In this document: positions 1 through 64,000 of the stretch, piece by piece
How positions within the stretch are numbered: position 1 is the first letter of the stretch
Layout of the letters: each line of letters opens with the position of its first letter
From: Candidatus Saccharimonadales bacterium
GTDB taxonomy: Bacteria; Patescibacteriota; Saccharimonadia; Saccharimonadales; UBA4665
Reading direction: 5' to 3'
NCBI GenBank assembly: GCA_035479375.1
Contig: DATIIT010000009.1
Span: 5,073-69,072 of the forward strand
Length of the DNA stretch: 64,000 bases
Notes under the pieces: generated by a model
Told to the model about the DNA's origin: nothing
The model's database searches: none
What the model saw: only the letters and a program-made list of their open reading frames with translations
Position numbers and translations under genes: made by a program

Positions 1-2
1 AC

Positions 3-1658
3 GGCGTTATGGCTACGGTAAACGAGCGGATCGACTTCGACACCGCCCAGATTATCGTGACCGAGCTTGGCTTGGATGTTGAGCTCACTAAGAAGGTTGA
101 AGAGGTGGTGGCGCCCACGCGCGAGAAGCGCGTTGCCGGCGACAACGCCGTGCCGCGCCCACCGGTGGTAGCGGTGATGGGGCACGTTGACCATGGCAAG
201 ACCAGCCTGCTGGACGCCATCCGCGGCGCACAGGTGGCTAAGGGCGAGGCGGGCGGCATTACGCAGCACATTTCGGCCTACCAAATTTTGCATAACAAGC
301 GGGCGATTACCTTTTTGGATACCCCTGGCCACGAGGCCTTTGCCGCTATCCGCGAGCATGGCGCGCACCTGACGGACATCGCCATTATTGTGGTGGCGGC
401 CGACGACGGCATTAAGCCGCAGACGCTCGAAGCCATCCGTTTTGCCCGCAAGGCCGGGGCGCGCATCATTGTAGCCATCAACAAAATCGATAAAGACGGC
501 GCCGATTCCAACCGCGTCAAGCAGCAGCTCTCTGAGCACAATTTGCTGGTAGAAGAGTGGGGCGGTGATACTGTGGCCGTGGAAGTGTCCGCCAAAACAA
601 AAGCGGGCATCGACAACTTGCTGGACATGGTACTGCTGGTTGCCGATGTGGAAGACTTCCGCGCCGAAGTTGCTGGGCCGGCCGTGGGGCTGGTTATTGA
701 GTCACATGTGCAGCAGGGGCGTGGCCCGATCGCCAATGCGCTCATCGAAGAAGGCACGCTGAATGTCGGTGACTTTGTTGTTGCTGGTACAACGTACGCT
801 AAAGTCCGCAACTTGGACTCCACCGATGGCAAACCCCTGAAGGAGGCTGGCCCCTCAACGCCGGTAGCAATCAGCGGCTTCAAGGCGCTCCCAGAATTTG
901 GCGATGAATTTACTGTTGTAAAAGACGAGAAGACAGCCCGCGCCCAGGCCGAGCAACTGGCCACCCAAAAGCAGGCCGGTGGCAGCAGCGACATGAGCAG
1001 CAGTGAGCTGATCCGCATGATCAACCGCAACAACAAGGTCAGCGAGCTGAACATTGTGGTGCGCGCCGACGTGCAGGGCTCACTCACCTCCGTTATCGAC
1101 AGCCTGAAGGCGCTCGATACCGATGAGGTCGCTGTGCGTGTGGTGAGCTCCGGCGTCGGCGCCATCAGCGAGAACGACATCCATACCGCCGGCTCCAGCA
1201 ACGCCATAATTTACGGTTTTAACGTCACAGCGCCTACTAATGTGAAGCGTCTAGCTTCGCGCGATAAGGTTACGGTGCGTTTGTACAACGTCATCTACGA
1301 ACTCATAGATGACGTTAAAGAAGGTTTGAGCAAATTGCTTGCGCCCGAAATTGTAGAAACCGACCTTGGCCGCCTGGTGGTCCGCGCCATTTTCAAGACA
1401 ACTAAAACAGAGGTCATCTGCGGTGGTGAAGTCACCAAAGGCAAGCTGGCAATCCCGGCTTTGGCGCGGGTTGTGCGCGACAACGAGCAGCTTGCCGAAG
1501 TAGAAGTCACCAACCTGAAGCGCGGCCCGCAAGACGCCAAAGAAGTCCAAGAGGGTGAAATGTGCGGCGTCAGCATCAAGACCACGGCGCGGCTGGAGCT
1601 CCAAGAGGGTGACCGCCTGGAATTCTTCACCCGGGCAACGGTCTCGCGCTCGCTTTAG
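3..1658 (+). CDS. infB: Translation initiation factor IF-2 (5'-truncated by window edge)
   Basis: G-domain motifs [20 protein letters not shown]; reading frame is open from the window start ([15 protein letters not shown]). Confidence 0.97.
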
Positions 1659-1715
1659 CAAACGGGCTGGCACTTTTTGCCAGGAGTGTTAGAATGGAAA
1701 AAGAGAGGAACAACC

Positions 1716-2189
1716 ATGATTAAACTCGACGATGATCTACTGCAAGAACTTGGCCTCGCGGCACTTCCGCCGGAAGAGAAAAAGAAGCTGCTGGCCCACA
1801 TCTACGAGACGCTAGAGATGCGTGTTGGCATGAAGCTGGCCGAACGGATGTCTGACGCCCAGTTGACGGAATTTGAGCAGTTTATTGACCGCAACGACGA
1901 AGCCGGCGCACTGCAGTGGCTGGAGGCAAACTTCCCGAATTATAAAGATGTTGTCGCCTCAGAATTTGACGCGCTAAAAAAAGAGATTGGCCAGGTAGCG
2001 CCGCAGATCCTAATGGCGGGGCAAGCGCAAGCCCAGGACGACGCCCAGCAGCAGGCTGGCGCCGCCGCACAAGTGCAGCCGGGGCAGCCGCAGCCTAGTA
2101 ACGTCACACCGCTTTGGAATGGTGACGCCCCCCGTGCCGCAGGCGCGCCAGACCCTTGGCAGCAGCAAGAGCCGCCGCGCGCAGCGTAA
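1716..2189 (+). CDS. DUF5663-like conserved Saccharibacteria protein with Q/A/P-rich tail
   Basis: MIKLDDDLLQELGL...HIYETLEMRVGMKL...LSDAQLTEFE-type pattern recognised from memory; GAGAGG RBS before ATG 1716 (track start 1677 is upstream). Confidence 0.65.
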   Translation: MIKLDDDLLQELGLAALPPEEKKKLLAHIYETLEMRVGMKLAERMSDAQLTEFEQFIDRNDEAGALQWLEANFPNYKDVVASEFDALKKEIGQVAPQILMAGQAQAQDDAQQQAGAAAQVQPGQPQPSNVTPLWNGDAPRAAGAPDPWQQQEPPRAA

Positions 2190-2194
2190 GGCGC

Positions 2195-3115
2195 TTACAA
2201 AATTTGCGATTTGTATCCGGACAGGAACGCCTGTCCGGACATTTCTTTTTTACCGGCAGGCGTAAGCCGGTCGATGACGAGCGCTTGCCGGCCACAACGG
2301 ATAACCAGTTCCTTGCCCACGATTTCGGCGGTACCCGGCGCAGCGGCGTTGCCGGTGCTAGTGGTATGCACCGCAGTGATGATAACCTCAATACTGCCCA
2401 GCCTTGCCCGGCTTTTGGGCCATTCACTATATGCCCGGATGTCGCGCTCGATTTGCTCCGCAGGCTTGTGCCAGTCGATGACCCCATCTTCTTTTGTGAG
2501 CTTGCGGGAGTAGGACGCCGTGCGCCCGGTAACTGATTGGTCGGAGAGTATGATGCTGCCGTTGCAATATGCCGGCAGGATTGTTTCAAGCAACTGGTAG
2601 CTGAGCTGGATCAGGTCTTTGGTTAACTCGGGCGTGGTGATGCCTGGCGGCAAGGCGTACTCGCCATATCCGAGCAAAGGCCCCTCGTCCATGGCCTCCA
2701 CGAGCAGCATTAGGCTGACGCCCGTGGTTTTTTGGCCGCTGAGGATGGAGAAGGTAATTGGGTCGGCGCCGCGCCACTCTGGCAGCAGAGAAAAGTGGCT
2801 ATTGACGATGCCCAGCGGAAAGTAATCGATAACCTGCTGCGACACTAGTATGCCAAAGTCGATGAGCACCGCGACGCGGCTGGCAAAGGGCTTGGCGCTA
2901 AAAAGCTCGTCGAGCTGCTTTTTATTCTCGGCGGTAGAGACCTTTAGGCTGAGCTCTTCGGCCACTTCCAGGACTGGTACTGGGCCGCGGTGGTGCGCTG
3001 GCCGCGGCTTAGTAACAACTGCCTCAATAGTGCAAAAACCCGCCAACAGCCGCAGGCTGGCCGCCGCCACCGGGCCGCTACCAAAGAATACTATTGTCTC
3101 GGACATCTGTTTCAT
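2195..3115 (-). CDS. fmt: Methionyl-tRNA formyltransferase
   Basis: IVFFGSG N-terminus, NSHFSLLPEWRGADPI, EAMDEGP; follows def. Start is ATG 3115 or 3106. Confidence 0.95.
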   Translation of the reverse strand: MKQMSETIVFFGSGPVAAASLRLLAGFCTIEAVVTKPRPAHHRGPVPVLEVAEELSLKVSTAENKKQLDELFSAKPFASRVAVLIDFGILVSQQVIDYFPLGIVNSHFSLLPEWRGADPITFSILSGQKTTGVSLMLLVEAMDEGPLLGYGEYALPPGITTPELTKDLIQLSYQLLETILPAYCNGSIILSDQSVTGRTASYSRKLTKEDGVIDWHKPAEQIERDIRAYSEWPKSRARLGSIEVIITAVHTTSTGNAAAPGTAEIVGKELVIRCGRQALVIDRLTPAGKKEMSGQAFLSGYKSQIL

Positions 3116-3650
3116 AGTCGAGCTTCTGTAATTGGCCGTCATCCTTGAGCTTGAAAAATGCTTCTGGCTTGCTTTTGATAAGGTCGATGAACACGATGCC
3201 ATTGGTGTGGTCAATTTCGTGCTGGAAAACGCGCGCCAAAAAGCCTTCGGCGGTAACGCGGATCTCTTGGCCCTGGCGGTTGAGCGCCCGGATGCGCACT
3301 TTTTCGTAGCGGGGGACTTTGCCGTAAATGTCTGGTACGCTCAAGCACCCTTCGTAATCTTCGGTGACGGCGCCTTCGTATTTCGTGATGACCGGGTTGA
3401 TGAAGACCGAGAAGCTTTTATCGGCTTTGTTGTCAAAATCATTACGGATTACGACAATTCTCAGAGGCCGGTCGACTTGTACTGCGGCCAGCGCCACGCC
3501 AACTTCGTGCTCGCGGCTCGCTTCCCAATCGAGGGTGGCGGCTTCCATGTCGGCGATCAGCGCCTCGGCCTCTGCCGTGACAATGCCCACTTTTTTAGAC
3601 CGTTCCCGCAAATGCGGGTTGGGCAGGGTAATTACGTCGTCCTTGGTCAT
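3078..3650 (-). CDS. def: Peptide deformylase
   Basis: GVALAAVQ, EGCLS and QHEIDH motifs; TATACT 7 nt before ATG 3650. Confidence 0.96.
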   Translation of the reverse strand: MTKDDVITLPNPHLRERSKKVGIVTAEAEALIADMEAATLDWEASREHEVGVALAAVQVDRPLRIVVIRNDFDNKADKSFSVFINPVITKYEGAVTEDYEGCLSVPDIYGKVPRYEKVRIRALNRQGQEIRVTAEGFLARVFQHEIDHTNGIVFIDLIKSKPEAFFKLKDDGQLQKLDYETDVRDNSILW

Positions 3651-3681
3651 TGCCAAAAGTATAGCGGAGTTTACGCAAGGT

Positions 3682-5613
3682 TTACAACAGGTTCATAGGA
3701 TCAATGTCGTAGGCCCAGCCGCTGGGCAGTTGGGCGACCACGTCGAGCAGCCGGGCACGGACTTTTGCCTTGACGATGACTTGCCAAACGAATTTATTCT
3801 GGACCTTCTCATGGAACGAGGGTGTGGGGCCTTCAACGGCGATGCCGCCCACGTTGCCGTGCAGCTGCCGTACAAAATTTTCGGCGGCGCGCTGCGCGCT
3901 GGCGCTGCTGGCCCGGGACACCGCGAGCTTTAGCGCGTAACAGTAGGGCGGGAATAAAAACTGCTTGCGCTCGGCAATTTCGCGGCTGTAAAACGCGTCC
4001 CAGTCTTTTTCGATGACCGCCCGTAGCAGGCTGCTGTCCGGCGCATAGGTTTGGATGACCGCCTCGCTGTCGCGGTGGCCGCGCCCGACGCGCCCGAGCA
4101 CTTGGCTAAGCAGCTGGTAGGTACGCTCTTGGGCGCTAAAGTCCGGGAAGTAGAGGCTGGTGTCGGCAATGATGACGCCCACCAGCCCCAGGCGCGGCAA
4201 GTCGAGCCCTTTTGCCAGCGTTTGCGTGCCTACAATAATGTCCACACCGCCCGCCCGGACCGCATCGTAATGCTGCTCGATGCGTTCATTTTTTTTGTTG
4301 TCGGTGTCAAAGCGCTGCACGCGGGCCTCTGGGAACAAACGTGCCGCTTCTTCGGCCACAGCTTTGGTGCCGATACTACGGAACACCACGCTGGCGTTAT
4401 GGCATTCGGGGCAGCTGATGGGGCTCGGCGCTTTGTATTCGCAGCTATGGCAGCGCATGAGGTGCTCGTCGCCGTGGTATACCAGCGGCAAGTCGCAGTG
4501 CGGGCACAGCGCCTGCCAGCCGCATTTTTCGCAGAAAACCACGCGGGCCGTGCCGCGCCGGTTTAGGAAGAGTAGGGTTTGCTCGCCGTTTTGCAGCCGG
4601 GACTTTATGGCCGCCAGCAACTGGCCGGAAAGGTAGGGGCTCCGGCTAAAATTGGCGCGGTCGCGCAGGTCGACAACGGTGACCACCTTTTGGGCGCCAA
4701 CCAGCCCAGCTGCGGTCTGGGACATGCGCACCACCGGCCGTTTTTTGGCAATGGCAACGGCATAGTCTGCCACCAGCGGCGTCGCCGAGCCCAGCACGAG
4801 CACGGCACGGTGCAAGCCCGCGAGCTTGGCGGCCACGATGTTGGTATGGTAGTGCGGCGCCTGGTCTTGCTTGTAGGCGGTTTCGTGGGACTCGTCTACA
4901 ACTACCAGCCCCAGGTTTTTGAGCGGGCTAAACAGGGCAGAGCGCGCGCCGATGACGACTATTGGCTCCTGCCGCTCTAGAATTTTTTGCCAGGCGCGCG
5001 CCCGCTGTGCATCGGTGAGGCCGGAGTGCGCCACAACCACACGCTGGCCAAACACCTGCCCAAAATCGCGCGCCAGCTGCGAGGTGAGCCCAATTTCTGG
5101 CGTGAGGATGATGGCCGACTTACCGCTTTGCAAGGCACGCTGCGCCAACTCAATGTAGACGCGCGTTTTGCCGGTGCCGGTCTCCCCGTGCAGGATGTGC
5201 AGCCCCGGCTCCCTGATAGCTTGTAAGGCCTGTTCCTGGTCTTGGGTAAACGGCGGCAGCGCCGGCGGGCTAAGCGGCGGCAGCGTGGCAAGGGCTTCCG
5301 GCTTTTTGGGCAAGGCTTTGGGCAGGAGCAGCTGGGTGATGATGCCGAGCGGCGCAGGGTAATAGCCCTGCATCCAGGCCAGCAGCGCCAGTAGCTGGGC
5401 GGGCAGCGCAGGCAGTGGCGGCACCTCGGCCACCGGCTTTGCCGCAAAACGGGCCGGCTTGGTGCCTGGGCCGGCCACCACGCCCAAAACGCGCTTGTTG
5501 CGGAGAGGCACCACAACAATCTGCCCGGCGGGCAAGGGCGTCTCCGCGCTATACGTCAGCGCCTCGCCACCGTGATATGTGGCGTCGCCAACCAGTACCT
5601 CCACGTAGTGCAT
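3682..5613 (-). CDS. priA: Primosomal protein N' (PriA helicase)
   Basis: GETGTGKT Walker A, DESHE, zinc-binding CEKC..CPHC..CHSC..CPEC, QVLGRVGR. Confidence 0.95.
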   Translation of the reverse strand: MHYVEVLVGDATYHGGEALTYSAETPLPAGQIVVVPLRNKRVLGVVAGPGTKPARFAAKPVAEVPPLPALPAQLLALLAWMQGYYPAPLGIITQLLLPKALPKKPEALATLPPLSPPALPPFTQDQEQALQAIREPGLHILHGETGTGKTRVYIELAQRALQSGKSAIILTPEIGLTSQLARDFGQVFGQRVVVAHSGLTDAQRARAWQKILERQEPIVVIGARSALFSPLKNLGLVVVDESHETAYKQDQAPHYHTNIVAAKLAGLHRAVLVLGSATPLVADYAVAIAKKRPVVRMSQTAAGLVGAQKVVTVVDLRDRANFSRSPYLSGQLLAAIKSRLQNGEQTLLFLNRRGTARVVFCEKCGWQALCPHCDLPLVYHGDEHLMRCHSCEYKAPSPISCPECHNASVVFRSIGTKAVAEEAARLFPEARVQRFDTDNKKNERIEQHYDAVRAGGVDIIVGTQTLAKGLDLPRLGLVGVIIADTSLYFPDFSAQERTYQLLSQVLGRVGRGHRDSEAVIQTYAPDSSLLRAVIEKDWDAFYSREIAERKQFLFPPYCYALKLAVSRASSASAQRAAENFVRQLHGNVGGIAVEGPTPSFHEKVQNKFVWQVIVKAKVRARLLDVVAQLPSGWAYDIDPMNLL

Positions 5614-5721
5614 AGTTGCATTATATGATTTTTGTACGGTAATTATGAAATTCGTGTTGTCAGCCCCGCGTCCAATGAGCTATACTTGAAGCTACGTTGT
5701 TTGAATGACAATAGAGAGCTT

Positions 5722-6012
5722 ATGTTAGACGTATTCATCACATCACGAGTCCGGCGCAAGATCATCGTTATCTATGCCAAATACCCCGATTTTAAGACCC
5801 ACGTCCGGGGGTTGGCCAAGCTTATTAAAGAAGACGCCGGCAACATCCAGCGTGAGCTCAAGCGCCTGGAAAAAGTGGGTTTCCTGGTATCCGAAAAGCA
5901 AGGGAACACCAAGATTTACCACACCAACAAGCAATTCGTCATTTTTAAGGAACTGCAGAGCATTGTGCTGAAGAGCCAGCGCGCCGCGCAAAAGAAACAA
6001 CAGGTTGTTTAA
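5722..6012 (+). CDS. Small winged-helix (ArsR-like) DNA-binding protein
   Basis: HVRGLAKLIKEDAGNIQRELKRLEKVGFLVSEKQGNTKIY fits helix-turn-helix plus wing; ATG 5722 after GAGAG. Confidence 0.7.
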   Translation: MLDVFITSRVRRKIIVIYAKYPDFKTHVRGLAKLIKEDAGNIQRELKRLEKVGFLVSEKQGNTKIYHTNKQFVIFKELQSIVLKSQRAAQKKQQVV

Positions 6013-6053
6013 CCCTTGCAAACCGGCCTCTGTTACGCTAGAATAGACCACAT

Positions 6054-6269
6054 ATGATCCAAGTAACCCGCAAAGACGCAAAAGAATCGCTGGAGAACCT
6101 TCTCCGCCGTTTTAACCGCAAGGTACAACAAGCTGGCGTTATCGCCGTTGTTAAGCAAAACCAGTTTTTCGAGAAGCCGATCAGCAAGCGTGAGCGCCGC
6201 AACAAGGCGATCATCCGTGCTGAGCGCAAGGCTCTCAAGCTGAAGAAAATTAAGTTCGGCCAACGCTAA
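6054..6269 (+). CDS. rpsU: 30S ribosomal protein S21
   Basis: ESLENLLRRFNRKVQQAG...FEKP; TTGCAA-17-TAGAAT promoter at 6016-6044. Confidence 0.9.
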   Translation: MIQVTRKDAKESLENLLRRFNRKVQQAGVIAVVKQNQFFEKPISKRERRNKAIIRAERKALKLKKIKFGQR

Positions 6270-6274
6270 CCAGC

Positions 6275-6724
6275 ATGCTGAAGGAACGCCTTGACCAGGA
6301 CCTGAAAGCAGCACTCCTGGGGGGTAATAAGGTGCTTGCAACCACGCTTCGTGGCCTTAAAAGTGTTATTTTGTATGCCGAAGTAGCCAAAGGTTTGCGC
6401 GACACCGGCCTGCCGGACGACGAAATTATTGCCCTGTTTGCCAAGGAGGCAAAAAAGCGCCAAGAAAGCGCCGACCTCTTCAAACAAGGCGGCAACGAAG
6501 AAAAAGCCGCGGCCGAGCTAGCCGAGAAAAAGGTGATTGAGGGCTATTTGCCCCAGCAGCTCACTGACGAAGAGTTGGGCGCGGCCATAGATGGCGTTAT
6601 TGCCGGGCTCGACGTCAGCGGCCCGCAGGCCATGGGGCAGGTTATTGGTGTGGTTAAGAAAACAGTGGGCAGCCAGGCAGATGGCTCGCGCATTGCCCAA
6701 ATGGTAAAGGAAAGGTTGAATTAA
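6275..6724 (+). CDS. GatB/YqeY domain protein
   Basis: LKERLDQDLKAAL...KKRQESADLFKQGG...YLPQQL...MGQVIG; typical position after rpsU. Confidence 0.9.
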   Translation: MLKERLDQDLKAALLGGNKVLATTLRGLKSVILYAEVAKGLRDTGLPDDEIIALFAKEAKKRQESADLFKQGGNEEKAAAELAEKKVIEGYLPQQLTDEELGAAIDGVIAGLDVSGPQAMGQVIGVVKKTVGSQADGSRIAQMVKERLN

Positions 6725-6727
6725 CAG

Positions 6728-7264
6728 ATGATCATTCTGATGGGCGTCGCTGGCGCCGGTAAAAGCATGCAAGGAAAAATTTTGGCCGACGAGCACGGCT
6801 ACGCCTGGATCTCCACCGGCGAAATTCTGCGCGTGTTGGTGACGGGCAAGCGCCGCCAGGAGATGCTTGAGGGCAAACTCCTGAGCGACGAAGAAGTCAT
6901 TAAGATGATGGACAAAGTCCTGGAACTCATCGACACCCAGCAAGAATTTGTGCTGGACGGCTTCCCGCGCACCGTGCCGCAGGCCGACTGGCTGCTGGAG
7001 CAAGTGCACAAAGGCCGCTTTGCCCTGACTGCCGTGGTGCATTTAACCGCCTCTGAAGAAGTGGTGCGTTCGCGCTTGCTCGGCCGCGGCCGCCAAGACG
7101 ACACCGACGAGGCCATTAGCAAACGCTTTAGCGAGTACCGCGATTCCACGCTGCCAATCATCGAGCACCTGGAACGCGAAGGCGCCAAAGTGTGCAACAT
7201 TGACGCGGCCCAAGAAGTGCGCGCCGTGCACGACGCCATTTTGCAGTGCGTTGACCGCAAATAA
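6728..7264 (+). CDS. adk: Adenylate kinase (short, no LID zinc domain)
   Basis: GVAGAGKSMQ P-loop, ISTGEILR, LDGFPRT, GRQDD. Confidence 0.9.
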   Translation: MIILMGVAGAGKSMQGKILADEHGYAWISTGEILRVLVTGKRRQEMLEGKLLSDEEVIKMMDKVLELIDTQQEFVLDGFPRTVPQADWLLEQVHKGRFALTAVVHLTASEEVVRSRLLGRGRQDDTDEAISKRFSEYRDSTLPIIEHLEREGAKVCNIDAAQEVRAVHDAILQCVDRK

Positions 7265-7284
7265 CCTCTATAATTACAACTGAC

Positions 7285-8049
7285 ATGATGAGCAGGGTCA
7301 AAACCGAATCCGAAATCGCCGCCTTGCGCGAGAGTGGCCACATGCTGGCCACGGTGTTGGAGCTGATGCGGCGCGAGGCCAAATCCGGCGTGTCCCCCAA
7401 AGACATGGCCATGCTGGCCAAAAAAGAGCTGGACCGCCTGGGTGGCGAGCCAACGTTTTTGGGTGTGCCCGGCTCGTTCACGCCATTCCCGGATATTATT
7501 TGCATCTCGGTGAACGACCAAGTGCAGCACAGCATCCCGGACGTGCGGCCGTTTGAGCCGGGTGACGTGGTTAACTTTGATTTTGGTGTGACATACCACG
7601 GCATGGTGACGGACGCCGGCATCACCGTGTGCATCGACGGCCAAACGACGCCGGACACGGCGCGCCTTTTAAAGGGCACAGAAAAAGCGCTGGCTGACGG
7701 CCTTGCGGTGGTGCGCGCCGGCTGCCACGTGGGCGATATTTCTGCCGCCATTGAACGTACCTTGCGCAAGTACCGCCTGGGAATTGTGCGCGAATTGGTA
7801 GGCCACGGCGTTGGCCATCACCTCCACGAAGACCCGGAAATCCCCAACTACGGCCGCGCCGGCACTGGCCCGGTGTTAAAAGCCGGCATGACCATTGCAG
7901 TAGAGCCAATCACCACTCTGGGCAGCCCTATGATCTATGAAGAGAAAGATGGCTGGACGCTGCGCACCCAAGACGGCAGTTATGCGGCGCAATTTGAACA
8001 CACCGTGCTGATCACCGCCACCGGCTGTGAGATCCTGACGCGCCTCTAG
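7285..8049 (+). CDS. map: Methionine aminopeptidase type I
   Basis: CISVND, DAGIT, GHGVG..LHEDP, AVEP, AQFEHT metal-ligand motifs. Confidence 0.96.
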   Translation: MMSRVKTESEIAALRESGHMLATVLELMRREAKSGVSPKDMAMLAKKELDRLGGEPTFLGVPGSFTPFPDIICISVNDQVQHSIPDVRPFEPGDVVNFDFGVTYHGMVTDAGITVCIDGQTTPDTARLLKGTEKALADGLAVVRAGCHVGDISAAIERTLRKYRLGIVRELVGHGVGHHLHEDPEIPNYGRAGTGPVLKAGMTIAVEPITTLGSPMIYEEKDGWTLRTQDGSYAAQFEHTVLITATGCEILTRL

Positions 8050-8101
8050 CCGTCTTCCGGGGCTTGCCCAAATCCAAACGCAAGCGGTATACTGCGTGCA
8101 T

Positions 8102-9334
8102 ATGCATGGCTCTTCGGCTCCAACGCCATACGTTGGCCTCGACATCGGCACCAGCACAGTCCGCTGTGTTATTGGGGTGGTTGACGCCGCCAACCCGTCG
8201 AAGTTGTCTATTGTTGGCCATGGTAGTGCGCCCAACCTTGGCATGCGCAAAGGTGTAGTGGTGCATGTGGACGACACGGCGGACGCTATTGCTAAAGCCA
8301 TAACTGAGGCAGAGCGTATTTCTGGCATCCGCGTTACGGGCGGGACGGTGAACATCAACGGCACGCATGTCAGCGGGCTGAACTCCAAGGGCGTTATTGC
8401 TATATCAGCGGCCAACCGTGAAATAACCCCGGAAGACCGGATGCGCGTCGAAGAGGCGGCAACTATTGTGCAGCTGCCCAGCAACCGCGAAATCATCCAG
8501 GTATTTGCCCAGAATTACCGCCTGGACGGCCAGGAAAATATCAAAGACCCGGTAGGTATGCACGGTGTGCGTTTGGAGGTGGACACGCATATTGTGACCG
8601 CGGCCACGCCTAACTTGCGTAATTTGGACATGGCCATGGACAAAGCCCAGGTATCGGCACACAACCACACCCTGTCTGGGTTGGCGGCGGCCGAAGCTGT
8701 GCTGCAGCGCCAGCAAAAAGAGGCTGGCACAGTGCTTTTGGACATTGGCGCCGGTACCACAAACCTGGTTGTTTTAGAGGATGGCGAAGTGCAGCACACG
8801 GCCGTGTTGCCCATGGGCGGCCAACACATCACCAACGACCTGGCCATTGGTTTGCGCACTGAGCTGGACATTGCCGAGGCAGTCAAAATCCAGCACGCCG
8901 GTTTGCTGCAGGCCAATAAGCGCGACATCCGCGTGAAGATGCATGGCAAGGAGCACATTTTTAAGGCTGAGGACATTGCTATGATCACCGAAGCCCGCGT
9001 GGAAGAATTATTTGAGTTCGTTGACAAAGAATTGGCCCGGGTACACAAGGCGCACAAATTGCCCGGCGGCGTAGTGCTGGTGGGCGGCACGGCTAAGTTG
9101 CCGGGAATTGCCGATTTTGCCAAGCAGCAATTGCAGCTCGCCGCCCGTGTAGGTAAATTGCAGCCGCTGAGCGGCTTGGTAGAAACGGTCGCCGACCCGC
9201 TGTACTCAACGGCCGTCGGGCTCATGCTCCTGGACATGCTGCTTTTGCCAGAGGAAGCGGCTGCGCATGGCAGTGGTATGGGCGGCCGAACACAACATTT
9301 TGTAGATAGTTTGTTGCGCCGGTTTAAGCGTTAA
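8102..9334 (+). CDS. ftsA: Cell division protein FtsA
   Basis: VGLDIGTSTV, LDIGAGTT, GGQHITNDLA, LVGGTAKL; directly upstream of ftsZ. Confidence 0.96.
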   Translation: MHGSSAPTPYVGLDIGTSTVRCVIGVVDAANPSKLSIVGHGSAPNLGMRKGVVVHVDDTADAIAKAITEAERISGIRVTGGTVNINGTHVSGLNSKGVIAISAANREITPEDRMRVEEAATIVQLPSNREIIQVFAQNYRLDGQENIKDPVGMHGVRLEVDTHIVTAATPNLRNLDMAMDKAQVSAHNHTLSGLAAAEAVLQRQQKEAGTVLLDIGAGTTNLVVLEDGEVQHTAVLPMGGQHITNDLAIGLRTELDIAEAVKIQHAGLLQANKRDIRVKMHGKEHIFKAEDIAMITEARVEELFEFVDKELARVHKAHKLPGGVVLVGGTAKLPGIADFAKQQLQLAARVGKLQPLSGLVETVADPLYSTAVGLMLLDMLLLPEEAAAHGSGMGGRTQHFVDSLLRRFKR

Positions 9335-9453
9335 AGCGCCGCGTACAGAAAGTGTCCACGGCCAAAATTCGCCAAAAATAAGCGGATACATTTATTGGAC
9401 GCGTCCAGCAGCGTGCGGTATACTGCAACTATAACGGTAAGAGAGGGTACGGA

Positions 9454-10806
9454 ATGCCTCAGGTTGCACCAGCTATAGAAACATTTGCGCGTATTAAGGT
9501 TGTAGGCGTCGGCGGAGCCGGCGGCGCGGCGGTGAACCGCATGATTGCAGCCGGCGTAGATGGCGTGGAGTTTATTGTGGTAAACACCGACGCGCAGGCG
9601 CTGCACCATTCCAATGCCCAGAAAAAAATCCACATCGGCAAGGAAGAGACCCGCGGTTTGGGCGCTGGCGCCGACCCGTCGGTGGGCGAAAAGGCCGCAC
9701 TCGAATCGATAGACGAAATTAAGCAAGCCCTGGAAGGCGCCGACATGGTCTTTGTTACCATTGGCGCCGGCGGCGGCACCGGTTCTGGTGCCGGGCACGT
9801 CGTGGCCCGCGCCGCAAAAGAAATGGGCATTTTGGTGGTGGGCTTTGCCACCAAACCGTTCGCGTTTGAGGGCGAAAAGCGCCGCAAGAACGCCGAGCTA
9901 GCCATCAATAACTTGCGCAGCAGCGTGGATACGCTCATCGTTATCCCTAACGACCGCCTGTTGCAGACAATCGACCGCCAAACGCCGCTCATGGAGGCCT
10001 TTAAAGTGGCCGACGACGTTTTGCGCCAAGGCGTACAGGGCATTTCCGACCTTATTACCGTGCACGGGCTGATTAACCTCGACTTTGCCGACGTGAAGGC
10101 CGTGATGAGCAACGCCGGCTCGGCGCTCATGGGCATTGGCCGTGCCAGTGGCGAAAACCGCGCCGTGATGGCCGCCCAACAAGCCATCGAGTCGCCGCTG
10201 CTGGAAGTTTCCATCGACGGCGCCCGCGGCATCATCCTGAATATTATTGGTGGCAACGATTTGTCGATGCACGAAATCAACACCGCCGCCGAGACGATCA
10301 CTGCCGCAGCCGACCCCGACGCCAACATTATCTTTGGCGCGGCGATCAGCCCAGAAATTGACGGCGAGGTCATTATTACGGTGGTGGCAACCGGTTTTGA
10401 CGCCTCGTATTTCTCACAGCAGCAGGCCGGCACCCCCACGTTGGGCGGCGCCCCGGCCGCGGTGCCAATCTCTGACCCAGACGAGCCCCAGCTGCCGCCG
10501 CTGCAGAAAACACGGGCAGACGAAGAGCTTTCTAAGATTGACATGGACCTGGACAAAGACGAGGATGAGGCCGCGGCCGACTTTAAGTCCGACCACATGC
10601 CCAACATTTGGACACTAGACGACCACGCCGCTGGCAGCGACGACGAAGATGACCTCCCCAAGCCTCCGGCTCCCATGGAAGACAGCCACGCCGCACCAAA
10701 GCCGGCGGCCAGTGACGCCGAGCTGGAAAAGCCGTCATTTTTGCGGCGCTTGGCCAAGCGCGTCAACAAAGAGCACGACGACATTGACCCCAGTAAGTCC
10801 GCGTAA
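9454..10806 (+). CDS. ftsZ: Cell division protein FtsZ
   Basis: GGGTGSG tubulin signature, NLDFADV, acidic linker and C-terminal core peptide LEKPSFLRR. Confidence 0.98.
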
Positions 10807-10834
10807 ATAAATACAACGCATTTTGCTTGCACGA

Positions 10835-10883
10835 GCGCTATACATAGAGCTACTATAATAGTCACAAGCGCTATATGTAGCGA
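10835..10883 (+). promoter_or_regulatory. Tandem NrdR boxes flanking a TATAAT -10 element
   Basis: gcgCTATACATAGagc (10835-10850) and gcgCTATATGTAGcga (10868-10883) match the CwAtATaTwG core; starts are 33 bp apart; TATAAT at 10854-10859; directly upstream of nrdR-nrdJ. Confidence 0.8.
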
Positions 10884-10918
10884 GCACGTTGAAAGCAGTA
10901 AGAGAGGGAAGGAATGGC

Positions 10919-11392
10919 ATGAAGTGTAGCCAATGCGGATGCGCCGACACGAAAGTGATCGAATCGCGCGATGCCGGCGACGGCCAAGCCATCCGGCGGC
11001 GCCGGGCGTGCCCGGACTGCGGATATCGTTTTACCACTTACGAGCGGTTGGAACGGCCGCAGCTCATCGTCATTAAGCATGACGGCACGCGCCAGCTGTT
11101 TAACCGCGAAAAGCTTCTTGGCGGGCTATACCACGCCTGCGAGAAGACGCCAGTCACCAATTTGCAGCTTGAGGCATTGGTGGCGGACATCGAGCAAACG
11201 CTGTACGCATGCGGCGAGCCCGAAGTCCAATCGTCCAAAATTGGCGAGCTGGTGATGGAACGGTTGAGCCAGCTGAACGAGGTCGCCTATGTCCGGTTTG
11301 CGAGCGTTTACCGCCGCTTTACCGACATTGCCGGATTTGAGCGCGAGCTGACGCACATCAAAAAAGCAAAGCACGAGCCTCTCCAAGTGTAG
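10919..11392 (+). CDS. nrdR: Transcriptional repressor NrdR
   Basis: MKCSQC...IESR...IRRRRAC..CGYRFTTYE zinc ribbon, ATP-cone, VAYVRFASVY. Confidence 0.96.
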   Translation: MKCSQCGCADTKVIESRDAGDGQAIRRRRACPDCGYRFTTYERLERPQLIVIKHDGTRQLFNREKLLGGLYHACEKTPVTNLQLEALVADIEQTLYACGEPEVQSSKIGELVMERLSQLNEVAYVRFASVYRRFTDIAGFERELTHIKKAKHEPLQV

Positions 11393-11542
11393 CCGGTTCC
11401 TCCGGACAGGTTTTATGGCCTGCCGGGAGGAGCTGGACAACGCTTGAGAGACGCGGCTGTCAACTCTAACAAATACATCAAAAACAATAACCTAACGCCG
11501 GCGGAAGCTTGGGAGCAGCCGCGGGCAAAAAGTGAGGGTACC

Positions 11543-14395
11543 ATGGGACAAACCACCAGTCTAACCGTTGGGCGGCTGTTTACGCAGCCCAAAACAAAGG
11601 CATACGACCAACTAACGTGGGTCAAAACGGATTCTTTAATTAAGAACCCCGCCTCGGGCAAACCGGTCTTTGAGCAAAATGACGTTGAATTCCCGGAGGG
11701 TTGGACGCTCAACTCTATCAACATCGTGGCGCAGAAGTACTTTACCGGAACGCCGGGCACAGACGAGCGCGAAGCGTCGCTGAAGACGCTGATTGACCGC
11801 GTGGTGGACACTGTGGTGCGCCAAGGCCAGCAAGAGGGCTACTTTGAAAGCGACGCCGAAGCCGAAGATTTCCGCGAGGAGTTGAAGTATGTGTTGGCGA
11901 CGCAGCGGGCAGCATTTAACTCGCCGGTGTGGTTTAACATTGGTGCGCCGGCCCGGGCGCAGCAGGCCAGCGCTTGCTTTATTTTGGGCGTCGAAGACAC
12001 CATGGAGTCGATCCTGAACTGGTACAAAGAAGAAGGCATGATCTTTAAGGGCGGTTCTGGCGCCGGGCTCAATCTGAGCCCCATCCGCTCCTCGGTGGAG
12101 CCGCTGGGCAAGAGTGCGGGCACGGCTTCTGGCCCCCTAAGCTTTATGCGTGGTGCCGACTCGTCCGCGGGCGCTATTAAGAGCGGCGGCAAGACCCGCC
12201 GCGCGGCCAAAATGGTCATCCTGAACGCTGACCACCCGGACGTTGTGGATTTCACTTGGGCGAAAGCCATTGAAGAGCGCAAGGCGCGCGTGCTGCAGCA
12301 GGCCGGCTTTGACATGCGCCTGGACGGCAAAGACATCTTTTCGGTGCAGTATCAGAACGCCAACAACTCGGTGCGCGTCACCGATGACTTCATGCAGGCT
12401 GTCCTGGACGATGCCAGCTGGGACCTCAAGGCGGTCACTACCGGCAAGCCGGTGAAGACCATGAAAGCGCGTGACCTGTTCCGCCAGATCGCTGAAGCGG
12501 CCTGGGAATGCGCTGACCCGGGCATGCAGTTCGACACTACCATCAACAGGTGGCACACCGCGCCCAAGGCTGGCCGCATCAACGGCAGCAACCCGTGCTC
12601 GGAATACATGCACCTAGACAACTCGGCCTGTAACCTGGCCAGCATCAACCTGCTCAAGTACTTGAAGGACGACAACACCTACGACATTGAGGCCTTCAAG
12701 CACACCGTAGAGCTGGTATTTACCGCCCAGGAAATCCTGGTAGGCTACAGCTCCTACCCAACGGAGCGCATCACCAAGAACGCTAAGGCGTACCGCGAGC
12801 TCGGTTTGGGCTACGCCAACCTTGGCGCGCTGCTGATGGCCATGGGCCTGCCGTACGACAGCGACGAAGGCCGCGCCATTGCTGCCGCCATCACCGCGCT
12901 CATGACCGGCCACGCCTACGCCACGAGCGCCAAAATGGCCAAGCGCGTCGGCCCGTTTGCTGGCTACCGCCAAGACCGCGAAGCCATGCTAAAGGTCTTG
13001 CGCATGCACCGCAGCGAAGTCTCCAAAATTGACGCCAGCCTGGTACAAGAAGAGCTGCTGAGCGCCGCAGCCGCCGCCTGGGACGAAGCTGTGGAACTGG
13101 GCGAATTGTACGGCGTGCGCAACTCGCAGGCCAGCGTGCTGGCGCCTACGGGTACCATCGGCTTTATGATGGGCTGCGACACCACCGGCATCGAGCCAGA
13201 CTTCTCGCTAGTGAAGTACAAGGATCTGGTTGGCGGCGGCAACATGGTCATCGTTAACCAGACCGTGCCGCGCGCCCTGAAATTCCTGGGCTACAGCCCG
13301 GCGCAAATTGAAGGAATTGTGGAGCACATCCGCGAGAACGGCAACGTCGTGGACGCACCCCACCTCAAAGACGCGCACAAGCCGGTATTTGCCTGTGCCG
13401 TTGGCTCGGACGCCATCCACTACCTTGGCCACGTCAAGATGATGGGCGCGGTGCAGCCGTTTATATCTGGTGCTATTTCCAAGACCGTGAACATGCCAGA
13501 GGACGTCACTGTGGAAGATGTAGAGCAGCTGCACATCGACTCGTGGAAGCTCGGCCTGAAGGCCGTGGCCATTTACCGCGACAACTGCAAGGTTGCCCAG
13601 CCGTTGTCCACCACCAAGAAAGACGACAAAAAAGAGGAGCCGGCCGCCCAGGCAGCCGCTGCCACCCCGGCAGCCGCTGCCGAGTCGGTCAACGACCGCA
13701 TTGTGGTCAAGGGCGCCATCCGCCGCGTGCTGCCGCGCCGCCGCACGGCCCGCACCTACAAATTCCGCATCGCCGACCTCAAGGGTTTCTTCACGGTAGG
13801 CGAGTACGAAGACGGCACGCCCGGCGAAGTATTTGTGAGCGTCTCCAAGCAGGGCTCGACGCTGCGCGGATTAATGGACGCTTTCAGCATCTCGTTCAGC
13901 CATGGCCTGCAATACGGCGTACCGCTGAAGAGCTTTGTAAAGGCCATGATGAGCACCAGCTACGCACCGAGCGGCATCACCGACGACCCGGAGATCCGCA
14001 CCGCCAGCTCTATCACGGACTACATTGCCCGCCGCCTCGCCCTGGACTACATGAGCTTTGACGACCGTTTGGAGCTTGGCCTGGCATCTATTGACGACAT
14101 GCCAGAGGAGCAGACCAGCTTGCTGACGGACGACCAGTCGGTTGACGGGCTCATTCTGGAAGCGGAAAAGGTAGCCGAGCCGGCGCTTGCCAAGGCCGCA
14201 CCGGTAGCCAGCGTGTCTGATCCTGCACCAAGTTCTAACCTCTCGCAGAAAGCCAGCCCAGCGGCCGCCACAGACCTGCCAAAGGTCGGCATCGACACTG
14301 CCGCGCCGTTGTGCTTCAGCTGCGGCAACCAAACCCAGCGGGCAGGCAGCTGCTACGTCTGCACCAGCTGCGGCAGCACCTCGGGCTGCAGCTAG
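11543..14395 (+). CDS. nrdJ: Class II (adenosylcobalamin-dependent) ribonucleotide reductase
   Basis: FNSPVWFN, SACFI, NPCSEY, SACNLAS, APTGTIG, C-terminal TSCPD-like region and zinc ribbon; GAGGG RBS before ATG 11543. Confidence 0.95.
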   Translation: MGQTTSLTVGRLFTQPKTKAYDQLTWVKTDSLIKNPASGKPVFEQNDVEFPEGWTLNSINIVAQKYFTGTPGTDEREASLKTLIDRVVDTVVRQGQQEGYFESDAEAEDFREELKYVLATQRAAFNSPVWFNIGAPARAQQASACFILGVEDTMESILNWYKEEGMIFKGGSGAGLNLSPIRSSVEPLGKSAGTASGPLSFMRGADSSAGAIKSGGKTRRAAKMVILNADHPDVVDFTWAKAIEERKARVLQQAGFDMRLDGKDIFSVQYQNANNSVRVTDDFMQAVLDDASWDLKAVTTGKPVKTMKARDLFRQIAEAAWECADPGMQFDTTINRWHTAPKAGRINGSNPCSEYMHLDNSACNLASINLLKYLKDDNTYDIEAFKHTVELVFTAQEILVGYSSYPTERITKNAKAYRELGLGYANLGALLMAMGLPYDSDEGRAIAAAITALMTGHAYATSAKMAKRVGPFAGYRQDREAMLKVLRMHRSEVSKIDASLVQEELLSAAAAAWDEAVELGELYGVRNSQASVLAPTGTIGFMMGCDTTGIEPDFSLVKYKDLVGGGNMVIVNQTVPRALKFLGYSPAQIEGIVEHIRENGNVVDAPHLKDAHKPVFACAVGSDAIHYLGHVKMMGAVQPFISGAISKTVNMPEDVTVEDVEQLHIDSWKLGLKAVAIYRDNCKVAQPLSTTKKDDKKEEPAAQAAAATPAAAAESVNDRIVVKGAIRRVLPRRRTARTYKFRIADLKGFFTVGEYEDGTPGEVFVSVSKQGSTLRGLMDAFSISFSHGLQYGVPLKSFVKAMMSTSYAPSGITDDPEIRTASSITDYIARRLALDYMSFDDRLELGLASIDDMPEEQTSLLTDDQSVDGLILEAEKVAEPALAKAAPVASVSDPAPSSNLSQKASPAAATDLPKVGIDTAAPLCFSCGNQTQRAGSCYVCTSCGSTSGCS

Positions 14396-14397
14396 CG

Positions 14398-14560
14398 TTT
14401 GGGCCCCAGTGGGCGGCTTTACCGGCTTTTCCGTCGGGAAGGCCGCTCACGCGCGGTGGCGGCGTCCGCTGAGCATGTAGTCTCATCGGCCGCCTTCCGG
14501 CTGCGCTTACGGGAGCCTTCCCGCCGGAAAAGCGCGGCGCGCCGCCCGCCCAGCCCCAAA
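14398..14560. other. Long GC-rich nested inverted repeat (rod-like hairpin; candidate ncRNA or repeat element)
   Basis: 14425-14443 pairs with 14515-14533 (one mismatch); GGGCGGC 14411-17 with GCCGCCC 14541-47; GCGCGG with CTGCGC; GGCGGC with GCCGCC; TGAG with CTCA. Confidence 0.55.
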
Positions 14561-14583
14561 ACTAGCCGGAAACGGCTAGTTTT
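14558..14583. terminator. Intrinsic terminator, possibly bidirectional
   Basis: AAAACTAGCCG-GAAA-CGGCTAGTTTT: perfect 11-bp stem with GNRA loop and A/T tails. Confidence 0.8.
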
Positions 14584-14635
14584 GCTATTCGTCAGTTAAT
14601 TGCTAGTTAATCTGGGCCTGTGCTATGCTCGAAGG

Positions 14636-14914
14636 GTGAAACTGCTTGTCCTTTACAGACCGGATTCAGAGCATTCATCTGATGTGGAGTCCTTTGCCCG
14701 CGATTTTCAAGGGCGCTATGAAGCCGGGCGCAAACTGGAGTTGGTCAGCCTCAATACCCGCGATGGCGCCGCCACAGCCAGCCTGTACGATGTCATGTCC
14801 TATCCAGCTATTTTAGTGCTTAACACCGACGGCTCAGTGCTAAACATGTGGCAGGGCATGCCCATGCCCCTCATGGACGAAGTCGCCGGCTACACCTACA
14901 ACGCCTCCAGCTAG
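14636..14914 (+). CDS. Small conserved hypothetical protein, possible thioredoxin-like fold without CxxC
   Basis: GTG start after GAAGG; KLLVLYRP...ASLYDVMSYPAILVL..DGSVL..W.G resembles a Trx-type beta-alpha pattern (inference). Confidence 0.55.
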   Translation: MKLLVLYRPDSEHSSDVESFARDFQGRYEAGRKLELVSLNTRDGAATASLYDVMSYPAILVLNTDGSVLNMWQGMPMPLMDEVAGYTYNASS

Positions 14915-14965
14915 GTTTTTTAGGTGGCAAGGTGTAAAATAGGCTTGTTATGCGTGCCGCCCTAG

Positions 14966-15165
14966 GCGGCGAAGTGGCCATCACCCACAAGCAGCGGGAA
15001 GAAATCCTTACCGAGAGTAGAACCCGCCGGAACCGCCCGGAGCACCAGGACAAGCGGCAAGCAAGCGCTAAAAGAGCCATTTCTTTTGGAAACCGGATGG
15101 TACCGCCCGCAAAAGGGTTCCGGCACAAGGCAAAAGTAATGGCTTTTTCTTTTAGGAAAGGGGCA
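14966..15165 (+). ncRNA. T-box riboswitch (ileS, ultrashort stem I type)
   Basis: Stem I GTGG-CCATCAC-CCAC with Ile specifier ATC (14980-82); stem II S-turn motifs GGAAGAA...AGTAGAACC; T-box CCGGA-TGGTACC-GCCC-gcaaaa-GGGT-TCCGG (15093-15123); directly upstream of ileS. Confidence 0.88.
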
Positions 15166-15170
15166 GTGGT

Positions 15171-18044
15171 ATGAAATTCAAAAAAGGCACGCGCCGCAAG
15201 GCCATCGAGTATGAGAAGGACCTGGTGCGCTACTGGAAAGAGCACCACACCTTTGAAAAATCGGTGGAGCAGCGGCCAAAGGACAACGCCTACGTGTTTT
15301 ACGACGGGCCGCCATTTATCACCGGCGTGCCGCACCATGGCACGCTGCTGAGTTCCATCAGCAAAGACCTGGTGACGCGCTATTGGACCATGCAAGGCAA
15401 GCGCGTGGAACGGGGCTGGGGCTGGGACTGCCATGGCCTGCCGGCCGAGGTGTTCACCGAGAAAAAGCTGGGCATCAAAGACAGGCGCGACATCGGCACC
15501 AAAGTGAGCCTGGAAGCGTACATCACCACCTGCCGCGAGAATATGGTGCAAACCGGCTCGCTCTGGGAAGACACCATTGACCGGATTGGCCGCTGGGTGG
15601 ACTTCCGCGGCGCCTACAGCACCATGGACAAAAATTACATGGAGAGCGTCTGGTGGGCCTTCAAGCAGCTCTACGAAAAGGGCAAAATTTACGAGGGCGA
15701 AAAGGTGCTGCTGTACTGCGTGCGCGACGCCACGCCCATCTCCAAGGCCGAAGTGGCCATGGACAACTCCTACCAAGACATCACCGACCCGTCGGTGTAC
15801 GTCAAGTTTAAGCTGAAGGGCGAGGACAGCTTTGTTCTGGCCTGGACAACCACGCCTTGGACGCTCCCGGCCAACGTGGCTGTGGCCGTTAACCAAGATT
15901 TTACCTACGCCGAGGTTGAAGTGGACGGCCAAAAACTCATCTTGGCCAAAGACTTGCTGGAAAAAGTGCTAACCAACGAAAAACACCAGGTGCTGCCCTA
16001 CAAAGTGCTGCGCACGCTCAAGGGCAAGGAATTGGTGGGCAAAGAGGTGGAGCCGCTGTTTGAGCACCGCGGCCCAAAGGCGCACGTCATTTACCACGAA
16101 GAGTACGTCAGCCTGGACGAAGGCACGGGCATTGTGCACTCCGCGCCAGCCTACGGCGAAGAAGACTTCATCATGGCCAAAAAAGAGGGCATCCCGGTAG
16201 TGTCGGTCATTGACGAAAACGGCTTTTACACCTCTGGCGAGTGGAAAGGGCAGTATGTGTGGGACGCGGACAAGCCCATTGCCAAAGAGCTCCACGCCCG
16301 CGGCGTAGTCTGGAAAATTGAGTACGTCCGCCACAGCTACCCGCACTGCCACCGCTGCCACACCAAGCTGATGTATCGCGCCCACCCCAGCTGGTTCATG
16401 GACATCGCCGGCCAGCGGGAGCAAATGCTGGAGCAAAACGGCAACGTCAACTGGTTCCCGGAACACATCAAGCAGGGGCGCTTTGCCAAAACCGTGGAAA
16501 GCGCGCCGGACTGGAACCTGAGCCGCGACCGTTTCTGGGCAACGGCCATGCCGGTGTGGAAAGGCACGGACGCGCACGGCAAGGAGCACGTCAAGGTGGT
16601 GGGCAGCTACGCCGAACTCAAAGAGCTCTCCGGCGTAGAGCTGCACGACTACCACCGGCCGTGGATCGACGACGTCACCTTCACGCTGGACGGCGTGGAG
16701 TACAAGCGCATCGACAAGGTCCTGGACTGCTGGTTCGAAAGCGGCTCCATGCCGTTCGCCCAGTTTCATTACCCCTTTGAAAACGTCCAAAAGTTTGAGG
16801 AAAATTTCCCGGGCGACTTCATTGTGGAGTACGTGGGGCAGGTGCGCGCCTGGTTTTACTACGTGCATGCCGTGGGCGTGGGGCTGTTTGGCAAAAACTC
16901 GTTTAAGAACGTGGCCGTAACGGGGACGCTGGCCGGCAACGACGGGCGCAAAATGAGCAAGTCTTTGGGCAATTACACCGACCCTAACGTGCTGATGGAC
17001 GAATACTCGGCCGACGCCCTGCGCTTTTTGCTGATGTCCTCGCCGCTGTTAAATGGCGAAGATTTTGCCCTCGCGGACAAAGACGTGGCCGACGTCAACC
17101 GCAAGCTCAGCATGGTCTGGAACATGTACGATTTCTTTACGCTGTACGCCGACGTGGACGGCTGGGAGTGGAAGGGCAGCTACGACGATCCATCTGCGGG
17201 GCTAGAAAACCCGCTGGACACCTGGATTGTCTCACGTGTCCACCAACTTGGGCAGGAAGTCGCCGGCCACATGGCGCGCTATGACATCCCCAACGCCACC
17301 AAGCCAATTTTGCCGTTTATTGAAGACGCCAGCAACTGGTATGTGCGCCGCTCGCGCCGCCGTTTTTGGAAGAGTGACGACGATACCGACAAGCAAAACG
17401 CCTACCGCACGCTGCACTACGTGCTGGTGCAGCTGGCGCACGTCATGGCGCCGTTCACGCCGTTTTTGGCCGAGGAATTGTTCCAGAAATTGACCGGCGA
17501 AGAGAGCGTGCACTTGCGCTTGTGGCCGGCGCCTGGCGCGGTGGATGAGCTGGTGGTGGGCCGTATGGATGTGGCGCGCGTGACAATCAACGAAGGGCTC
17601 GCCCAGCGGGCATTATCTCGCCTGAAGGTCAGGCAGCCGCTGGCGGCAGTGCACTATGGTGCTGAGGCGCAGCTTCCAGAAGAGTACGAGGCCATTATCG
17701 CCGAGGAGCTCAACGTGAAGCAGGTGGTTTACGCCGCACAAAAGGCGGGCGTTACCCTTGATACCAAGCTCACGCCAGAGCTGAAGCGCGAGGGCATGAT
17801 GCGCGAGGTGGTGCGCAACGTCCAGAGCGCCCGCAAAGCCGCCGGCCTGGACGTGGACGACCGCATCCACCTGAGCCTGTCCACCACGGACGATGAGCTG
17901 CGCCGGGCAATTACCGGGCACGAAGCCGTGATTGCCGCCGAGACGCTGGCGGTAAAAATTGTACTCGACCAAACCTTTGCGTTTGAAAGCGCCTGCGCAG
18001 TGGATAACGCGCCGCTGACCGTCTCGCTGGAAAAGGCCAACTAG
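15171..18044 (+). CDS. ileS: Isoleucyl-tRNA synthetase (type 2, no C-terminal zinc finger)
   Basis: FYDGPPFITGVPHHGT (HIGH), GWDCHGLP, WTTTPWTLP, RDRFW, KMSKS; C-terminal ELKREG..REVVR.VQ..RK..GL.V.DRI. Confidence 0.96.
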   Translation: MKFKKGTRRKAIEYEKDLVRYWKEHHTFEKSVEQRPKDNAYVFYDGPPFITGVPHHGTLLSSISKDLVTRYWTMQGKRVERGWGWDCHGLPAEVFTEKKLGIKDRRDIGTKVSLEAYITTCRENMVQTGSLWEDTIDRIGRWVDFRGAYSTMDKNYMESVWWAFKQLYEKGKIYEGEKVLLYCVRDATPISKAEVAMDNSYQDITDPSVYVKFKLKGEDSFVLAWTTTPWTLPANVAVAVNQDFTYAEVEVDGQKLILAKDLLEKVLTNEKHQVLPYKVLRTLKGKELVGKEVEPLFEHRGPKAHVIYHEEYVSLDEGTGIVHSAPAYGEEDFIMAKKEGIPVVSVIDENGFYTSGEWKGQYVWDADKPIAKELHARGVVWKIEYVRHSYPHCHRCHTKLMYRAHPSWFMDIAGQREQMLEQNGNVNWFPEHIKQGRFAKTVESAPDWNLSRDRFWATAMPVWKGTDAHGKEHVKVVGSYAELKELSGVELHDYHRPWIDDVTFTLDGVEYKRIDKVLDCWFESGSMPFAQFHYPFENVQKFEENFPGDFIVEYVGQVRAWFYYVHAVGVGLFGKNSFKNVAVTGTLAGNDGRKMSKSLGNYTDPNVLMDEYSADALRFLLMSSPLLNGEDFALADKDVADVNRKLSMVWNMYDFFTLYADVDGWEWKGSYDDPSAGLENPLDTWIVSRVHQLGQEVAGHMARYDIPNATKPILPFIEDASNWYVRRSRRRFWKSDDDTDKQNAYRTLHYVLVQLAHVMAPFTPFLAEELFQKLTGEESVHLRLWPAPGAVDELVVGRMDVARVTINEGLAQRALSRLKVRQPLAAVHYGAEAQLPEEYEAIIAEELNVKQVVYAAQKAGVTLDTKLTPELKREGMMREVVRNVQSARKAAGLDVDDRIHLSLSTTDDELRRAITGHEAVIAAETLAVKIVLDQTFAFESACAVDNAPLTVSLEKAN

Positions 18045-18130
18045 CCGGCCCGCGGGCACTTTACAGATGAGCCCAGATCTGATACTATCTCATGGTAGTT
18101 AAATTTTCCCGTAAGGAAAGAGTAAAACGT

Positions 18131-18439
18131 ATGAAAAAAGCAGTTATCGCAACCGGCGGCAAGCAGTACCTCGTAACCGAGGGCGAGACATTGCAGGTTG
18201 AGCTGTTGCACCTCGATGGCAAGACCGCCACTTTTGAGCCGCTGTTGGTGGTTGACGGCGACGCCGTTTCTGTTGGCGCGCCAATCGTCGACAAAGCCAA
18301 GGTGACGGCCGAAATCGTCGAAGCCGACGTCCAGGCCGACAAAGTCACCGCCATCCGCTACAAAGCCAAGAAGCGGGTACACAAAGTGCATGGCCACCGC
18401 CAGCACCAAACCACGATCAAAATCAGCAAGATTGCCTAA
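18131..18439 (+). CDS. rplU: 50S ribosomal protein L21
   Basis: AVIATGGKQYLV...YKAKKR..K..GHRQ; AAGGAAAG upstream. Confidence 0.95.
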   Translation: MKKAVIATGGKQYLVTEGETLQVELLHLDGKTATFEPLLVVDGDAVSVGAPIVDKAKVTAEIVEADVQADKVTAIRYKAKKRVHKVHGHRQHQTTIKISKIA

Positions 18440-18454
18440 AGTTTCGGCTGGGCC

Positions 18455-18463
18455 TGTGGATAA
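18455..18463 (-). promoter_or_regulatory. Consensus DnaA box (TTATCCACA on minus strand)
   Basis: TGTGGATAA exact match; near-matches at 18517-25 (TTTTCCACG), 31898-906 (TTGTCCACA) and 40328-36 (TTTTCCACA). Confidence 0.5.
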
Positions 18464-18495
18464 AACAGCAGCGAGCATCGTCGCTGCTGTTTTTT
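18462..18495 (+). terminator. rplU intrinsic terminator
   Basis: AAAACAGCAGCGA-gcatcg-TCGCTGCTGTTTT followed by more Ts. Confidence 0.85.
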
Positions 18496-18753
18496 ATACA
18501 TCACGAAATGTACGATTTTTCCACGCGGAAACGGGTAAGCACGAACATTTACGGTGATATTTATAACTCGTTGTTACCATAACAACGCTTGACCATGGAC
18601 TGTGACGCCCAAAGGTGATGGAATAATACTCTGTATTTTCCCCGTTTTAGGGCTTGTCGAGCCGTATCTGTTAACCGGATAATGGTATGGTACTCCAAAG
18701 TCTACCCTGTAGACCGGAAACAAAAATAACCCAAAAAACCAACACAAACACCC

Positions 18754-21700
18754 ATGCGACACACCGCGCTCAAACTGAAGCTAGTTGCCAGCAAGCCATT
18801 GCTGGCCCTGTGTTTGCTGACGCCGGTGCTGCTGTTTGGCGTGGCGACCCAGTACCTGGCTGGCGGCCGGGCGTCTGCGGCCACAGCTGGCACGATCAAC
18901 TTCCAGGCGCGCCTCATGACCAACACCGGCGCCATTGCCGCGGACGGCGACTACAACGTGGAGTTCAAGCTGTACGACACCTTTAGCACCGGCGGCACCG
19001 CCCAGGGTGTCTGTACTGGAAACTGTAAGTGGGTCGAGACGCGTACTAGCGGCAACAAGATCCATGTGGCCAATGGCTACATCAGCGCCAATTTGGGCAG
19101 CGTCACCAGCTTCCCCACGACGATTAACTGGGACCAGGACATCTGGCTGACCATGAACATCGGTGGCACGGGCACGCCCAGTTGGGACGGCGAAATGTCG
19201 CCGCGCCTGAAGCTAACCGCCGTGCCATACGCGTTCCGTGCCGGCCAGCTAGCTAGCCTGGCCGGCAGTAACACTGGTGTGCTGCAGTTTGCTGCTAGCT
19301 TAGGGCAGGCCACGACGATCACGTTGCCCGACCCGGGCGCCACCACGGCAACGGTTTGTTACCAGGCCTCCACCAGCTGTGGTTTTGCCACGGGCACCTC
19401 GGGGAGCTACATCCAGAACGCCCTGACCCAGCAGACAGCTAACTTCAACATCATCGGGAACAATACGGCGAACCCCACGGCGCAGATCCAGGGCATTGCC
19501 AGCGGCACGAAGCCGGTTTTGCAGCTGCTGGGCGGCTCCACGCCGGGCAGCGGCGAGGACATTTTGAACCTCCAGGACTCCACGGCCACGAACACATTTT
19601 TTAAGGTCGACAACGCCGGGCTGGCCACGCTGAACAAAGGCCTGACGGTTTCTGGCGGCCAGGTGAGCATCAACGACACCTCCAACTTCAACACCAAGAT
19701 TAACACTGGCACGTCCACGGGAACCGTGCAGATTGGCAACAGCAGCAACGGGGGCACGCTGACTCTGCAAAGCTCCACCACGATCGCCATTGCCACCACA
19801 AACTTTAACGTTTCCACCACGGGCTTAGTAACCTTGGCGGGCGGCCTGACACCGGATGTCACCACCGCCGCCAACGGCAGCGGCTCGGCCAACGCCATTA
19901 CGCTGACGCCGGGCTCGTCCGGCGGCGCTTCCTCTAACGGCGCGGCGCTCAACCTAAACGGCGGCGCGGCCACCGGCACTACCAGTGTTACCGGCGGCGC
20001 GGTCACGATCCAGGCTGGCAGCGCCACTGGCGGCAGCGGCACGCGCAACGGCGGCTCGGTGAATATTGACGCCGGTACGGGCGCCTCGGCGGCGGGTAAT
20101 ATTAACATCGGCCAGAGCAGTGTGGGCTCAACAATTAACCTGGGCAGCACCACCCAGAGCACCGGCACACAGACGCTCAACGTGGGCAACAATAACACCT
20201 CCGGTTCAACAACCAATGTGACGATAGGCGCCGGCCTGGGCGCTACGGCCGGCACCACCACCTTGCAGTCCAAGACAACGTTGCAGCTTACCAGCGGCAC
20301 GACCACGTCGATTAACACCGCGGCGTCCACCACGGCCTCAACAGGCGCTATCACGATTAAATCTGGTGACGCCAGCAGCGGCACCAACCTGAGCGCCGGA
20401 ACGGTCACGCTTGACACCGGTACACACACCGGCGCCGGCACGGGTACGCTCAACCTGGGCAACGCCAACGCCACCAGCATCCAGCTTGGCAACACCGGCA
20501 GCACCACGGCCATAACCGGCACGCTCAATATTAACGACAACGCCAACTTTAACACCAAGATTAACACGGGCACATCTACCGGCACGATCAGCATTGGCAA
20601 CAGCGCTTCGGGCACGCTCGCGCTGCAAGGCGGCGCGGCGACCTCGCTGGTGGTGAACAACGGCGCGGGCAACACTACCACGCTCAACTTTACCGCACCG
20701 AGCGGCACCAACACTATTACGTTCCCGGCGGCGAGCGGCACGGTGCAGCTGGCGCCGGCCACTGGCGGGTATATCCAGCAAGTGCCGGCCACGACGCTTA
20801 TTAACACGATTGCGCCAACAGCGGCCAGTGTGGTGGCGCTCACCATAAAAGGCACCACCGGCACGCAAGCGCACGTCCTGGAAATTTTCAACTCGGCTGG
20901 CACGCCAACGCTGCAAGATTACTTCGATGGCAATGGCTTGCTCAACGTGAGCCAAATTATCCAGCCCACGGCCAATAACACGATTGACCTGGGCACCAGC
21001 AGCGCTGCCTTCCACACCGGTTACTTTGGCACGAGCGTGGTGACGCAGTCGGTTGTGAGCAGCGGCACGAACGCAATCAACCTAGACACCGGCGGCGTGG
21101 CGGCGATTAACATTGGCGTGAACGGCATAAGCGTGAACGGCATTAACATAGGCAACACCACCAGCAACCCCAACGTGGCCTTCAACGGCTCGGGTACGTT
21201 TGGCACCACCACGGGCAACGTGTCCTTGAACGGCGCAACCCAGGTTGCGGCCAACAAGAACTTCTCGCTGGCGGCCGGCACGGGCACGATTGCCCAGACG
21301 TTCTCGTCTGCCGCTGCGGGCAACGCCCAGACGTTTAGCTTTGCCAATACCAACACGGGTGCGGGCGTCGCCATCCAGGGAGTTAACATTACGCCTACCA
21401 ACACCAGCACGGCCACCAGCGGCACGAACCAGCTCAACCTTATTAACTTTGCGGCCGGCGGCGCGCTAGGCGGCACGGACAACACCAACGGCATTAACTT
21501 TGCCTCGGCCACGGGCTACACCAACTTTATTAAGACGCCGACGTTTGTGTTGAACTCGGCCGGGGCGATTAGCGGCGTGAACACATATAATGGCCTGACG
21601 CTGACGAGCGCCGCCGATGGCTTTACGGTGGCCGGCGGCACTACCTCGCGCACGTTAACGGTCACGGGTGCAGACATCACCATTGGCAGCACGATTAAGC

Positions 21701-24700
21701 CCACCAGTGCTGGCGCCTTGACGGTGCAGGCCAACGGCGCTAACTCCTTGAGCTTGACCGCCGGCGCGGCCTCCACCTGGGACATTGGCAACAACTTGCT
21801 GTCGCTGCAGACCACGAACAACGGCGCGGTACAGACCGGCACCGGGCTGTGGACGCAGGGCGGAAACATTACGTTTAACGGCACCACGGCACGCACGATT
21901 ACCGGGCCAAGCACCGGCGGCCTGACGATTACGGTGGACAGCGGGCCGTTGGCGCTGACGACGACCACCTCTGGTGGGTTGTCGCTCAACTCTGTGGGTG
22001 CGCTGAGCCTCACCGGCGCTGCGGCCTCTACCTGGAGCACGGGCTCGGCAGCTTTAACGTTGCAGTCGGGCAACTTTAACGTGGCCAGCGGTGGGCGCGT
22101 GACATTAGCTGGTGGCCAGGCGCCGGACATCAGCACCGCAGTCACCAGCGGTGTGGCCGCAGCGCTCACCCTGCAGCCGGGCACGGCCACCGGCGCCAAC
22201 AACGGTGCTACGGTGACGCTGCAAGGCGGCACGGCCGGCGGCACTGGGGTGAAGGGGCTTATCCAGCTCAACGGCAGTACGTACTTTACCACGGGTAGCT
22301 ACTCCAGTGGTACTACAGCCACGATTACCCAAAGCTTGGTGGACTCCAACTCGGCCATTACTGCCACGGCCACGGCGGCCAGCCTGGTGTTTACGGTGCC
22401 GTCACCTACCATTACCACGGCCGGGCGCGTCTTATATATAACAAACGTTGGCGGCACGAACGCGTTCACCTTGGCCGGTGCCGGCACCAGCTTTACGCTG
22501 AACACTGGCAGCACGGCCACGCTCATGTGGAGTGGCTCGGCCTGGACAAGCGCCGGCGTGGACGCCAGCACGCTGCAGAACGTGTACAACAACTCCACGG
22601 GCAACACCACGCCAGAGATTTTGCTGGACACCACGCGCCGCGGTATCGACATCCAGGACGCCAACACCACCCTGGGTTCTACCGAGGCCTTGTTGGCGGT
22701 GCGGGCCAGCGCCACGGCCAGCACCCTGGGCACTGGTTTGTTCGTGGTCAACGCCAGCGGCAAGGTGGGTATTAACACCGGCAGTACCTCGACCACGCCA
22801 ACGATTAGCTACGATGTGTCGCTTGGCCAGATCGCCGGTGCCACCACGGCGCGCACGATTGGCGTGGAAGCGCAGGGCACCACCAACATCGGCGGCAACG
22901 GCTTGTCGCTTACGGCCGGCACCGGCAACGGCACCGCCGCCGGCGGCCAGCTGACCTTACAGGGCGGCGGTACTGGTACTGGCGCGGCTGCCGTGGGCGG
23001 CGCGGTGCTGATTCAGGGCGGTACCTCCAGCGGTGCTTCAGGCGCCAGCAACGGTGGTACGGTGACACTACAAGGCGGCACGGCCGGCACTGGCGGCACA
23101 AAGGGCCTCATCCAGCTCAACGGCGCGACGTACTTTACCACCGGTAGCTACTCCAGCGGGTCGACCTCTAGCATTACCCAGAGCTTAATTGACTCTAACT
23201 CGGCCATTTTGGCCACGGCGACCGCAACGAGCCTGACGTTTACGGTGCCGTCGCCGACGGTCACTACCGCATCGGGCCGCATCATATATATAAGCAACGT
23301 GGGCACGAACCCGTTTACCCTAGCTGGCGCCGGCACCAGCTTTACCTTGAATGCGGGGAGCACGGCGACCTTGTTGTGGAACGGCTCGGCCTGGACAAGC
23401 GCCGGCGTGGACGCCAGCACCTTGCAAAATGTCTACAACAACTCGGCGGCGTCGCCGACCCCAGAAATTTTGTTGGACAGCACCCGGCACGGGTTGGACA
23501 TCCAGGACGCCAACACCACCTTGGGCTCCACCGAGGCTCTATTAGCCGTGCGGGCAAGTGCCACCGCCACCAGCCTGGGCAACGGTTTGTTCGTGGTCAA
23601 CGCCAGCGGCAAGGTCGGCATTAACCTAAGCAGCACTTCCACCACACCCACGATCAGCAACGACCTATCCTTTGGCGCCGGCGCCAACCGCACGATTGGC
23701 GTGGAAGCGCAGTCCGCCAGTAACACCGCCGGCAACAACATCACCCTGGCGGGCGGCACGGCCAACGGCACCGGCGCCGGCGGCAACACGGTCTTGCAGG
23801 GCGGCGCGGCCTCGGCCACGGCTGGTTCTAACGGCGGCGGCATTACGCTTACGGCAGCGGCCGGCTCGGTAACCGGTACGGGCGGCGCCGGTGGCGCAGT
23901 GACGATCCAGGGCGGCAGCGCCGGCGGCAGCGGTAACAACAACGGCGGCGGCGTTACGGTGGGCTTGGGCGCTGCGACTGGCACCGGTACGCAGGGCACC
24001 TTCCAGGTCCAAAATGCCGTGGGCGCCAGCTTGCTCACGGTTGACCCCAGCAACACGGCGGCCAGCCTCAACCTTATCAGCAATGGTGGCGCCGAGAGCG
24101 GCAGCCCGCCCACCGGCTTTGCCGCGCAGGGCTCGGGCAGCTCGGTAGCGACAGGCACCGGCACGGATGCGGCGAGCGGCTCGCAGTCCGCCAAGGTAAC
24201 ATTTGGCACGACTGCCAACGCCGGTACTAAGATTAGCTTTGCCACAGCGCCTACGGCTAGCACCACAGTGAACTACATCGTGTCCTTCAGCGCCAAGCAG
24301 GTGTCTGGTACAGCGGTGGCGCCGGGAAACACGGCTTTGCAGGTGCTGTACTCGCCAGACAACGGTACCACGCTGACGGCCACCTGCAGCAACTACAGCT
24401 CGTCGGCCTCGCTGTCCACCACGGCCTGGACGAAGGTGAGCTGTACGTTCATCCCGGGTTCCACTACGGTTACCACTGCGCTCCTGATTATCCGCCAAGC
24501 CGACACGCCGGGCGTCAGCCGCGTTATCGACATCGACAACGTCAGTGTGGTGCAGCAGAACAGCTCGGGTGCCACCAACGTGGGCGACTTGAAGGTGGGC
24601 GGCGCGGTGAGCCAAGGCTTGACGCTGTTCACGCTGGACACCTACTCGGCTACGCCGTTTAGCGGCAGCAACGCCTCGCTGGCAGGCTCGATGTACTTTG

Positions 24701-25314
24701 ACACCAGCCAGGGCAAGATCCAGTGCTACGACGGCAGCAACTGGGGCGCTTGCGGCGCGGCGCCAAACACCATTGTGACGCTGACGCCGGAGTATGCCGG
24801 GGCGGTGTTGGACTCGGCCGGCGTGTCTACCAACATCGGTACGATGACCTCGGACTTCTGCGCCAACAGTGCGGCGCTGACGGTAGGCACGCTGTGCTCC
24901 AGCGGCGACGCCCGCAACTTCTACAAGTGGACCTCGCCGCAAGGCTCGCTGCAGTCCTACAGCATTTTTGTAACGTATAAGCTGCCGGCGACATTCAAGT
25001 CGTTTGTGGCGAGCAGCACCAGCCTGACCGGCTTGGTAGACAACACCACTAATGCCAGCGTGAAGTACGCGATATTCAAGAGCACAGGAAGCGCAGTTAC
25101 TAGCTGTAGCGCTACGGCCACGGTCGTGGGCGCGGGTACTGGCTCGGCTAACACCTGGACCACGGGCGTGGCCGGCACGCTCAGCGGCAGCACCGACCCG
25201 TCCACCTGCGGCTTTGTGGCTGGCAACAACATCATCTTCCAGATAACGGTCCAGGCAGACAACAACGCCAGCTCCTACCCGGAAAACCTTAACTTCCAGT
25301 ACTCCAACCAATAA
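18754..25314 (+). CDS. Giant secreted fibre/adhesin-like protein A (2186 aa) with CBM-like and C-terminal globular domains
   Basis: Signal peptide ending ..RASA|A; N-terminal INFQARL...LTAVPYAF domain; T/G/S/N-rich beta-repeats; 283-aa tandem duplication; NLISNGGAE...IDIDNVSV CBM4/9-like domain (~24064-24555). Confidence 0.75.
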   Translation: MRHTALKLKLVASKPLLALCLLTPVLLFGVATQYLAGGRASAATAGTINFQARLMTNTGAIAADGDYNVEFKLYDTFSTGGTAQGVCTGNCKWVETRTSGNKIHVANGYISANLGSVTSFPTTINWDQDIWLTMNIGGTGTPSWDGEMSPRLKLTAVPYAFRAGQLASLAGSNTGVLQFAASLGQATTITLPDPGATTATVCYQASTSCGFATGTSGSYIQNALTQQTANFNIIGNNTANPTAQIQGIASGTKPVLQLLGGSTPGSGEDILNLQDSTATNTFFKVDNAGLATLNKGLTVSGGQVSINDTSNFNTKINTGTSTGTVQIGNSSNGGTLTLQSSTTIAIATTNFNVSTTGLVTLAGGLTPDVTTAANGSGSANAITLTPGSSGGASSNGAALNLNGGAATGTTSVTGGAVTIQAGSATGGSGTRNGGSVNIDAGTGASAAGNINIGQSSVGSTINLGSTTQSTGTQTLNVGNNNTSGSTTNVTIGAGLGATAGTTTLQSKTTLQLTSGTTTSINTAASTTASTGAITIKSGDASSGTNLSAGTVTLDTGTHTGAGTGTLNLGNANATSIQLGNTGSTTAITGTLNINDNANFNTKINTGTSTGTISIGNSASGTLALQGGAATSLVVNNGAGNTTTLNFTAPSGTNTITFPAASGTVQLAPATGGYIQQVPATTLINTIAPTAASVVALTIKGTTGTQAHVLEIFNSAGTPTLQDYFDGNGLLNVSQIIQPTANNTIDLGTSSAAFHTGYFGTSVVTQSVVSSGTNAINLDTGGVAAINIGVNGISVNGINIGNTTSNPNVAFNGSGTFGTTTGNVSLNGATQVAANKNFSLAAGTGTIAQTFSSAAAGNAQTFSFANTNTGAGVAIQGVNITPTNTSTATSGTNQLNLINFAAGGALGGTDNTNGINFASATGYTNFIKTPTFVLNSAGAISGVNTYNGLTLTSAADGFTVAGGTTSRTLTVTGADITIGSTIKPTSAGALTVQANGANSLSLTAGAASTWDIGNNLLSLQTTNNGAVQTGTGLWTQGGNITFNGTTARTITGPSTGGLTITVDSGPLALTTTTSGGLSLNSVGALSLTGAAASTWSTGSAALTLQSGNFNVASGGRVTLAGGQAPDISTAVTSGVAAALTLQPGTATGANNGATVTLQGGTAGGTGVKGLIQLNGSTYFTTGSYSSGTTATITQSLVDSNSAITATATAASLVFTVPSPTITTAGRVLYITNVGGTNAFTLAGAGTSFTLNTGSTATLMWSGSAWTSAGVDASTLQNVYNNSTGNTTPEILLDTTRRGIDIQDANTTLGSTEALLAVRASATASTLGTGLFVVNASGKVGINTGSTSTTPTISYDVSLGQIAGATTARTIGVEAQGTTNIGGNGLSLTAGTGNGTAAGGQLTLQGGGTGTGAAAVGGAVLIQGGTSSGASGASNGGTVTLQGGTAGTGGTKGLIQLNGATYFTTGSYSSGSTSSITQSLIDSNSAILATATATSLTFTVPSPTVTTASGRIIYISNVGTNPFTLAGAGTSFTLNAGSTATLLWNGSAWTSAGVDASTLQNVYNNSAASPTPEILLDSTRHGLDIQDANTTLGSTEALLAVRASATATSLGNGLFVVNASGKVGINLSSTSTTPTISNDLSFGAGANRTIGVEAQSASNTAGNNITLAGGTANGTGAGGNTVLQGGAASATAGSNGGGITLTAAAGSVTGTGGAGGAVTIQGGSAGGSGNNNGGGVTVGLGAATGTGTQGTFQVQNAVGASLLTVDPSNTAASLNLISNGGAESGSPPTGFAAQGSGSSVATGTGTDAASGSQSAKVTFGTTANAGTKISFATAPTASTTVNYIVSFSAKQVSGTAVAPGNTALQVLYSPDNGTTLTATCSNYSSSASLSTTAWTKVSCTFIPGSTTVTTALLIIRQADTPGVSRVIDIDNVSVVQQNSSGATNVGDLKVGGAVSQGLTLFTLDTYSATPFSGSNASLAGSMYFDTSQGKIQCYDGSNWGACGAAPNTIVTLTPEYAGAVLDSAGVSTNIGTMTSDFCANSAALTVGTLCSSGDARNFYKWTSPQGSLQSYSIFVTYKLPATFKSFVASSTSLTGLVDNTTNASVKYAIFKSTGSAVTSCSATATVVGAGTGSANTWTTGVAGTLSGSTDPSTCGFVAGNNIIFQITVQADNNASSYPENLNFQYSNQ
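22201..23680 (+). repeat. Intragenic tandem duplication, period 849 bp (283 aa)
   Basis: NGATVTLQGGTAGG..KGLIQLNG.TYFTTGSYSSG...GVDASTLQNVYNN...KVGIN begins at 22201 and again at 23050; differences include many synonymous changes. Confidence 0.9.
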
Positions 25315-25392
25315 CCTGGCCGCCTTGGCAGCTTAGGTGCTACAATATAACCATTAGAGGAACTGCCGAAAGAGGTTGACGAGCCCACAGGC

Positions 25393-28300
25393 ATGGACGA
25401 TATAAAAAGACCAAAACCACACCGGGAGTATGCGCGCCGCCATGAGTACGGGGCACTGCCCCCGCGCCCACTTCCAGACCGCCACGCGCCACAGCCGCAC
25501 CATGCTGCGCCCGCACGCACCGTTGTGCGGCTGCGGTTCAAGAAACCCTCTGCCGGGCGGCTCAGGCCATACTTGCGGATGTGTAAAAATTTTTGGGTGC
25601 GCGTGGGGCTGGTGACGTCTGCTGCGGTGTTGGTGGCCATGGAGCTGATCATTATTTTGCAGCCGTATTTGGTGGCGCACACCTACGCGTTGGGCTCGGC
25701 CGACGCACTGCTGCAAAAGCCGGACGACTCACTGGCCGCCAAGCTGCAATTTGACGACTCTAAAGGCGACTTTAACTTCAACGACGGCTACAGCCCCTTG
25801 CAAAGCAGCGCCAGCGATGACGCCTCCGGCGGCGGCCCGCAAATCACCGCCAGCACCAACCAAGACGCCAGCAAAGGCCTGACGGTAAACGACCCGTTTA
25901 ACCAGCTCGGTTTTTCCATTACGCCACAGTTTAAGCTGCTGCCTGGCAAGCAAAACGCCAACCGCATTGTGTACCCCTTTGCCGACGGCACTGGCTGGTT
26001 GGTGTACACCATGCAGGCCACGGGTGTCAAAGAAGACGTTGTGCTGGACCACGCCAACGGCAACAACATGTCGCTGCGCTACACCATTAAGGTAGATAAC
26101 CAGTTTGCTGTACGCCAAAACCGCGACGGCTCGGTGGGTATTTACGGCAGCGATTCGCCGCTCACCGGCCAGGTCAGCACGGGCAGCGACAAAGACGCGG
26201 CGCTGCTGCGAAAAGCCCGCGAGCACATGGCTAAAAACAAGCTGTTCTTTAACTTGCCGGCTCCGGTGGCCTACGGCGTGAACGAGTCCAAAACAGACGT
26301 GGACGTGCACTACGAGCTGCACGGCAACACGCTCACCACCGTGGCCACCAACCTCAAAAAAGGCCGCTATCCGCTGACGATCGACCCTACAGTAACGGTC
26401 ACCAGCGCCTCAGACCTGTTCCGCGACACCAACCCAGACAGCAACGCCGACTTTAACGGCTCCACCGGCAACATCGCCCGCGGGGCAGTTACCGGCGGCG
26501 TTATCCCGGCATGGACGAACAACAGCAACAACATCGCCACCTCGCGCTTTTTAAATGGCGCCACTATTTATGATGACTATGCCTACGTGGCCGGCGGCGC
26601 CGGTGCCAACAGCACTACCGACCTTACCAGTATCGAGTTTGCTCGCCTGAGCAGCTCCGGCTCGTGCAGCACGTCGTGCATCGGCTCATGGTCTACTACC
26701 ACGGCGCTGTCCGCGGGGCTGTCGCGCTTTACGCTGTTGGCGTACAACGGCTATTTGTACGCCATTGGCGGCTCCACCACTAATACCAGCTGCGGCTCGG
26801 TGTCTAGCACGGTGTACTACAACCGCATCCAGGTCAACGGGCAGCTGAGCGCCACCTGGAACACCTCGCCGCTGCCGTCCGGTGTCTGCGGCGCGGGCGC
26901 CATGGCCTACAACGGCAAGATGTATGTGGCCGGCGGCCGTACCGGATCGGCTACTAACACGGGCGTGACCACCATGTGGTACGCCACCATTAACCCAGAC
27001 GGCAGCCTTACCACGTTCACCGCCGACGACTCAGTGCTGCCGGCTGCCCGCTTCGACGCCGACCTACGCGTCTACAACGGCTACATTTATATGATTGGCG
27101 GCAACCTAAACGGCACGCTCACGGCCACGGTCATTTACGCGCCCATCGCCAGTGACGGCAGCATTTATGGCACGGGTAGCGGGTCGTGGAAATCGGCTAG
27201 CAGCTTTGGCACGGCGCGCTCCAACATGGGCGAGACGTTTACCGCCACCAACGACGGCTTCATGTACGTGCAGGGCGGCTGCAGCGCCTACACCAGCGAT
27301 TCGTGCACCACGGTACAAAACGAGGTCCAGACCGCGCAGATCAACGCCGACGGCACGCTCGGCCCGTGGTCGGATGTGGCCACCAGCATCGCCTCGCTGT
27401 CGCGGGTGGGGAACTCCATTGTGCAGTGGCGCGGCACCATCTATAGCTTTGCCGGCTGCACAGGCATGAATGCCGGGGTGGTCTCGTGCGTGAGCGGCAA
27501 CACGCTGGCTACAGAATCGTACAGCAAAATTTCCACGCCAGGGCAGGTGGGGCCGGTAAACACCACTACGGTGTTGCCGACGGCGCGCTGGGCGCACGGC
27601 TCGGTGGTGAACGGCGGCTTTATTTACGTGATTGGCGGCTGTATTACCGCATCCTGCCAAACGGGCACTGCCGACACCACGGGCGCCACCAGCTTTGCGC
27701 CGCTTAACGCCGATGGCACGGTAGGCACCTGGACCACAGACAGCACGCACCTGCTTAATGGCGCCACCGGGTTGGCGGCATTTGGCGCCACGGTGTATAA
27801 CAATGTCATTTACGCCACGGGGGGTTATTCAGACGTCGCGCCCTCTAGCAACGTATTTTACATTTCAGTTAACAGTAGTACCGGCGCACTGAACAGTGGT
27901 GGGTGGACAACCCAGGCCAGTAAGCTTGGTGCCACCACCACCTACAATTCAGCGGTAGCGTACCACGACTTCCTCTTCGTGTTTGGCGGCTGTATTAACA
28001 GCACGAACGGACAAGCGGGATGCAACACCTACCGCAACAGCGTTTACCGTATGCCTATCGCGACAGGAGGAGCACCAGGCACGCTGACCACCAGCGCCGG
28101 TACGGGGTCGTTCTTAAACCTACCAACGGGCAAGGGGCTTATGGCGCCGGCCATGTATAACGGATATATCTACCTCGCGGGGGGTGCCACGAGCGCTGCT
28201 GGCCAAACCAACATCGTTTACTATGCCAAGATAAATGATGACGGCACAATTACCGCCTGGAACACCGCCACCGGCACCATGGTGCACACCCTGCGGCGCG

Positions 28301-30021
28301 CCGACGCCATTGCCATGAACGGTTACTTATACGTGGTGGGAGGCCACGACGGCTCCGGCCCCACCACCTACGGCGACATCGAGATCACCAAGATTAACCT
28401 TAGCACCGGCAACCTAGATAGCAACTTCAGCAACTCGGTCATCCAGATTACGCCACGCTGGGACGAGCGCGCGGTGTTTAGCAACGGCTATATATACGTT
28501 ACCGGTGGCTGCGCCGTGGGCGACCCGCCGGCGTCATGTAACTCCAGCACCGGCGTGTCCAACGTGGTGGAGTACGTGGAGGTCTTCAATGCCGGCAACA
28601 AGGGCACCAGCGCCTGGACAACTGCCACCAACACCTTTACTACGGCGCGCACCAGCGCCTCGGCCGCGGCATATAACGGGTACTTGTATATTGCCGGGGG
28701 GTGCACGTCGTATACGATTGGGAGTAACTGGGGGAACACGTTTTGCAGTTTTGGGAACAATACCACGGGATATGCGCCCATTAACCCAGATGGCTCGTTG
28801 GGTACCTGGACAACCGGTAACACACTGACGCCATCCAACAGACGGACGGCCGGCTGCCTTTTGGCAGTTGGCGGAACACTTTACTACGTCGGCGGGGAAG
28901 ACAGCACCAACACTGCGGTCAACTCGGTGGAATATAGCGTGATTGGCGCCGGTGGCGTGCCCGGCACCTGGAACGCCACCACCCAGACATTGCCGGTAGC
29001 CCGCGCCTGGATGGGTTGCGGCACGTTTAGTAACCGCATTTATATAGCGGGCGGGCAAAACGCAGCTGGCACCGCCGACGCCGCGGTATACTACAGCCCA
29101 GACCTAAGCAACGGCGGCGACATCACCAGCACCTGGGGGACGGGCACGTCATATACTACGCCAGTGCGCTCCGACCACGCCGTGGTAATTGCCGCCGGTT
29201 ACCTATATGTCATGGGCGGTGACCCGGGCACCGGTACCACAGCCATGCACGACGTGCAGTTCATCGCCCTAACGCCTTCCGGGGGAACCACTGGCTCGTG
29301 GTCATTTACTCGCGACTTGCCGCAAGACATGACCTTCCAGACGGCCTTTGCCGCTAACGGCTACATCTACGCTGTAGGGGGGCGTACGACCAACACCACG
29401 TGTTTGTCCACTACCTATATTGCCTCGGTGAACAGCACCGGACGGATTAGCGGTTGGTCGCAAGCGGTCAACAAGATGGCCACGGCGCGTTTTGGCGCGG
29501 CCGCAGCCTTCTATAACGGGTACTATTACATCTTGGGCGGCGATGACTGCTCCACCGGCCCCATCGGCTCCACCGAATACGGCGGTGAGCAGTCGCAAGC
29601 CATGAAGACGCTCATCTCCAAGTATGCTGACTTTAACGGCAACGGGGTGCCGCTCAACTTTGTGGGCTACTTAACCAACGCCGTAAACAACGGTGTAGAC
29701 ATCGAAAAATGGCGCCTGACCTACCAAGCCAGCATGGAGGCGACCGACAGCTGGGGCAAGAGCACCACCGTGTACCCGCTCACCAACCAGGCCAAAAATA
29801 CCGTAACGGCCATTGACGGCTCTGGCACCACCACCCAGCTGGCGCGCTGGTTTTGGATGACCTTTGACATCAACATGGAGCAGAGCTTTAGCTTTACCGA
29901 CGACACCCAGCCGAGCATCTCCCAGTACGAGCTGTACTACACGCCGCCGCCGGCCAAGCGCTTGATGCACGGCAAAGACTTCCGCGACCAAACCCAGCAG
30001 GACCTCGACGCCCACCCGTAG
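25393..30021 (+). CDS. Membrane-anchored multi-Kelch beta-propeller protein (1542 aa)
   Basis: Basic N-tail plus one TM (VGLVTSAAVLVAMELIIIL); YPLTIDP motif; 18 Y/F-x-Y/F-hh-[GA]G Kelch blades, many followed by INxDG[ST]LG.W, i.e. three 6-bladed propellers. Confidence 0.8.
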   Translation: MDDIKRPKPHREYARRHEYGALPPRPLPDRHAPQPHHAAPARTVVRLRFKKPSAGRLRPYLRMCKNFWVRVGLVTSAAVLVAMELIIILQPYLVAHTYALGSADALLQKPDDSLAAKLQFDDSKGDFNFNDGYSPLQSSASDDASGGGPQITASTNQDASKGLTVNDPFNQLGFSITPQFKLLPGKQNANRIVYPFADGTGWLVYTMQATGVKEDVVLDHANGNNMSLRYTIKVDNQFAVRQNRDGSVGIYGSDSPLTGQVSTGSDKDAALLRKAREHMAKNKLFFNLPAPVAYGVNESKTDVDVHYELHGNTLTTVATNLKKGRYPLTIDPTVTVTSASDLFRDTNPDSNADFNGSTGNIARGAVTGGVIPAWTNNSNNIATSRFLNGATIYDDYAYVAGGAGANSTTDLTSIEFARLSSSGSCSTSCIGSWSTTTALSAGLSRFTLLAYNGYLYAIGGSTTNTSCGSVSSTVYYNRIQVNGQLSATWNTSPLPSGVCGAGAMAYNGKMYVAGGRTGSATNTGVTTMWYATINPDGSLTTFTADDSVLPAARFDADLRVYNGYIYMIGGNLNGTLTATVIYAPIASDGSIYGTGSGSWKSASSFGTARSNMGETFTATNDGFMYVQGGCSAYTSDSCTTVQNEVQTAQINADGTLGPWSDVATSIASLSRVGNSIVQWRGTIYSFAGCTGMNAGVVSCVSGNTLATESYSKISTPGQVGPVNTTTVLPTARWAHGSVVNGGFIYVIGGCITASCQTGTADTTGATSFAPLNADGTVGTWTTDSTHLLNGATGLAAFGATVYNNVIYATGGYSDVAPSSNVFYISVNSSTGALNSGGWTTQASKLGATTTYNSAVAYHDFLFVFGGCINSTNGQAGCNTYRNSVYRMPIATGGAPGTLTTSAGTGSFLNLPTGKGLMAPAMYNGYIYLAGGATSAAGQTNIVYYAKINDDGTITAWNTATGTMVHTLRRADAIAMNGYLYVVGGHDGSGPTTYGDIEITKINLSTGNLDSNFSNSVIQITPRWDERAVFSNGYIYVTGGCAVGDPPASCNSSTGVSNVVEYVEVFNAGNKGTSAWTTATNTFTTARTSASAAAYNGYLYIAGGCTSYTIGSNWGNTFCSFGNNTTGYAPINPDGSLGTWTTGNTLTPSNRRTAGCLLAVGGTLYYVGGEDSTNTAVNSVEYSVIGAGGVPGTWNATTQTLPVARAWMGCGTFSNRIYIAGGQNAAGTADAAVYYSPDLSNGGDITSTWGTGTSYTTPVRSDHAVVIAAGYLYVMGGDPGTGTTAMHDVQFIALTPSGGTTGSWSFTRDLPQDMTFQTAFAANGYIYAVGGRTTNTTCLSTTYIASVNSTGRISGWSQAVNKMATARFGAAAAFYNGYYYILGGDDCSTGPIGSTEYGGEQSQAMKTLISKYADFNGNGVPLNFVGYLTNAVNNGVDIEKWRLTYQASMEATDSWGKSTTVYPLTNQAKNTVTAIDGSGTTTQLARWFWMTFDINMEQSFSFTDDTQPSISQYELYYTPPPAKRLMHGKDFRDQTQQDLDAHP

Positions 30022-30037
30022 GGTATACTGGATAGAT

Positions 30038-30958
30038 ATGGAACGGCGGGGCGAAAGACGGTTGATAAGCGATGAGCGCAGGGGAATGCTGCGCCGTTCT
30101 GCCGACGGCCGCCTGCGCCCGGCCAGCGAAGAGCGCGACATCGCCGACATCTGGGCAGACCAAAAACGCCTTCGCCTGAAACAGGCCATAGAAGAAGACA
30201 ACCGCCGCAAGGCCCGCCGGGCAGAGAAACAACGCCGCCGCGAGCAACGTAAACAACTTGGCTGGCGCGCGGCGCGTGCGCACGCCCGGGAACAAGTGGC
30301 ACAGCCGGGCTCCGGTGGCTCTAAAGAAATCGAGATCCGCCTCAGCCTGCCGTCTTTCCGCAAACTGCACATCCCCAGCTGGGACGATGTAGAGGATTTT
30401 TTGGCCAACCTGGACGTGCCGGTGCTTGGCCGCCGCCATGCAGTGTATGCCGGCTGTGTTGTAAGCGCCATTGTGCTGCTGTTCTTGGCGCCCGCGGCGT
30501 TCCGCTCCCCAAAGCCGGCGCCCAAGGCTTCCGCTAGCCCGCCGAAGGTGGCGGTGCTTGGGACGCAGCCCCATATCGACCAGCCGCCGTACGCCACTAT
30601 TTTGCCGGCTGGCAAAACCGCCCAGCAACTCGGGGGCTGGGGCAGGGTAAGCCCCAAGACGAGCGACCCGGTGTACGCCTACGCCGATATCCTAAAGGGT
30701 ATTGGCATAACGGTCAGCGAGCAGCCCTTACCAGATGAGTTTGCCCTAAGCCCGCAGTCGCGCGTTACCGACCTCGCCAAGCAGTTTAACGCCACCAAGG
30801 CGTTGACTACCAAGGCGGGGACGGTAGCGTATATTGGCACTTCCACGCAAGGGATACAGTCTATCGTCGCCACCAAGCAGCAGCTGCTTATCCTGATACG
30901 TTCAGAGCAGACTGTGCCGGACACCGATTGGGCGGCGTACCTCGACTCCCTGCACTAA
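30038..30958 (+). CDS. Single-pass membrane protein with Arg-rich N-terminus and C-terminal extracytoplasmic domain (DUF4367-like, tentative)
   Basis: TM AVYAGCVVSAIVLLFLAPAAF; ITVSEQPLP motif resembles VSVNEQPVP in 47849-48373; TATACT 8 nt before ATG. Confidence 0.55.
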   Translation: MERRGERRLISDERRGMLRRSADGRLRPASEERDIADIWADQKRLRLKQAIEEDNRRKARRAEKQRRREQRKQLGWRAARAHAREQVAQPGSGGSKEIEIRLSLPSFRKLHIPSWDDVEDFLANLDVPVLGRRHAVYAGCVVSAIVLLFLAPAAFRSPKPAPKASASPPKVAVLGTQPHIDQPPYATILPAGKTAQQLGGWGRVSPKTSDPVYAYADILKGIGITVSEQPLPDEFALSPQSRVTDLAKQFNATKALTTKAGTVAYIGTSTQGIQSIVATKQQLLILIRSEQTVPDTDWAAYLDSLH

Positions 30959-31060
30959 CTAGCCATATACGGCTAGTTTCGGGCGAAGATGAATAATTGC
31001 TCGCTTTCCGCTTGCGCTTACCGGTATAATCGAAGCAGGAAGCAGTAAGGCAGGTTGGGC

Positions 31061-31888
31061 ATGAAATTTTTATGGCTGAGCAGTTCCCGGGTTGGCGCGC
31101 CATTGGGCGTGGGTATGCTGCTGCTGGCGTTCTTATTCCCGGTTACGGCCGCGGCGGCCTCAGCCATTGCCCAGGGGTTTAAGGCGGGCGGTGACGGAAT
31201 TGTAAGCGGCGCGCTGGTGAGCTTGCAACAAGGCGTGGCCGGCACCGTTGAGCTCAGCACCGCCGCCAACAGTGCCCACTTGGTGGGGGTGGTGGAGCGG
31301 CAATCGCTCATCGACTTTGCCAATGGCGGCACCGTGCAGGTAGTTACCAGTGGCACGACCCCGGTGCTGGTGAGCGACATCAACGGCCTGGTGAAAACGG
31401 GCGATAGGATTACGGCCTCGCCGATTGTGGGTGTGGGCATGAAGGCTACCGAGAGCGCCACCGTGGCCGGCAGCGCCCAGGCCGACATGCAGCTCAGCAC
31501 CGCTGAAACGCGCCAGGTCACCGCCGCCAACGGCAAACAGCACACTGTGCACGTTGGCGCTGTGCCTCTGTTAGTCTCGGCGGCGTACTACCAGCCCAAA
31601 CCTACCCAGAGCAAGTTCGTCCCTAGCGGGCTGCAAACGTTCGCGGCCAACATTGCCGGCCACCAGGTGCCACCGGTGCGGATACTCGTGGCTGGGCTGG
31701 TGGTGGTATTGCTGTTTGTGTCGGTGGCGGTGCTGTTGAATTCGTCGGTGCGCTCCAGCATTATCGCCATTGGGCGTAACCCGCTCAGCGGGCAGTCGGT
31801 GCGCCGGAGTTTATTCGAGGTGGGCGTCACTACAGTAGGGGTGCTGGCCTTTACAGTCATTGCCGTATACCTTATCCTGACGGCCTGA
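31061..31888 (+). CDS. Secreted, C-terminally anchored 'GRNP' membrane protein (cassette 1)
   Basis: Signal peptide (..PVTAAAA); VVTSGTTPVLVSDINGLVKTGDRITASPIVGVGMKA domain; TM hairpin with SIIAIGRNPL loop; paralog of 39475-40320. Confidence 0.75.
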   Translation: MKFLWLSSSRVGAPLGVGMLLLAFLFPVTAAAASAIAQGFKAGGDGIVSGALVSLQQGVAGTVELSTAANSAHLVGVVERQSLIDFANGGTVQVVTSGTTPVLVSDINGLVKTGDRITASPIVGVGMKATESATVAGSAQADMQLSTAETRQVTAANGKQHTVHVGAVPLLVSAAYYQPKPTQSKFVPSGLQTFAANIAGHQVPPVRILVAGLVVVLLFVSVAVLLNSSVRSSIIAIGRNPLSGQSVRRSLFEVGVTTVGVLAFTVIAVYLILTA

Positions 31889-32006
31889 CCGTCCAGGTTG
31901 TCCACAGTTTTACAGCGGGCGCTAAAAGTACTTGCCCCGCTAACCGTAAGCCGCGTAAGATATAAATTACGGGATCAAATACCTAACAACAGAAAAACAA
32001 AAACCC

Positions 32007-35000
32007 GTGCAAGACCAAAACCAACCCACCACCACACCGAGGACTATTGGGGTCGACAGCGGCCCGCTAGTCTCTACTGGATACGACAGCCGGCCAGACC
32101 CGTTTGCTGATACTGAAGCATTGTCTGCGCAATCTTTGGACAGCACTTTTGTGCACGCCGCGCCGCGCCTTACCGTGGCCTCCCGTTTGCTCAAGCGGGT
32201 GGATGTTATTTTGCTGGCGCTGTTAGTTTTGGGCGCGCTAGGACTGGTGTTAAGCACCTTTTTCCATAAGCACCAGCAGCCGGTAAGCAACAGCGTAAGC
32301 ACACAGTTTGGCAACGTGGCCTTGCCGCTCAGCCAGTTTGTTGGCACGGAGGATGGCATCAAGCTGGACGCCGGGAGTGTGGTGGTAAACGGTGCGCTCA
32401 AGCTGAACCAGGGCGTGGTCATAACGCCGTCGGTGCAGCCCAATGCGCCAGTCTCTGGCCAGTTGTATTTTGACCGCAACACCAACCAGTTGGCGTATTT
32501 TAACGGGACGGCCTTTGTGCCGCTAGGAGCCAGTACCCAGGCGGTGCAAACCATTGGCGGCTTGAGCGGGCAGGTTACCTTAGGCGGTGGCTTGAGTGTG
32601 GTGGGCAACCAGCTCGTCTCATCCACGGCCGGTGTTACAGGGGTAGTGGCAGGCACGAATATTAGCGTAACGAACAATAACGGCGTGTATACCGTGAGCA
32701 ACACCGGTGCCGGCACTGGCACAGTGACGAGTGGCGGCGGCACGGCCGGTACACTGCCACTGTTTACCGGTGTGCAAAATGTAGAGAACTCCATTGTGGC
32801 GCAGTCCGGCGGTGCCATAACAGTGGGCGGCAACCTGAATGTCTCTGGGAGCTTGGCGCTGGGCACTGCCTTGGGCGTGGCCAGCGGCGGCACGGGCGCA
32901 GCCACCTTGGCAGCCAACGGTGTGCTGTTGGGTAATGGCGGCGGTGCAGTGTCCTCCCTGGTGGCCGGTGGCGCTGGGCTTTGCTTGGTATCCTCGGGAG
33001 GGGCGCCCACCTGGGCATCATGCTCGGGCGGCGGCGTTACCAGCCTGAACGGCTTGGCTGGCGCACTCACCGTGGCCAACGCAAGCGGCGTGGGCAGCAC
33101 AGTTACAATTAACGACGCAGGCATCGGCACCAAAGGCATCGCCAGTTTTGACGGCACGAACTTTAGCGTTGTTGGCGGGGCGGTGAACACCGTGCAGAAC
33201 ATCAGCACTGGCTCAAGCCCGACATTTGTGGCGGTGAACACAAATAGTATTACGCCGAGCGCCGCGCTCACCGTTGGCGCCAGCGGCCAGACCCTGACGT
33301 TGCAAGGCGGCGCCAGCACCGTGTTCAAAGCCACGGCCGGCGGCAACACTACCACTGTGGACTTCACGAGCCCTACGGCCAACACCACGCTGCACTTCCC
33401 GGCGTCACCGGCCGGGCCATACACTATTTGTACGACGGTGGGGAACTGCGCCGGCTCTGGCGGCGGCGTCACTGGCTCGGGCACCAACAACCAAATCGTC
33501 AAATTTACGTCCAATGGCAGTACGGTTGGTGACTCCAGCTTGTCTGATAGCGGCGGCGCGGTGACTACCAGCGGCGACCTCGTGATCCAGGGCGGCGATG
33601 TGACCGTGGGCGTGTCCAACAGCCAGACTGGGACGGTGAAGTTTGCGCACAGCGGCTCGGCGTTTATCGGTTCACTGGTGCAAGGTGCGCTGAGCGCCGG
33701 CCAGACATACACGCTGCCAAACGCCACTGGCACCATCTGTTTGGACAGCGGCAACTGTTTGGGCGGTGGGGGCGGCGGCGCCAACACGGCGCTGTCTAAT
33801 CTGACGAGTGTGGCCATTAACACCTCGCTGTTGCCCGGCGTCGCCGGCAGCATTAACCTGGGGTCGGGCGGCTTGCCGTTTGGCGACGTCTTCCTGGCTG
33901 GCGCATCGGGCACCCCTGGCACGAATAATTTCCGGCTCACCGGCGCCTCCACGTCTGGTACGCGGGTTATTACGCTGCCCGACGCCGCTGGCACGGTGTG
34001 TTTGCAGTCGGCGGCGGCCTGCGGGTTTGCGGCCAACAGCGGCAACGGCAACTACATCCAGAACCAAAACAGCGCAGACCAAGCGGCGGATTTCCGCATT
34101 AGCGGCACTGGACGGGCAAATACCTCGGTGCTAACGCCGCTGCTGGACACGGCAACGGGCGTTGCCCTGGCACTCGGCACAAATAACGCTACGGCCATTA
34201 ACCTCAACCAAAGCACGGCAATTGCTACGGGCAAGAGCCTAACAGTGGGGCAGGACGTGACGCTGCAGGCGGCAAACTCCAGCATTAGCAACGCACAGAC
34301 GACGACGCACGGCGAGTCGTTTGGCTCTGGCGCCACCACCGCTAATGATGCGGTTGCCTTTGGGTTTAGCGCGGCCGCGCTGGCTAACAGCGTTGCTATC
34401 GGTTCTGGCGCGAGTACCGCCGCCACGTCAGGGATTGCCATTGGTAACGGCGCTACAGCAGCTAACCAGTTTGGCATTGCCTTGGGCCGCGGCGCCACCA
34501 CCACGGCGGCTAACCAGCTGGTGGTCGGCAGCGGCACGGGCGCTATCAGCCAGGTGTTTATCGGCAACGGCTTTAGCAATGCTGCACCCAGCGATGTAAC
34601 AATCCAAGGCACCGGCGGCAGCGGCACCGACGTGGCCGGCGCCAGCCTGAACCTTTCCAGCGGCGTGGGCACCGGCTTAGGCGCTGGCGGCAACATTAAC
34701 TTCAAAGTGGCGACCCCGGCTGGCGGCACCGGCAGCTCGGCCAACGTGGCGCAAACGGTGGCCACTATTAGCGGCACCAACGGCGCTGCGGTCTTCAAGA
34801 ACTTTGTGAATGGTACGGCCGGGTTTGACGTGCAGACGCAAGGTGGCGCATCAATTTTGACCGTTAACAGCAGTACGCCGGGCGTCACCATAAACGGCAC
34901 CGCCACTATCCAGGGCGGCAGCGGCGCTGGCGCGGTCAGCGTCCAGGCGGCGGCGAGCGCCACTATTAGCATTGGCACAGCTAACGCCAACACCATTACC

Positions 35001-36446
35001 GTGGGCAATGCGGCCAGCACCGCGGCCATCACCATTGGCCAGTCCACGGCCAGCAACACTATTAATATTGGCAACGCCACCACGGCCGCGGGCAACATCC
35101 AGACGATCAACATTGGCACGTCGGCCACCAGCACGGGCAAGGCGGTGATTACTATTGGCAACACCAACGATGGCTCATCGCTGGCGCTGCAGGCCGGCAC
35201 CGGCAATGTGACGCTGTCTACCAACTCGGCCACCTCCAGCGTGACGGTCAAGAGCAACACCAACAGCACCGCTGCCTTCCAGATTTTGGACTCCGGCAAT
35301 AGTCCATACCTCACGGCCAACACCACGTCTACCAACCCAGGCATTTACATCTCTGGTACGGCCAGCGGCGGCGGTGGTGGGCGGCTGTTCTTTGGCAACG
35401 TGGGCGACCCTAACACCTTTGTGGGCGAGGACGCCGACGTGGTCACCCCAGACAACGACCGACTGGCGCTCTTTGGCCGCGCCGGCCTGCGCTTCTACAC
35501 CAACACCGCGCCGGGCAGCCTCACGGGCACCATTACCGCCAACGGCAGGTACATCTTCCAGTCGTTAAACGACAGCCAGGGAGGGTTTGAGTACCAGACC
35601 CAGGGTGGCGACGACCTGCTCAACATTTCCACGGCCGCGGTCACCGTCACCATTGGCAAGGGCACTACCAACGACAGCACCGGCGTGCTGCTGGTGCTCG
35701 ACTCCAAAAACACCGCCGGCGACCCCACCGGCATAACTGGCGGCATGTATTACAACAATAGCAGCGAGACCTTCCGCTGCTATACTGGCGCGGCCTGGGC
35801 GGACTGCATGGGTACGCCTAAGCCTAACGCCCGCCGCTGGACGTACATTACCTATCCGGGCTCCGGCACGAGCTTTAACGCCAACGGCGACATTACTGGC
35901 GGCAACATCGCCACATCTGTCCCGGCCACCACGTCGGAGCCAGCCGTGCTCGATTACGCTACCGCCGGCACCACCAACAGCGCCACCAGCCTGGAGGGCA
36001 ACCCCAACTACAATTCTTCGGCCAACCCCACCTACCAAACGTATGCCTCGATTGCCGGCACCACCAACACCCGCATGTGGCTGGGCTTCACCGACCAGTC
36101 CGCGGCTACCATGGCTGCCAGCGCCAACCCGGCTGGCAACTACGCCGCCTTCCGCTACGACACCGGCGCCGGCGACACGGCCATCAAGTGCGTCACTAAA
36201 GACGGCACCACGCAAAACATCACCAACACCTTTACGGCGCCCACTACGGCTGGCCACAAGTACGAGATCGACATTATCCAAGGCACGGAGGTCATCTTTA
36301 AGCTCGACGGGGCAGAGGTTTGCACCCAGTTCACCAACTCGCCAGCGGCCAACACTATGCTGCGCTACGTCAACACCATGACCACGCTCACCAATGCCAT
36401 CAACGACATCCGCGTGGGCTGGGTGTACATAGAGAGCGACAAATAA
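32007..36446 (+). CDS. Giant N-terminally membrane-anchored fibre protein B (1479 aa) with YadA-head-like repeats and lectin-like tip
   Basis: GTG start; TM after LLKRVD; Cys-pair modules (TLPNATGTICLDSGNC); SVAIG/GIAIG/GIALG repeats at ~34311-34570; MYYN..FRCY..W.DC neck then beta-sandwich tip; paralog of 40442-47842. Confidence 0.75.
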   Translation: MQDQNQPTTTPRTIGVDSGPLVSTGYDSRPDPFADTEALSAQSLDSTFVHAAPRLTVASRLLKRVDVILLALLVLGALGLVLSTFFHKHQQPVSNSVSTQFGNVALPLSQFVGTEDGIKLDAGSVVVNGALKLNQGVVITPSVQPNAPVSGQLYFDRNTNQLAYFNGTAFVPLGASTQAVQTIGGLSGQVTLGGGLSVVGNQLVSSTAGVTGVVAGTNISVTNNNGVYTVSNTGAGTGTVTSGGGTAGTLPLFTGVQNVENSIVAQSGGAITVGGNLNVSGSLALGTALGVASGGTGAATLAANGVLLGNGGGAVSSLVAGGAGLCLVSSGGAPTWASCSGGGVTSLNGLAGALTVANASGVGSTVTINDAGIGTKGIASFDGTNFSVVGGAVNTVQNISTGSSPTFVAVNTNSITPSAALTVGASGQTLTLQGGASTVFKATAGGNTTTVDFTSPTANTTLHFPASPAGPYTICTTVGNCAGSGGGVTGSGTNNQIVKFTSNGSTVGDSSLSDSGGAVTTSGDLVIQGGDVTVGVSNSQTGTVKFAHSGSAFIGSLVQGALSAGQTYTLPNATGTICLDSGNCLGGGGGGANTALSNLTSVAINTSLLPGVAGSINLGSGGLPFGDVFLAGASGTPGTNNFRLTGASTSGTRVITLPDAAGTVCLQSAAACGFAANSGNGNYIQNQNSADQAADFRISGTGRANTSVLTPLLDTATGVALALGTNNATAINLNQSTAIATGKSLTVGQDVTLQAANSSISNAQTTTHGESFGSGATTANDAVAFGFSAAALANSVAIGSGASTAATSGIAIGNGATAANQFGIALGRGATTTAANQLVVGSGTGAISQVFIGNGFSNAAPSDVTIQGTGGSGTDVAGASLNLSSGVGTGLGAGGNINFKVATPAGGTGSSANVAQTVATISGTNGAAVFKNFVNGTAGFDVQTQGGASILTVNSSTPGVTINGTATIQGGSGAGAVSVQAAASATISIGTANANTITVGNAASTAAITIGQSTASNTINIGNATTAAGNIQTINIGTSATSTGKAVITIGNTNDGSSLALQAGTGNVTLSTNSATSSVTVKSNTNSTAAFQILDSGNSPYLTANTTSTNPGIYISGTASGGGGGRLFFGNVGDPNTFVGEDADVVTPDNDRLALFGRAGLRFYTNTAPGSLTGTITANGRYIFQSLNDSQGGFEYQTQGGDDLLNISTAAVTVTIGKGTTNDSTGVLLVLDSKNTAGDPTGITGGMYYNNSSETFRCYTGAAWADCMGTPKPNARRWTYITYPGSGTSFNANGDITGGNIATSVPATTSEPAVLDYATAGTTNSATSLEGNPNYNSSANPTYQTYASIAGTTNTRMWLGFTDQSAATMAASANPAGNYAAFRYDTGAGDTAIKCVTKDGTTQNITNTFTAPTTAGHKYEIDIIQGTEVIFKLDGAEVCTQFTNSPAANTMLRYVNTMTTLTNAINDIRVGWVYIESDK

Positions 36447-36501
36447 CCCGGCCGCACATCTCTTTCCCCCTATGCTTTTATCGTATAAGATGGGGGTAAC
36501 C

Positions 36502-36912
36502 ATGGAAACTGCACACATATCTAAATCGCGGCGCGGGCTGGTCATTAGCCTGGTTGTAGGCGGTGTGTTGCTGGTGGCTGGCGCCGCCGGCGCCGGCTTT
36601 TGGCTTGCGCGCCGCAGCAGTACGCCGCCGTCCACTAGCAGCCAGGCGGCGCAAAAGCAAAAAATCCTGCAAGAGGTAGGCGACATGTACTTGCTGCCAG
36701 ACGGTGAAAACCCCACAGTGGCCATCATCCAGGACAAAAGTGCGCTCGGCTCGGAATCTTTTTTTAGGGCGGCCCAAAACGGTGACGTGGTGATCATTTA
36801 TAAGGCTGCCGGCCTGGGGCTTATTTACCGGCAAAGCCTGCACAAGCTCATCAACGTCCAGACGGTGTCGTTTGCTGGCGCCGCCGGTGGGACGGCGCCA
36901 GCCGGTAACTAG
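36502..36912 (+). CDS. Small single-pass membrane protein (conserved CPR-type family)
   Basis: TM RRGLVISLVVGGVLLVAGAAG; LP.GENPTVA...FF..AQNGD..IIY...LIYR motif recalled from CPR genomes; start 36502 or 36490. Confidence 0.65.
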   Translation: METAHISKSRRGLVISLVVGGVLLVAGAAGAGFWLARRSSTPPSTSSQAAQKQKILQEVGDMYLLPDGENPTVAIIQDKSALGSESFFRAAQNGDVVIIYKAAGLGLIYRQSLHKLINVQTVSFAGAAGGTAPAGN

Positions 36913-36996
36913 TATTATCCGGCTAGTTACCCCTTACGTTTTTCCGGTGGCGGCTGGCCGCACTCGGTGGTATACTTTGACCTGAAGAGGGAACTG

Positions 36997-37758
36997 ATGA
37001 AACAAACAATCATTGCGGTCATCAACCAAAAGGGCGGCGTTGGCAAGACAACCACGGCGACCAACTTGGCCGCGCAGCTGGCTGGCAACGGCGCAGCAGT
37101 GTTGCTGGTAGATTTAGACCCCCAGGGCAATGCCACCAGCGGCCTCGGCGTCAACAAAGAGTTGGAGCCCACCACCTACGAGGTGCTGTTTGCCCAGGCT
37201 GGCCTGGACCAAGCAGTGCGTCCGGCAGAGCGCGACGGCCTGTATATTTTGCCGGCCAATGCCAACCTGGCGGCGGCCGAGGTAGAACTGGTATCGCAGC
37301 TGCAGCGCGAATTTGCCCTGCGCCGGGCCCTGGAGCCGGCGGCATACGACTACGTCATCATTGACTGCCCGCCGGCGCTCGGCCTGCTCACTATCAACGC
37401 GCTGAGCGCGGCCACCCACTTGCTCATCCCGGTGCAGTCGGAATATTATGCGCTCGAGGGGCTTGGCCAGCTGCTGGCCACGGTGCAGCGCGTCAAAGAG
37501 GCGCTTAACCCCGGGCTGGACCTGCTGGGCGTGGCGCTCACCATGTACGATAAGCGCACCAGCCTGTCCGAGCAAGTCATGCACGAACTACAGAGCCACT
37601 TCGGGGACAAGCTGTTTAAGACGGTCATCCCGCGCAACGTGCGTTTGGCTGAGGCTCCCAGCTTTGGCAAGACCATTTTTGAGCACGACCGCTGGAGCAA
37701 AGGCGCCCGCGCCTACAAAAATCTGGCCAAGGAGGTAGCAAAACGTGTCCATGGGTAA
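36997..37758 (+). CDS. parA: Chromosome partitioning ATPase ParA/Soj
   Basis: NQKGGVGKTT, DLDPQGNAT, IIDCPPALG, PVQSEYYALEG, PRNVRLAEAPSFG. Confidence 0.96.
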   Translation: MKQTIIAVINQKGGVGKTTTATNLAAQLAGNGAAVLLVDLDPQGNATSGLGVNKELEPTTYEVLFAQAGLDQAVRPAERDGLYILPANANLAAAEVELVSQLQREFALRRALEPAAYDYVIIDCPPALGLLTINALSAATHLLIPVQSEYYALEGLGQLLATVQRVKEALNPGLDLLGVALTMYDKRTSLSEQVMHELQSHFGDKLFKTVIPRNVRLAEAPSFGKTIFEHDRWSKGARAYKNLAKEVAKRVHG

Positions 37759-38608
37759 AACTGGCCTCGGCCGCGGTTTTGACGCATTAATCCCCAAGAG
37801 CGTGGACGCTGCCGCGCTGTTTGACGACCCTGGCCGCATCCAAAAAATCGCCCTGGGCGACATCGTGCCCAACACCGACCAGCCACGCACTACCTTTGAC
37901 AACGACGCGCTCGTCGGCCTGGCCGAGTCCATCAAGCAGCACGGCATTATCCAGCCGCTGGTGGTGACGCCGCACGGCGCCGGCAAGTACAGCATTGTGG
38001 CCGGCGAGCGCCGGTGGCGCGCGGCGCACATTGCCAAGCTGGACAAAGTCCCGGCCGTGGTGCGCACCACCAAAGAGCTGGAGCGGCTGGAGATTGCCAT
38101 TGTAGAAAACGTGCAGCGGGTGGATTTGTCGCCGTTGGAGCAGGCCGTGTCTATCGAGCGCCTGCATCAGCAGTTCAGCATGACGTACGAGGCGATCGCC
38201 AAGCGGCTGGGCAAGGCCAGCTCCACGGTAAACAACATCGTGCGGTTGTTGCAGCTGCCGGAGGCCGCGCGCGCTGCCCTCGAAGCGCAAAAATTGAGCG
38301 AGGGCCACGCCCGCGCCATCCTCGCCCTCAAAGACTCGGCCGCGCACCAAGCCGAATTACTGGCGAGCATCTTGCGGCACGGGTGGTCTGTGCGCCAAGC
38401 TGAGCAGTTCGTTACCTCTGTGAAAGATGGTTTTAAGGAGAAGGCCGCCACCAAGGCGCGCATGAGCAGCGAGACGCCGGCCACCAAACTCCTGGGCAAA
38501 CGCCTGGGGGCGCCGGTGCACATCCGCCGTACCGCTAAAGGCGGGAAGCTGGAAATCGCTTTTACCAGTGACGATGAGCTCGACAACATCCTGGCTAGTC
38601 TAGGCTAG
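37751..38608 (+). CDS. parB: Chromosome partitioning protein ParB/Spo0J
   Basis: GLGRGFDAL, QPR, GIIQPL, AGERRWRAA, ENVQR.DL, HTH, GHARA. Confidence 0.96.
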   Translation: MGKTGLGRGFDALIPKSVDAAALFDDPGRIQKIALGDIVPNTDQPRTTFDNDALVGLAESIKQHGIIQPLVVTPHGAGKYSIVAGERRWRAAHIAKLDKVPAVVRTTKELERLEIAIVENVQRVDLSPLEQAVSIERLHQQFSMTYEAIAKRLGKASSTVNNIVRLLQLPEAARAALEAQKLSEGHARAILALKDSAAHQAELLASILRHGWSVRQAEQFVTSVKDGFKEKAATKARMSSETPATKLLGKRLGAPVHIRRTAKGGKLEIAFTSDDELDNILASLG

Positions 38609-38652
38609 ATCCCCTAGGCAGATGTCTGGGGGTGCAGCTCGAAGCCGAGCGC

Positions 38653-39369
38653 CTAGAAGCGCTTGGCGTCGCCAATGGGCAAGACGCGCACGGCGAGCTT
38701 GCCGATAATTTTGTTGGCGTCCACCGGCCCAAAGAGCCGCGAGTCCAGCGAGTTGCCGCGGTTGTCGCCCATCACAAAGACGTGGCCGGCGGTGATTGTC
38801 CACTCGCCGTCAACACCGGTAGTGGGGATGACTTTTCCGTAGGGGAGTGTGGCGTCTGGGCGGAAACCATTGGGGTACTTGGCGTTGTACACCGTTACCA
38901 CGCCGCCGCTGACCACCACTTTGTCCCCGGGTAAACCAATAACGCGCTTAATGAGTTGCTTTTCCGGGTCCTGGCCGAACTGGCCAAGGCGCTCATCGGT
39001 GAAAACAACGACGTCACCCCGGTTTGGGATGTAGGCGTGGTGGGTGATTTTTGCCCACGTGCGGCCGAGCTTCCACACAATGAGGCGGTCGTTGTTGTGC
39101 AGCGTGGTTTCCATGCTGGGCCCGTCCACTTGGTAGGACTGGAACACGAACATGGTCAGCAACACTGCGATAACCGGCGCAATAATAAGCACCAGCACGG
39201 TAGAAAGGATACTGTGCCAGTTATCGCCATTTTTGCTGCGTTTGGTGGGAGGTGTGCTAGCCGCCGGGCGCGGCGGGGTTATGGGCGCGACAGTATGCGG
39301 CGCGCCGGAAAGTGGCTGTTGCATAGGTGCAGCCGGCCGGGGCTGCTGCGTGTTTGGCGAGTCATTCAT
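38653..39369 (-). CDS. lepB: Signal peptidase I
   Basis: One TM, catalytic Ser in VDGPSMETTL, Lys in LIKRVIGLPGD, GDNRGNSLDSR; ATG 39369 chosen (upstream part of the track ORF overlaps the next gene). Confidence 0.93.
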   Translation of the reverse strand: MNDSPNTQQPRPAAPMQQPLSGAPHTVAPITPPRPAASTPPTKRSKNGDNWHSILSTVLVLIIAPVIAVLLTMFVFQSYQVDGPSMETTLHNNDRLIVWKLGRTWAKITHHAYIPNRGDVVVFTDERLGQFGQDPEKQLIKRVIGLPGDKVVVSGGVVTVYNAKYPNGFRPDATLPYGKVIPTTGVDGEWTITAGHVFVMGDNRGNSLDSRLFGPVDANKIIGKLAVRVLPIGDAKRF

Positions 39370-39474
39370 ACAAAAGGTAACTATAGCGCAAATTACCTGT
39401 TGGTGCACGGAAATACTCATTGGGCGGTTCCGGCATCTGGGGTATAATCGTAAGCATAACAACAGTAGGGCTCT

Positions 39475-40320
39475 ATGCACATGTCGCTTCCACGGCAAAG
39501 ACGTTCTCCAAAAGCGAAGTACATCAGTTTGGGTGTGGCGGCGTTCACACTCATTATTTGTGTGTCTTCGTTGAGCGCCCAAGGGGTCTCTTCTATTGCG
39601 CAGGGTTTCCGGACCAGTGACGCCGGGGTTGTCTCTGGCGCGCTGGTGAGCCTGAAAGAAGGCGTGGCAAACACGGTTGAGCTGGGTACGCCGGACAATT
39701 CCCAAAACCTTATCGGCGTTGCCGGCAGCAAGTCACTCATTGAGCTGTCGAGCGGCACAGGCAGCGTACAGGTGGTCACCAACGGGACTACGCAGGCGTT
39801 GGTGTCGGACATCAACGGCGATGTGAAGACTGGCGACCGCGTCACGGCCTCGCCAATTGCCGGCGTGGGCATGAAAGCCACGAGCAGCGGTATCGTTGTG
39901 GGCAGCGCCCAGGCTAATTTGAGTAGTGCAACCACTAGCACCCAAACGGTCACGAATAAAAGAGGCAAACAGGTGACGGTAAAGATCGGCACTATCCCGG
40001 TGCAGGTAGACAAGGTGTTCTACCAGGCGCCCACGGACACGGTGTCATTTTTGCCCCCGGTGCTGTCTGATTTTGCCAACAGCGTTGCCGGGCACCAAGT
40101 TTCCCCGGTACGCGTTGTGGCGGCGGCGCTGCTTATTTCGTTGCTGTTTGTGGCTGTAACAATTTTGCTGTATTCGTCGGTGCGGTCCAGCATTATTTCG
40201 ATTGGCCGCAACCCGTTAAGTGAGCAGGCTGTGCATAAGAGCCTCTTGGAAGTAGGACTGACCGTGGTGGGCGTGCTGGTGTTTACCGTTATTGTGGTGT
40301 ATTTGATCCTCACCACGTAG
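39475..40320 (+). CDS. Secreted, C-terminally anchored 'GRNP' membrane protein (cassette 2)
   Basis: Paralog of 31061-31888: SSIAQGF, VVSGALVSL, LVSDINGDVKTGDRVTASPIAGVGMKA, SIISIGRNPL. Confidence 0.75.
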   Translation: MHMSLPRQRRSPKAKYISLGVAAFTLIICVSSLSAQGVSSIAQGFRTSDAGVVSGALVSLKEGVANTVELGTPDNSQNLIGVAGSKSLIELSSGTGSVQVVTNGTTQALVSDINGDVKTGDRVTASPIAGVGMKATSSGIVVGSAQANLSSATTSTQTVTNKRGKQVTVKIGTIPVQVDKVFYQAPTDTVSFLPPVLSDFANSVAGHQVSPVRVVAAALLISLLFVAVTILLYSSVRSSIISIGRNPLSEQAVHKSLLEVGLTVVGVLVFTVIVVYLILTT

Positions 40321-40441
40321 CGTAAAGTTTTCCACAGAAATACGCCTATCTTGTAGTAAAAAGTACATATACCTACAAGCATAAGCAGCGTAAGATATAT
40401 GCAGGGAATACTCTCGAAAGGGAGTCACAAAAAAACAAATC

Positions 40442-43400
40442 GTGGACCAAAACCAAAATACAAACACGAATGTTGGGCCTATTAGTGGAGGGACGGATCA
40501 GCCGGGGACCCTAGACTATGGCGTTGCTGCTGGCGTGGCCGACCCCGAGGCGCTCTCTTTGGAGCCAGTCTCTGCCACGTTGCCCGATGAAGCAGCGCGC
40601 GCCGCAAAGCGCACCAACGTTGCTGTCCGCCTGTTAAAGCGGGCTGACGTGCTGCTTGTCCTGCTGTTAATTGCGGGCATGGTGGGTCTTATAGTGGCCA
40701 ACGTGCGCCACAAGGCGCACAACAAGGGCGTGGCCAGTATCACAGACCAGTACAACACCGTTACCCTGCCATTGGCTGGGTATGTGGCAAACGCCCAAGG
40801 CGTGAACTTTGGCAGCAGCAGCGTGGTCATCAACGGCGCGCTGAAGGTTAACGACGGATTGGTGGTCACACCTTCTGTGCAGCCCAATGCGCCCACGGCC
40901 GGCCAGCTGTACTTCGACCAAAACACCAACCAGATGGCGTACTACAACGGCAAGTCGTTTGTGCCGCTCGTTTCGCAAGGGGCAGTGGTGCAGAGTGTGG
41001 GCGGCGCCAGTGGGCAGCTGACCCTTGGTAACGGTTTGAGTGTCACGGGCAACCAGCTCAACGTGGCCTTCCCGTCGCAGGCGGCCAGCGTGACGTCTTT
41101 GGGTGGGCAGAGCGGGGCCGTTTCCCTAGGCAACGGCCTGACGCTGGTGGGTGGCGCACTGCAAAATAGCGGCGCCTTGAGCATCACGGCCGGCAACAAC
41201 ATCTCGGTCACCAATGATGGCAAGGGCAATTACACCATTAACAACACTGGTGCTGGCACTGGCACGGTAACGAGCCCGGGTGGCACGTCCGGGCAGTTTG
41301 CGCTGTTTGACGGCGCGCAGGACATCGTTGGCTCGCTGTTGAGCCAGAGCGGCACCACTATCACCATCACCGGCGACCTCAACGTGGTTACCGGCGGCCT
41401 CAGCTTGGGCAATGCGCTTACCGTGCCCAACGGCGGCACTGGCGCTACGTCGCTGGCCTCGAACGGGGTAGTAGTGAGTAACGGCACCGCGGCATTTACC
41501 GCTGTAACCGGCGGGAGCCCTGGGCTTTGTTTGCTGTCTACGGCGGGGGCACCGGCCTTTGGCGCCTGCCCGGGCAACGCCGGCGTGACCACGCTCAACG
41601 GCTTGAGCGGTGTGTTGGCCATTGCGAACGCCAGCGGCGCCGGCAGCACTATAACAATCGACGATGCCACCACGGCCGGCGGCAAGGGCATTGCCAGCTT
41701 CAACAACACGAACTTTACCGCGGCTGGCGGTGTGGTGAACACCATCCAGGACATTAGCACCACCGCGGCCACGACGTTTGGGCGGCTGACGCTGAGCTCA
41801 AACCAAGCAACCAACCCGATGCTGCTGGTAAACAACACCAACGGCGGCGCCTCTGGAAACCTGCTCGATTTGCAGCTTGGCGGAGTGAGTAAATTTAGTG
41901 TTCAACCCGGCGGAAACATATCTGCAACAGGGACGATTAACGGCCAGACAATCTCTAACGTGGCTAACTTTACAGGCAGCCTAGGGGTTTCCGGCAACAC
42001 CACACTCACCGGCACATTGGCGGTGAACGGGGGCAGTATTGGCTCTAGCGGCGCGTTAAGCATCAGCCCCACGGGCACGCTTACCGCAGGCACCACCGGC
42101 CAAACGCTGACGCTGCAGGGCAATGGCAGCACCACATTGGCCGCTACTAGTGGCGGCTTTACCACGACGCTGAGCTTCCAGGCGCCAACGGCCAATGTGA
42201 CGTACCGTCTGCCCACAGCCGCCGCCAACACCTACGACATCTGTACCACGGCTGGCAACTGTACGGGTACCGGCGGCGGGGTGACGACCCCTGGCGGCAC
42301 AAACAACAAGCTATCGAAGTTTACTGGCGCGCAAACGCTGGGCGACTCCAGCATTTCCGACACCGGCGTGCTGGTGACCACGTCGGCCAACATTGCCATC
42401 CAGGGCGGCACGGCAACGGTAGGTGTGGCCAACACGCAAACCGGCTCGCTGACGCTGGCCTACGGCTCGGCCAACTTTAGCGGTACGGTTACCCAGGGCG
42501 TACTCACCAACAACCGCACCTATACCTTGCCAGACGCCAGCGGCACGGTGTGTTTGAGCAGCGGCAACTGTTTGGGTGGGGGCAGTGGCGGCGCCAACAC
42601 GGCGCTGTCTAACCTGACGAGCGTGGCTATTAACACTTCGCTCTTGCCGGGCAGCACGAGCATCGACCTCGGTTCGGCGGCAGCGCCGTTCCGCAACCTA
42701 TATATTGCGGGCAGCTCGGCGTCGCCAGGGACAAATAACTTCCAGATCACTGGTTCGGCCACCCAGGCACGCACGATTACTATCCCCGACGCCACGGGCA
42801 CAATTTGTTTGAACAACAGCACCAACTGTGGCTTCTTAACTGGCACGGGCACGGCGTTTGTACAAAACGGCAACACGCTGGGAGCGGCGGCGTTTATGGG
42901 CACGAGTGACAACTTTGCCCTCAATCTGGTCACCAACAATATAGCCCGCCTAACGCTGGCTAACACCGGCGGTGCGACGTTTAGCGGCAACGTGGCCATT
43001 AACGGCAGCACGCTGAGCTCGGCCGCAGCCCTTAACATTACGCCGAGCGGCACGCTTACAGTGGGCGCCTCGGCCCAAACCCTGACCCTGCAAGGCGATG
43101 GCAGCACCACCCTAAGCGCCACCGGCGGCGGCTTTACCACTACCGTGGGCTTCACCGGCTCGCCAACTGGCGCGGTGACGTACAACTTCGACCGCAGCGC
43201 TGCGCCCAACACATACACCATTTGTACGACAGCCGGCAACTGTGTGGGTGGCGGCGGCGGGGTGACAACGTCCGGCGGCAGCACCAACAAGGTGGCCAAA
43301 TTCAGCGGCAGCCAGACCTTGGCCGACTCCAGCCTCACAGACAACGGCACGACGGTGACCACCACGGGCAACCTGGTGGTGCAGGGCGGCAGCGCCACAG

Positions 43401-46400
43401 TTGGTGTGGCCAACAGCCAGACTGGCATTTTGTCGCTGGCCTACGGCTCGGCCAACTTTAGCGGCAGCCTGACGCAGGGCACGTTAACCGGCAACCAGAC
43501 CTACACGCTGCCAGACGCTACCGGAACCATCTGTTTGAGCAGCGGCAACTGTTTGGGTGGCGGTGGAGGCGGGGGCGCCAACGCGGCGCTGTCCAACTTG
43601 TCTAGCGTGGCTATTAACACCTCGCTGCTGCCGGGTACCACCACGATTGACCTGGGCTCGTCCAGTGCGCCGTTCCGCAACTTATATATTGCGGGCAGCT
43701 CGGGCACGCCTGGCACCAACAACTTCCAGATTACCGGCACGGCCACCAGCCCGCGCACGATCACGCTCCCCGACGCCACCGGCACGGTGTGTCTGAACAG
43801 CTCTGCGTCTTGTGGCTTTGCCACGGGCAGCGGCTCGGCCTTTGTGCAGAGCGGCAACAGCTTTGGCGCCACCGGCGTGCTTGGCACCAACGACAACAAC
43901 GGGCTTAATATCCGCACCAATGGCAACACGGCCTTGGGGCTGAGCGCGGCTGGCGACGCCACGTTTGCTGGCAATGTGACGATCCAGGGCACCACGCTGA
44001 GCTCCAGTGGCGCGCTGAGCATTACGCCCGGCTCCAGCCTGACGGTGGGCGCTACTACCCAGACGCTGACGCTGCAGGGCAACGCCAGTACCACGCTAAC
44101 GGCCACCGGCGGCGGCTTTACCACCACCGTGGGCTTCACCGGCTCGCCCACGGCATCGGTGGCCTACAACTTCGACCGCACGGCCACTGGCGGCCCGTAC
44201 GCCATCTGTACTACGGCCGGCAACTGTACCGGCACCGGCGGCGGCGTGACCACGCTGGGCGGGTCAACCGGGACGATTGCGGTCTTCACTGGTTCGCAGG
44301 CCATTGGCAACTCACTGCTGAGCCAGAGCGGCGGCGTGGTGACGGTGGCCGGCGGGCTCAACCTCACCAGCGGCAACACGTACCAGATTAACAACACGCA
44401 GATCTCGTCGGCTAACTTAAGCAACGACAGCAACCTGGCCAAACTGAGCGCCTCGCAAACCTTTAGCGGCGCCACGGTGACCTTTAAGAACGCCAGTGTG
44501 GACACCACCAACGCCTTTAATATCCAGAACGCTGGCGGCAGCCGTTTATTTACGGCCGACACCACTAACGGCCAGATTATCCTGGGTACCTCCAGTACGC
44601 TGGACGGCAAACTGGTGTTCAACAACGTGAGTAACACGAACACCGCCACGATTGTGCCCGGTACGCCCACGGGCCCACGCACGATCACGCTGCCAGACTC
44701 TACCGGCACCATCTGTTTGGACAGCGGCAACTGTGCTGGTGCGGGCTCCACGCTGCAGACGGCGTACAACTTCTCGGTGGGCGGCACCACGCCAAAGATT
44801 AAGCTCAACAGTACGCTGAACGGCGTGGACATCCAGGACGCGGACACCACGATTGGCGCCAACCTGTTTAACGTGCGCGCCAGCAATGGCGCAGGCCTGG
44901 GCAGTGTGCTGTTTGGCGTAGGCAACACCGGCCAGGCAACACTGCAGAATAGCGCCAACTCCACCACCGCGCTGCGTTTGCTGACGCAGGGCGGCACCAC
45001 GGTGCTCACCGGCGACACCACCAACGGCAAGGTCATTTTAGGCCAGGGCGGCACGTTGGACGGCAAACTGGTATTTAGCAACGCCACCAACGCTAACCTG
45101 GTGACGGTGAGCAGCGCGGCAGTCACCAACGCGCGCACGGTAACACTGCCGGATTCAAGCGGCACGGTGTGTTTGGACAGCGGCAACTGTTCTGGCTCCG
45201 GCAGCACCAACACGCTGCAGGCGGCCTATAACGCTGGTAACACTATTTCTACGAACGGCAACGACATCGCCTTTACGGTTAACAGCAGCCAGAACTTTAC
45301 GGTGACCACGGCGGCTACCGCTACGGGCGGGTCGGTGTTCTCGTTGGCGGATGGCAGCAACGCCACGCCGCCCGGCCAGCTCATTTTGGTGCGCAACAAC
45401 GACATCAACCAGCCGCTGGGCAAGGGCATTGCGGTGACCTCGGCCGGCGGCGGCATTAGTACGGCGCTGGATGCCTCGGGCAGCAATATTACTAACGCGT
45501 TGGCGATTGGCGCCAACGCCATCTCCGGCACCAACTTTAGCGTGAACGGCAGTGGCGCGGTGACCGCTGTGGGCGTGAACTCGGGCAGCGGCCTGTTGCA
45601 GGGCGCTGGCGGCCTGACTGCCACCGGCGCGGTGAGCCTCAACACCACCGGCACCGGCAATACCAGCATTGGGAACGGCACGGGCACGCTGGCGCTGACA
45701 TCTGCCGCGCTTAACGTGACGACTTTGGGGGCGGTAAGCGGCGTGACCACGCTGGCGACATCGGGGATTATTACCGCCGGATCACTGGGCGCGGCCAACA
45801 CCACAACGCTGTTGTGCCGCAATAGCACCAACCAGATCGCCACTTGCGCTGGCACGGGTGCTGGCGTGGCCTTTATCCAGGGCGGCAACAGCTTTGGCGT
45901 GGCTGGCGACCTTGGCACTAACGACGGTTTTGAGCTCAACCTGCGCACCAACAACGCCACGCGCATCACCTTGAGCACCACCGGCGACTTCACCTGGGCG
46001 GCCAGCAGCGCTGGCAACTTCGACCAGTCGAGCAGCACCGGGACGTTTAAGACCGGCAGCGGCAACGTGTCGCTCAACGGTAGTACGACGGTGGCGGCTA
46101 CCAAGACGTTAACGGTCACCAGCGGGCTCACCAGCCTTACGGGCAACACTAGCGGCGACGCGCTTAACGTTTCTAACTCGAGCTCTACGGGCAACATCGC
46201 AGTCTTTAGCGACGGCGCTACAGCAGTGGCCACGTGGGCGAACGGCGGCTCGGTGCTGTTCCAGAACCAAACCGACTCGGCCACGGCCTTTCGCATCCAA
46301 GACACGGGCAGCGGCACGCTGCTGACTGCCAACACCGCCACGCGCACCAGCGGCGTGGCCGGCAACACGGTTAAGATTGGCGACTCCACCGGCACAGACA

Positions 46401-47842
46401 CGGCCACCACTTTCTTGCAGCTGGACGGCACCACGGCCGACCCTACCACCAACCTGGCTTCGCTCAACGGCGGCTTGTTCTACAACTCCACCACCAACAA
46501 GGTGAGCTTGATAGAGAACGGCCAAGTGAAGATTATTTGTAACACCACGGACCTGGGCTGCGGCACCGGCACGGTGACGCTGCAGAACGCCTACACCAAC
46601 TCGGTGGGCAGCACCACGCCTGAAATTAAGGTGGACTCTACCCGCGGCGGCGTAGACATCCAGGACGCGGACACTACCATTGGTGCCAACCTGCTCACGG
46701 TGCGTGGCTCCAATGGGAGCGGCCTGGGCGCGGTGCTGTTTGGGGTGGGAAGCGACGGCACCATCGACATTGGCAGCGCAACCGGGACGGCCACGGTGAC
46801 GCTAGGCAAGTCTACAGACAGCCAGACGATCAACATCGGCAATGCCACTACGGCTACCGGCAAGACGCTGACGGTCAACATGGCCACTTCGGCTACGGGC
46901 ACGGGCAAGGCCATCGTGACTATTGGCGGCACCAACGACGCCAGCTCGCTGACGCTGCAGTCCGGCACGGGCAACACGTCGCTGCTGAGCACCGGCAACA
47001 TTACCATCGGCACCTCAGACACTACCGGCACACTGCTGGTGCTGGACACTAAGACAGGCAGCGGTGACCCCACGGGTGTTGCCGGCGGTATGTATTACAA
47101 CTCCAACCTGGGCGCTTTCCGCTGTTTTGAGGGTGACCCGGCAGGCACCGGTTACTGGCGCAACTGTATGCAAACCGCCCACACCTCGTGGCACTACCAA
47201 AACGAGTTGACCACCAAAAACTCCGACGGTGTGATCTCAACGCTAGCAGCCGGCACCGGCGCAATATGTGACGGCAGCAGTATCGCAGCTACCGCCGGGC
47301 ATCCGGGAATTATTGAGCAAGAGACAGGAACGGCAACCAACGGCTACTGCTTGATCGGCTCCAACGACGCCAACGGCCAGAGCATTTTGCTGGGCAATAA
47401 CGACACCTGGCGCTATGAGTCCGCGGTCCAATATCCCACGCTGTCCAACGGCACGGACCGCTATGTGCACCGCATCGGCTTTGATGACTCGTCGGTTGGC
47501 AACCTTGACCCCACAGACGGCTGTATCTTTAAGTACAGCGACAACGTCAACTCAGGTAAATTCCAAGGCGCCTGCTTTAACAACACGGCCACCACAACCT
47601 GCGACACCGGCTTAACTGTGGCGGCCGCCACCTGGTACCGGCTGACCATTGTGGTAAATGCCGCCGGCAATTCCGTGGACTTTGAAGTGAACGGCGTCAG
47701 CAAGTGTCAGGTAACCAGTAATATTCCTACATCACGTGTCACCACATTTATGAGTAACTTTGTGAAAACTCTGGGGACCACCACCAGGTCGGCGTATCTT
47801 GACTATATCGAGCTGGATGCCCAGTTCGGCGGTACTCGCTAG
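40442..47842 (+). CDS. Giant N-terminally membrane-anchored fibre protein C (2466 aa) with lectin-like tip
   Basis: GTG start; TM after LLKRAD; same N-terminal domain as protein B (TPSVQPNAP..GQLYFD.NTNQ); at least 11 Cys-pair modules; neck and ConA-like tip. Confidence 0.75.
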   Translation: MDQNQNTNTNVGPISGGTDQPGTLDYGVAAGVADPEALSLEPVSATLPDEAARAAKRTNVAVRLLKRADVLLVLLLIAGMVGLIVANVRHKAHNKGVASITDQYNTVTLPLAGYVANAQGVNFGSSSVVINGALKVNDGLVVTPSVQPNAPTAGQLYFDQNTNQMAYYNGKSFVPLVSQGAVVQSVGGASGQLTLGNGLSVTGNQLNVAFPSQAASVTSLGGQSGAVSLGNGLTLVGGALQNSGALSITAGNNISVTNDGKGNYTINNTGAGTGTVTSPGGTSGQFALFDGAQDIVGSLLSQSGTTITITGDLNVVTGGLSLGNALTVPNGGTGATSLASNGVVVSNGTAAFTAVTGGSPGLCLLSTAGAPAFGACPGNAGVTTLNGLSGVLAIANASGAGSTITIDDATTAGGKGIASFNNTNFTAAGGVVNTIQDISTTAATTFGRLTLSSNQATNPMLLVNNTNGGASGNLLDLQLGGVSKFSVQPGGNISATGTINGQTISNVANFTGSLGVSGNTTLTGTLAVNGGSIGSSGALSISPTGTLTAGTTGQTLTLQGNGSTTLAATSGGFTTTLSFQAPTANVTYRLPTAAANTYDICTTAGNCTGTGGGVTTPGGTNNKLSKFTGAQTLGDSSISDTGVLVTTSANIAIQGGTATVGVANTQTGSLTLAYGSANFSGTVTQGVLTNNRTYTLPDASGTVCLSSGNCLGGGSGGANTALSNLTSVAINTSLLPGSTSIDLGSAAAPFRNLYIAGSSASPGTNNFQITGSATQARTITIPDATGTICLNNSTNCGFLTGTGTAFVQNGNTLGAAAFMGTSDNFALNLVTNNIARLTLANTGGATFSGNVAINGSTLSSAAALNITPSGTLTVGASAQTLTLQGDGSTTLSATGGGFTTTVGFTGSPTGAVTYNFDRSAAPNTYTICTTAGNCVGGGGGVTTSGGSTNKVAKFSGSQTLADSSLTDNGTTVTTTGNLVVQGGSATVGVANSQTGILSLAYGSANFSGSLTQGTLTGNQTYTLPDATGTICLSSGNCLGGGGGGGANAALSNLSSVAINTSLLPGTTTIDLGSSSAPFRNLYIAGSSGTPGTNNFQITGTATSPRTITLPDATGTVCLNSSASCGFATGSGSAFVQSGNSFGATGVLGTNDNNGLNIRTNGNTALGLSAAGDATFAGNVTIQGTTLSSSGALSITPGSSLTVGATTQTLTLQGNASTTLTATGGGFTTTVGFTGSPTASVAYNFDRTATGGPYAICTTAGNCTGTGGGVTTLGGSTGTIAVFTGSQAIGNSLLSQSGGVVTVAGGLNLTSGNTYQINNTQISSANLSNDSNLAKLSASQTFSGATVTFKNASVDTTNAFNIQNAGGSRLFTADTTNGQIILGTSSTLDGKLVFNNVSNTNTATIVPGTPTGPRTITLPDSTGTICLDSGNCAGAGSTLQTAYNFSVGGTTPKIKLNSTLNGVDIQDADTTIGANLFNVRASNGAGLGSVLFGVGNTGQATLQNSANSTTALRLLTQGGTTVLTGDTTNGKVILGQGGTLDGKLVFSNATNANLVTVSSAAVTNARTVTLPDSSGTVCLDSGNCSGSGSTNTLQAAYNAGNTISTNGNDIAFTVNSSQNFTVTTAATATGGSVFSLADGSNATPPGQLILVRNNDINQPLGKGIAVTSAGGGISTALDASGSNITNALAIGANAISGTNFSVNGSGAVTAVGVNSGSGLLQGAGGLTATGAVSLNTTGTGNTSIGNGTGTLALTSAALNVTTLGAVSGVTTLATSGIITAGSLGAANTTTLLCRNSTNQIATCAGTGAGVAFIQGGNSFGVAGDLGTNDGFELNLRTNNATRITLSTTGDFTWAASSAGNFDQSSSTGTFKTGSGNVSLNGSTTVAATKTLTVTSGLTSLTGNTSGDALNVSNSSSTGNIAVFSDGATAVATWANGGSVLFQNQTDSATAFRIQDTGSGTLLTANTATRTSGVAGNTVKIGDSTGTDTATTFLQLDGTTADPTTNLASLNGGLFYNSTTNKVSLIENGQVKIICNTTDLGCGTGTVTLQNAYTNSVGSTTPEIKVDSTRGGVDIQDADTTIGANLLTVRGSNGSGLGAVLFGVGSDGTIDIGSATGTATVTLGKSTDSQTINIGNATTATGKTLTVNMATSATGTGKAIVTIGGTNDASSLTLQSGTGNTSLLSTGNITIGTSDTTGTLLVLDTKTGSGDPTGVAGGMYYNSNLGAFRCFEGDPAGTGYWRNCMQTAHTSWHYQNELTTKNSDGVISTLAAGTGAICDGSSIAATAGHPGIIEQETGTATNGYCLIGSNDANGQSILLGNNDTWRYESAVQYPTLSNGTDRYVHRIGFDDSSVGNLDPTDGCIFKYSDNVNSGKFQGACFNNTATTTCDTGLTVAAATWYRLTIVVNAAGNSVDFEVNGVSKCQVTSNIPTSRVTTFMSNFVKTLGTTTRSAYLDYIELDAQFGGTR
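42101..44260 (+). repeat. Intragenic tandem repeat, ~2.3 copies of a 325-328 aa unit
   Basis: QTLTLQG.GSTTL.AT.GGFTT begins at 42101, 43076 and 44060; protein B has one copy starting at 33288. Confidence 0.88.
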
Positions 47843-47848
47843 GGTGGT

Positions 47849-48373
47849 CTACTGGCTCAGACGCAGCGACTGGGCCAAATCACTCAGCTCGTCTTTCGTG
47901 GCGCTGGAAGTGTTGAGTAAAATGAGCGTTCGTTTATCCTGGCTGACGATAGTGGCGACTGTGCCGCTCGGGATCGTGCTCAAGATACCCTGGCCAATGG
48001 CTACGGCATCAATAGGGGAGCCTTGCGCGGCAAGGTCGTCTGCGGGGAAGCCGTTGGGCACTGGTTGCTCGTTGACGCTGACCGTCCGGCCGAAGTGATC
48101 GGTAAGCAGTAGGTGTAGCAGACCGGCGCCTTGGTCGTAGGAGGCGTGGGTCATATCGGCCTGAAAGCCGTCGGGCAGGGGGTGCGGCAAATATATGGGG
48201 AAGGACACTGACTCACGAATACGCCCCGGCAACTGTGACGCCCGGGAGTGTGCGGCCATAAACCACAATGCACCGCCAATCACCACTACGGCGCCACCGG
48301 CAACAATGATGCCGAGGAGCACGCCCCGCCGTGCATGTGCCTGCCCCAGACCCTCGTTCTGCTCTCGTTCCAT
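47849..48373 (-). CDS. Single-pass membrane protein (DUF4367-like, tentative)
   Basis: TM GVLLGIIVAGGAVVVIGGALWF; VSFPIYLP..LP.GF and VSVNEQPVP; TACAGT 7 nt before ATG. Confidence 0.6.
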   Translation of the reverse strand: MEREQNEGLGQAHARRGVLLGIIVAGGAVVVIGGALWFMAAHSRASQLPGRIRESVSFPIYLPHPLPDGFQADMTHASYDQGAGLLHLLLTDHFGRTVSVNEQPVPNGFPADDLAAQGSPIDAVAIGQGILSTIPSGTVATIVSQDKRTLILLNTSSATKDELSDLAQSLRLSQ

Positions 48374-48466
48374 GCTGCTAACTGTAGCGTATATTTAAGA
48401 TGAAAATCAACACATGCTTATGTTTACGGCCGTCCGCAAAGGCGGTATACTAGGTGCTATTCGCCT

Positions 48467-50209
48467 ATGCATGAGTTCAGAAAACAAACAGGGCGCGGGC
48501 AGCGCCAAGCTATCGATGGCTTTTTGGGCAGCGCCCCAGGTAAATCGCGCATTGCCGCCCAGCCTCCCCAAGGGCATCGCGCGCGGCTCGATGGCCTCCG
48601 GCCGTCTCTGCGCCAGGTAAGCGATTTCCGCCGCCCCGAAGGCTTGCACCCAGTACAGCCTACCGGTAGCCGCGCCCGGCCACTTGGCGCACCCTTGAAG
48701 CAAGCCGCTCCTGTGCAGGGCCAGGCTGCTACGCCGGCGTCCAGCCAACAGGGCTCGCTGCTGCACATGTCGCTTCCCAGCGGCAGCATGCTCGGCGGCA
48801 GCACCAAAGAGCGCAAACTGTCCCGCAAAGAAAAGCGCCAGGCCCGTGCTAAAAAAGGCGGCAAATGGTACACATTCCGTAAGTGGAGCTTGCGCAGCGG
48901 GCTCGTGGCTGTCGCCCTTGTTTTGGTGGTAGGTGGCTTTTTGGGTATCAAAACGCTGCACCAGCTGCACAAAGTCTTGAAGGGCGGCGGCACTGCCGCG
49001 GCACTGCAAGCCAACGTTAAGCCACAGCTTTTAAAGGGCGAGGGCGACGGCCGCATAAATTTCTTGCTTCTGGGGCGCGGCGGCGACGGCCACGACGGGC
49101 CAGACCTCACTGATACTATCTTGGTGGCTAGCATCGACCCTTTGCATAAGACAGCAGCCTTGGTGAGCATCCCGCGCGACCTGTGGGTTACCGGGCCAAG
49201 CGGCGGCGCAGGGAAGATTAACGCCATTTACGCCAACGCCAAATATGCTGCCCTGGCGCGCAGCCCCAAAGACGCTAGCGGAGCGGACACTGCCGGCGAA
49301 GTGGCCATCGCCCAAGAGGTCACCACCGTGCTCGGTATCCCCATCCACTATCATGTGCTCATGGATTTCCAGGCCTTTAAAGAAGCGGTGGACGCTGTGG
49401 GCGGCGTGGATGTGAACGTGCCCGAAGACCTCATTGACCCGACCATGGCCTGGGAAAATGGCTGGAACGCCACGCTGGCCAAGAAGGGCCTGGACCACAT
49501 GGGCGGCTTCCAGGCGCTGGAGTATGTGCGCTCCCGCCACACCTCGGCCCGCGGCGACTTTGACCGCACCGAGCGCCAGCGCCTGCTCATAGAGGCGCTC
49601 AGCCAAAAAGTGCTGTCCGCCGGCACCTACACCAACCCGCTTAAGATTTCGCAGCTGCTCAGCGCCTTTGGCAACCATGTGTCTACCGACCTCAGCGTCA
49701 ACGACTCGCTGCGGCTGGCCGGCATCTTAAAAGACGTGCACGGGCAGGCCATCCAATCTGTTGGCTTGGCCGACCCGCCCAACAATTTTGTGCACACCGG
49801 TGACATTGGCAGCGCTTCGGTGGTGCTGCCCACAGCCGGCCAAGACAATTACACTGCTATCCAGAACTACGTCCGCAACACCCTAAAAGACCCGTACATC
49901 GCCCAAGAGGCCGCCGCCGTAGAAGTGTTGAACGGCACGAGCACCCCGGGCTTGGCCAGCACCACCGGCGACAAGCTCAAATCCTACGGCTATAACGTTG
50001 TCAAAGTAGATAGCGCGCCCACTTCCAATTATGCGCAGACCACCCTCGTTGACCTCACGGGCGGCAAAAAGCCGTACACCAAAAATTACCTGCAAAAGCG
50101 CTTCAACGCCAAGCTGGCCACCAAGCTGCCAGACGCCACAATCCAAGCAACCGGCGCCGATTTTGTGGTAATCTTAGGGCAGGATGCGACCACTAATAGC
50201 CAAAATTAA
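48467..50209 (+). CDS. LCP (LytR-CpsA-Psr) family transferase with C-terminal LytR_C domain
   Basis: One TM; NFLLLG, TDTILV, SIPRDLWV, KINA.Y, YVRSRH, DFDR.ERQR; VEVLNGT..PGLA C-terminal domain. Confidence 0.92.
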   Translation: MHEFRKQTGRGQRQAIDGFLGSAPGKSRIAAQPPQGHRARLDGLRPSLRQVSDFRRPEGLHPVQPTGSRARPLGAPLKQAAPVQGQAATPASSQQGSLLHMSLPSGSMLGGSTKERKLSRKEKRQARAKKGGKWYTFRKWSLRSGLVAVALVLVVGGFLGIKTLHQLHKVLKGGGTAAALQANVKPQLLKGEGDGRINFLLLGRGGDGHDGPDLTDTILVASIDPLHKTAALVSIPRDLWVTGPSGGAGKINAIYANAKYAALARSPKDASGADTAGEVAIAQEVTTVLGIPIHYHVLMDFQAFKEAVDAVGGVDVNVPEDLIDPTMAWENGWNATLAKKGLDHMGGFQALEYVRSRHTSARGDFDRTERQRLLIEALSQKVLSAGTYTNPLKISQLLSAFGNHVSTDLSVNDSLRLAGILKDVHGQAIQSVGLADPPNNFVHTGDIGSASVVLPTAGQDNYTAIQNYVRNTLKDPYIAQEAAAVEVLNGTSTPGLASTTGDKLKSYGYNVVKVDSAPTSNYAQTTLVDLTGGKKPYTKNYLQKRFNAKLATKLPDATIQATGADFVVILGQDATTNSQN

Positions 50210-50951
50210 GCCGGCCAACGGCTTCTCGAGAGTTGCGCATGTGGGGCTCAATGTTTTGCTGGCCTTACTGGTGTTTGTGCTGGTGCGGATCGATTTTGTC
50301 CAGCTGGCCTTGGCCTTAATTTTGTTAAGTAAGTGGCGTATGTTTGCAGTGCGCCCCCGCTTTTGGCCGGCCAACATCCGGGCCAACTCAGTCGATATTA
50401 TCGTCAGTGCCTCCATTTTGTTGTTTATGGTGCATGCCGGGACCACCTGGCTGCAGCTGGGCTGGATGGCGGCGTACATCATATGGCTGCTGGTGGTAAA
50501 GCCGGCGTCTAGCGCGCTGATGATCTCGCTGCAGGCCATGGCTGGTTTACTGTTTGGCATGACGGCACTGTTTTTGGGTTGGGGCGACGGCGCACTGTAC
50601 TGGCTGGTGCTGAGTGCGGCGGTTATCGCTTATTTGGTGGCACGCCATTTCCTGGACGCCTTCGACGAGCCCTACGCCAAGCTGCTGTCTTACTTGTGGG
50701 CGTATTTTACCGCCGGCCTCACCTGGATACTGAGCCACTGGCTGCTGTTTTACGGCTTCTTGGCGCAGCCAACCCTGCTTCTGACCGCACTCGGTTATGG
50801 CTTGGCCGCGCTGTACTACCTGGACCACAACGACCGCCTGTCTAAAATCGCCCGCCTGGAGATTATTGTGACTACCTTTGCCATCATTATGGCCGTGGTG
50901 GTGTCGCTGTCGCTGAATGTAAGCACGACCGTGCGCGCGCTGCTGCGTTAA
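50184..50951 (+). CDS. Multi-pass membrane hypothetical protein
   Basis: About 8 hydrophobic segments; overlaps the LCP stop, so probably the same operon. Confidence 0.7.
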   Translation: MRPLIAKIKPANGFSRVAHVGLNVLLALLVFVLVRIDFVQLALALILLSKWRMFAVRPRFWPANIRANSVDIIVSASILLFMVHAGTTWLQLGWMAAYIIWLLVVKPASSALMISLQAMAGLLFGMTALFLGWGDGALYWLVLSAAVIAYLVARHFLDAFDEPYAKLLSYLWAYFTAGLTWILSHWLLFYGFLAQPTLLLTALGYGLAALYYLDHNDRLSKIARLEIIVTTFAIIMAVVVSLSLNVSTTVRALLR

Positions 50952-50981
50952 CAACAGAGTAAACGGGGGAATAATAACAGC

Positions 50982-52319
50982 ATGGAAGACCATACGCCAG
51001 ATACGCCAAACGAGGGCAAGCCGGAGCCGCGCACCCCAGCTAAATTCACGCCGCAGTGGTCGGACAAGCCAAAAGAGGCGGACAAAGGGCAGTTAGCCAC
51101 TGGCCGGCCTTCGGCAGCAGGCGCCCGGGTGGGCGCATCCCGCGCAGCGCTCGGCCCGGAACACCCCAAGGTGCGTTTCTTGGCGCTGGCCATGCTGGTT
51201 ATCATTGCGCTGGCCGGCGGCTTTTTGGGTGGCTGGCTCGGCACCCACGACGATACCGGCAAGACGACCATCCAGAAGCAGCAGGTGGTCCTGAAAAGCC
51301 AGGGTGACCTCATTAGCCACATTGCCGCCACCGTGGGGCCAAGCGTGGTGTCGGTAAATACCACAACCACCGTTACCGCAGATAGCACACAAAGCTTCTT
51401 TTTTGGCGGCCAGCCGCAGTCGAGCGAGCAACAGGCATCGGGCACTGGCATTATCCTGACCACCGACGGGCTGATCGTCACCAACCGCCACGTTGTGCCG
51501 GCCGGCACCGACAAAGTCAGCGTCACCCTGTCTGACGGCACTGAGTACGACGACGTTACCGTGGTCGGCCGCACCGCGCCCGCAGACAGCCTAGACGTGG
51601 CTTTCCTGAAAATCGGCGACACCAAGGGCAAAAAGTTGACGCCGGCCACCATTGGTGACTCTACCAAGACGAAGGTGGGCGACTCGGTCATCGCCATCGG
51701 CAACGCGCTCGGGCAGTTCCAAAACACCGTCACCAGCGGCATTTTGTCTGGCTACGGCCGCAGCATCCAGGCCACGGACAGCAACGGCAGTAACCCCGAA
51801 AACCTGGAAGACCTCTTCCAGACCGACGCCGCCATCAACGAGGGCAACTCCGGTGGCCCGCTAGTGAACCTGGACGGGCAAGTGATTGGCATCAACACCG
51901 CCACATCGGCCAACGCCCAGAGCATCGGCTTTGCTATCCCTATAAATGACGTCAGCGGGCTGATTAAGTCCGTGGAAGCCAGCGGCAAGCTGCAGCGCCC
52001 GTACATTGGCGTGGTGTACGTGCCGCTTACCAACGACGTCGCCAAGCAGTACAACCTGAGTGTGACGCGCGGGGCGTACATCCCCACGGCCGACCAAGCT
52101 GGCCAGGACCCGATCATTGGTGGCGGCCCGGCAGACAAAGCTGGCCTGCAGGCAGGGGATATCATCACCAAGCTGGATGACACGGCCATAGACCAAACTA
52201 ACAGCTTGTCCGCGCTCGTAAACAAGCACAGCGTGGGCGATAAAGTAACGCTCACCGTCATCGAAAACGGCAAGACTAAGACCGTAGACGTGACGCTCGG
52301 CGCTGCACCCAGCAACTAG
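50982..52319 (+). CDS. htrA: HtrA/DegP-family membrane-anchored serine protease with PDZ domain
   Basis: TM; TNRHVV (His), DVAFLKI (Asp), TDAAINEGNSGGPL (Ser); PADKAGLQAGDII PDZ. Confidence 0.93.
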   Translation: MEDHTPDTPNEGKPEPRTPAKFTPQWSDKPKEADKGQLATGRPSAAGARVGASRAALGPEHPKVRFLALAMLVIIALAGGFLGGWLGTHDDTGKTTIQKQQVVLKSQGDLISHIAATVGPSVVSVNTTTTVTADSTQSFFFGGQPQSSEQQASGTGIILTTDGLIVTNRHVVPAGTDKVSVTLSDGTEYDDVTVVGRTAPADSLDVAFLKIGDTKGKKLTPATIGDSTKTKVGDSVIAIGNALGQFQNTVTSGILSGYGRSIQATDSNGSNPENLEDLFQTDAAINEGNSGGPLVNLDGQVIGINTATSANAQSIGFAIPINDVSGLIKSVEASGKLQRPYIGVVYVPLTNDVAKQYNLSVTRGAYIPTADQAGQDPIIGGGPADKAGLQAGDIITKLDDTAIDQTNSLSALVNKHSVGDKVTLTVIENGKTKTVDVTLGAAPSN

Positions 52320-52321
52320 TT

Positions 52322-53161
52322 TTACAGAGGTTGGAAGGCCTGCGCAAAGCCCTGGCGGCCGGCCATGTAAAAGCCGGCCGCGCGGGCAAGCAGGGCATTG
52401 GTGTGGTGCTGCGCGGGCAGCGACTCGGTAATTATAAGCATAGGCTTGTTCACGTCACCGGCCAACGCCGCCCAAAAGCGCTTGTAATGGTCGAGCCCAT
52501 CCGGGCCGGAAAACAGCGCCTGTTTGGGCTCATGCCCGGCCGCCCGGTTAATGGTGAGCTGCTCCGGCACGTATGGCAAGTTGGCCAGGATGATGTCGTG
52601 CTGGCGCTTGATGCCGCTCAAGAGGTCCTGCTTTTCCAGGGTGGCGCTTACATGCAGCGCGCCGGAGTTGTGGCGCGCAACCTCCAGGGCGCTATCGTCG
52701 ATGTCATATAAAAATACCTGCGTGCCGGGCAATTCCAGGCCGGCGGTAAGGCCCAAAATGCCAGAGCCGGTGCCCACGTCGGCTACCGAAAGGGCTTCGG
52801 CGCCGTGCTGCGGGTCTTGCGGCCGGGGCAGCTGCGGCACGAACTGCTTTAGCAGCTCAATGATGGCTTCGGATTCCGGCCGCGGCACCAACACCCGCTT
52901 ATCCACCAAAAACGTGCGGCCAAAAAACGGCGCCTGGCCGCGGATATACGCCAGCGGCTCGTGCGTCTCCCGCCGCACCCGTTTTTTATACAGCCCGGCG
53001 TACACCGGCGCCGGGATTTCCCGCTCCGGGTGCGCCAGCAAAACGGCGCGGTCTTCGTGCAGCGCGTCCTCCAGTAAAATAAGCGCGTCCAGCCGTGCGC
53101 TTTCCACGCCGGCCGCTTGCAGCGCAGCGGTGGTTACGGCCAGATATTCGCTAATGGTCAT
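52322..53161 (-). CDS. prmC: Release factor glutamine methyltransferase
   Basis: [28 protein letters not shown]; ATGA overlap with prfA. Confidence 0.92.
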
Positions 53162-54216
53162 ACTTCGTCATTGAGCAGCTGGCGTTCGTAGGCTTGCAGT
53201 TGCTCCACGAGGTCGTCAATCTCACCGTTGAGCGCGCCGGGGATATTGCTGCGCGAGTACCCGATGCGGTGGTCGGTGATGCGGTCCTGCGGGAAGTTGT
53301 AGGTGCGGATTTTTTCCGACCGGTCGCCGGAGCCAATCAGTTTTTTGCGCGCGTCAGAAAGCTGCTTCTGCTCTTCTTCAATCTTGATGGCCAGCAGGCG
53401 GGAGCGCAGCACGCCCAGCGCCTTATCCTTATTCTTGATCTGCGATTTTTCGTCTTGGCAGGTCACCACAATGCCAGTGGGCAAGTGGGTGATGCGCACG
53501 GCGCTGTCCGTGGTGTTCACCGACTGGCCGCCGTGGCCACTTGAGCGGTAGACGTCGATGCGCAGGTCGCCCGGGTTAATTTCTACGTCGGTTTCCTCGG
53601 CCTCGGGCAGCACGGCCACGGTAGCGGTGGAGGTGTGGATGCGCCCCTGCGACTCGGTGGCCGGCACGCGCTGCACACGGTGCACGCCGGCCTCAAATTT
53701 GAGCTGCTTGTACATGTCCTCGCCCTTCATGGCAAAGATGATTTCTTTGTAACCGCCCACCTCAGAGGGGGCTTCGTCGATGAGTTCGGCCTTAAAGTGG
53801 TGGCGTTCACCCCAGCGCACGTACATGCGGTACAGCTCGCCGGCAAACAGGCTGGCTTCGTCGCCGCCGGCCGCGGCGCGGATTTCAATGACCACGTCGC
53901 GGTCGTCGTTGGGGTCTTTGGGGGTGAGGGCTTCTTGGAGCGCGGCCTCGTTGGCAGTGGTTTTTTCAGCCAGTTCGTCCAGCTCGGCGCGGGCGAGCTC
54001 GGCCATGTCGGCGTCGCTGCCGGCGGCCAGCTCTTCGGCGTCGCTGCGTGCGCGCGCCAGGCGCGATTTCTGGTCAAACAGCGCCAGCACACGCTCCACT
54101 TCGCTGCGCCGCTTGGCCAGCCGCGGGTACTCTTTGGAGCTGAAGATTTCCGGGTCGGCCAGCCGTGCTTCCAGCTCGCCCAGTTCCTTACGTAGTGCCT
54201 GTTCTTTTTGTTCCAT
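53158..54216 (-). CDS. prfA: Peptide chain release factor 1
   Basis: [19 protein letters not shown] (PxT), [15 protein letters not shown]. Confidence 0.97.
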
Positions 54217-54273
54217 ATGGTTGTCTAGCGTTCCTGCCGGGATTGTCCCTTGGCGTCAATTAAGTGTAAAACA

Positions 54274-54298
54274 AAACCGCCTGGAATGCAGGCGGTTT
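54274..54298 (-). terminator. rpmE intrinsic terminator
   Basis: AAACCGCCTG-gaatg-CAGGCGGTTT, followed on the minus strand by a T-rich tract. Confidence 0.75.
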
Positions 54299-54315
54299 GG
54301 GTGCGGACGGTGTCG

Positions 54316-54663
54316 CTACGCTTGGCCGGTTTTGCGGGCCTCGGCCTTTTCGGCCTTGGCGGCTTGGCGGGTAGCCTGCTTTTTGGCGGCGGCCATGCGC
54401 GATTCGCGGGCCTTGGCGGCAGCCTCGGCACGGGCCTTGAACTTGTCTACGCGGCCTTCGATGTCCACAATGCGTTCTTCACCGGTGAAGAACGGGTGCG
54501 AGGCGCTGGTAATGTGCACCTTTACGAGTGGGTATTCGTTGCCGTCTTCCCACTTAGTTTTTTCTTCGGTGGCCACGGTGGAGCGGGTCAGGAACTTGAA
54601 GCCGTTGTTCAGGTCCTCAAAAACCACAGGGCGATATGCTTTGGGGTGGATGTCTTTCTTCAT
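54316..54663 (-). CDS. rpmE: 50S ribosomal protein L31 type B (zinc-independent) with Ala/Lys-rich tail
   Basis: [31 protein letters not shown]; no CxxC. Confidence 0.92.
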
Positions 54664-54775
54664 AATTAGGAGTATTGTATCTGTTTTTGCGCCAATTGTA
54701 AAGAGTTGCTGTAACGCGGCCTGCACCACCGGCCAGATTATTGTTTAAACATATTTATTGTATAATACAAAATAT

Positions 54776-55450
54776 ATGATGCACCATGACCTGCCGCCTC
54801 CATACCAGTTCAACCGGATGGATTTTCCGGCCGCTTCAGACAGTGAGATCGCCAGCCTACACCTGGCCACGTATGACTGGGCCGTGACATACGGGCGGGT
54901 GAGATGGCCGGAGGAGCTGTATGCGCCTGACGCCGGTACTGGCGCTGCGCTTCGCGGCATGCCAGCATCGGGCATAGACGGCTCAATGATGCACCTTGCT
55001 AGCATCGAGCAGCGGTTGCTCCGCGCACATGTCCCTGATGTGGTTGACATGCTTGGTATCCCACCAAGCGAGCCAGGCAAGTGTATGTTGCAGGTTGGGT
55101 ATCGGCCAGCACAAGCACTGTTGATTAATCCCGATAACAGCCAACCGGAACATTTTTCCCGGCCCGCCACGAGCTTCATTATCAGACATAACCGCGGTGA
55201 AGGGCGGCGGAACGGTTTTGCTGCCTACACCTTGTTTAGCGACAGCGTCATTGGGGAGCCTGGTGACGTGGCGGCCCGCCACACGGTTAGCCGCGAATTT
55301 GACCAGATCCACACAGTAGAGCCTCGTTTACGGACAATTGAGGCTGCGCTGCTGCGGCAACTTATCACCTGTCTGGGAGCGGTTGCTGCGGCGCGAGGCG
55401 GCTCCCGGCGGTATTGGCGCCTCGGCGACAACACCGCCTCCGGCCACTAG
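54776..55450 (+). CDS. Hypothetical protein (orphan)
   Basis: Long ORF with TATAAT 9 nt before ATG 54776; no family recognised. Confidence 0.5.
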   Translation: MMHHDLPPPYQFNRMDFPAASDSEIASLHLATYDWAVTYGRVRWPEELYAPDAGTGAALRGMPASGIDGSMMHLASIEQRLLRAHVPDVVDMLGIPPSEPGKCMLQVGYRPAQALLINPDNSQPEHFSRPATSFIIRHNRGEGRRNGFAAYTLFSDSVIGEPGDVAARHTVSREFDQIHTVEPRLRTIEAALLRQLITCLGAVAAARGGSRRYWRLGDNTASGH

Positions 55451-55477
55451 ACAACAGGGGCGCCCCTCTGGTATACT
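55448..55477 (+). promoter_or_regulatory. sigma70-type promoter of the rpsB-tsf operon
   Basis: TAGACA-18 nt-TATACT with extended TGn. Confidence 0.6.
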
Positions 55478-55573
55478 GCAAAGGTCATTAATGAAGCAGG
55501 TTGGGGACAATCCTCCTACCGGTTAGCCGTGCAGGCACCGGCGGGTACCCATCCGAAGAGAAAGGACAACCAC

Positions 55574-56326
55574 ATGGCTACTGTTGATGTAGACATTAAA
55601 CAACTATTAGAGGCCGGCGCGCACTTTGGCCACAAGACCAGCCGCTGGCACCCCAAGATGGCGCAGTACATCCACAGCAAGCGCGGCGGCAGCCACATCA
55701 TCGACCTTAACCACACCGTCGCTGGCCTGGAAAAGGCGCTCGACTTTGTGGCTAACACCGTGGGCGAGGGCAAGCAAGTGTTGTTTGTGGCCACCAAGCG
55801 CCAGGCGCAGGACATCGTCAAGCAATTGGCCGAGGACGTGAAGCAGCCGTTTGTCACCGAGCGTTGGCTCGGCGGCATGCTCACCAACTGGCCTACCATT
55901 TCTAGCCGCGTCAAGCGCCTCCACGACCTGGAAGAAAAAATGGCTTCCGGCGAGCTGGGCAACAAGTACAGCAAGCTCGAAGTGCAGCGCTTCCAAGAGG
56001 AAATCGACCGCCTCAACGTTTTGTACGGTGGCATCAAGAACATGTCTGCCAAGCCTGGTGCAGTGTTTATTTTTGACGTCGTCGCCGACGTGAACGCCGT
56101 CAAGGAAGCCCGCAAGCTTGGCCTGCCCATCGTCGCCCTGATAGACACTAACGCTGACCCCACCTTGGCCGACTACCCGGTGCCCAGCAACGACGACGCC
56201 ATCAAGACCATCCAGCTGATCGCCGATTACGCCAAACAAGCGGTGGAAGCCGGCGCTGCCAAGCGCGCCAAGGCCACCCCGGCTGCCGAAAAAGCCGACA
56301 AAGACGAAGCAACCGAAGAAAAATAA
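55574..56326 (+). CDS. rpsB: 30S ribosomal protein S2
   Basis: LLEAGAHFGH, WHPKM, RWLGGMLTN, DTNADP, PSNDDA; AAAGGA RBS. Confidence 0.97.
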   Translation: MATVDVDIKQLLEAGAHFGHKTSRWHPKMAQYIHSKRGGSHIIDLNHTVAGLEKALDFVANTVGEGKQVLFVATKRQAQDIVKQLAEDVKQPFVTERWLGGMLTNWPTISSRVKRLHDLEEKMASGELGNKYSKLEVQRFQEEIDRLNVLYGGIKNMSAKPGAVFIFDVVADVNAVKEARKLGLPIVALIDTNADPTLADYPVPSNDDAIKTIQLIADYAKQAVEAGAAKRAKATPAAEKADKDEATEEK

Positions 56327-56340
56327 GAAGGGGGACGAAC

Positions 56341-56940
56341 ATGGCAGTAAGCATCGAAGAAATTAAGCGCCTGCGCGAACTCACCGGCGTGGGCATGACC
56401 GACGCCAAGCGCGCCCTGGACGAAGCCGGCGGCGACTTTGACAAAGCCCTGGCCGAAATGCGCAAAAAAGGCATGACCAAAGCCGAGAAGCGCGGCGAGC
56501 GCGAGGCCCGCGCCGGCGTCATCGGCACCTACAACCACGACAACCGCATCGGCGTGCTCGTGGAAGTTAACTGCGAAACTGATTTTGTGGCCCGCAACGA
56601 AATCTTCACCAACCTGGTGAAAGACCTGAGCATGCAGATTGCCGCCAGCGCCCCGCTGTACGTCAGCAGCGACAACATCCCAGCCGCAGACACCGACGCC
56701 ATCAAAGCCGAGTTCACCGAAAAGGCGAAGGCCGAAGGCAAGCCGGACAACATGGTGGAGAAAATCGTGGAAGGCATGCTCAAGAAGCATTTTGCTGAGC
56801 GCTGCCTGGTGGACCAGCCCTTTGTGAAGAACCCGGACCAAACCGTGGGGCAGTACATCAAGGAGCACATCGCCAAACTGGGCGAGAACATTGTGGTGCG
56901 CCGCTTTAGCCGCATGGCGCTCGGCGAAGTTACCGAGTAG
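56341..56940 (+). CDS. tsf: Elongation factor Ts (short form)
   Basis: IKRLRELTGVGMTDAKRAL, EVNCETDFVA, IVVRRFSR. Confidence 0.97.
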   Translation: MAVSIEEIKRLRELTGVGMTDAKRALDEAGGDFDKALAEMRKKGMTKAEKRGEREARAGVIGTYNHDNRIGVLVEVNCETDFVARNEIFTNLVKDLSMQIAASAPLYVSSDNIPAADTDAIKAEFTEKAKAEGKPDNMVEKIVEGMLKKHFAERCLVDQPFVKNPDQTVGQYIKEHIAKLGENIVVRRFSRMALGEVTE

Positions 56941-56949
56941 CGCCCGGCA

Positions 56950-57483
56950 ATGGCGCTCAGCGACGAACCAGAAGAACTGCTCGACCTAGTAGATAGCCAT
57001 GACATCGTGGTGGGCACTGTGGTGCGCGAAGAAGTCGCGCGCCTTGGCATGGCGCTGCCCGGAATGGTGCGCGCCAGCAACGTATTTATTGTGGACGGCC
57101 GCGGCCGGCTGTGGGTTCCGCGCCGCTCGCCGCATAAAAAATCGGCACCCAACGGTTTAGACTACAGCGCTGGTGAGCACGTCCAGGCCGGTGAAACCTA
57201 TGCGCAGGCCATAATCCGCGGCATGAAAGAGGAGCTTAACCTTGATGCTGGCGAGCCGCAGCTCGAACTTTTGGCCAAAATTTCCAACGCGCCCGTCGGG
57301 TTGCCCTATTTTAATACCATATACCTCTATCGCTCAGACGACGTCCCGCACTATAATACTAATGACTTCGTGTCGTACGAGTGGCTGACGCCCGCAGAGC
57401 TCCAGGCTAAACTGGCGGCGGGCGAGCCGGCTAAAAAAGACATGGAACTCGCTGTTGCGGCACTACTGGACGCTAAGAAGTAA
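56950..57483 (+). CDS. NUDIX hydrolase / IDI-like protein with degenerate Nudix box
   Basis: ELLDLVD, RRS.HK, LDYSAGEHVQAGETYAQAIIRGMKEELNL. Confidence 0.8.
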   Translation: MALSDEPEELLDLVDSHDIVVGTVVREEVARLGMALPGMVRASNVFIVDGRGRLWVPRRSPHKKSAPNGLDYSAGEHVQAGETYAQAIIRGMKEELNLDAGEPQLELLAKISNAPVGLPYFNTIYLYRSDDVPHYNTNDFVSYEWLTPAELQAKLAAGEPAKKDMELAVAALLDAKK

Positions 57484-57492
57484 AGGAGCCAC

Positions 57493-58044
57493 ATGGACAT
57501 CAAACAATATGAAGAAAAAATGAAGCAGGCCGTAGCCCACTTTGGCGACGAGCTCAAAAAAGTGCGCACCGGCCGCGCCAGCGCCAGCATGCTGGACGGC
57601 GTCATGGTGGCGGCTTACGGCTCGCAGATGCCGCTCAACCAAGTGGCCAACGTGACCGCGCCAGAGGCGCAGCTCATCCAGATTACGCCGTTTGACCCGG
57701 GTAACATCCAGGCCATTGCCAGCGCTATCCGGGACAACCCCACACTAGGTTTGAACCCCAGCGACGACGGCCGCGTGGTGCGTGTGCCTATCCCTTCGCT
57801 CACCGAAGAGCGCCGCCGCGAATACGTCAAAAACCTGGGTGGTAAGGTAGAAGACGCCATGGTGTCCTTGCGCAACATCCGCCACGACGCCATGGACGCG
57901 GTTGCCAGCGCCAAAAAGGACAAGCAAGTGGGCGAGGACGACGCCAAGCGCCTAGAAAAACAGGTGGACGAGGCCATGAACCGCGCGAAGTCAGACATCG
58001 ACGCCGCGGCCAAGGCCAAAGAAACCGAAATCATGACGATCTAA
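57493..58044 (+). CDS. frr: Ribosome recycling factor
   Basis: KVRTGRAS, LGLNPS.DG, P.LTEERR, LRNIR.DA. Confidence 0.97.
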   Translation: MDIKQYEEKMKQAVAHFGDELKKVRTGRASASMLDGVMVAAYGSQMPLNQVANVTAPEAQLIQITPFDPGNIQAIASAIRDNPTLGLNPSDDGRVVRVPIPSLTEERRREYVKNLGGKVEDAMVSLRNIRHDAMDAVASAKKDKQVGEDDAKRLEKQVDEAMNRAKSDIDAAAKAKETEIMTI

Positions 58045-58085
58045 TTTAAGCCTACTTGCAGCAAACAGGCGTATAATCAACCGGA

Positions 58086-58784
58086 ATGGATGAACAACTG
58101 GCGCTCCTGCCTACGCACCTCGGTTTTATTTTAGACGGCAACCGCCGTTGGGCGCGCCAGCACAGCCTGCCGGATTTTGACGGGCACCTGGCCGGCTACA
58201 ACGCGCTGCGTGAAGTCATCGAGCACTGTTTTGAGCTTGGCGTGCCATATGTCAGCATTTACGCCTTTTCTAGCGAAAACTGGAAGCGCGACAAACGCGA
58301 GGTTAGCGGCCTGATGAAGCTGGCGGCCAAGGCCATCAGCTCCGACCTCAAACGCTTCATTGCCCGCAACATCCGTGTGCGCTACGCCGGGCGCCGCGAC
58401 GGCATCGGCAAAAAGCTGCTGGCGGCCGTAGAAAAAGCCGAGGAAGCCACCCGCGACCTTACTGGCGGCACGCTGTTGCTGTGCTTCAATTATGGCGGCA
58501 AGCAGGAAATTGTCGATGCCGTGCAAGCCTGCCTGGAAGACGGGCTCACCGCTACTCAGATCACCGAGGAAGCGATCGCCGAACGGCTGTACGTGCCCGA
58601 GGCGCCTGGCATCGACCTCATCGTGCGCACCAGCGGCGAGCAGCGCCTGAGCAATTTTATGCTCTGGCGCTCGGCCTACAGCGAGCTACTGTTCATCAAA
58701 AAATACTGGCCAGACATGACAAAAGAAGACGTGGCCGATATTATAAAAGAGTACAACCGCCGCCAGCGCCGTTTTGGCGGCTAG
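58086..58784 (+). CDS. uppS: Undecaprenyl/polyprenyl diphosphate synthase
   Basis: HLGFILDGNRRWA, YAFSSENWKR, NYGGKQEI, RTSGEQRLSNFMLW, RRFGG. Confidence 0.96.
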   Translation: MDEQLALLPTHLGFILDGNRRWARQHSLPDFDGHLAGYNALREVIEHCFELGVPYVSIYAFSSENWKRDKREVSGLMKLAAKAISSDLKRFIARNIRVRYAGRRDGIGKKLLAAVEKAEEATRDLTGGTLLLCFNYGGKQEIVDAVQACLEDGLTATQITEEAIAERLYVPEAPGIDLIVRTSGEQRLSNFMLWRSAYSELLFIKKYWPDMTKEDVADIIKEYNRRQRRFGG

Positions 58785-58807
58785 GCGCGAGTAGCGCAGG
58801 AGGGGAT

Positions 58808-59914
58808 TTGTCTGTAGTTTTGCTCATAATTGGCATTTTGCTGTTCATCGGCCTGGTGGTGTTCCACGAGTTTGGCCATTTTTTGGCCGCCCGGCGCAAC
58901 GGCGTTGAGGTAGAGGAGTTCGGCATCGGCTTCCCGCCGCGCGCCTGGAAGCGGGACACCAAAAAGGGCTTTGTCTTTAGCCTGAACTGGCTGCCCATTG
59001 GCGGTTTCGTCAAACTGAAGGGGGAAAACGATGCGGCCACAGCCAAGGGTTCCTTTGGGGCGGCCTCGTTTGGCGCCAAGGCCAAGATCATGCTGGCTGG
59101 CGTGGGCATGAACCTGCTGGCCGCGTTCGTTATTTTTACGGCGCTGGCCTGGATTGGCATGCCACAGCTTATAGACAACCAGTTTTCGGTAAAGAGTGAC
59201 ACCAAAGTGGTACAGCGGCGGGTGCTCGTGGGCGTTGTGGAAAGCGGCACGCCGGCGGCAAAAGCCGGGCTACAGGCGCGAGACGAGCTGAAAACTATCG
59301 GCATCCCCGGCCAGAAGCCCACGCCGGTGACGGCCGCCGCTGCACTGCCGGCAATCACTAAATCATATGCCGGCAAAGTAGTGGCCATCACCTATGGCCG
59401 CAACAACCAAACCCATGTCGCCACCACGCAGCTGCGCACTACAGCCCAGGCGAAAGGCAGCGCCTACCTCGGGCTGGCCCCAGCCGAGTTTATGCTCACG
59501 CGCGCTAGCTGGAGCGCGCCCGTGCAAGCCGTAGGGCTCATGGCGCAGTTTACCGGCGCCACATTTAAGGGGCTGGGCACGGCGCTGGCCGCCTTATTCC
59601 ATGGTGACACGCACACGGCAAGCGAGCAGGTCTCCGGCCCGGTCGGCATCGTGGTGGTGCTGCACGACGGTAGCATGCTCGGCTACAAATATGTGCTGCT
59701 GATTATCGGCGTCATCTCGCTCAGCCTGGCTATTATGAACGTCTTGCCCATCCCGGCGCTCGATGGTGGCCGTTTCTATGTGGTTTTGCTGTCGCGCATC
59801 TTCGGCAAAAAACTGTCGCAAGATATGGAGGAGCGTATCGTGGGCGCCAGTTTCGTGTTCCTGCTTGTCCTTATAGCGCTCATCACGGTTGTAGATGTCA
59901 AACGGTTCTTCTAG
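58808..59914 (+). CDS. rseP: Site-2 protease RseP (M50) with PDZ domain
   Basis: HEFGH, LPIGGFVKL, NVLPIPALDGG; TTG start after AGGAGG. Confidence 0.93.
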   Translation: MSVVLLIIGILLFIGLVVFHEFGHFLAARRNGVEVEEFGIGFPPRAWKRDTKKGFVFSLNWLPIGGFVKLKGENDAATAKGSFGAASFGAKAKIMLAGVGMNLLAAFVIFTALAWIGMPQLIDNQFSVKSDTKVVQRRVLVGVVESGTPAAKAGLQARDELKTIGIPGQKPTPVTAAAALPAITKSYAGKVVAITYGRNNQTHVATTQLRTTAQAKGSAYLGLAPAEFMLTRASWSAPVQAVGLMAQFTGATFKGLGTALAALFHGDTHTASEQVSGPVGIVVVLHDGSMLGYKYVLLIIGVISLSLAIMNVLPIPALDGGRFYVVLLSRIFGKKLSQDMEERIVGASFVFLLVLIALITVVDVKRFF

Positions 59915-60707
59915 CCCATCCCCGGCTGCTGCTGCGCCTCATCCCGCCGCGCCAGCCGGCCCCACTGATTACCAGCGCTGGCCGTGGGGCCCGGCCGCTG
60001 GTTTTTTTGTGACGGCCTGTTCGTTTTTGCTGTCGCAGCTGCTGGCCGGCGGGGTGTTTATGCTCTTGTTCACGGCCTTAGGGTGGCCGGCCGCACGCAG
60101 CAACAACTGGTTTAACTCGGTGCTGGGCCAGTTCCTGGCCGTCGTGCTCAGCGAGGTGTTGGCGCTCGTCTTTTTGGGGTGGTTTTTGCGCTGGCGCAAG
60201 GCGCCCTGGCGTTTGCTCGGCTTTACCCGGCTACCCCTGTTACGAGACGTGGGCAAGGCGGCGCTCGGCTTTGTGATTTATTTCACATTGCTGCTTGTGA
60301 TTGGAGGCATTGCCGCAGCGGTTTTCCACATCAATATGGACCAAAAACAGGAGCTGGGGTTTGACACGGTGCGCGGCATTGGCGACAAGCTTTTGGTGTT
60401 CGTAAGCCTGGTGCTGCTGCCGCCAATTGTGGAGGAAACGCTGTTCCGCGGCTTCCTGTTTACCGGCCTGCGTAAGAAGTTGAAGCTACTTCCGGCGCTG
60501 CTTATAACCAGCTTGCTGTTTGCCTCGCCGCACCTGGCTGAGGGCAGCGGCGGCGTGCTGTGGATGGCCGGCATCGACACGTTTCTACTGTCGGTTGTAT
60601 TGTGCTATTTGCGCGAAAAAACCGGTGCCTTGTGGGCGGGCGTCGCGGTGCATATGTTGAAGAACGGCGTGGCCTTTGCGTACCTATATATTTTCGTCAG
60701 CAAATAG
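59895..60707 (+). CDS. CPBP (CAAX/Abi) family intramembrane metalloprotease
   Basis: PIVEETLFRG, FASPH, HMLKN motifs and multiple TMs. Confidence 0.9.
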   Translation: MSNGSSSPSPAAAAPHPAAPAGPTDYQRWPWGPAAGFFVTACSFLLSQLLAGGVFMLLFTALGWPAARSNNWFNSVLGQFLAVVLSEVLALVFLGWFLRWRKAPWRLLGFTRLPLLRDVGKAALGFVIYFTLLLVIGGIAAAVFHINMDQKQELGFDTVRGIGDKLLVFVSLVLLPPIVEETLFRGFLFTGLRKKLKLLPALLITSLLFASPHLAEGSGGVLWMAGIDTFLLSVVLCYLREKTGALWAGVAVHMLKNGVAFAYLYIFVSK

Positions 60708-60729
60708 CCGTGTTATACTTAAGGCCGTT

Positions 60730-60792
60730 ATGAAAATCGTACGCCCGCCGCTTGCCACTTTTATGCCGATTATCCCGGCCCCCGGGCTGTAG
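60730..60792 (+). CDS. Putative Pro-rich leader peptide of proS (MKIVRPPLATFMPIIPAPGL)
   Basis: 20-codon ORF with 5 Pro codons, 10 nt after an extended -10 (TGtTATACT 60711-19); overlaps a GC hairpin followed by a T6 tract. Confidence 0.45.
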   Translation: MKIVRPPLATFMPIIPAPGL

Positions 60793-60847
60793 TTTTTTAC
60801 CACCAACTTTTATTTTGACGACAATACATTTTACAGACTAAGGAGCT

Positions 60848-62566
60848 ATGACGATGAAAGTATCGCAATTGTTCACGAAAACTACCAAGAATATTCCAGC
60901 TAACGAAGTGTCAAAGAATGCCCAGTTTTTAATCCAGGCTGGCTATATTTATAAAGATTCAGCCGGTGTTTACGCAATGCTCCCGCTGGGCTTAAAAGTC
61001 CTGCAAAATATTATTTCGATCATCCGCGAGGAAATGAATGCGATCGGCGGTGAGGAAGTGCTCATGACTACCTTGCAACGACAAGAATTGTGGGAACGCA
61101 CCGACCGCTGGGATGACGAACAAGTGGATGTGTGGTTTAAGTCTAAGCTTAAGAATGACACTGAGGTTGGTTTTGGCTGGTCCCACGAAGAGCAAATGAC
61201 AGAAATGATGTGTAATTTTGTATCGAGCTACCGCGACCTGCCGCGCAGGGTATACCAGTTCCAGAATAAATTGCGCAACGAGACTCGCGCAAAGAGCGGT
61301 ATTTTACGCACCCGTGAGTTTATCATGAAGGATTTATATTCTTTCTCCCGCAGCGACCAAGAGCACGATATCTTTTATGAGCAGGCAAAGGCCGCATATA
61401 CACGCATTTTTGATCGTGTAGGCTTAGGCGAATGGACGTATCTGACAGTTGCCTCGGGTGGCGCCTTCGCAGAATTTAGCCATGAGTTTCAAACTCGGTG
61501 CGAAGCAGGAGAAGACCGTGCCTTCCGAGCCGCTAAAGCTGACCTGACATTTAACGAAGAAATTGCGCCGACAAGGGCTCCGGCAGTCGAACAGCCCGGG
61601 GTTGAGCAGGCGCCGATGCAAGAGGTGGAGGGCAAGGGCTTGATCGGCGTTGAATCGCTGGCAAAATTTTTGGAGATACCTGTAGAGTTAACCACCAAGA
61701 CGATGCTCTTCGAAGACGAACACGGTACCGTAATCGCCGCAGCCGTACGGGGTGGCTACAATGTGAACGAAAATAAATTACGCAAGGTGGCAGGTGTTAA
61801 ATCTTTAGTTCTAGCTAGCGAGGCGACAGTCAAGCGCATAACTGGCGCTGAGGTTGGTTATGCCGGTATCCTTAACTTGCCTAAGGAAGTGCGCATATTC
61901 GTGGACGAGTCATGCGCCAACCGGGTGAACTTCGAAATGGGTGCAAACCGTACCAATTACCACAGCATTAATGTCAACTGGGGCCGCGACTTGCCACTGC
62001 CAGACGAATTCGTGGATATTAAGACGGCCAAAGCGGGCGACGCCTATCCCGAAACCGGCGAAGTATACGAGGTTTTTACTGTGGCGGAAGTGGGCAATAT
62101 TTTTAACCTTGGCATTAGTAAAAGCGACCCAATTGGCCTGAAGTTTGTTGACGAAGACGGCCAGGAGAAGCCCGTGGTCATGGGGTCTTATGGCATCGGT
62201 CCTGGCCGGGTTATGGGTGTGATTGTAGAGAAGTATCATGACGAGCGCGGCATTATATGGCCGGAAAGCGTCGCGCCTTACAAAGTCTACTTGGCCAGCC
62301 TCGGCAAAGAAGAAACGGTGACGCAAACGGCCCAAGCATTGTACGAGGCATTGCAATCGGCAGGCGTTACGGTATTATATGACAATCGTACCGACGCACG
62401 GGCCGGCGAAAAGTTTGCCGACGCCGACCTTTTGGGCATGCCGTACCGGGTGGTGGTGAGCGCCAAAACGCTCGCCGGCAACCAAGTAGAGGTGAAAAAA
62501 CGCACCGAAGACACCGCCCAGCTCATGGACCAAAAATCCGTGATAAAAATGGTCGCAGATTCATAA
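60848..62566 (+). CDS. proS: Prolyl-tRNA synthetase with INS editing domain
   Basis: AGVYAMLPLG, YRDLP...QFQNKLRNETR, GILRTREFIMKDLYSF, INS domain (KTML...VRGGY.VNE.K), EVGNIF.LG, MGSYGIG; start 60848 or 60854. Confidence 0.96.
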   Translation: MTMKVSQLFTKTTKNIPANEVSKNAQFLIQAGYIYKDSAGVYAMLPLGLKVLQNIISIIREEMNAIGGEEVLMTTLQRQELWERTDRWDDEQVDVWFKSKLKNDTEVGFGWSHEEQMTEMMCNFVSSYRDLPRRVYQFQNKLRNETRAKSGILRTREFIMKDLYSFSRSDQEHDIFYEQAKAAYTRIFDRVGLGEWTYLTVASGGAFAEFSHEFQTRCEAGEDRAFRAAKADLTFNEEIAPTRAPAVEQPGVEQAPMQEVEGKGLIGVESLAKFLEIPVELTTKTMLFEDEHGTVIAAAVRGGYNVNENKLRKVAGVKSLVLASEATVKRITGAEVGYAGILNLPKEVRIFVDESCANRVNFEMGANRTNYHSINVNWGRDLPLPDEFVDIKTAKAGDAYPETGEVYEVFTVAEVGNIFNLGISKSDPIGLKFVDEDGQEKPVVMGSYGIGPGRVMGVIVEKYHDERGIIWPESVAPYKVYLASLGKEETVTQTAQALYEALQSAGVTVLYDNRTDARAGEKFADADLLGMPYRVVVSAKTLAGNQVEVKKRTEDTAQLMDQKSVIKMVADS

Positions 62567-62631
62567 AATAAGTTGCTATAATGAAGCGTCGTTCATAGCC
62601 GAACCACAGAGTACGAAGGAGTGAATTAACC

Positions 62632-63096
62632 ATGAACAAATTATTTCATCTGACAAAACAAGGAGTTGACGAGTTGCAGGCCGAGCTGGCCGAGCTCAAT
62701 TCGCAGCGCAGCGAGATCGCCGACCGCATTAAGACGGCCCGCGAGTTTGGCGACCTGGGCGAAAACATGGAATACACCGCCGCCATGCAGGACAAGGAGC
62801 GCAACGAAAACCGCATCAGCGAGATCGAGCACATCCTGAAGAACGTGCAGGTCATTACCGCACCAAAAGGCGGCAAAAACAAGGTAGTTTTGGGCTCCAC
62901 CGTCAAGCTGAAGAGCGCCGGCGGCAAAACCAAAGAGTTCCAGGTTGTGGGTACCGTGGAGGCCGACCCGCTCAACGGCAAAATTTCCGACGAATCGCCG
63001 ATTGGCAAAGCCTTGATGGGCAAGGCCATGGGCGCTGAGGTGGAGATTAAGACGCCGGCCGAAACCGCCACGTACGTCATCGCCGAAATCGCCTAG
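62632..63096 (+). CDS. greA: Transcription elongation factor GreA
   Basis: AREFGDLGENMEY, IS.ESPIGKALMG; GAAGGAG RBS. Confidence 0.95.
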   Translation: MNKLFHLTKQGVDELQAELAELNSQRSEIADRIKTAREFGDLGENMEYTAAMQDKERNENRISEIEHILKNVQVITAPKGGKNKVVLGSTVKLKSAGGKTKEFQVVGTVEADPLNGKISDESPIGKALMGKAMGAEVEIKTPAETATYVIAEIA

Positions 63097-63111
63097 CATT
63101 GCTCTTAGGCG

Positions 63112-63146
63112 GCGCTTTGGCGGCTGCGCCCAAAGCGCTGGTTTTT
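63112..63146 (+). terminator. greA intrinsic terminator
   Basis: GCGCTTTGG-9 nt-CCAAAGCGC followed by TGGTTTTTT. Confidence 0.7.
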
Positions 63147-63175
63147 TAGCGCATTAACAGATATAATGCTGCCAT

Positions 63176-64000
63176 ATGCAATGGCTGAACCAAATCGTTG
63201 ACGAACTTATTGCCCGCCATCCCGACGGCGAGATTTTGATTGAATCCGGCAGCGCGCCGTCCGGCACGTACCATCTGGGGCATCTGCGCGAGCTGGTCAT
63301 TTGCGACGCCATCCTCTTGGAGCTGCGCCGCCGCGGCCGCCAGGCGCGCCACGTGCAGTTTGTGGACGACCTCGACAACTTGCGTAAGCTGCCCATCAAC
63401 GTGCCGGCTGAGTTCGACAAATACCTGGGCCAGCCCATTTGCGACGTGCCCGCACCAGACGGTTCACAGCGCTCCTACGCCGACTACTTCCTACAGACGC
63501 TCAGCGACGCCTGTGAGGTGCTCGGCATAGAAGTAGAGTATGTGCGCGCCTACCAGAGGTACCGCGAGGGTTGGTACGTGCCGGCTATTGAGCGGGCGCT
63601 GGAGCGCATTCCCCAGATCAAACAAGCGCTTGAGGCGGTCTCTGGCCGCCAGCTAGAGGAGGGGTGGTCGCCGATCCAAATTCTGGAAGACGGGCGGCTC
63701 AAAAAACGGCCGTTTTTGGGCATTGACACCACAGGCAAGCTGGTGCACTATCAGGACGCCGCTGGCCAAACTGCCAGCGCGCCGTACGACAAAGGCGCTG
63801 TAAAGCTGGACTGGCGCCTAGACTGGCCAGGCCGCTGGTGGTTGCAAAAAGTGGCCGTGGAACCCTCTGGCCGCGACCACATGACCAAAGGCAGCAGCTA
63901 CGACACCGGCGTGGCAATCATGCACGACGTTTTCGAGGCCGAGCCGCCGCTGCCCGTATCCTACGACTTCATCAACATGGTGGGCGACAACAAAAAAATG
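63176..64000 (+). CDS. lysS: Class I lysyl-tRNA synthetase (3'-truncated; absent from the ORF track because there is no stop in the window)
   Basis: MQWLNQIVDELI...ESGSAPSGTYHLGHLRE (HIGH-like), DDLDNLRKLP, KLDWRLDWP.RW, EPSGRDH, ending YDFINMVGDNKKM (start of the KMSKS-like motif). Confidence 0.93.
   Translation, partial: MQWLNQIVDELIARHPDGEILIESGSAPSGTYHLGHLRELVICDAILLELRRRGRQARHVQFVDDLDNLRKLPINVPAEFDKYLGQPICDVPAPDGSQRSYADYFLQTLSDACEVLGIEVEYVRAYQRYREGWYVPAIERALERIPQIKQALEAVSGRQLEEGWSPIQILEDGRLKKRPFLGIDTTGKLVHYQDAAGQTASAPYDKGAVKLDWRLDWPGRWWLQKVAVEPSGRDHMTKGSSYDTGVAIMHDVFEAEPPLPVSYDFINMVGDNKKM

Follow-up and report, generated by a model that had tools for sequence, protein, structure and literature searches.

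How is the isoleucyl-tRNA synthetase gene of a Saccharibacterium controlled, and at which level of expression? The question is raised by a leader RNA at about 14947-15153 of the window (the whole 64,000-nucleotide stretch of Candidatus Saccharimonadales DNA that was analysed, from a genome with about 60% G+C), which lies upstream of a type-2 ileS. The preliminary description of this DNA had read the leader as an ileS T-box of a probable Saccharibacterium, with translational output and possibly acquired with ileS from a host lineage. The best solved relatives of the encoded IleRS are 8c8u (2e-202), the Priestia megaterium type-2 enzyme, and 1ile (1e-194), the enzyme of Thermus thermophilus; the type-1 enzyme 1ffy matches only at 1e-87. 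The assignment to Saccharibacteria is upheld, since the closest IleRS homologues are those of Candidatus Saccharimonadales and, among at least 118 genome-contig matches to the motif, nearly all of those displayed are Candidatus Saccharibacteria.

Inspection of motifs found every T-box sequence hallmark in the window leader (Table 1). The ultrashort Stem I with AUC in its loop, the S-turn motifs and the T-box bulge are all where the preliminary description had placed them; Stem III (on the 5' side of the outer stem), the RAG string, the U-tract and the 5' hairpin P0 had gone unnoticed there. The Rfam T-box model gave no match in the window at its gathering cut-off, none at E<=10 on 14850-15250, and none across the whole genome. 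In 12 named Saccharibacteria loci, too, nothing reached the gathering cut-off, which is 93 bits for RF00230. The window leader does not receive any score. The sole weak Rfam match, GP20-b at E=5.6, is unrelated and was dismissed as chance. The single-sequence fold of 14960-15180 is uninformative (z=0.33), so a comparative analysis is needed. The leader is conserved in relatives also by BLASTN, and in 64 non-redundant leaders Stem I, Stem II, Stem III, A1 and A2 are 98.9% paired, and in 16 of their 26 pairs both partners have changed. No shuffle out of 500 matched this pairing and covariation, and RNAalifold independently recovers the same helices. The ileS T-box thus rests on motifs and on covarying helices beyond the shuffle controls, and by sequence comparison the leader is a genuine T-box riboswitch for tRNA-Ile(GAU). 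A search of the accessible literature found no paper tying T-boxes to Saccharibacteria, TM7 or Patescibacteria.

Table 1. Features of the ileS leader and gene, in window coordinates.
Feature	Position	Strand	Sequence	Remark
-10-like hexamer	14935-14940	+	TAAAAT	inferred from relatives' alignment
Decoding-domain junction	14951-14993	+	UGC 14951-53 / GCA 14991-93	closing helix around P0 and Stem I
5' hairpin P0	14956-61 / 14965-70	+	GCCGCC / GGCGGC	RNAfold, relatives
Ultrashort Stem I	14974-77 / 14985-88	+	GUGG / CCAC	4 bp, 7-nt loop CCAUCAC
Specifier	14980-82	+	AUC	in Stem I loop, matches ileS; conserved purine A14983 follows
Stem II base	14995-98 / 15023-26	+	CGGG / CCCG	whole Stem II 14995-15026
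S-turn motifs	14999-15003; 15016-22	+	AAGAA; AGUAGAA	in GGAAGAA 14997-15003 and AGUAGAAC 15016-23
Stem IIA hairpin	15028-30 / 15037-39	+	CGG / CCG	region 15028-15057
RRRxG ('RAG') purine string	15063-67	+	AAGCG	directly before Stem III
Stem III	15068-76 / 15081-89	+	CUAAAAGAG / UUUCUUUUGG	loop CCAU; proposed ON-state element
AA(A) linker	15090-92	+		between Stem III and A1
A1	15093-97 / 15119-23	+	CCGGA / UCCGG	tRNA acceptor-end receptor 15093-15123
T-box bulge	15098-104	+	UGGUACC	7 nt, between A1 and A2
A2	15105-08 / 15115-18	+	GCCC / GGGU	G-U wobble at base
Outer (terminator) helix	15071-88 / 15131-48	+		17/18 pairs, one U.U mismatch, one G.U
U-tract	15144-15153	+	UUUUUCUUUU	directly 3' of GGC 15141-43 at outer-helix base
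Shine-Dalgarno region	15154-63	+	AGGAAAGGGG	mostly unpaired with outer helix formed
ileS start	15171-73	+	ATG	
ileS	15171-18044	+		type-2 isoleucyl-tRNA synthetase, 957 aa; Pfam tRNA-synt_1, Anticodon_1, DUF5915

The 5' end of the leader is placed by alignment. The relatives have TATAAT, TAAAAT or TACAGT at equal distance 5' of a conserved AUGCGU, and the corresponding -10-like hexamer of the window suggests a putative transcription start at about 14946-14950. A simple promoter scan did not call this hexamer.

The decoding part begins with a three-way junction that RNAfold predicts in several relatives (e.g. L007, L009, L017, L018, L021, L024). Judged by eye, the closing helix becomes UAC/GUA or GAC/GUU in relatives, and the P0 arms vary in sequence while keeping their complementarity. 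Stem I has both sides changed in all four of its pairs, and in the 64 leaders the three specifier bases are invariant and the A that follows them is at least 90% conserved. Four pairs at the base of Stem II covary, and RNAalifold adds a covarying upper helix. Stem II carries S-turn motifs, of which GAA and UA.A are invariant columns, and the three-dimensional S-turn is predicted from them. The IIA loop CCGC (15033-36) can pair with GCGG (15054-57) as a putative IIA/B-type pseudoknot, in a region where the window has an extra insert of about 12 nt compared with relatives. Loop and tail appear by eye to change together in relatives (CGC/GCG, GAG/CUC, GACU/AGUC, UCAG/CUGA, AUGAU/AUCAU), and a crude automatic count gave pairings of at least 4 bp in 18 of the 64 leaders against about 5 in shuffles. 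Most relatives also have an F-box-like CGUAA 3' of the IIA hairpin.

The discriminator part follows the motif order 5'-RRRxG - Stem III - AA-3' before helix A1 (PMC7583486), where RRRxG is the RAG motif defined in PMC7583486 and PMC11297988. The two As, the G and the final G of the string are invariant or at least 90% conserved. Stem III, which alone is worth -6.8 kcal/mol, is 97.5% paired in the 64 sequences, and its pair at alignment columns 152/166 occurs as AU (43), GC (11) and GU (8). Some relatives carry an insert of 58-72 nt inside Stem III, and 24 of 28 such relatives keep the 5' strand [A/G]AAAGA[G/A], although the strand so separated no longer belongs to the terminator. A1 is 100% and A2 99.6% paired in the 64 leaders, with six pairs changed on both sides, and the base of A2 carries a G-U wobble in 46 of them, the window included. 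The UGGU of the bulge is complementary to the ACCA-3' of tRNA-Ile(GAU) in a same-genus (G003) and a same-family genome (G032), where this tRNA ends GCCC-A-CCA, with A as the discriminator base that the last U of UGGU complements; the window's own assembly lacks both the rRNA operon and the tRNA-Ile(GAU) gene.

The 18-bp outer stem with one mismatch that had been reported earlier is borne out by the comparison. It has 17 of 18 pairs in the window, is 93% paired in the 64 leaders and covaries there, both partners having changed in nine of the 18 pairs. In 500 shuffles its paired fraction and covariation score were never attained, and its number of doubly changed pairs was attained once. RNAalifold returns it as the consensus, and it belongs to the minimum-free-energy fold in 64 of 64 relatives. 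The outer helix encloses an intact A1/A2 and builds its 5' strand from the entire Stem III hairpin; Stem III and the outer helix are mutually exclusive and both covary. G15074 pairs with C15083 in Stem III (61/64) but forms only a G.U in the outer helix (58/64), so that Stem III explains the conserved G. On its own the outer helix contributes -16.6 kcal/mol. The fold containing it (OFF) has -30.9 kcal/mol compared with -19.7 for the fold with Stem III (ON), a difference of about 11 kcal/mol. A terminator more stable than the antiterminator is the pattern reported by TBDB, and OFF and ON follow it here.

The outer helix ends in the U-tract, and in 64 relatives the U fraction of the 11 nt at its 3' end is 0.79, compared with 0.23 overall; one relative, L013, has no U-run. 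As in an intrinsic terminator, the hairpin is stable, its base contains G+C and a U-run follows immediately. The usual 3-8-nt loop and G+C-rich stem are replaced by a structured 42-nt 'loop' consisting of A1/A2 and by an A+U-rich stem with about four G-C pairs. A consensus terminator scan did not call the outer helix, and such a scan is blind to hairpins with a 42-nt insert; in the window it found simple terminators not to be enriched in 8000-27000. Genome-wide, hairpins upstream of T-runs are only slightly enriched, yet several textbook terminators are present elsewhere. T-boxes build their alternative helix with the 3' strands of A1/A2; the outer helix leaves A1/A2 intact and uses Stem III instead.

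The Shine-Dalgarno sequence lies outside the outer helix and is predicted to be free when the helix is formed and occluded only when it is open. With the helix forced open, 15143-50 is predicted to pair over 8 bp with AGGAAAGG (15155-62), as the preliminary description had expected, and the ON fold of the window is accordingly predicted to occlude the Shine-Dalgarno. Between leader and ileS, 55 of 94 relatives have 0.3-3.8 kb of varied genes on the same strand, and a switch that still governs ileS in them would have to act on transcription (or on RNA stability).

These features suggest, at a probability of roughly 60%, that the leader is a T-box that works by transcription attenuation, with the antiterminator nested inside its terminator, and not a translational one. 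The GAU anticodon would read AUC in the loop of the 4-bp Stem I, with help from the S-turn of Stem II and a putative IIA/B pseudoknot, and the free ACCA-3' of uncharged tRNA would pair with UGGU in the A1/A2 bulge. When no uncharged tRNA holds the complex, 15131-48 would invade Stem III from its base and form the 18-bp helix around the still-folded A1/A2; this helix and the UUUUUCUUUU after it would act as an intrinsic terminator, and RNA polymerase would halt before ileS. Bound uncharged tRNA-Ile would shield Stem III until the polymerase clears the U-tract, and ileS would be transcribed, in many relatives together with the accessory genes ahead of it. From published T-box structures we infer that the tRNA-binding state is the Stem III state; termination at the U-tract and the kinetics of strand invasion are presumed along with it. 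The broader proposal would be that Saccharibacteria, and more widely Patescibacteria, hold an uncatalogued lineage of T-boxes that combines an ultrashort, elbow-less Stem I with transcription termination, and in which the switch is rewired to a Stem III/RAG latch while A1, bulge and A2 are kept in both states. We give it even odds. Transcriptional T-boxes are said to need a long Stem I with a tRNA-elbow platform (PMC7583486), and the window leader has no such platform. The points against a nested terminator are the 42-nt insert and A+U-rich stem, which the terminator scan does not call, the platform-less Stem I, the occlusion of the Shine-Dalgarno in the ON fold, the leaders with a nested helix but no Stem III hairpin (below), the missing U-run of L013 and the missing Rfam score.

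It is possible, though we regard it as unlikely, that the outer helix represents Stem III in an extended or circularly permuted form, stacked under A1 and present also with tRNA, so that no strands are swapped. Docking of uncharged tRNA and the RAG string would then slow or distort completion of the long hairpin and by itself lower termination, or the output would be RNA processing or stability. A1/A2 is indeed folded in both states, and from the structures in PMC7583486 the outer helix would be expected to stack coaxially at the place of Stem III. Unlike the window leader, six leaders from other Patescibacteria (L161, L163, L165, L169, L171, L172) have the nested helix and no Stem III hairpin, as does L026 of Saccharimonadales, so the Stem III strand swap cannot be the whole story for nested T-boxes; several T-boxes of other Patescibacteria carry just a 5-6-bp helix in place of Stem III (e.g. 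CCACAC...GUGUGG with a U-run), and so does L026. In Saccharimonadia, however, the hairpin exists in the exact RRRxG-stem-AA context and covaries, and its 5' strand is kept even where it cannot join the outer helix. Once the outer helix has formed, moreover, the RAG purines would be 18 bp from A1 and too far off to contact the duplex of tRNA and bulge, as judged from PMC7583486. A leader that has kept its structure and lost its response to tRNA, being decayed or constitutive, would fit a reduced genome and the class members that lack the element, but it seems extremely improbable: specifier, UGGU bulge, G-U wobble and RAG motif show little or no variation, and covariation of the two alternative helices extends over more than 130 genera.

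Translational control, as originally proposed, would have uncharged tRNA stabilise A1/A2 and the outer stem and so free the Shine-Dalgarno, which 15143-50 would otherwise block. The predicted 8-bp pairing speaks for it, as do the actinobacterial ileS T-boxes with ultrashort Stem I, which are translational (PMC7583486), and the nearness of the Shine-Dalgarno to the helix (median 13 nt after the start of the U-tract, range 4-32, in 58 leaders). We nevertheless consider it quite improbable. Even with no ligand, the fold with a free Shine-Dalgarno is the more stable one by about 6 kcal/mol, and a U-tract follows the helix. Stem III belongs to the tRNA-bound discriminator of known T-boxes, which need it to bind tRNA (PMC7583486), and here it is found in the occluding state, so that the translational logic would run backwards. 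By inspection, the pairing between U-run and Shine-Dalgarno is generic and its register is not conserved in relatives, the spacing reaching 105-136 nt in L013 and L017, and ileS would escape control wherever accessory genes intervene. A single switch might also govern termination together with ribosome-binding-site access on the transcripts that read through, which would account for the presence in the window of both a U-tract terminator and a possible Shine-Dalgarno pairing. Such dual control is very improbable, since the two effects are opposed, with the transcription-ON state occluding a Shine-Dalgarno whose pairing is not conserved in relatives. Transcription attenuation by the nested terminator is the reading followed below.

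The leader is widespread in the class. It occurs in 245 of the 301 Saccharimonadia genomes sampled and in 137 of the 161 genera; about 19% of the genomes have no match. Large inserts were considered as an explanation for genomes negative with R1, a model built only from Saccharimonadia leaders, and set aside after a loose motif search in 12 of them came back empty; in the lineages of these 12 genomes the leader is lost or strongly diverged. R1 also finds leaders in other classes of Patescibacteria, in about 127 of the roughly 377 genomes sampled there. These leaders front ileS, valS-like and aspS/asnS-like genes and the specifiers include GUC (valS-like) and AAC (aspS/asnS-like) in addition to the AUC of the window. 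Twenty such loci (L161-L180) share with the window leader the ultrashort Stem I, the S-turn, the IIA/B region and the T-box bulge, and several also have a helix with a U-run nested around A1/A2. Unlike the window leader, L162, L173-L176 and, by eye, L170 have canonical terminators overlapping A1/A2. The covariance-model search that had been suggested as a check found nothing in the window and gives sub-threshold scores elsewhere: of the 20 loci fetched from other Patescibacteria, the Rfam T-box model picks up 17 at E=0.24 to 8e-12 (23-64 bits), all below the cut-off. Annotation at the Rfam threshold misses such elements, and T-box control of aminoacyl-tRNA synthetase genes in Patescibacteria is therefore under-counted.

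This distribution goes against the idea that ileS and its leader were gained from an actinobacterial host, as the leader is class-wide and T-boxes of the same build are found in other Patescibacteria. The IleRS phylogeny, a tree with no named actinobacterial IleRS among its sequences, places the window IleRS in a Saccharimonadia clade whose nearest labelled neighbours are other Patescibacteria. These sequences give no support to a recent acquisition from an actinobacterial host, while an ancient transfer of ileS or its leader from Actinobacteria may have taken place.

T-boxes are a model system for RNA-RNA sensing. To our knowledge, their switch has always been described as an antiterminator competing with a terminator or a sequestrator. 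If the nested terminator is real, it would be a second way to couple the sensing of aminoacylation to gene expression, in which the antiterminator is kept and Stem III is toggled, and the latch role proposed for Stem III and the RAG purines could be tested on it directly. Cultured Nanosynbacter strains bear the same element, which makes it testable, and it could serve as a native regulatory part for Saccharibacteria genetics.

Among known systems, the actinobacterial ileS T-boxes with short or ultrashort Stem I, reportedly described by Sherwood, Grundy and Henkin in 2015 from Mycobacterium tuberculosis, M. smegmatis and Nocardia farcinica, resemble the window leader in many respects. They share the regulated gene, a very short Stem I that has the AUC specifier in its terminal loop and no tRNA-elbow platform, the S-turn Stem II, the IIA/B pseudoknot (putative in the window leader), the RAG linker, Stem III and A1-UGGNACC-A2 with the G-U wobble. 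In the actinobacterial leaders the Shine-Dalgarno is sequestered in a helix that replaces the antisequestrator, and A1/A2 is broken, whereas in the window leader A1/A2 would persist and Stem III would be consumed, with a U-tract following and the Shine-Dalgarno outside. The window leader also differs in its extra 5' hairpin and the closing helix around Stem I, and its host phylum is Patescibacteria. The idea of short-Stem-I T-boxes as an actinobacterial speciality needs revision.

The canonical T-boxes of RF00230, such as those of Bacillus subtilis tyrS and glyQS, have the same output as is proposed here, termination or read-through set by uncharged tRNA, and likewise have the more stable terminator state and the same T-box sequence and discriminator motifs. 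The 5' strand of their terminator is the 3' half of A1/A2. In the window leader it would be Stem III, upstream of the T-box sequence, and the antiterminator would thus be nested inside the terminator. The long Stem I of canonical leaders also bears a distal platform, which the window leader lacks; if the nested terminator holds, co-transcriptional sensing of tRNA would be possible without a tRNA-elbow platform, against the Stem I rule.

The ileS gene of the window (contig C9 of a 1.19-Mb genome, ~60% G+C, 96% complete) encodes an IleRS that, by protein comparison, is the type-2 form. Against solved structures it scores 2e-202 with 8c8u, which we take to be the Priestia megaterium type-2 IleRS, 1e-194 with 1ile, presumably the Thermus thermophilus enzyme, and 1e-87 with the type-1 enzyme 1ffy. 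The nearest IleRS homologues bear the name Candidatus Saccharimonadales, and scanning 185,579 species genomes with the leader motif gave at least 118 matches; among those listed, nearly all are titled Candidatus Saccharibacteria, Nanosynbacter or Saccharimonas. The organism is therefore a Saccharibacterium, as the preliminary description had guessed. The two small ORFs 5' of the leader (66 and 104 aa) have no Pfam match. Genes for 16S rRNA, tRNA-Ile(GAU) and tRNA-Ala(UGC) were not found in the whole genome assembly (G000), whose rRNA operon was evidently left unassembled.

Features of the ileS leader and its surroundings, in window numbering
Feature	Position	Description
Class II (B12-type) ribonucleotide reductase and two small ORFs	11444-14395, 14399-14914	reductase with TSCPD domain; 5' of the leader
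Small ORF	ends 14914	leader lies between its end and ileS
Leader	~14947-15153	
Closing helix	14951-14993	short, UGC/GCA
Extra hairpin	14956-14970	5' of Stem I
Stem I	14974-14988	GUGG/CCAC; AUC-A in loop CCAUCAC
Stem II	14995-15026	
S-turn motifs		GGAAGAA and AGUAGAAC
Purine string (RAG)	15063-15067	AAGCG
Stem III	15068-15089	hairpin CUAAAAGAG-CCAU-UUUCUUUUGG
Antiterminator A1/bulge/A2	15093-15123	CCGGA-UGGUACC-GCCC ... GGGU-UCCGG
Outer helix	15071-15088 with 15131-15148	18 positions, one U.U mismatch, one G.U pair
ileS	15171-18044	isoleucyl-tRNA synthetase, 957 aa; Pfam tRNA-synt_1, Anticodon_1, DUF5915

The leader is almost certainly a T-box, and every feature first named for it was found in place in the window sequence. 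By BLASTN it is present in the majority of genomes from the genus and extends to other families within the order. Across the aligned leaders (alignment A1, 27 leaders; alignment A2, 64 non-redundant leaders), AUC is invariant, the next A is at least 90% conserved, and in the bulge UGG, the A and the last C do not vary. The purine string lies directly 5' of the Stem III hairpin, which is followed by AA(A) and helix A1, an exact fit to the discriminator motif 5'-RRRxG - Stem III - AA-3' of T-box crystal structures (PMC7583486), also termed 'RAG' (PMC11297988). The base of A2 carries a G-U wobble, the published steric sensor. In alignment A2, Stems I, II and III, A1 and A2 are 98.9% paired with both sides changed in 16 of 26 pairs, which none of 500 shuffles equalled, and sliding the structures by one to three columns lowers pairing to 34-58%. 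RNAalifold independently finds Stem I, both parts of Stem II, A1 and A2. The tRNA-Ile(GAU) gene lies between the 16S rRNA gene and tRNA-Ala in a complete same-genus genome and in a same-family one; its 3' end, GCCC-A-CCA, complements UGGU, and the anticodon reads AUC. Most leaders also have the extra 5' hairpin and closing helix, which together with the 'ultrashort Stem I' form a three-way junction; we know of no such elements in actinobacterial leaders.

Rfam has zero matches in the window at the gathering cut-off and zero at E<=10 on 14850-15250, reports no T-box genome-wide, and at the gathering cut-off finds nothing in 12 named Saccharibacteria loci with the same motif. R1, a covariance model built from these leaders alone, has matches in 245 of 301 Saccharimonadia genomes, from 137 of 161 sampled genera, and in ~127 of ~377 sampled genomes of the phylum outside this class, where there are often two to four per genome. 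The Rfam T-box model matches 17 of 20 such outside loci (E=0.24 to 8e-12, 23-64 bits), all 17 under the 93-bit cut-off; R1 matches scored in this way connect the leaders transitively with the known T-box family. Specifiers in other Patescibacteria are AUC, GUC (valS-like genes) and AAC (an aspS/asnS-like gene), and ileS is also preceded by such leaders. Short-Stem-I leaders are common across the phylum (loci L161-L180), and canonical as well as nested terminators occur among them. One genome outside the class, G555 (L161, L170, L171), has two type-2 ileS genes under T-box control, one encoding an IleRS with 59% identity to that of the window and sister to the Saccharimonadia clade, the terminator of its leader being canonical by eye; a GUC T-box precedes a valS-like gene in the same genome. 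No R1 match occurs in about 19% of Saccharimonadia genomes, among them most of those sampled from genus g59, and the T-box motif was not found in G073, G175, G198, G252, G253 and G257 of that genus or in six others. The leader is truly absent from some genera, such as g59, which points to secondary loss or strong divergence.

This distribution bears on the suggestion that ileS and its leader came from an actinobacterial host. The leader is class-wide, leaders of the same build occur in other Patescibacteria, and a FastTree phylogeny (N-terminal 503 columns, 173 type-2 IleRS sequences, none of them labelled actinobacterial) places the window's IleRS inside the Saccharimonadia clade. Successive neighbours of this clade include L170 and L180, from other Patescibacteria classes, and metagenomic proteins; Borrelia, the sole named non-CPR sequence, is distant. 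Nothing in these comparisons points to a recent gain from such a host. An ancient exchange with Actinobacteria is compatible with a tree of this composition. Patescibacteria have been placed near Chloroflexi. The T-box is traced to the common ancestor of Firmicutes, Actinobacteria, Chloroflexi and Deinococcus-Thermus (TBDB), and the two together would fit vertical descent. In L020, L025 and L026, of the same order or family, the leader is homologous and the IleRS is only ~40-47% identical to that of the window and in a separate clade, a pattern suggesting either that ileS was replaced while its leader stayed conserved or that there are two old paralogues.

The outer helix takes the whole Stem III hairpin, both arms and the loop, as its 5' strand, so the two cannot coexist, though both are supported. 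In alignment A2 the outer helix is 93% paired, with both sides changed in 9 of 18 pairs; none of 500 shuffles equalled its paired fraction and covariation score, and one equalled the count of doubly changed pairs. RNAalifold gives it as the consensus, and in all 64 relatives the discriminator region has it as its minimum-free-energy fold. For Stem III, columns 152/166 pair as AU (43), GC (11) or GU (8), and the conserved G15074 forms a G-C pair with C15083 in 61 of 64 sequences, while in the outer helix it forms only G.U (58 of 64). Stem III is interrupted by a 58-72-nt insert in 28 relatives, Nanosynbacter and oral taxon 488 among them. Their terminator 5' strand (AGAAUCACUUCUUUUG) lies entirely 3' of the insert, and [A/G]AAAGA[G/A] just 3' of the RAG motif is kept in 24 of the 28, where RNAfold pairs it with CUUCUUUUGG. 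These relatives can be regarded as a natural experiment parting Stem III from the outer helix. The insert of the oral Saccharibacteria (L033-L048 and others) is itself structured.

The preliminary description had called the T-box translational. GGC closes the outer helix, and UUUUUCUUUU comes next, in a genome of ~60% G+C; the U fraction in the 11 nt at this end is 0.79 across relatives, versus 0.23 overall. The Shine-Dalgarno lies outside the helix, with a median distance of 13 nt (4-32) from the U-tract start to its own start, and is predicted to be largely single-stranded in the stable OFF fold. The Shine-Dalgarno pairing proposed earlier is predicted only with the outer stem open, the state containing Stem III. 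Stem III is needed in solved discriminators to hold the tRNA 3' end (PMC7583486), so under translational control uncharged tRNA-Ile would silence ileS, and the corresponding 'ON' fold is predicted to be the ground state already without ligand. Among 94 relatives with enough downstream sequence, ileS directly follows the leader in 39; in the other 55, 0.3-3.8 kb of varied same-strand genes intervene (inositol-monophosphatase family, GNAT, GDSL, T5orf172, YunG+UDG, DUF4145, cupin, NucS-like), and there ileS is still controllable only by a transcriptional or RNA-stability switch. The U-tract, the external Shine-Dalgarno, the inverted logic and the intervening genes thus argue against a translational output and favour transcription attenuation (probability about 0.6), in which a terminator nested around the antiterminator would compete with Stem III. 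Textbook terminators of a hairpin plus T-run, present elsewhere in the genome, speak for this reading. Against it stand the 42-nt structured insert and A+U-rich stem of the outer-helix hairpin, which a consensus terminator scan did not call, the absence of the U-run in one relative, L013, and the long Stem I platform that transcriptional T-boxes need according to the literature (PMC7583486). The leader-ileS gap is a hotspot for same-strand accessory genes (L031-L148; also L004, L010, L018, L019, L024 and L027), among them GNAT acetyltransferases, GDSL lipase and T5orf172/GIY-YIG-like genes, which would all come under tRNA-Ile control.

In such attenuation, Stem III and A1/A2 would fold first, and uncharged tRNA-Ile would lock Stem III and the RAG purines onto the tRNA-end/bulge duplex. 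Without this locking, the emerging strand CAAAAG... would displace Stem III starting at its base, leaving the RAG string 18 bp away from A1; A1 and A2 are unaffected by the swap. A 'closing-helix' mechanism without strand swap is less probable, and it stays a serious rival because a nested helix and U-run without a Stem III hairpin occur outside the class (L161, L163, L165, L169, L171, L172) and in the Saccharimonadales relative L026.

In the literature searched there was no paper tying T-boxes to Saccharibacteria, TM7 or Patescibacteria and no description of a terminator competing with Stem III; in TBDB the translational Ile model was searched in Actinobacteria only. The Saccharibacterium ileS T-box stands as first observed: it is real, widespread and uncatalogued by current annotation. 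The translational output and the recent actinobacterial transfer find no support. Its expression platform is non-canonical and probably transcriptional. The predicted energies are -19.7 kcal/mol for Stem III with A1/A2 and -30.9 kcal/mol for the outer helix with A1/A2, the same relation as between antiterminator and terminator in TBDB.

Follow-up and report, generated by a model that had tools for sequence, protein, structure and literature searches.

What joins the giant predicted surface fibres of a Candidatus Saccharimonadales bacterium to their end domains, and have those domains been exchanged at the joint? The question is raised by a 64,000-nt stretch of its genome (the window, whose positions serve as coordinates below), in which three fibre genes, A, B and C, each encode a conserved segment, the neck, followed by a C-terminal domain, the tip. 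The initial annotation had taken the neck for a recombination junction and adaptor carrying swappable receptor-binding tips, as in phage fibres. Our analysis indicates that the neck is probably a joint at which tips have been swapped between genomes, on the predicted surface fibres A, B and C and on a fourth, D, encoded on contig C20.

Architecture of the fibres and folds of their tips

The three genes of the window and their parts are:

18754..25314, + strand, fibre A gene, 2186 aa (ORF list, translation)
18754-18891, + strand, signal peptide of fibre A (translation)
18892-19245, + strand, N-terminal domain of fibre A
24067..24558, + strand, CBM4_9 of fibre A, directly before the neck (Pfam PF02018, CBM_4_9)
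24619..24753, + strand, neck A, aa 1956-2000, followed by 186 aa to the stop; divergent subtype
24754..25311, + strand, tip A, a predicted 186-aa beta-sandwich (AF2 and Foldseek)
32007..36446, + strand, fibre B gene, 1479 aa (ORF list, translation)
32199-32264, + strand, TM helix of fibre B (translation)
35682..35807, + strand, neck B, aa 1226-1267, followed by 212 aa to the stop; canonical type
35808..36443, + strand, tip B, a predicted 212-aa concanavalin-A-like jelly roll (AF2 and Foldseek)
40442..47842, + strand, fibre C gene, 2466 aa (ORF list, translation)
40643-40705, + strand, TM helix of fibre C (translation)
47027..47167, + strand, neck C, aa 2196-2242, followed by 224 aa to the stop; canonical type with a 5-residue insertion before the Trp
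47168..47839, + strand, tip C, a 224-aa SO2946-like / ConA-like domain (Pfam)

Fibre A runs from its signal peptide and N-terminal domain through a long Gly/Ser/Thr-rich stalk, in which a repeat search finds an internal duplication of 849 nt, to the CBM4_9 domain, the neck and the tip. Pfam and NCBIfam scans of the full-length fibres were uninformative, and domains appeared once sub-sequences were scanned. The pre-neck region of A then matched PF02018 at 34 bits (E 4.4e-8, profile positions 2-130 of 136; curated cut-off 25.9 bits), in agreement with the CBM4/9-like module that had been proposed for this fibre. Neck A (LTLFTLDTYSATPFSGSNASLAGSMYFDTSQGKIQCYDGSNWGAC) follows the pattern ...LFTLDTY..PFSG.NA.LAGSMYFDT.QGKIQCYDG..WGAC and is modelled by AF2 as three short strands (pLDDT 74-83). 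The model of tip A has a pLDDT of 82 overall and >90 in the core, and its Foldseek matches in the PDB include CBM61, CBM6, CBM11, CBM22, CBM4 and the C-terminal domain of the phage K2-2 tailspike. These matches (E 1.6e-4 to 3e-3, TM 0.3-0.45) are weaker than those of tip B and support a fold class only, namely a predicted CBM-like beta-sandwich of another class than the SO2946-like tips described below. CBM, neck and tip are co-linear in 76 of 78 BLAST-aligned homologues of A, and C-terminal every time.

Fibre B comprises an N-terminal cytoplasmic stretch, a TM helix, a stalk, the neck (GVLLVLDSKNTAGDPTGITGGMYYNNSSETFRCYTGAAWADC) and the tip; SVAIG-like repeats occur at 34200-34700. AF2 models neck B as a three-stranded meander (pLDDT 58-75) followed by a low-confidence linker, and tip B with a pLDDT of >90 across the domain. 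Although tip B has no Pfam match in the sub-sequence scan, its model retrieves 393 PDB chains by Foldseek at E<=1e-3 and has the ConA-like lectin/glucanase fold. The leading PDB matches are GH16 glucanases, PL7 lyases, the L-type lectin Emp47p and SO2946 (2a5z), with E ~4e-7 to 4e-6 and TMq 0.42-0.52 for a query that also contained the neck; 2a5z itself scores E 3e-6 and TMq 0.52. Against BFVD, the best matches of the neck-plus-tip model are phage proteins named SO2946-like or ConA-like (E 2.5e-12, TMq 0.62-0.69), and they lie in the C-terminal domains of those proteins.

Fibre C consists of a TM helix, a stalk of repeated ~327-aa modules, the neck (GTLLVLDTKTGSGDPTGVAGGMYYNSNLGAFRCFEGDPAGTGYWRNC) and a tip that belongs to Pfam PF22237, SO2946-like_C (56.3 bits, E 5e-15, profile positions 2-163 of 163; gathering cut-off 27 bits), with a weak second match to Laminin_G_3 (E 0.003). 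A sequence search of neck plus tip C against the PDB gives nothing at E<=1. We take SO2946 to be a structural-genomics protein without assigned function, so the family name PF22237 gives no ligand. In C, GC3 drops from the neck onward, from 0.79 (stalk) to 0.70 (neck) and 0.69 (tip); no such drop toward the tip occurs in A or B. The drop is real, yet other genes vary as widely (mean 0.75, sd 0.08), and a foreign base composition of tip C is suggestive only.

B and C are paralogous across several segments, with 39% identity in the pre-neck region, 54-65% in the neck and ~23-28% in the tip, and on these alignments they look like diverged paralogues that arose by duplication and not by a swap. 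The initial annotation had suspected that their tips are distantly related and ConA/lectin-like. BLASTP gives no significant match between the two tips (E 0.086), and profile-profile comparison by hhalign does (97.5%, E 5e-12, 170 columns), which, together with the Foldseek result for tip B and the Pfam membership of tip C, supports both suspicions: as judged from profiles and models, the two are remote homologues with an SO2946-like / ConA-like jelly roll. The neck is the only part that A shares with B and C, and tip A is unlike theirs. Thus different domains of 186, 212 and 224 aa do follow the three necks, and the tips have folds of the carbohydrate-binding type according to Pfam, AF2 and Foldseek, a CBM-like sandwich being predicted for A and a ConA-like jelly roll for B. 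Fibre D, a 621-aa open frame (~540 aa from the likely start), carries the fourth neck copy. Its translation has a signal peptide, as does that of A, whereas B and C have an N-terminal TM helix.

The neck as a recurrent module

The neck is a conserved segment of 45-50 residues with two cysteines at the end of the stalk, 186-224 residues before the stop in A, B and C. Eleven columns are invariant among these three necks, including both cysteines, the Trp and a G-x-M-Y core, and two Cys, Gly, Met, Tyr and Trp are invariant over 22 necks from several genomes; identity is 26% between necks A and B and 54% between B and C. A profile of the three necks, searched against the bacterium's own 1.19-Mb genome, finds four places only (per-genome E 4e-32, 5e-31, 3e-24 and 5.5e-20), so the neck is not a product of chance, and its presence in A, B and C, first proposed from translations, holds, at the positions given then. 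A strict regular-expression scan of the genome recovers only A, B and C; D required the profile search. Monomer AF2 models, of moderate confidence in this region (pLDDT 58-83), show the neck as a small three-stranded beta-meander, and its two invariant cysteines probably form a disulphide.

When neck homologues are collected and the domains downstream of them tabulated, as the initial annotation had proposed, 3,407 representative proteins have the neck at E<=1e-3 (1,599 at E<=1e-10), most of them from Saccharimonadales. It is present in 26 of 41 genomes searched, the bacterium's own included. Of 22 further genomes in its genus, 20 have the neck, with 1-9 copies each, and a sample of 301 genomes from across the phylum yields it in 25. 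Downstream tip classes recur: the A type, the B/C type (n=29), the D type (n=5) and two classes of n=4, besides many singletons. In frames that end inside the fetched stretch, ~130-290 aa usually separate the last neck from the C-terminus. The neck is often repeated within one protein, with internal and tandem copies, some of which lead straight into more stalk. Because it also occurs internally and in tandem, it is not merely a pre-tip element, and its distribution marks it as a general joint of these fibres rather than one specific to tips. Neither Pfam nor NCBIfam nor PHROGs holds a family for the neck, and our literature searches found no paper on this neck or on tip swapping in Saccharibacteria; the neck is a domain family without earlier description that can be deposited in Pfam.

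Probable exchange of tips and the alternatives to it

Fibre A has a positional orthologue in another genome (L087), in which the gene order IleRS - L21 - fibre - Kelch is kept. The two proteins are ~97% identical over ~290 aa of CBM and neck, ending just past the neck, and 43-48% identical in the tip (two alignments). The break in homology is sharp, at ~24775-24815, within ~50 nt of the neck end; before ~24810 the DNA is 76-90% identical, beyond it ~50%. Because the CBM-neck block (80.5% DNA identity) has diverged as the IleRS gene has (79.6%), the tip is the replaced part. The same equality rules out a recent transfer of the CBM-neck block, which is vertical and has no extra conservation at the DNA level.

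Trees of the A class point the same way. AU tests on the tip data reject the CBM clade (p 2e-44) and a sister pair of A and its positional orthologue (p 2e-21), and the tests in the reciprocal direction reach p 1.7e-80 and 2.1e-66; congruence of CBM and tip trees is thus rejected for the aligned sequences (AU p 2e-21 to 2e-80). Nearest neighbours by CBM and by tip coincide in only 11 of 76 sequences, the Spearman correlation of CBM identity with tip identity is 0.36, and tip A shares 75-79% identity with tips that follow a CBM only 44-48% identical to its own.

The canonical-neck class was compared as 276 terminal cassettes, among which 1,115 pairs are alike upstream only and 3,086 in the tip only, pair counts that do not represent independent events. 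Where upstream parts match at 79-91% identity, the tips behind them can be non-homologous, and tips that match at 77-82% can follow upstream parts without homology. Each of the eight D-type loci tested (8/8) has the flanks of the D locus on both sides and is thus syntenic, and in sister species these loci carry at least four unrelated tip classes, whose members differ in length and have no detectable homology. Each locus has one tip, and mixed paralogous tip subfamilies in every genome were not seen. With the AU tests, the 11 of 76 coinciding neighbours and these syntenic swaps, neck or upstream part proves not to be co-inherited with the tip; co-inheritance had been set beforehand as one outcome that speaks against a swap. 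The other, tips lacking a carbohydrate-binding fold, does not occur either.

Homology breakpoints sit at either edge of the neck, as illustrated by D versus L071 (C-terminal edge) and L057 versus L061 (N-terminal edge). Since the CBM-neck block has no extra DNA-level conservation, this clustering may reflect selection for foldable chimeras and not a recombination-prone site. Necks of the bacterium's own genome have a DNA identity of ~50% with exact runs of at most 15 nt, which rules out homologous recombination or gene conversion between them: the neck cannot now be a homologous-recombination substrate between paralogues. The swap junction of the initial annotation is supported, with qualifications. 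Breakpoints do fall at the neck edges, but the neck is also internal and tandem, B and C look like diverged paralogues, and no hot spot is seen at the DNA level.

The patterns above could also arise without exchange, if the neck were kept for a structural or partner-binding role while tips descended vertically and changed by fast point mutation under diversifying selection. Very strong purifying selection does act on the CBM-neck block of A (97% protein versus 80% DNA identity), and the divergence between B and C is graded along the protein (39%, 54-65%, ~23-28%). This account is nonetheless quite improbable, because tip and CBM trees reject each other in AU tests, tip A is nearer to tips with a 44-48% identical CBM (75-79%) than to that of its 97%-identical orthologue (43%), and syntenic loci hold tips of unequal length with no detectable homology. 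Tip diversity might instead be made within the cell, by a diversity-generating retroelement, an invertible shufflon or gene conversion from silent cassettes. Diversity-generating retroelements are common in CPR bacteria and target lectin-fold tips, and the name 'Major tropism determinant N-terminal domain' occurs among the fold matches. The bacterium's own genome, 96% complete, has no reverse transcriptase (RVT_1), while three control genomes match; nor does it hold near-identical repeats involving tips, a template/variable repeat pair or silent neck cassettes, its four necks all lying in full-length genes and sharing exact identity of at most 15 nt. The missing reverse transcriptase, tip repeats and spare necks rule out a retroelement, a shufflon and silent cassettes, and we give in-cell diversification a very small chance. 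Since the genome lacks a reverse transcriptase and silent cassettes, and its necks share no long stretch of DNA identity, the exchange is one between genomes.

Two further readings concern what the genes and tips are. As prophage or tailocin remnants, the genes would encode true phage tail fibres, in line with a Cys-less relative of the neck core in phage tail-fibre proteins and with the phage proteins that best match the B neck-plus-tip model. Against this, the neighbouring genes (ileS, rplU, parA, parB, a signal peptidase and LytR-CpsA-Psr) include no phage structural genes, the proteins carry a signal peptide or an N-terminal TM anchor, necks and tips match no PHROG family, and the A locus is syntenic in another genome; a prophage origin, ruled out by the chromosomal context of ileS, parAB, signal peptidase and LytR-CpsA-Psr, is exceedingly improbable. 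Alternatively the tips could be enzymes, GH16/PL7 jelly-roll glycanases or lyases that cut host envelope polysaccharide, and not lectins. The top PDB folds for tip B are GH16 beta-glucanases, mucin O-glycanases and PL7 alginate lyases, and phage fibre tips are often depolymerases, but the TM-scores are modest (0.42-0.52), Emp47p lectin and SO2946 match tip B equally well, and SO2946-like_C, the Pfam family of tip C, is no family of glycoside hydrolases. A GH16-type motif E-x-D-x-x-E was sought in tip B, where the string EIDIIQ is not kept in homologues: a 20-sequence tip alignment keeps a single Glu of this strand almost throughout, but neither the Asp nor the second acid of the motif. We consider the enzymatic reading rather unlikely.

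Relation to known fibres and implications for host choice

In the reading we prefer, exchange of tips between genomes, A, B, C and D would be cell-surface fibres of the Saccharimonadales bacterium, probably displayed as oligomers, whose Gly/Ser/Thr-rich stalk of repeated modules would hold the C-terminus away from the cell. The neck would form a self-contained joint at the stalk end, with a globular beta-sandwich tip of the lectin/carbohydrate-binding type behind it, and these folds suggest that the tip binds carbohydrate or another receptor, presumably glycans on the envelope of the host bacterium. Since the joint is common to fibres with unrelated stalks and tips, chimeras joined at or next to the neck would stay foldable. 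Over evolutionary time tips, usually with the neck core, would be replaced at orthologous loci by DNA of other genomes, perhaps taken up by natural transformation, leaving each species with its own tip set. Saccharibacteria are naturally competent, and their epibiotic growth requires several adhesins (PMC10633639).

By description, the closest parallels are other phage-like fibres. The MAT fibres of Bdellovibrio bacteriovorus (Caulton et al. 2024, PMC10769870) likewise belong to a bacterium that attaches to bacteria, and both systems have large paralogue families, a conserved fibre region and diverse beta-rich C-terminal tips (PMC10769870); the present fibres share the MAT-type combination of a conserved fibre region with exchanged, diverse C-terminal tips. 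Unlike the MAT S74 subfamily, with its C-terminal S74 chaperone, A, B and C have no Peptidase_S74 match at E<=0.1 and could at most resemble a non-S74 subgroup. They further differ in phylum (Patescibacteria), in their anchor (signal peptide or N-terminal TM helix) and in the two-cysteine neck that marks the joint, and MAT is a trimeric intertwined beta-prism / beta-helix fibre, whereas the present fibres were modelled as single chains.

The analogy with phage fibres drawn by the initial annotation is supported by a Cys-less neck-core relative in uncultured-phage tail fibres (DP..DNDGN.L.TGAMYFN......Y.G..W), a motif that lacks the two cysteines and the LLVLD lead-in of the present neck, and by the phage SO2946-like/ConA-like proteins that are the best structural matches of tip B. 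The phage proteins with the related motif match phrog_38058 at 1e-27 to 1e-36, and no PHROGs family is found at E<=0.01 for neck plus tip B, neck plus tip C or CBM plus neck plus tip A. Phage tail fibres resemble the present fibres in having a conserved stalk and exchangeable tips, and one study reportedly describes shuffling of protein fragments in phage host-interaction proteins. Unlike phage fibres, the window proteins are chromosomal, membrane- or secretion-targeted and far longer. YadA-type trimeric autotransporter adhesins are also long, repetitive and fibrous, and B shows SVAIG-like repeats. A trimer is hinted at only by the YadA_head match of B, whose 16.2 bits fall short of the cut-off of 25. 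Pfam scans of the fibres find no C-terminal barrel anchor, and the anchor is N-terminal; on these features B does not appear to be a trimeric autotransporter adhesin. Tip C is a member of the SO2946-like C-terminal domain family (PF22237; PDB 2a5z) by Pfam score, and tip B a probable remote homologue.

Host recognition in CPR/Patescibacteria has so far been described in terms of type IV pili and a few unnamed adhesins (PMC10633639, PMC11623550, PMC9894109). The neck provides a searchable marker for exchangeable end domains of giant predicted surface fibres across Saccharimonadales, domains with independent evolutionary histories and lectin-type folds, which makes the tips candidates for how these bacteria choose their hosts. 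The question of host specificity thereby becomes a testable list of short, expressible domains, three of them in the window, and the mosaic-fibre principle known from phages and Bdellovibrio is extended to a third, very different bacterial parasite of bacteria. We put forward more tentatively the possibility that neck-plus-tip cassettes are host-range determinants of Saccharibacteria, a phage-style receptor-binding system in a cellular epibiont, in which a universal two-cysteine joint, found in about 3,400 protein clusters and shared without its cysteines with phage tail fibres, would allow genomes to trade lectin-like tips via natural transformation. If that is true, the tip set of each lineage would predict which Actinobacteria it can colonise.

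Fibre genes and a recurrent neck segment

The window belongs to a chromosomal contig of a 1.19-Mb genome with 59% GC, and the MAGs that carry related loci are labelled Candidatus Saccharimonadales or Saccharibacteria. Cellular neighbours surround its three giant fibre genes, A, B and C, among them class II ribonucleotide reductase, IleRS, ParA, ParB, signal peptidase S26 and a LytR-CpsA-Psr protein. Each fibre carries a conserved 45-50-residue segment with two cysteines (the neck), followed by a C-terminal domain (the tip).

Fibre genes and associated features in the window, all on the + strand
18754-25314, fibre A, 2186 aa, N-terminal signal peptide
22192-23806, stalk tandem duplication in fibre A, ~849 nt, copies 78-92% identical
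24619-24753, neck of A, then 186 residues
25393-30021, Kelch-repeat protein, 1542 aa, adjoining fibre A; same arrangement in the relative's locus L087
31055-31888, small membrane protein directly 5' of B
32007-36446, fibre B, 1479 aa, cytoplasmic stretch then one TM helix at the N-terminus
34200-34700, SVAIG-type repeats in fibre B, YadA-head-like
35682-35807, neck of B, then 212 residues
39475-40320, small membrane protein directly 5' of C, paralogue of that 5' of B (58% identity over 262 aa)
40442-47842, fibre C, 2466 aa, cytoplasmic stretch then one TM helix at the N-terminus
47027-47167, neck of C, then 224 residues

Because A begins with a signal peptide and B and C with a TM helix, the C-terminus is the far end in all three. 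We infer that the fibres are displayed on the surface as trimers. The repeats of B resemble YadA head repeats below threshold (16.2 bits vs a Pfam cut-off of 25) and, as a sequence feature, would give a weak hint of a trimeric fibre. Fibre C also contains 981/984-nt module repeats common to B (spacing 8813 nt). Some fibres of other genomes have Kelch propellers built into the protein itself: proteins P0016, P0018 and P0022 end in B-type tips, and P0209, P0223 and P0240 in A-type cassettes. Kelch units are therefore shuffled as well.

The three necks described in the initial annotation are present as quoted, and a profile built from them finds only four sites in the whole genome (E 4e-32 to 5.5e-20). 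The necks of B and C are 54% identical; that of A, at 26% identity to B, forms a separate subtype. A glycine, a methionine, a tyrosine, a tryptophan and both cysteines, presumably joined by a disulphide, are invariant across 22 necks, and AF2 models place three short strands over G-M-Y-Y-N, F-R-C-Y and W-x-x-C. B (32457-32525, GQLYFDRNTNQLAYFNGTAFVPL) and C (40901-40969, GQLYFDQNTNQMAYYNGKSFVPL) each have a Cys-less motif resembling the neck just outside the TM helix, and the stalk of C has a third (46469-46540, GGLFYNSTTNKVSLIENGQVKIIC). All three are similar to the phage form of the motif but do not reach the profile threshold in the genome.

Pfam, NCBIfam and PHROGs contain no match to the neck, a module that is both widespread and undescribed. 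Of 41 genomes searched, this one among them, 26 have it, as do 20 of the 22 other genomes of the genus (1-9 copies each) and 25 of 301 drawn evenly across the phylum. A 22-sequence profile searched against 1.84 billion representative proteins retrieved 3,407 neck proteins at E<=1e-3 and 1,599 at E<=1e-10. Two neck contigs, L018 and L021, come from MAGs labelled Pseudomonadales and Burkholderiaceae; either Saccharibacteria sequence was mis-binned or the neck has been transferred beyond the phylum.

Many neck proteins contain 2-18 necks, commonly spaced ~143 aa apart. In the homologue P0005 an internal neck precedes a globular domain and then further stalk, and in P0041 and P0044 it runs straight into the next stalk segment. 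Where the retrieved sequence includes the end of the frame, ~130-290 aa usually separate the last neck from the C-terminus. Necks therefore serve as general joints in this fibre superfamily, most commonly just before a tip. The proposed role as a pre-tip adaptor describes its usual place and is too narrow for a joint that is often repeated elsewhere. A tip can also exist without a neck: P0023 (1159 aa) ends in a B-type tip after an upstream part of quite another kind, and a C...C stretch takes the place of the canonical (B/C/D-type) neck.

Tip folds

The lectin-like fold proposed for tips B and C is borne out. Tip B is modelled as a ConA-like jelly roll (pLDDT 85 overall, >90 in the domain, from a 20-sequence alignment) that matches GH16, PL7, the L-type lectin Emp47p and SO2946 in the PDB (E 4e-7 to 4e-6, TMq 0.42-0.52). 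Predicted viral structures match it better (E 2.5e-12, TMq 0.62-0.69): those at the head of the list come mostly from uncultured Caudovirales, and some bear the annotation SO2946-like C-terminal, ConA-like, Mtd N-terminal or phage tail repeat. For tip C, Pfam gives SO2946-like_C (56 bits) together with a weak hit to Laminin_G_3. The two tips, E 0.086 by BLASTP alone, are remote homologues by hhalign (97.5%, E 5e-12), as their suspected distant relationship implied. Tip A is distinct, as proposed: its model (pLDDT 82) is a beta-sandwich weakly matching carbohydrate-binding modules and a phage tailspike C-terminal domain (E >=1.6e-4, TM 0.3-0.45), and a true CBM4_9 directly precedes the neck. 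Among 93 neck/tip pairs of relatives, tips are of A type, B/C type (29) or D type (5), the remainder comprising two classes of 4 and many singletons. The tips may bind glycans or a host.

Discordant histories of stalks and tips

In the A class, 76 of 78 aligned homologues end in a co-linear CBM4_9-neck-tip block, the parts upstream of it being Kelch, parallel beta-helix or others. P0190 is the positional orthologue of A, with the gene order IleRS - L21 - fibre - Kelch in both. The two are ~97% identical over ~290 aa (Gly-rich stretch, CBM and neck), 43-48% identical in the tip (two alignments) and unalignable upstream of this block. DNA identity is 76-90% up to ~nt 24810, 50 nt past the neck, and ~50% thereafter. 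Since the DNA identity of the conserved block (80.5%) equals that of ileS (79.6%), the block has descended vertically, held by strong purifying selection, and the change lies in the tip. The A tip is 75-79% identical to tips whose CBM is 44-48% identical to its own, and P0192 and P0206 share 35% identity in the CBM, 89% in the neck and 94% in the tip. CBM and tip histories disagree within this class, and AU tests reject co-inheritance of CBM and tip (p 2e-21 to 1.7e-80).

AU tests of CBM and tip clades
Tip data, seven-member CBM clade, p 2e-44
Tip data, A + P0190 as sisters, p 2e-21
CBM data, tip clade of five, p 1.7e-80
CBM data, tip clade containing A, p 2.1e-66

The fourth neck-bearing protein of the genome, D, represents the canonical class and has a tip class absent from the window.

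Neck-bearing protein outside the window
Source genome G000, contig C20:51430-53295, - strand, D, 621-aa open frame, ~540 aa from the likely start

D begins with a signal peptide and a domain resembling the N-terminal domain of A; a short stalk, a canonical neck and the 171-aa tip follow. Over the final 160 residues upstream of the neck it shares 79-81% identity with the relatives' loci L071, L070, L031 and L082, whose tips are unrelated to each other and to that of D. In the tip it shares 77-82% identity with L057, L053 and L062, and the upstream parts of these three are unrelated to its own. All eight loci tested have flanking genes in common with the D locus on both sides. At a single orthologous position, sister species of one genus have therefore borne at least four unrelated tip classes and two stalk types. 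Across 276 terminal cassettes, 1,115 pairs are alike upstream of the neck only and 3,086 in the tip only. Discordant CBM and tip trees, together with syntenic loci bearing unrelated tips, support the tip-swapping interpretation by tests able to refute it.

The reading of the neck as a recombination junction is supported, with refinements. Alignments break at its C-terminal edge (D vs L071) or its N-terminal edge (L057 vs L061); these breakpoints probably reflect which chimeras fold rather than a DNA hot spot. Neck-core identity is 0.68-0.79 where two proteins share the tip and 0.55-0.69 where they share the stalk, against a background of 0.36-0.44, so that on average the core goes with the tip somewhat more than with the stalk. 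Class-specific traits agree with this coupling: EVDG...CGQN accompanies D-type tips, and an SGETSAPAVT insert tips of class 4.

Related systems and the source of exchange

Cys-less relatives of the neck core (...DP..DNDGN.L.TGAMYFN......Y.G..W) occur at 47 viral-contig loci, in proteins matching tail-fibre PHROGs at 1e-27 to 1e-36; the necks and tips of the window have no PHROG match. Among cellular organisms, the closest system described is the Bdellovibrio mosaic adhesive trimer family, in which fibres whose N-terminal parts are 75% identical bear exchanged C-terminal tips and one member binds prey glycans (PMC10769870). The present fibres lack the S74 domain, the feature tested against that family. 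A literature search found no published description of this neck or of tip exchange in Saccharibacteria.

B and C are paralogous over their N-termini, repeated stalk modules, pre-neck region (39%), neck and tip, a pattern that duplication and divergence explain. The genes directly 5' of both have a signal-like start, C-terminal TM helices and no Pfam match; as these are also paralogues, B and C lie in duplicated two-gene units. In C, GC3 falls from 0.79-0.80 in the stalk to 0.65-0.74 (0.70 in the neck, 0.69 in the tip) from neck to stop (47027-47839), with no comparable step in A or B; the low value lies within the genome's spread and is consistent with later arrival.

Necks within the genome share ~50% DNA identity, with exact runs of <=15 nt, and this genome contains no reverse transcriptase, template-like repeats or orphan neck/tip cassettes. 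Exchange therefore occurred between genomes, with no running switch inside this cell. Saccharibacteria are naturally competent (PMC10633639), and natural transformation is a plausible route. Tip exchange in these fibres is thus evolutionary and inter-genomic.

Follow-up and report, generated by a model that had tools for sequence, protein, structure and literature searches.

Giant 'leg' proteins are the surface partners of the F1-like X0 ATPase in Mycoplasma mobile. Of the mycoplasma F1-like X0 ATPases, Type 2 is the gliding motor of M. mobile, while Type 3 is needed by the MIB-MIP antibody-cleavage system (PMC3369863, PMC12994834). The genome analysed here, from a member of the Saccharimonadales (CPR), shares with these mycoplasmas a reduced genome, dependence on a host and an extra alpha/beta/gamma/epsilon set beside the genuine F1Fo, and in both cases the extra set comes without an a subunit and without an ion-carrying c subunit. 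The mycoplasma enzymes are functionally tied to cell-surface proteins, a trait that the Saccharibacterial system probably shares. It differs from the description in PMC3369863 in that its operon retains b, delta and an apparently c-derived hairpin. This hairpin belongs to membrane proteins that we refer to as GRNP proteins; the 3-TM and 12-TM X0 proteins of mycoplasmas are unrelated to them, and no GRNP-type subunit has been described there. The NCBIfam models for MSC_0618/0619/0622 and MMOB1660/1670 scored below their cut-offs and below the ordinary atpA/atpD models. Membership in the Type 2 or Type 3 mycoplasma lineage was rejected on these specific models and on the different membrane partner.

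Four PF00006 loci were found in the genome, corresponding to two operons. One is the complete canonical atpBEFHAGDC operon; the other is separate from it and has the order c-like, b, delta, alpha, gamma, beta, epsilon, with recognisable b-like and delta-like genes and with neither an a subunit nor a canonical c subunit. Its c-subunit slot is filled by GRNP-B (G000:C1:24269-25066), the third and more distant paralogue of two proteins encoded in the window, i.e. the whole stretch of 64,000 nucleotides that was analysed. The alternative F1 operon lies on a different contig from these two window genes. Such an Fo-less F1-like ATPase is widespread in Saccharimonadales.

The window is part of a Saccharimonadales chromosome that carries ParAB, IleRS and RNR; its context is cellular and not that of a phage. 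The region has an even base composition, and envelope genes are common in the neighbourhood (LCP ligase, HtrA, Kelch giant). The two window proteins, GRNP-A1 and GRNP-A2, are true paralogues with 58% identity over 262 residues (E = 8e-83). GRNP-A1 is a divergent in-genus duplicate inside the fibre-linked (A) clade, and GRNP-A2 is the orthologue of a ParAB-adjacent copy kept across the genus. The initial annotation had described two ORFs, each with a signal peptide, a shared motif and two C-terminal helices joined by a GRNP loop, and each directly followed by a giant gene. All of this was recovered: both ORFs are real (Table 1), both proteins begin with a hydrophobic, signal-peptide-like segment, the 36-residue motif is present in both, and the giant genes follow after gaps of 118 nt (GRNP-A1) and 121 nt (GRNP-A2). 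For GRNP-A1, AF2 placed the two hairpin helices at residues 205-239 and 241-274 (pLDDT 90).

Table 1. Features of the GRNP and giant fibre locus, as positions within the window.
Feature	Position	Strand	Remarks
GGTATAATCG box	31023..31032	+	29 nt before GRNP-A1 start
GGTATAATCG, sole other window copy	39441-39450		25 nt before GRNP-A2 start
GRNP-A1 (P0001, 275 aa)	31061..31888	+	signal-peptide-like segment aa ~10-35, ectodomain ~33-180, short helix 189-199, hairpin 205-274
GRNP-A1 ectodomain	31157..31630	+	predicted phage cement / gp12-autochaperone-like beta fold (AF2, Foldseek)
Motif VVT..GMKA, GRNP-A1	31340-31447		36 residues
GRNP loop of GRNP-A1	31772..31783	+	predicted cytoplasmic; family conservation
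SL[F/L]EVG, GRNP-A1	31808-31825		
GCGTAAGATATA box	31953..31964	+	43 nt before giant 1 start
GCGTAAGATATA, sole other copy	40388-40399		43 nt before giant 2 start
Giant fibre 1 (1479 aa)	32007..36446	+	cytoplasmic tail, one TM helix, juxtamembrane module, Gly/Thr/Val-rich repeats
Small single-TM protein (146 aa)	36472..36912	+	after giant 1; counterpart follows GRNP-giant pair in genus G066
GRNP-A2 (P0002, 281 aa)	39475..40320	+	architecture as GRNP-A1
Motif VVT..GMKA, GRNP-A2	39772-39879		36 residues
GRNP loop of GRNP-A2	40204..40215	+	motif location
SL[F/L]EVG, GRNP-A2	40240-40257		
Giant fibre 2 (2466 aa)	40442..47842	+	giant 1 paralogue; N-terminal anchor and juxtamembrane module shared

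Modelled alone with AF2, the GRNP-A1 ectodomain reached a pLDDT of 92.3 and a pTM of 0.85. When the PDB was searched with this ectodomain-only model by Foldseek, the matches with a probability >= 0.9 were solely phage decoration, cement or head-fibre-base proteins (BB1, Pam3, XM1, FCWL1, T1, TW1 and the phi29 gp8.5 base) or the C-terminal autochaperone of phi29 gp12. The cement proteins were matched at a probability of 1.0 with TM up to 0.6; the fold match to gp12-C was weaker (3gqh_A, E = 8e-3, probability 1.0, TM 0.49; 3suc, TMq 0.53). In BFVD, the best E-value was 2e-8, a 'DUF2190 domain-containing protein' was matched at TMt 0.74, and 'preneck appendage' proteins also appeared. At the sequence level, PF23982 (XM1 gp53) weakly matched 27 of the 79 members of our family sample (best E = 3e-6) and PF09956 (Phage_cement_2, formerly DUF2190) matched three (best E = 0.013), with neither model matching P0001 or P0002 themselves at E <= 1. 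Peptidase_G2 (PF11962) gave no match above noise (one of the 79 members at E = 0.026), and S74 was absent from the Pfam matches and from the Foldseek PDB and BFVD lists. A DUF2190-type decoration fold, as had been proposed earlier, was thus borne out at the fold level; the accompanying idea of an S74/G2 chaperone resemblance stood for G2, also at the fold level, and found no match for S74. The models suggest that the ectodomain adopts a phage capsid cement / gp12-autochaperone fold. Phage cement and decoration proteins (PF09956, PF23982) share this fold, whereas the GRNP proteins are cellular and membrane-anchored, with no capsid genes in their context. The same fold is shared with phi29 gp12-C (MEROPS G2 / PF11962 IMC domain), and giants of relatives carry a domain homologous to the GRNP ectodomain near their C-terminus, as would be expected of an intramolecular chaperone. 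In the GRNP proteins, unlike in gp12, the domain comes from a gene of its own, is joined to a membrane hairpin and gives no sign of autocleavage.

The hairpin superposed on F-ATPase c subunits (Foldseek, TMt 0.77-0.83, rmsd 1.6-1.8 A, 25% identity). It has in common with subunit c (PF00137) two helices, an equal length, an R-N-P loop and both ends outside, a topology indicated by the signal peptide, which puts the N-terminal domain outside, and by basic residues flanking the loop. In genuine c-rings, this polar loop docks gamma/epsilon. Within the family, R and P of the loop are conserved in 79/79, G in 78/79 and N in 77/79 members, with R, N and P conserved in both subfamilies, and a GRNPE loop was present in 30/30 Saccharimonadales atpE genes examined. 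The atpE of the same genome reads AAGRNPEA compared to SIGRNPLS in the GRNP protein, and the tail after the loop Pro comprises 30-35 aa in atpE and 34 aa in the GRNP protein. The sole PDB profile match of the GRNP protein was a c subunit with the loop AIGRNPE, and hhalign of the hairpin against atpE gave P = 1e-5 (reversed control 0.14) at 82% probability over just 18 loop columns. The first position of an F-type operon is occupied by GRNP-B and other B-type copies and by the A-type copies of G057 and G058; the window genes instead precede giants. The resemblance to c subunits is stronger than initially claimed: the loop equals that of the lineage's own atpE, the hairpin superposes, and the c slot of an F-type ATPase operon is taken by a paralogue.

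Unlike subunit c, the GRNP proteins have no partner a subunit and bear an exported N-terminal extension of ~200 residues. They also lack the ion-binding carboxylate: D/E occurred at +15 to +22 after the Pro in 0/79 members, compared to +17/+18 in 30/30 atpE. The 'conserved Glu' of SL[F/L]EVG noted earlier lies 12 residues past the loop Pro and does not correspond to this functional carboxylate, nor is it conserved (Q in 28, E in 13, R in 7 and D in 7 of 79 members). PF00137 matched none of the three paralogues of this genome at E <= 10, and one relative reached 16.6 bits against a cut-off of 24 bits. As PF00137 is blind to the hairpin and the similarity to atpE is confined to the 18 loop columns, descent from subunit c rests on several weak lines combined; together, these suggest that the hairpin descends from subunit c of the ATP synthase of the lineage itself, with loss of the ion-binding carboxylate. 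With this carboxylate lost and no a subunit in the operon, the hairpin cannot act as an ion turbine.

Giant fibre 1, for which no Pfam match was found, has a conserved juxtamembrane module that reads NGALK.N.G..TPSVQPNAP..GQLYFD.NTNQ.AY.NG..FVPL. The GGTATAATCG box upstream of each GRNP gene is probably a -10 element; the GCGTAAGATATA box recurs at an identical distance upstream of both giants. Homologues of the GRNP ectodomain sit near the C-termini of giants in relatives, and both window giants lack such a cis copy. However, the upstream GRNP gene and a C-terminal domain copy within the giant itself occur together in at least four genera (G033, G051, G066, G075), so that the earlier notion of GRNP as a stand-in for a missing cis chaperone was not upheld.

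We then compared distribution and gene order across relatives. In Saccharimonadales-type genomes, the GRNP family makes up more than 1300 clusters at a 50% identity level; it falls into two subfamilies, A (fibre-linked) and B (F1-operon). Among 61 genera, 48 had both a GRNP protein and the alternative gamma subunit, two had the F1 only, none had GRNP only and 11 had neither (Fisher p = 2e-10). In two genomes with the alternative F1, G025 (99% completeness) and G040, GRNP was not detected, so that it may not be strictly required for the F1. Several genomes have GRNP and yet no PF00137 match (e.g., G064, G076 and G079). In the sister genera G057 and G058, one strand carries GRNP, b, delta, alpha, gamma, beta, epsilon and a giant; these GRNPs nest within the A clade of the window proteins, and the giant shares the N-terminal module of the window giants (E = 5e-43 and 3e-23). 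The GRNP-giant cassette lies tail-to-tail with an extra F1 operon in G034 and G081, while in G039, G033, G031 and G066 the F1 operon is without a GRNP gene and the genome's sole GRNP precedes a giant. Across 41 relatives, a GRNP gene was directly upstream of 31 of the 39 ORFs bearing the giant N-terminal module, and two more of these ORFs were the second giant of a tandem. The cassette adjoins ParAB in conserved synteny across the genus and beyond.

Given this linkage of GRNP, F1 and giant genes, the window proteins are best read as fibre-dedicated subunits of the Fo-less F1-like ATPase. We consider it reasonably probable that they are linked to the fibres and paralogous to the membrane subunit of this second ATPase. 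The signal peptide would export the protein, leaving a beta domain of ~150 residues outside, followed by a hairpin that keeps c-subunit length and topology and the GRNP loop, predicted to be cytoplasmic. The hairpins may oligomerise and dock the alternative F1, and the A-type copies of the window could do likewise. The ectodomains may engage the N-anchored giant fibre encoded downstream, most likely via its membrane-proximal module, and cytoplasmic ATP hydrolysis could in this way be coupled to fibre assembly, anchoring or movement outside. Whether by rotation, anchoring or assembly, any such coupling must act in trans, since no F1 genes lie next to the two window genes. A possible, albeit doubtful, extension is a mechanical drive, in which the alternative F1 would turn or torque a ring of carboxylate-free hairpins whose crown of ectodomains would grip the fibre base. 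Against the main reading itself, one ectodomain of ~17 kDa per hairpin would be sterically awkward in a tight c-type ring, and the cement-like fold is trimeric in phages, no obvious fit with 8-15 subunits.

Alternatively, as the initial annotation had it, the GRNP proteins might be membrane-tethered trimerisation chaperones acting in trans, with the hairpin as a mere tether and no ATPase involved. The ectodomain would then serve as a template on which the trimeric fibre folds outside the cell, a role played in cis by the C-terminal autochaperone in phi29 gp12. The gp12 autochaperone matches (3gqh_A, 3suc), the 'preneck appendage' matches in BFVD, the tight pairing of GRNP and giant genes and the position of the homologous domains in relatives, near the giant C-termini where intramolecular chaperones sit, would all fit. 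We nevertheless regard this as unlikely, as cis and trans copies coexist in the four genera named above without replacement, capsid cement proteins were the stronger fold matches with Peptidase_G2/S74 sequence matches not above noise, and neither the conservation of the cytoplasmic RNP loop nor the c-slot position in F1 operons would be explained. A passive envelope protein, structural or wall-binding and anchored by its hairpin, has a similarly small chance of being correct. Its synteny would then reflect envelope co-regulation, in line with the envelope-gene-rich surroundings, the promoter-like box of its own before each gene and the window genes' want of a direct F1 link. This would leave unexplained the identity of the loop to the F1-docking loop of c subunits, and is countered by the near-perfect co-occurrence with the alternative F1 and by the alternation of GRNP between the F1-operon head and the pre-giant position, with both bridged in two genera.

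Loop motif and hairpin length are as in the genome's own atpE and could also speak for a variant c subunit that enters the canonical F1Fo c-ring as regulator or plug. This is highly improbable, since the carboxylate is missing from every member sampled, GRNP genes never occur in the canonical atp operon, and the family tracks the second F1 and not atpE, as illustrated by the genomes without a PF00137 match. Finally, a prophage remnant made up of a capsid cement gene and tail fibre genes would account for the phage-type ectodomain fold and the tail-fibre-like texture of the giants. It deserves next to no weight in view of the conserved chromosomal synteny beside ParAB, the absence of capsid, portal and terminase genes, the even base composition and the size of the family in Saccharimonadales-type genomes.

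Attachment to a bacterial host is the way of life of Saccharibacteria and other Patescibacteria. To our knowledge, little is known beyond type IV pili about how they grip, probe and feed on their hosts, and a rotary ATPase re-purposed to transmit energy across the membrane is so far known from mycoplasmas only, with unrelated membrane parts. Reading the window proteins as fibre-linked subunits of the second ATPase joins three 'dark' gene sets, i.e. the giant fibres, the GRNP membrane proteins and the second F1 ATPase, in one candidate system and provides a testable hypothesis for such a re-purposed rotary ATPase. It would also illustrate the recruitment of a fold of phage capsid cement proteins or tailspike chaperones to a cellular membrane complex. 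If the mechanical drive were true, cytoplasmic ATP could rotate or tension the fibres, or power their ATP-dependent folding and assembly, on the outside of the cell, where there is no ATP. The GRNP paralogues, each encoded beside its own fibre, would then be exchangeable adaptors through which a single motor serves different fibres. Gene content and gene order thus suggest that Saccharibacteria possess an undescribed ATP-powered machine at their cell surface.

The initial annotation had reported two paralogous ORFs, each lying before a giant gene, and this was borne out with respect to coordinates, motif and loop. GRNP-A1 (275 aa) and GRNP-A2 (281 aa) are 58% identical (E = 8e-83), and both possess an N-terminal signal-peptide-like hydrophobic segment, the 36-residue motif, two long C-terminal helices, the loop SII[A/S]IGRNPLS and the stretch SL[F/L]EVG. 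The giant ORFs start 118 nt (1479 aa) and 121 nt (2466 aa) downstream of GRNP-A1 and GRNP-A2, respectively. Each GRNP gene and each giant gene is preceded by a -10-like box of its own, and no intrinsic terminator was found in the gaps between GRNP and giant genes. The two types of box each occur in exactly two copies within the 64 kb, which suggests that the promoters are separate and were duplicated, and that their leaders are very short.

Positions of the GRNP cassettes and associated features
Feature	Position	Remark
GRNP-A1 (P0001)	31061-31888 (+)	fibre-linked subfamily
Giant 1	32007-36446	candidate surface fibre gene
GRNP-A2 (P0002)	39475-40320 (+)	fibre-linked subfamily
Giant 2	40442-47842	candidate surface fibre gene
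GRNP-B	24269-25066, contig C1	third paralogue, F1-operon subfamily
GGTATAATCG box	31023-31032, 39441-39450	25-29 nt before GRNP starts
GCGTAAGATATA box	31953-31964, 40388-40399	43 nt before each giant start
ParA/ParB	36967-38608	neighbour in the window
LCP-family ligase (580 aa; LytR_cpsA_psr + LytR_C), 255-aa unknown protein, HtrA-like protease	48467-52319	3' of giant 2
146-aa single-TM protein	36472-36912	3' of giant 1 (cassette 1)
Two further giant envelope proteins	25393-30021, 18754-25314	upstream of the cassettes

The genome containing the window spans 1.19 Mb and is 96% complete, and homologues carry the name 'Candidatus Saccharimonadales'. The surroundings of the cassettes are those of a cellular chromosome, with ParA/ParB, IleRS, class II RNR, LCP ligase and HtrA, and a phage or prophage origin was rejected. 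The small single-TM protein behind giant 1 has a counterpart 3' of a giant in genus G066 (locus L109, 7927-8364) and may thus belong to the cassette as well. The order of a giant followed by proteins of ~560-600 aa and ~255 aa was seen again in six loci of relatives (L039, L042, L044, L051, L063 and L065), a hint at glycosylation or wall attachment of the fibres. One of the two upstream giants (1542 aa) is TM-anchored with many Kelch repeats, the other (2186 aa) is secreted and was matched by no Pfam model; the GRNP ectodomain and the giant N-terminal module are absent from both. The apparent public gene call for GRNP-A2 (P0003, 252 aa; 100% identity, 90% coverage) starts ~29 codons after the start used here, excluding 39475-39561, by which the signal peptide would be lost. 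The longer form is the one supported by the family alignments.

Searches with both proteins against Pfam, NCBIfam and PHROGs gave nothing significant. The family nevertheless comprises 1354 cluster representatives at 50% identity (E <= 1e-3), with >1300 matches in the 90% collection. When 79 diverse members were aligned, G76, G98, G109 and S120 of the ectodomain and R239 and P241 of the loop proved invariant, and G238, N240 and L242 nearly so. A third, distant paralogue is encoded on contig C1 of the window's genome. Phylogenetically, operon-type (GRNP-B) and fibre-type (GRNP-A) proteins are split with a support of 100/99; GRNP-A2 is the orthologue of the genus's ParAB-adjacent copy, and GRNP-A1 is a divergent duplicate that arose within the genus.

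In the AlphaFold2 model of the full-length protein (pLDDT 90.4), a beta-rich ectodomain is connected through a short helix to a helical hairpin of 70 residues; the ectodomain alone reached a pLDDT of 92.3 and a pTM of 0.85. Foldseek with the full model returned two kinds of matches: cement or decoration proteins of phage capsids for the ectodomain, and F-ATPase c subunits for the hairpin. With the ectodomain alone, PDB matches of probability >= 0.9 were phage proteins without exception. The PDB matches comprised the BB1, FCWL1 and T1 decoration proteins, the Pam3 cement protein, the XM1 minor capsid protein, TW1 gp56 (TM 0.57-0.60), the phi29 head-fibre base (TMt 0.60), the C-terminal autochaperone of phi29 gp12 (3gqh_A, E = 8e-3; also 3suc) and, in part, lambda gpD and SHP. 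Matches in BFVD reached E = 2e-8 and included a DUF2190 protein (TMt 0.74) as well as 'preneck appendage' proteins and the N-terminal domains of long phage proteins. Among the 79 members, weak Pfam matches were obtained to PF23982 (XM1 gp53; 27/79) and PF09956 (Phage_cement_2, formerly DUF2190; 3/79). The resemblance to S74/G2 chaperones and DUF2190-type folds that had been proposed in the initial annotation thus held at the fold level for DUF2190 and G2, whereas that to S74, which never appeared with any of the 79 members, was not supported. A single Peptidase_G2 sequence match among these members (E = 0.026) was dismissed as noise.

The proposed likeness of the hairpin to ATP synthase subunit c was retained for topology, length, loop and structure, but not for helix sequence, PF00137 or the ion-binding carboxylate. 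The hairpin superimposes on the Chloroflexus c subunit 9itt_I with a TMt of 0.83 and an rmsd of 1.6 A at 25% identity, and the sole sequence-profile match in the PDB was a c subunit with the loop AIGRNPE (E = 0.59). The atpE of the window's genome itself carries the loop AAGRNPEA, and a sample of atpE genes from the whole order had GRNPE in 30/30 cases. After the loop proline, GRNP proteins extend for 34 aa compared to 30-35 aa in atpE. A search with PF00137 did not recognize the hairpin, and hhalign aligned it to atpE over 18 loop columns only (probability 82%, P = 1e-5; reversed control 0.14), so that homology of the helices to atpE is unproven. Descent of the hairpin from c thus draws its support from topology and length, from the lineage-specific loop and from where the gene lies, and not from helix sequence. 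All 30 atpE proteins have a carboxylate at +17/+18, while none of the 79 family members has one at +15 to +22. The glutamate of SL[F/L]EVG had been regarded as conserved; as an ion site it was rejected, as it lies at +12, where the family mostly has other residues (Q in 28, E in 13, R in 7 and D in 7 members), and it is missing from the operon-type subfamily. The RNP loop of F-ATPases lies on the cytoplasmic side, where it binds gamma/epsilon.

A survey of 20 family loci from relatives yielded two conserved gene contexts. In context A, a giant ORF (615-3694 aa) comes after GRNP, and ParAB is often adjacent, as it is at 39475. In context B, a class-V aminotransferase and GRNP precede genes for proteins of ~206, ~236, ~533, ~286, ~435 and ~108 aa. 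The first of the six in the window's genome is b-like, with a TM helix at its N-terminus (NCBIfam subunit B, E = 1e-4), and the second is delta-like (E = 2e-6); they are succeeded by alpha, gamma, beta, which has the Walker A motif GGAGVGKT, and epsilon (PF02823, E = 4e-13). A complete canonical operon, atpI-B-E-F-H-A-G-D-C, is located on a different contig of this genome. Together with the gene order of context B, this places the third paralogue in the c slot of a second, a-less F-type ATPase, whose catalytic motifs are intact. Without an a subunit and the carboxylate, ion-driven rotation is impossible. A gene convergent to this alternative F1 operon encodes a TM-anchored protein of 347 aa that includes a bactofilin-like beta-helix region (L004 2645-3688, contig C1).

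Across 61 genera of the order, GRNP and the alternative gamma (E < 1e-50) occurred together in 48, F1 alone in two, GRNP alone in none, and neither in 11 (Fisher p = 2e-10); one apparent exception, genome G059, was due to a contig break and was resolved before counting. In G057 and G058, the genes are arranged on one strand as GRNP, b, delta, alpha, gamma, beta, epsilon and giant. The N-terminal modules of these giants match those of the window's giants (E = 5e-43 and 3e-23), and the GRNPs fall within the A clade, adjoining the window's genus. G034 and G081 carry an additional b-delta-alpha-gamma-beta-epsilon operon, itself without a GRNP gene, in tail-to-tail arrangement with a GRNP-A-giant cassette. 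Four further genomes (G039, G033, G031 and G066) have an aminotransferase-b-delta-alpha-gamma-beta-epsilon operon without GRNP, and their sole GRNP precedes a giant; the F1 operon of G074 likewise has no GRNP gene. The juxtamembrane module of the window's giants was found in 39 ORFs in 41 related genomes, of which 31 directly follow a GRNP gene and at least two others come second in a tandem of giants. GRNP hence alternates between the head of the F1 operon and the position before a giant, sometimes bridging both, a pattern expected of a single functional system.

Some genomes possess two alternative F1 operons and thus three F1 sets in total (L096 and L097 in G057, L099/L046 in G034, L095 in G081). 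The gamma subunits of the fibre-associated sets share only 37-46% identity with the aminotransferase-linked type, which suggests that the alternative F1 comprises two lineages. Behind the sole GRNP of G074, a stretch of ~6 kb (L108 3000-9130, contig C1; 44% GC) contains no ORF >195 aa and may be an rRNA operon.

The giants partnered with A-type GRNPs measure 615 to 4845 aa and have only their N-terminal part in common, where a cytoplasmic tail, itself variable, is joined by an LKR-TM anchor and the module NG.L..N.G...TPS.QP..P..GQLYYD..TNQL.YYNG..FVPL. As sharing is limited to this part, a membrane-proximal partner would most likely make contact at the module. It had been proposed that the GRNP proteins could act in trans as membrane-tethered trimerization or export platforms for fibres lacking a C-terminal chaperone in cis. 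The window's fibres and the other neighbours indeed contain no copy of the GRNP ectodomain that the family profile detects, at HMM sensitivity. However, giants of several genera bear one or two ectodomain homologues at the C-terminus and still have an upstream GRNP gene, and the argument of a trans replacement is therefore unsupported. The GRNP proteins may still have a chaperone-like role as such. The giants concerned (L063, L064, L065, L051 and L109 in G007, G030, G009, G033 and G066; contigs C4, C4, C95, C1 and C8) measure 1670-4845 aa, and their one or two tandem homologues lie at a distance of 26-196 aa from the C-terminus.

Among described systems, the F1-like X0 ATPases of mycoplasmas come closest, which are likewise extra, channel-less F1 sets with surface functions (PMC3369863, PMC12994834). 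In contrast to the system described here, the X0 membrane proteins are unrelated to GRNP, and b and delta are missing. The saccharibacterial alternative F1 subunits score under the mycoplasma-specific NCBIfam models. A literature search for 'F1-like' with Saccharibacteria or Patescibacteria found no paper, and we could not find a described counterpart of a c-type hairpin fused to a phage cement fold as a membrane subunit. The Tn-seq tables of the genetically tractable Saccharibacterium Southlakia epibionticum list one ATP synthase set and no second; this species appears to have the canonical operon alone, without the alternative F1 system.

We infer that GRNP proteins may couple the alternative F1 to the fibres. 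Two genomes have an alternative F1 without GRNP, and in the window's genome any coupling of GRNP-A to F1 must occur in trans. A bulky ectodomain on each protomer fits a tight ring poorly, and the phage proteins related to the ectodomain are trimeric. The analysis shows an exported cement/autochaperone-like domain on an ion-blind, putatively c-derived hairpin with an invariant RNP loop, an F1 operon without an a subunit, and a three-way linkage of both with the giant fibres in the genomes. In the proposed mechanism, GRNP proteins would oligomerize, dock the alternative F1 and join it to the base of the fibre, and ATP hydrolysis would then work on the fibre in its assembly, anchoring, tensioning or rotation.
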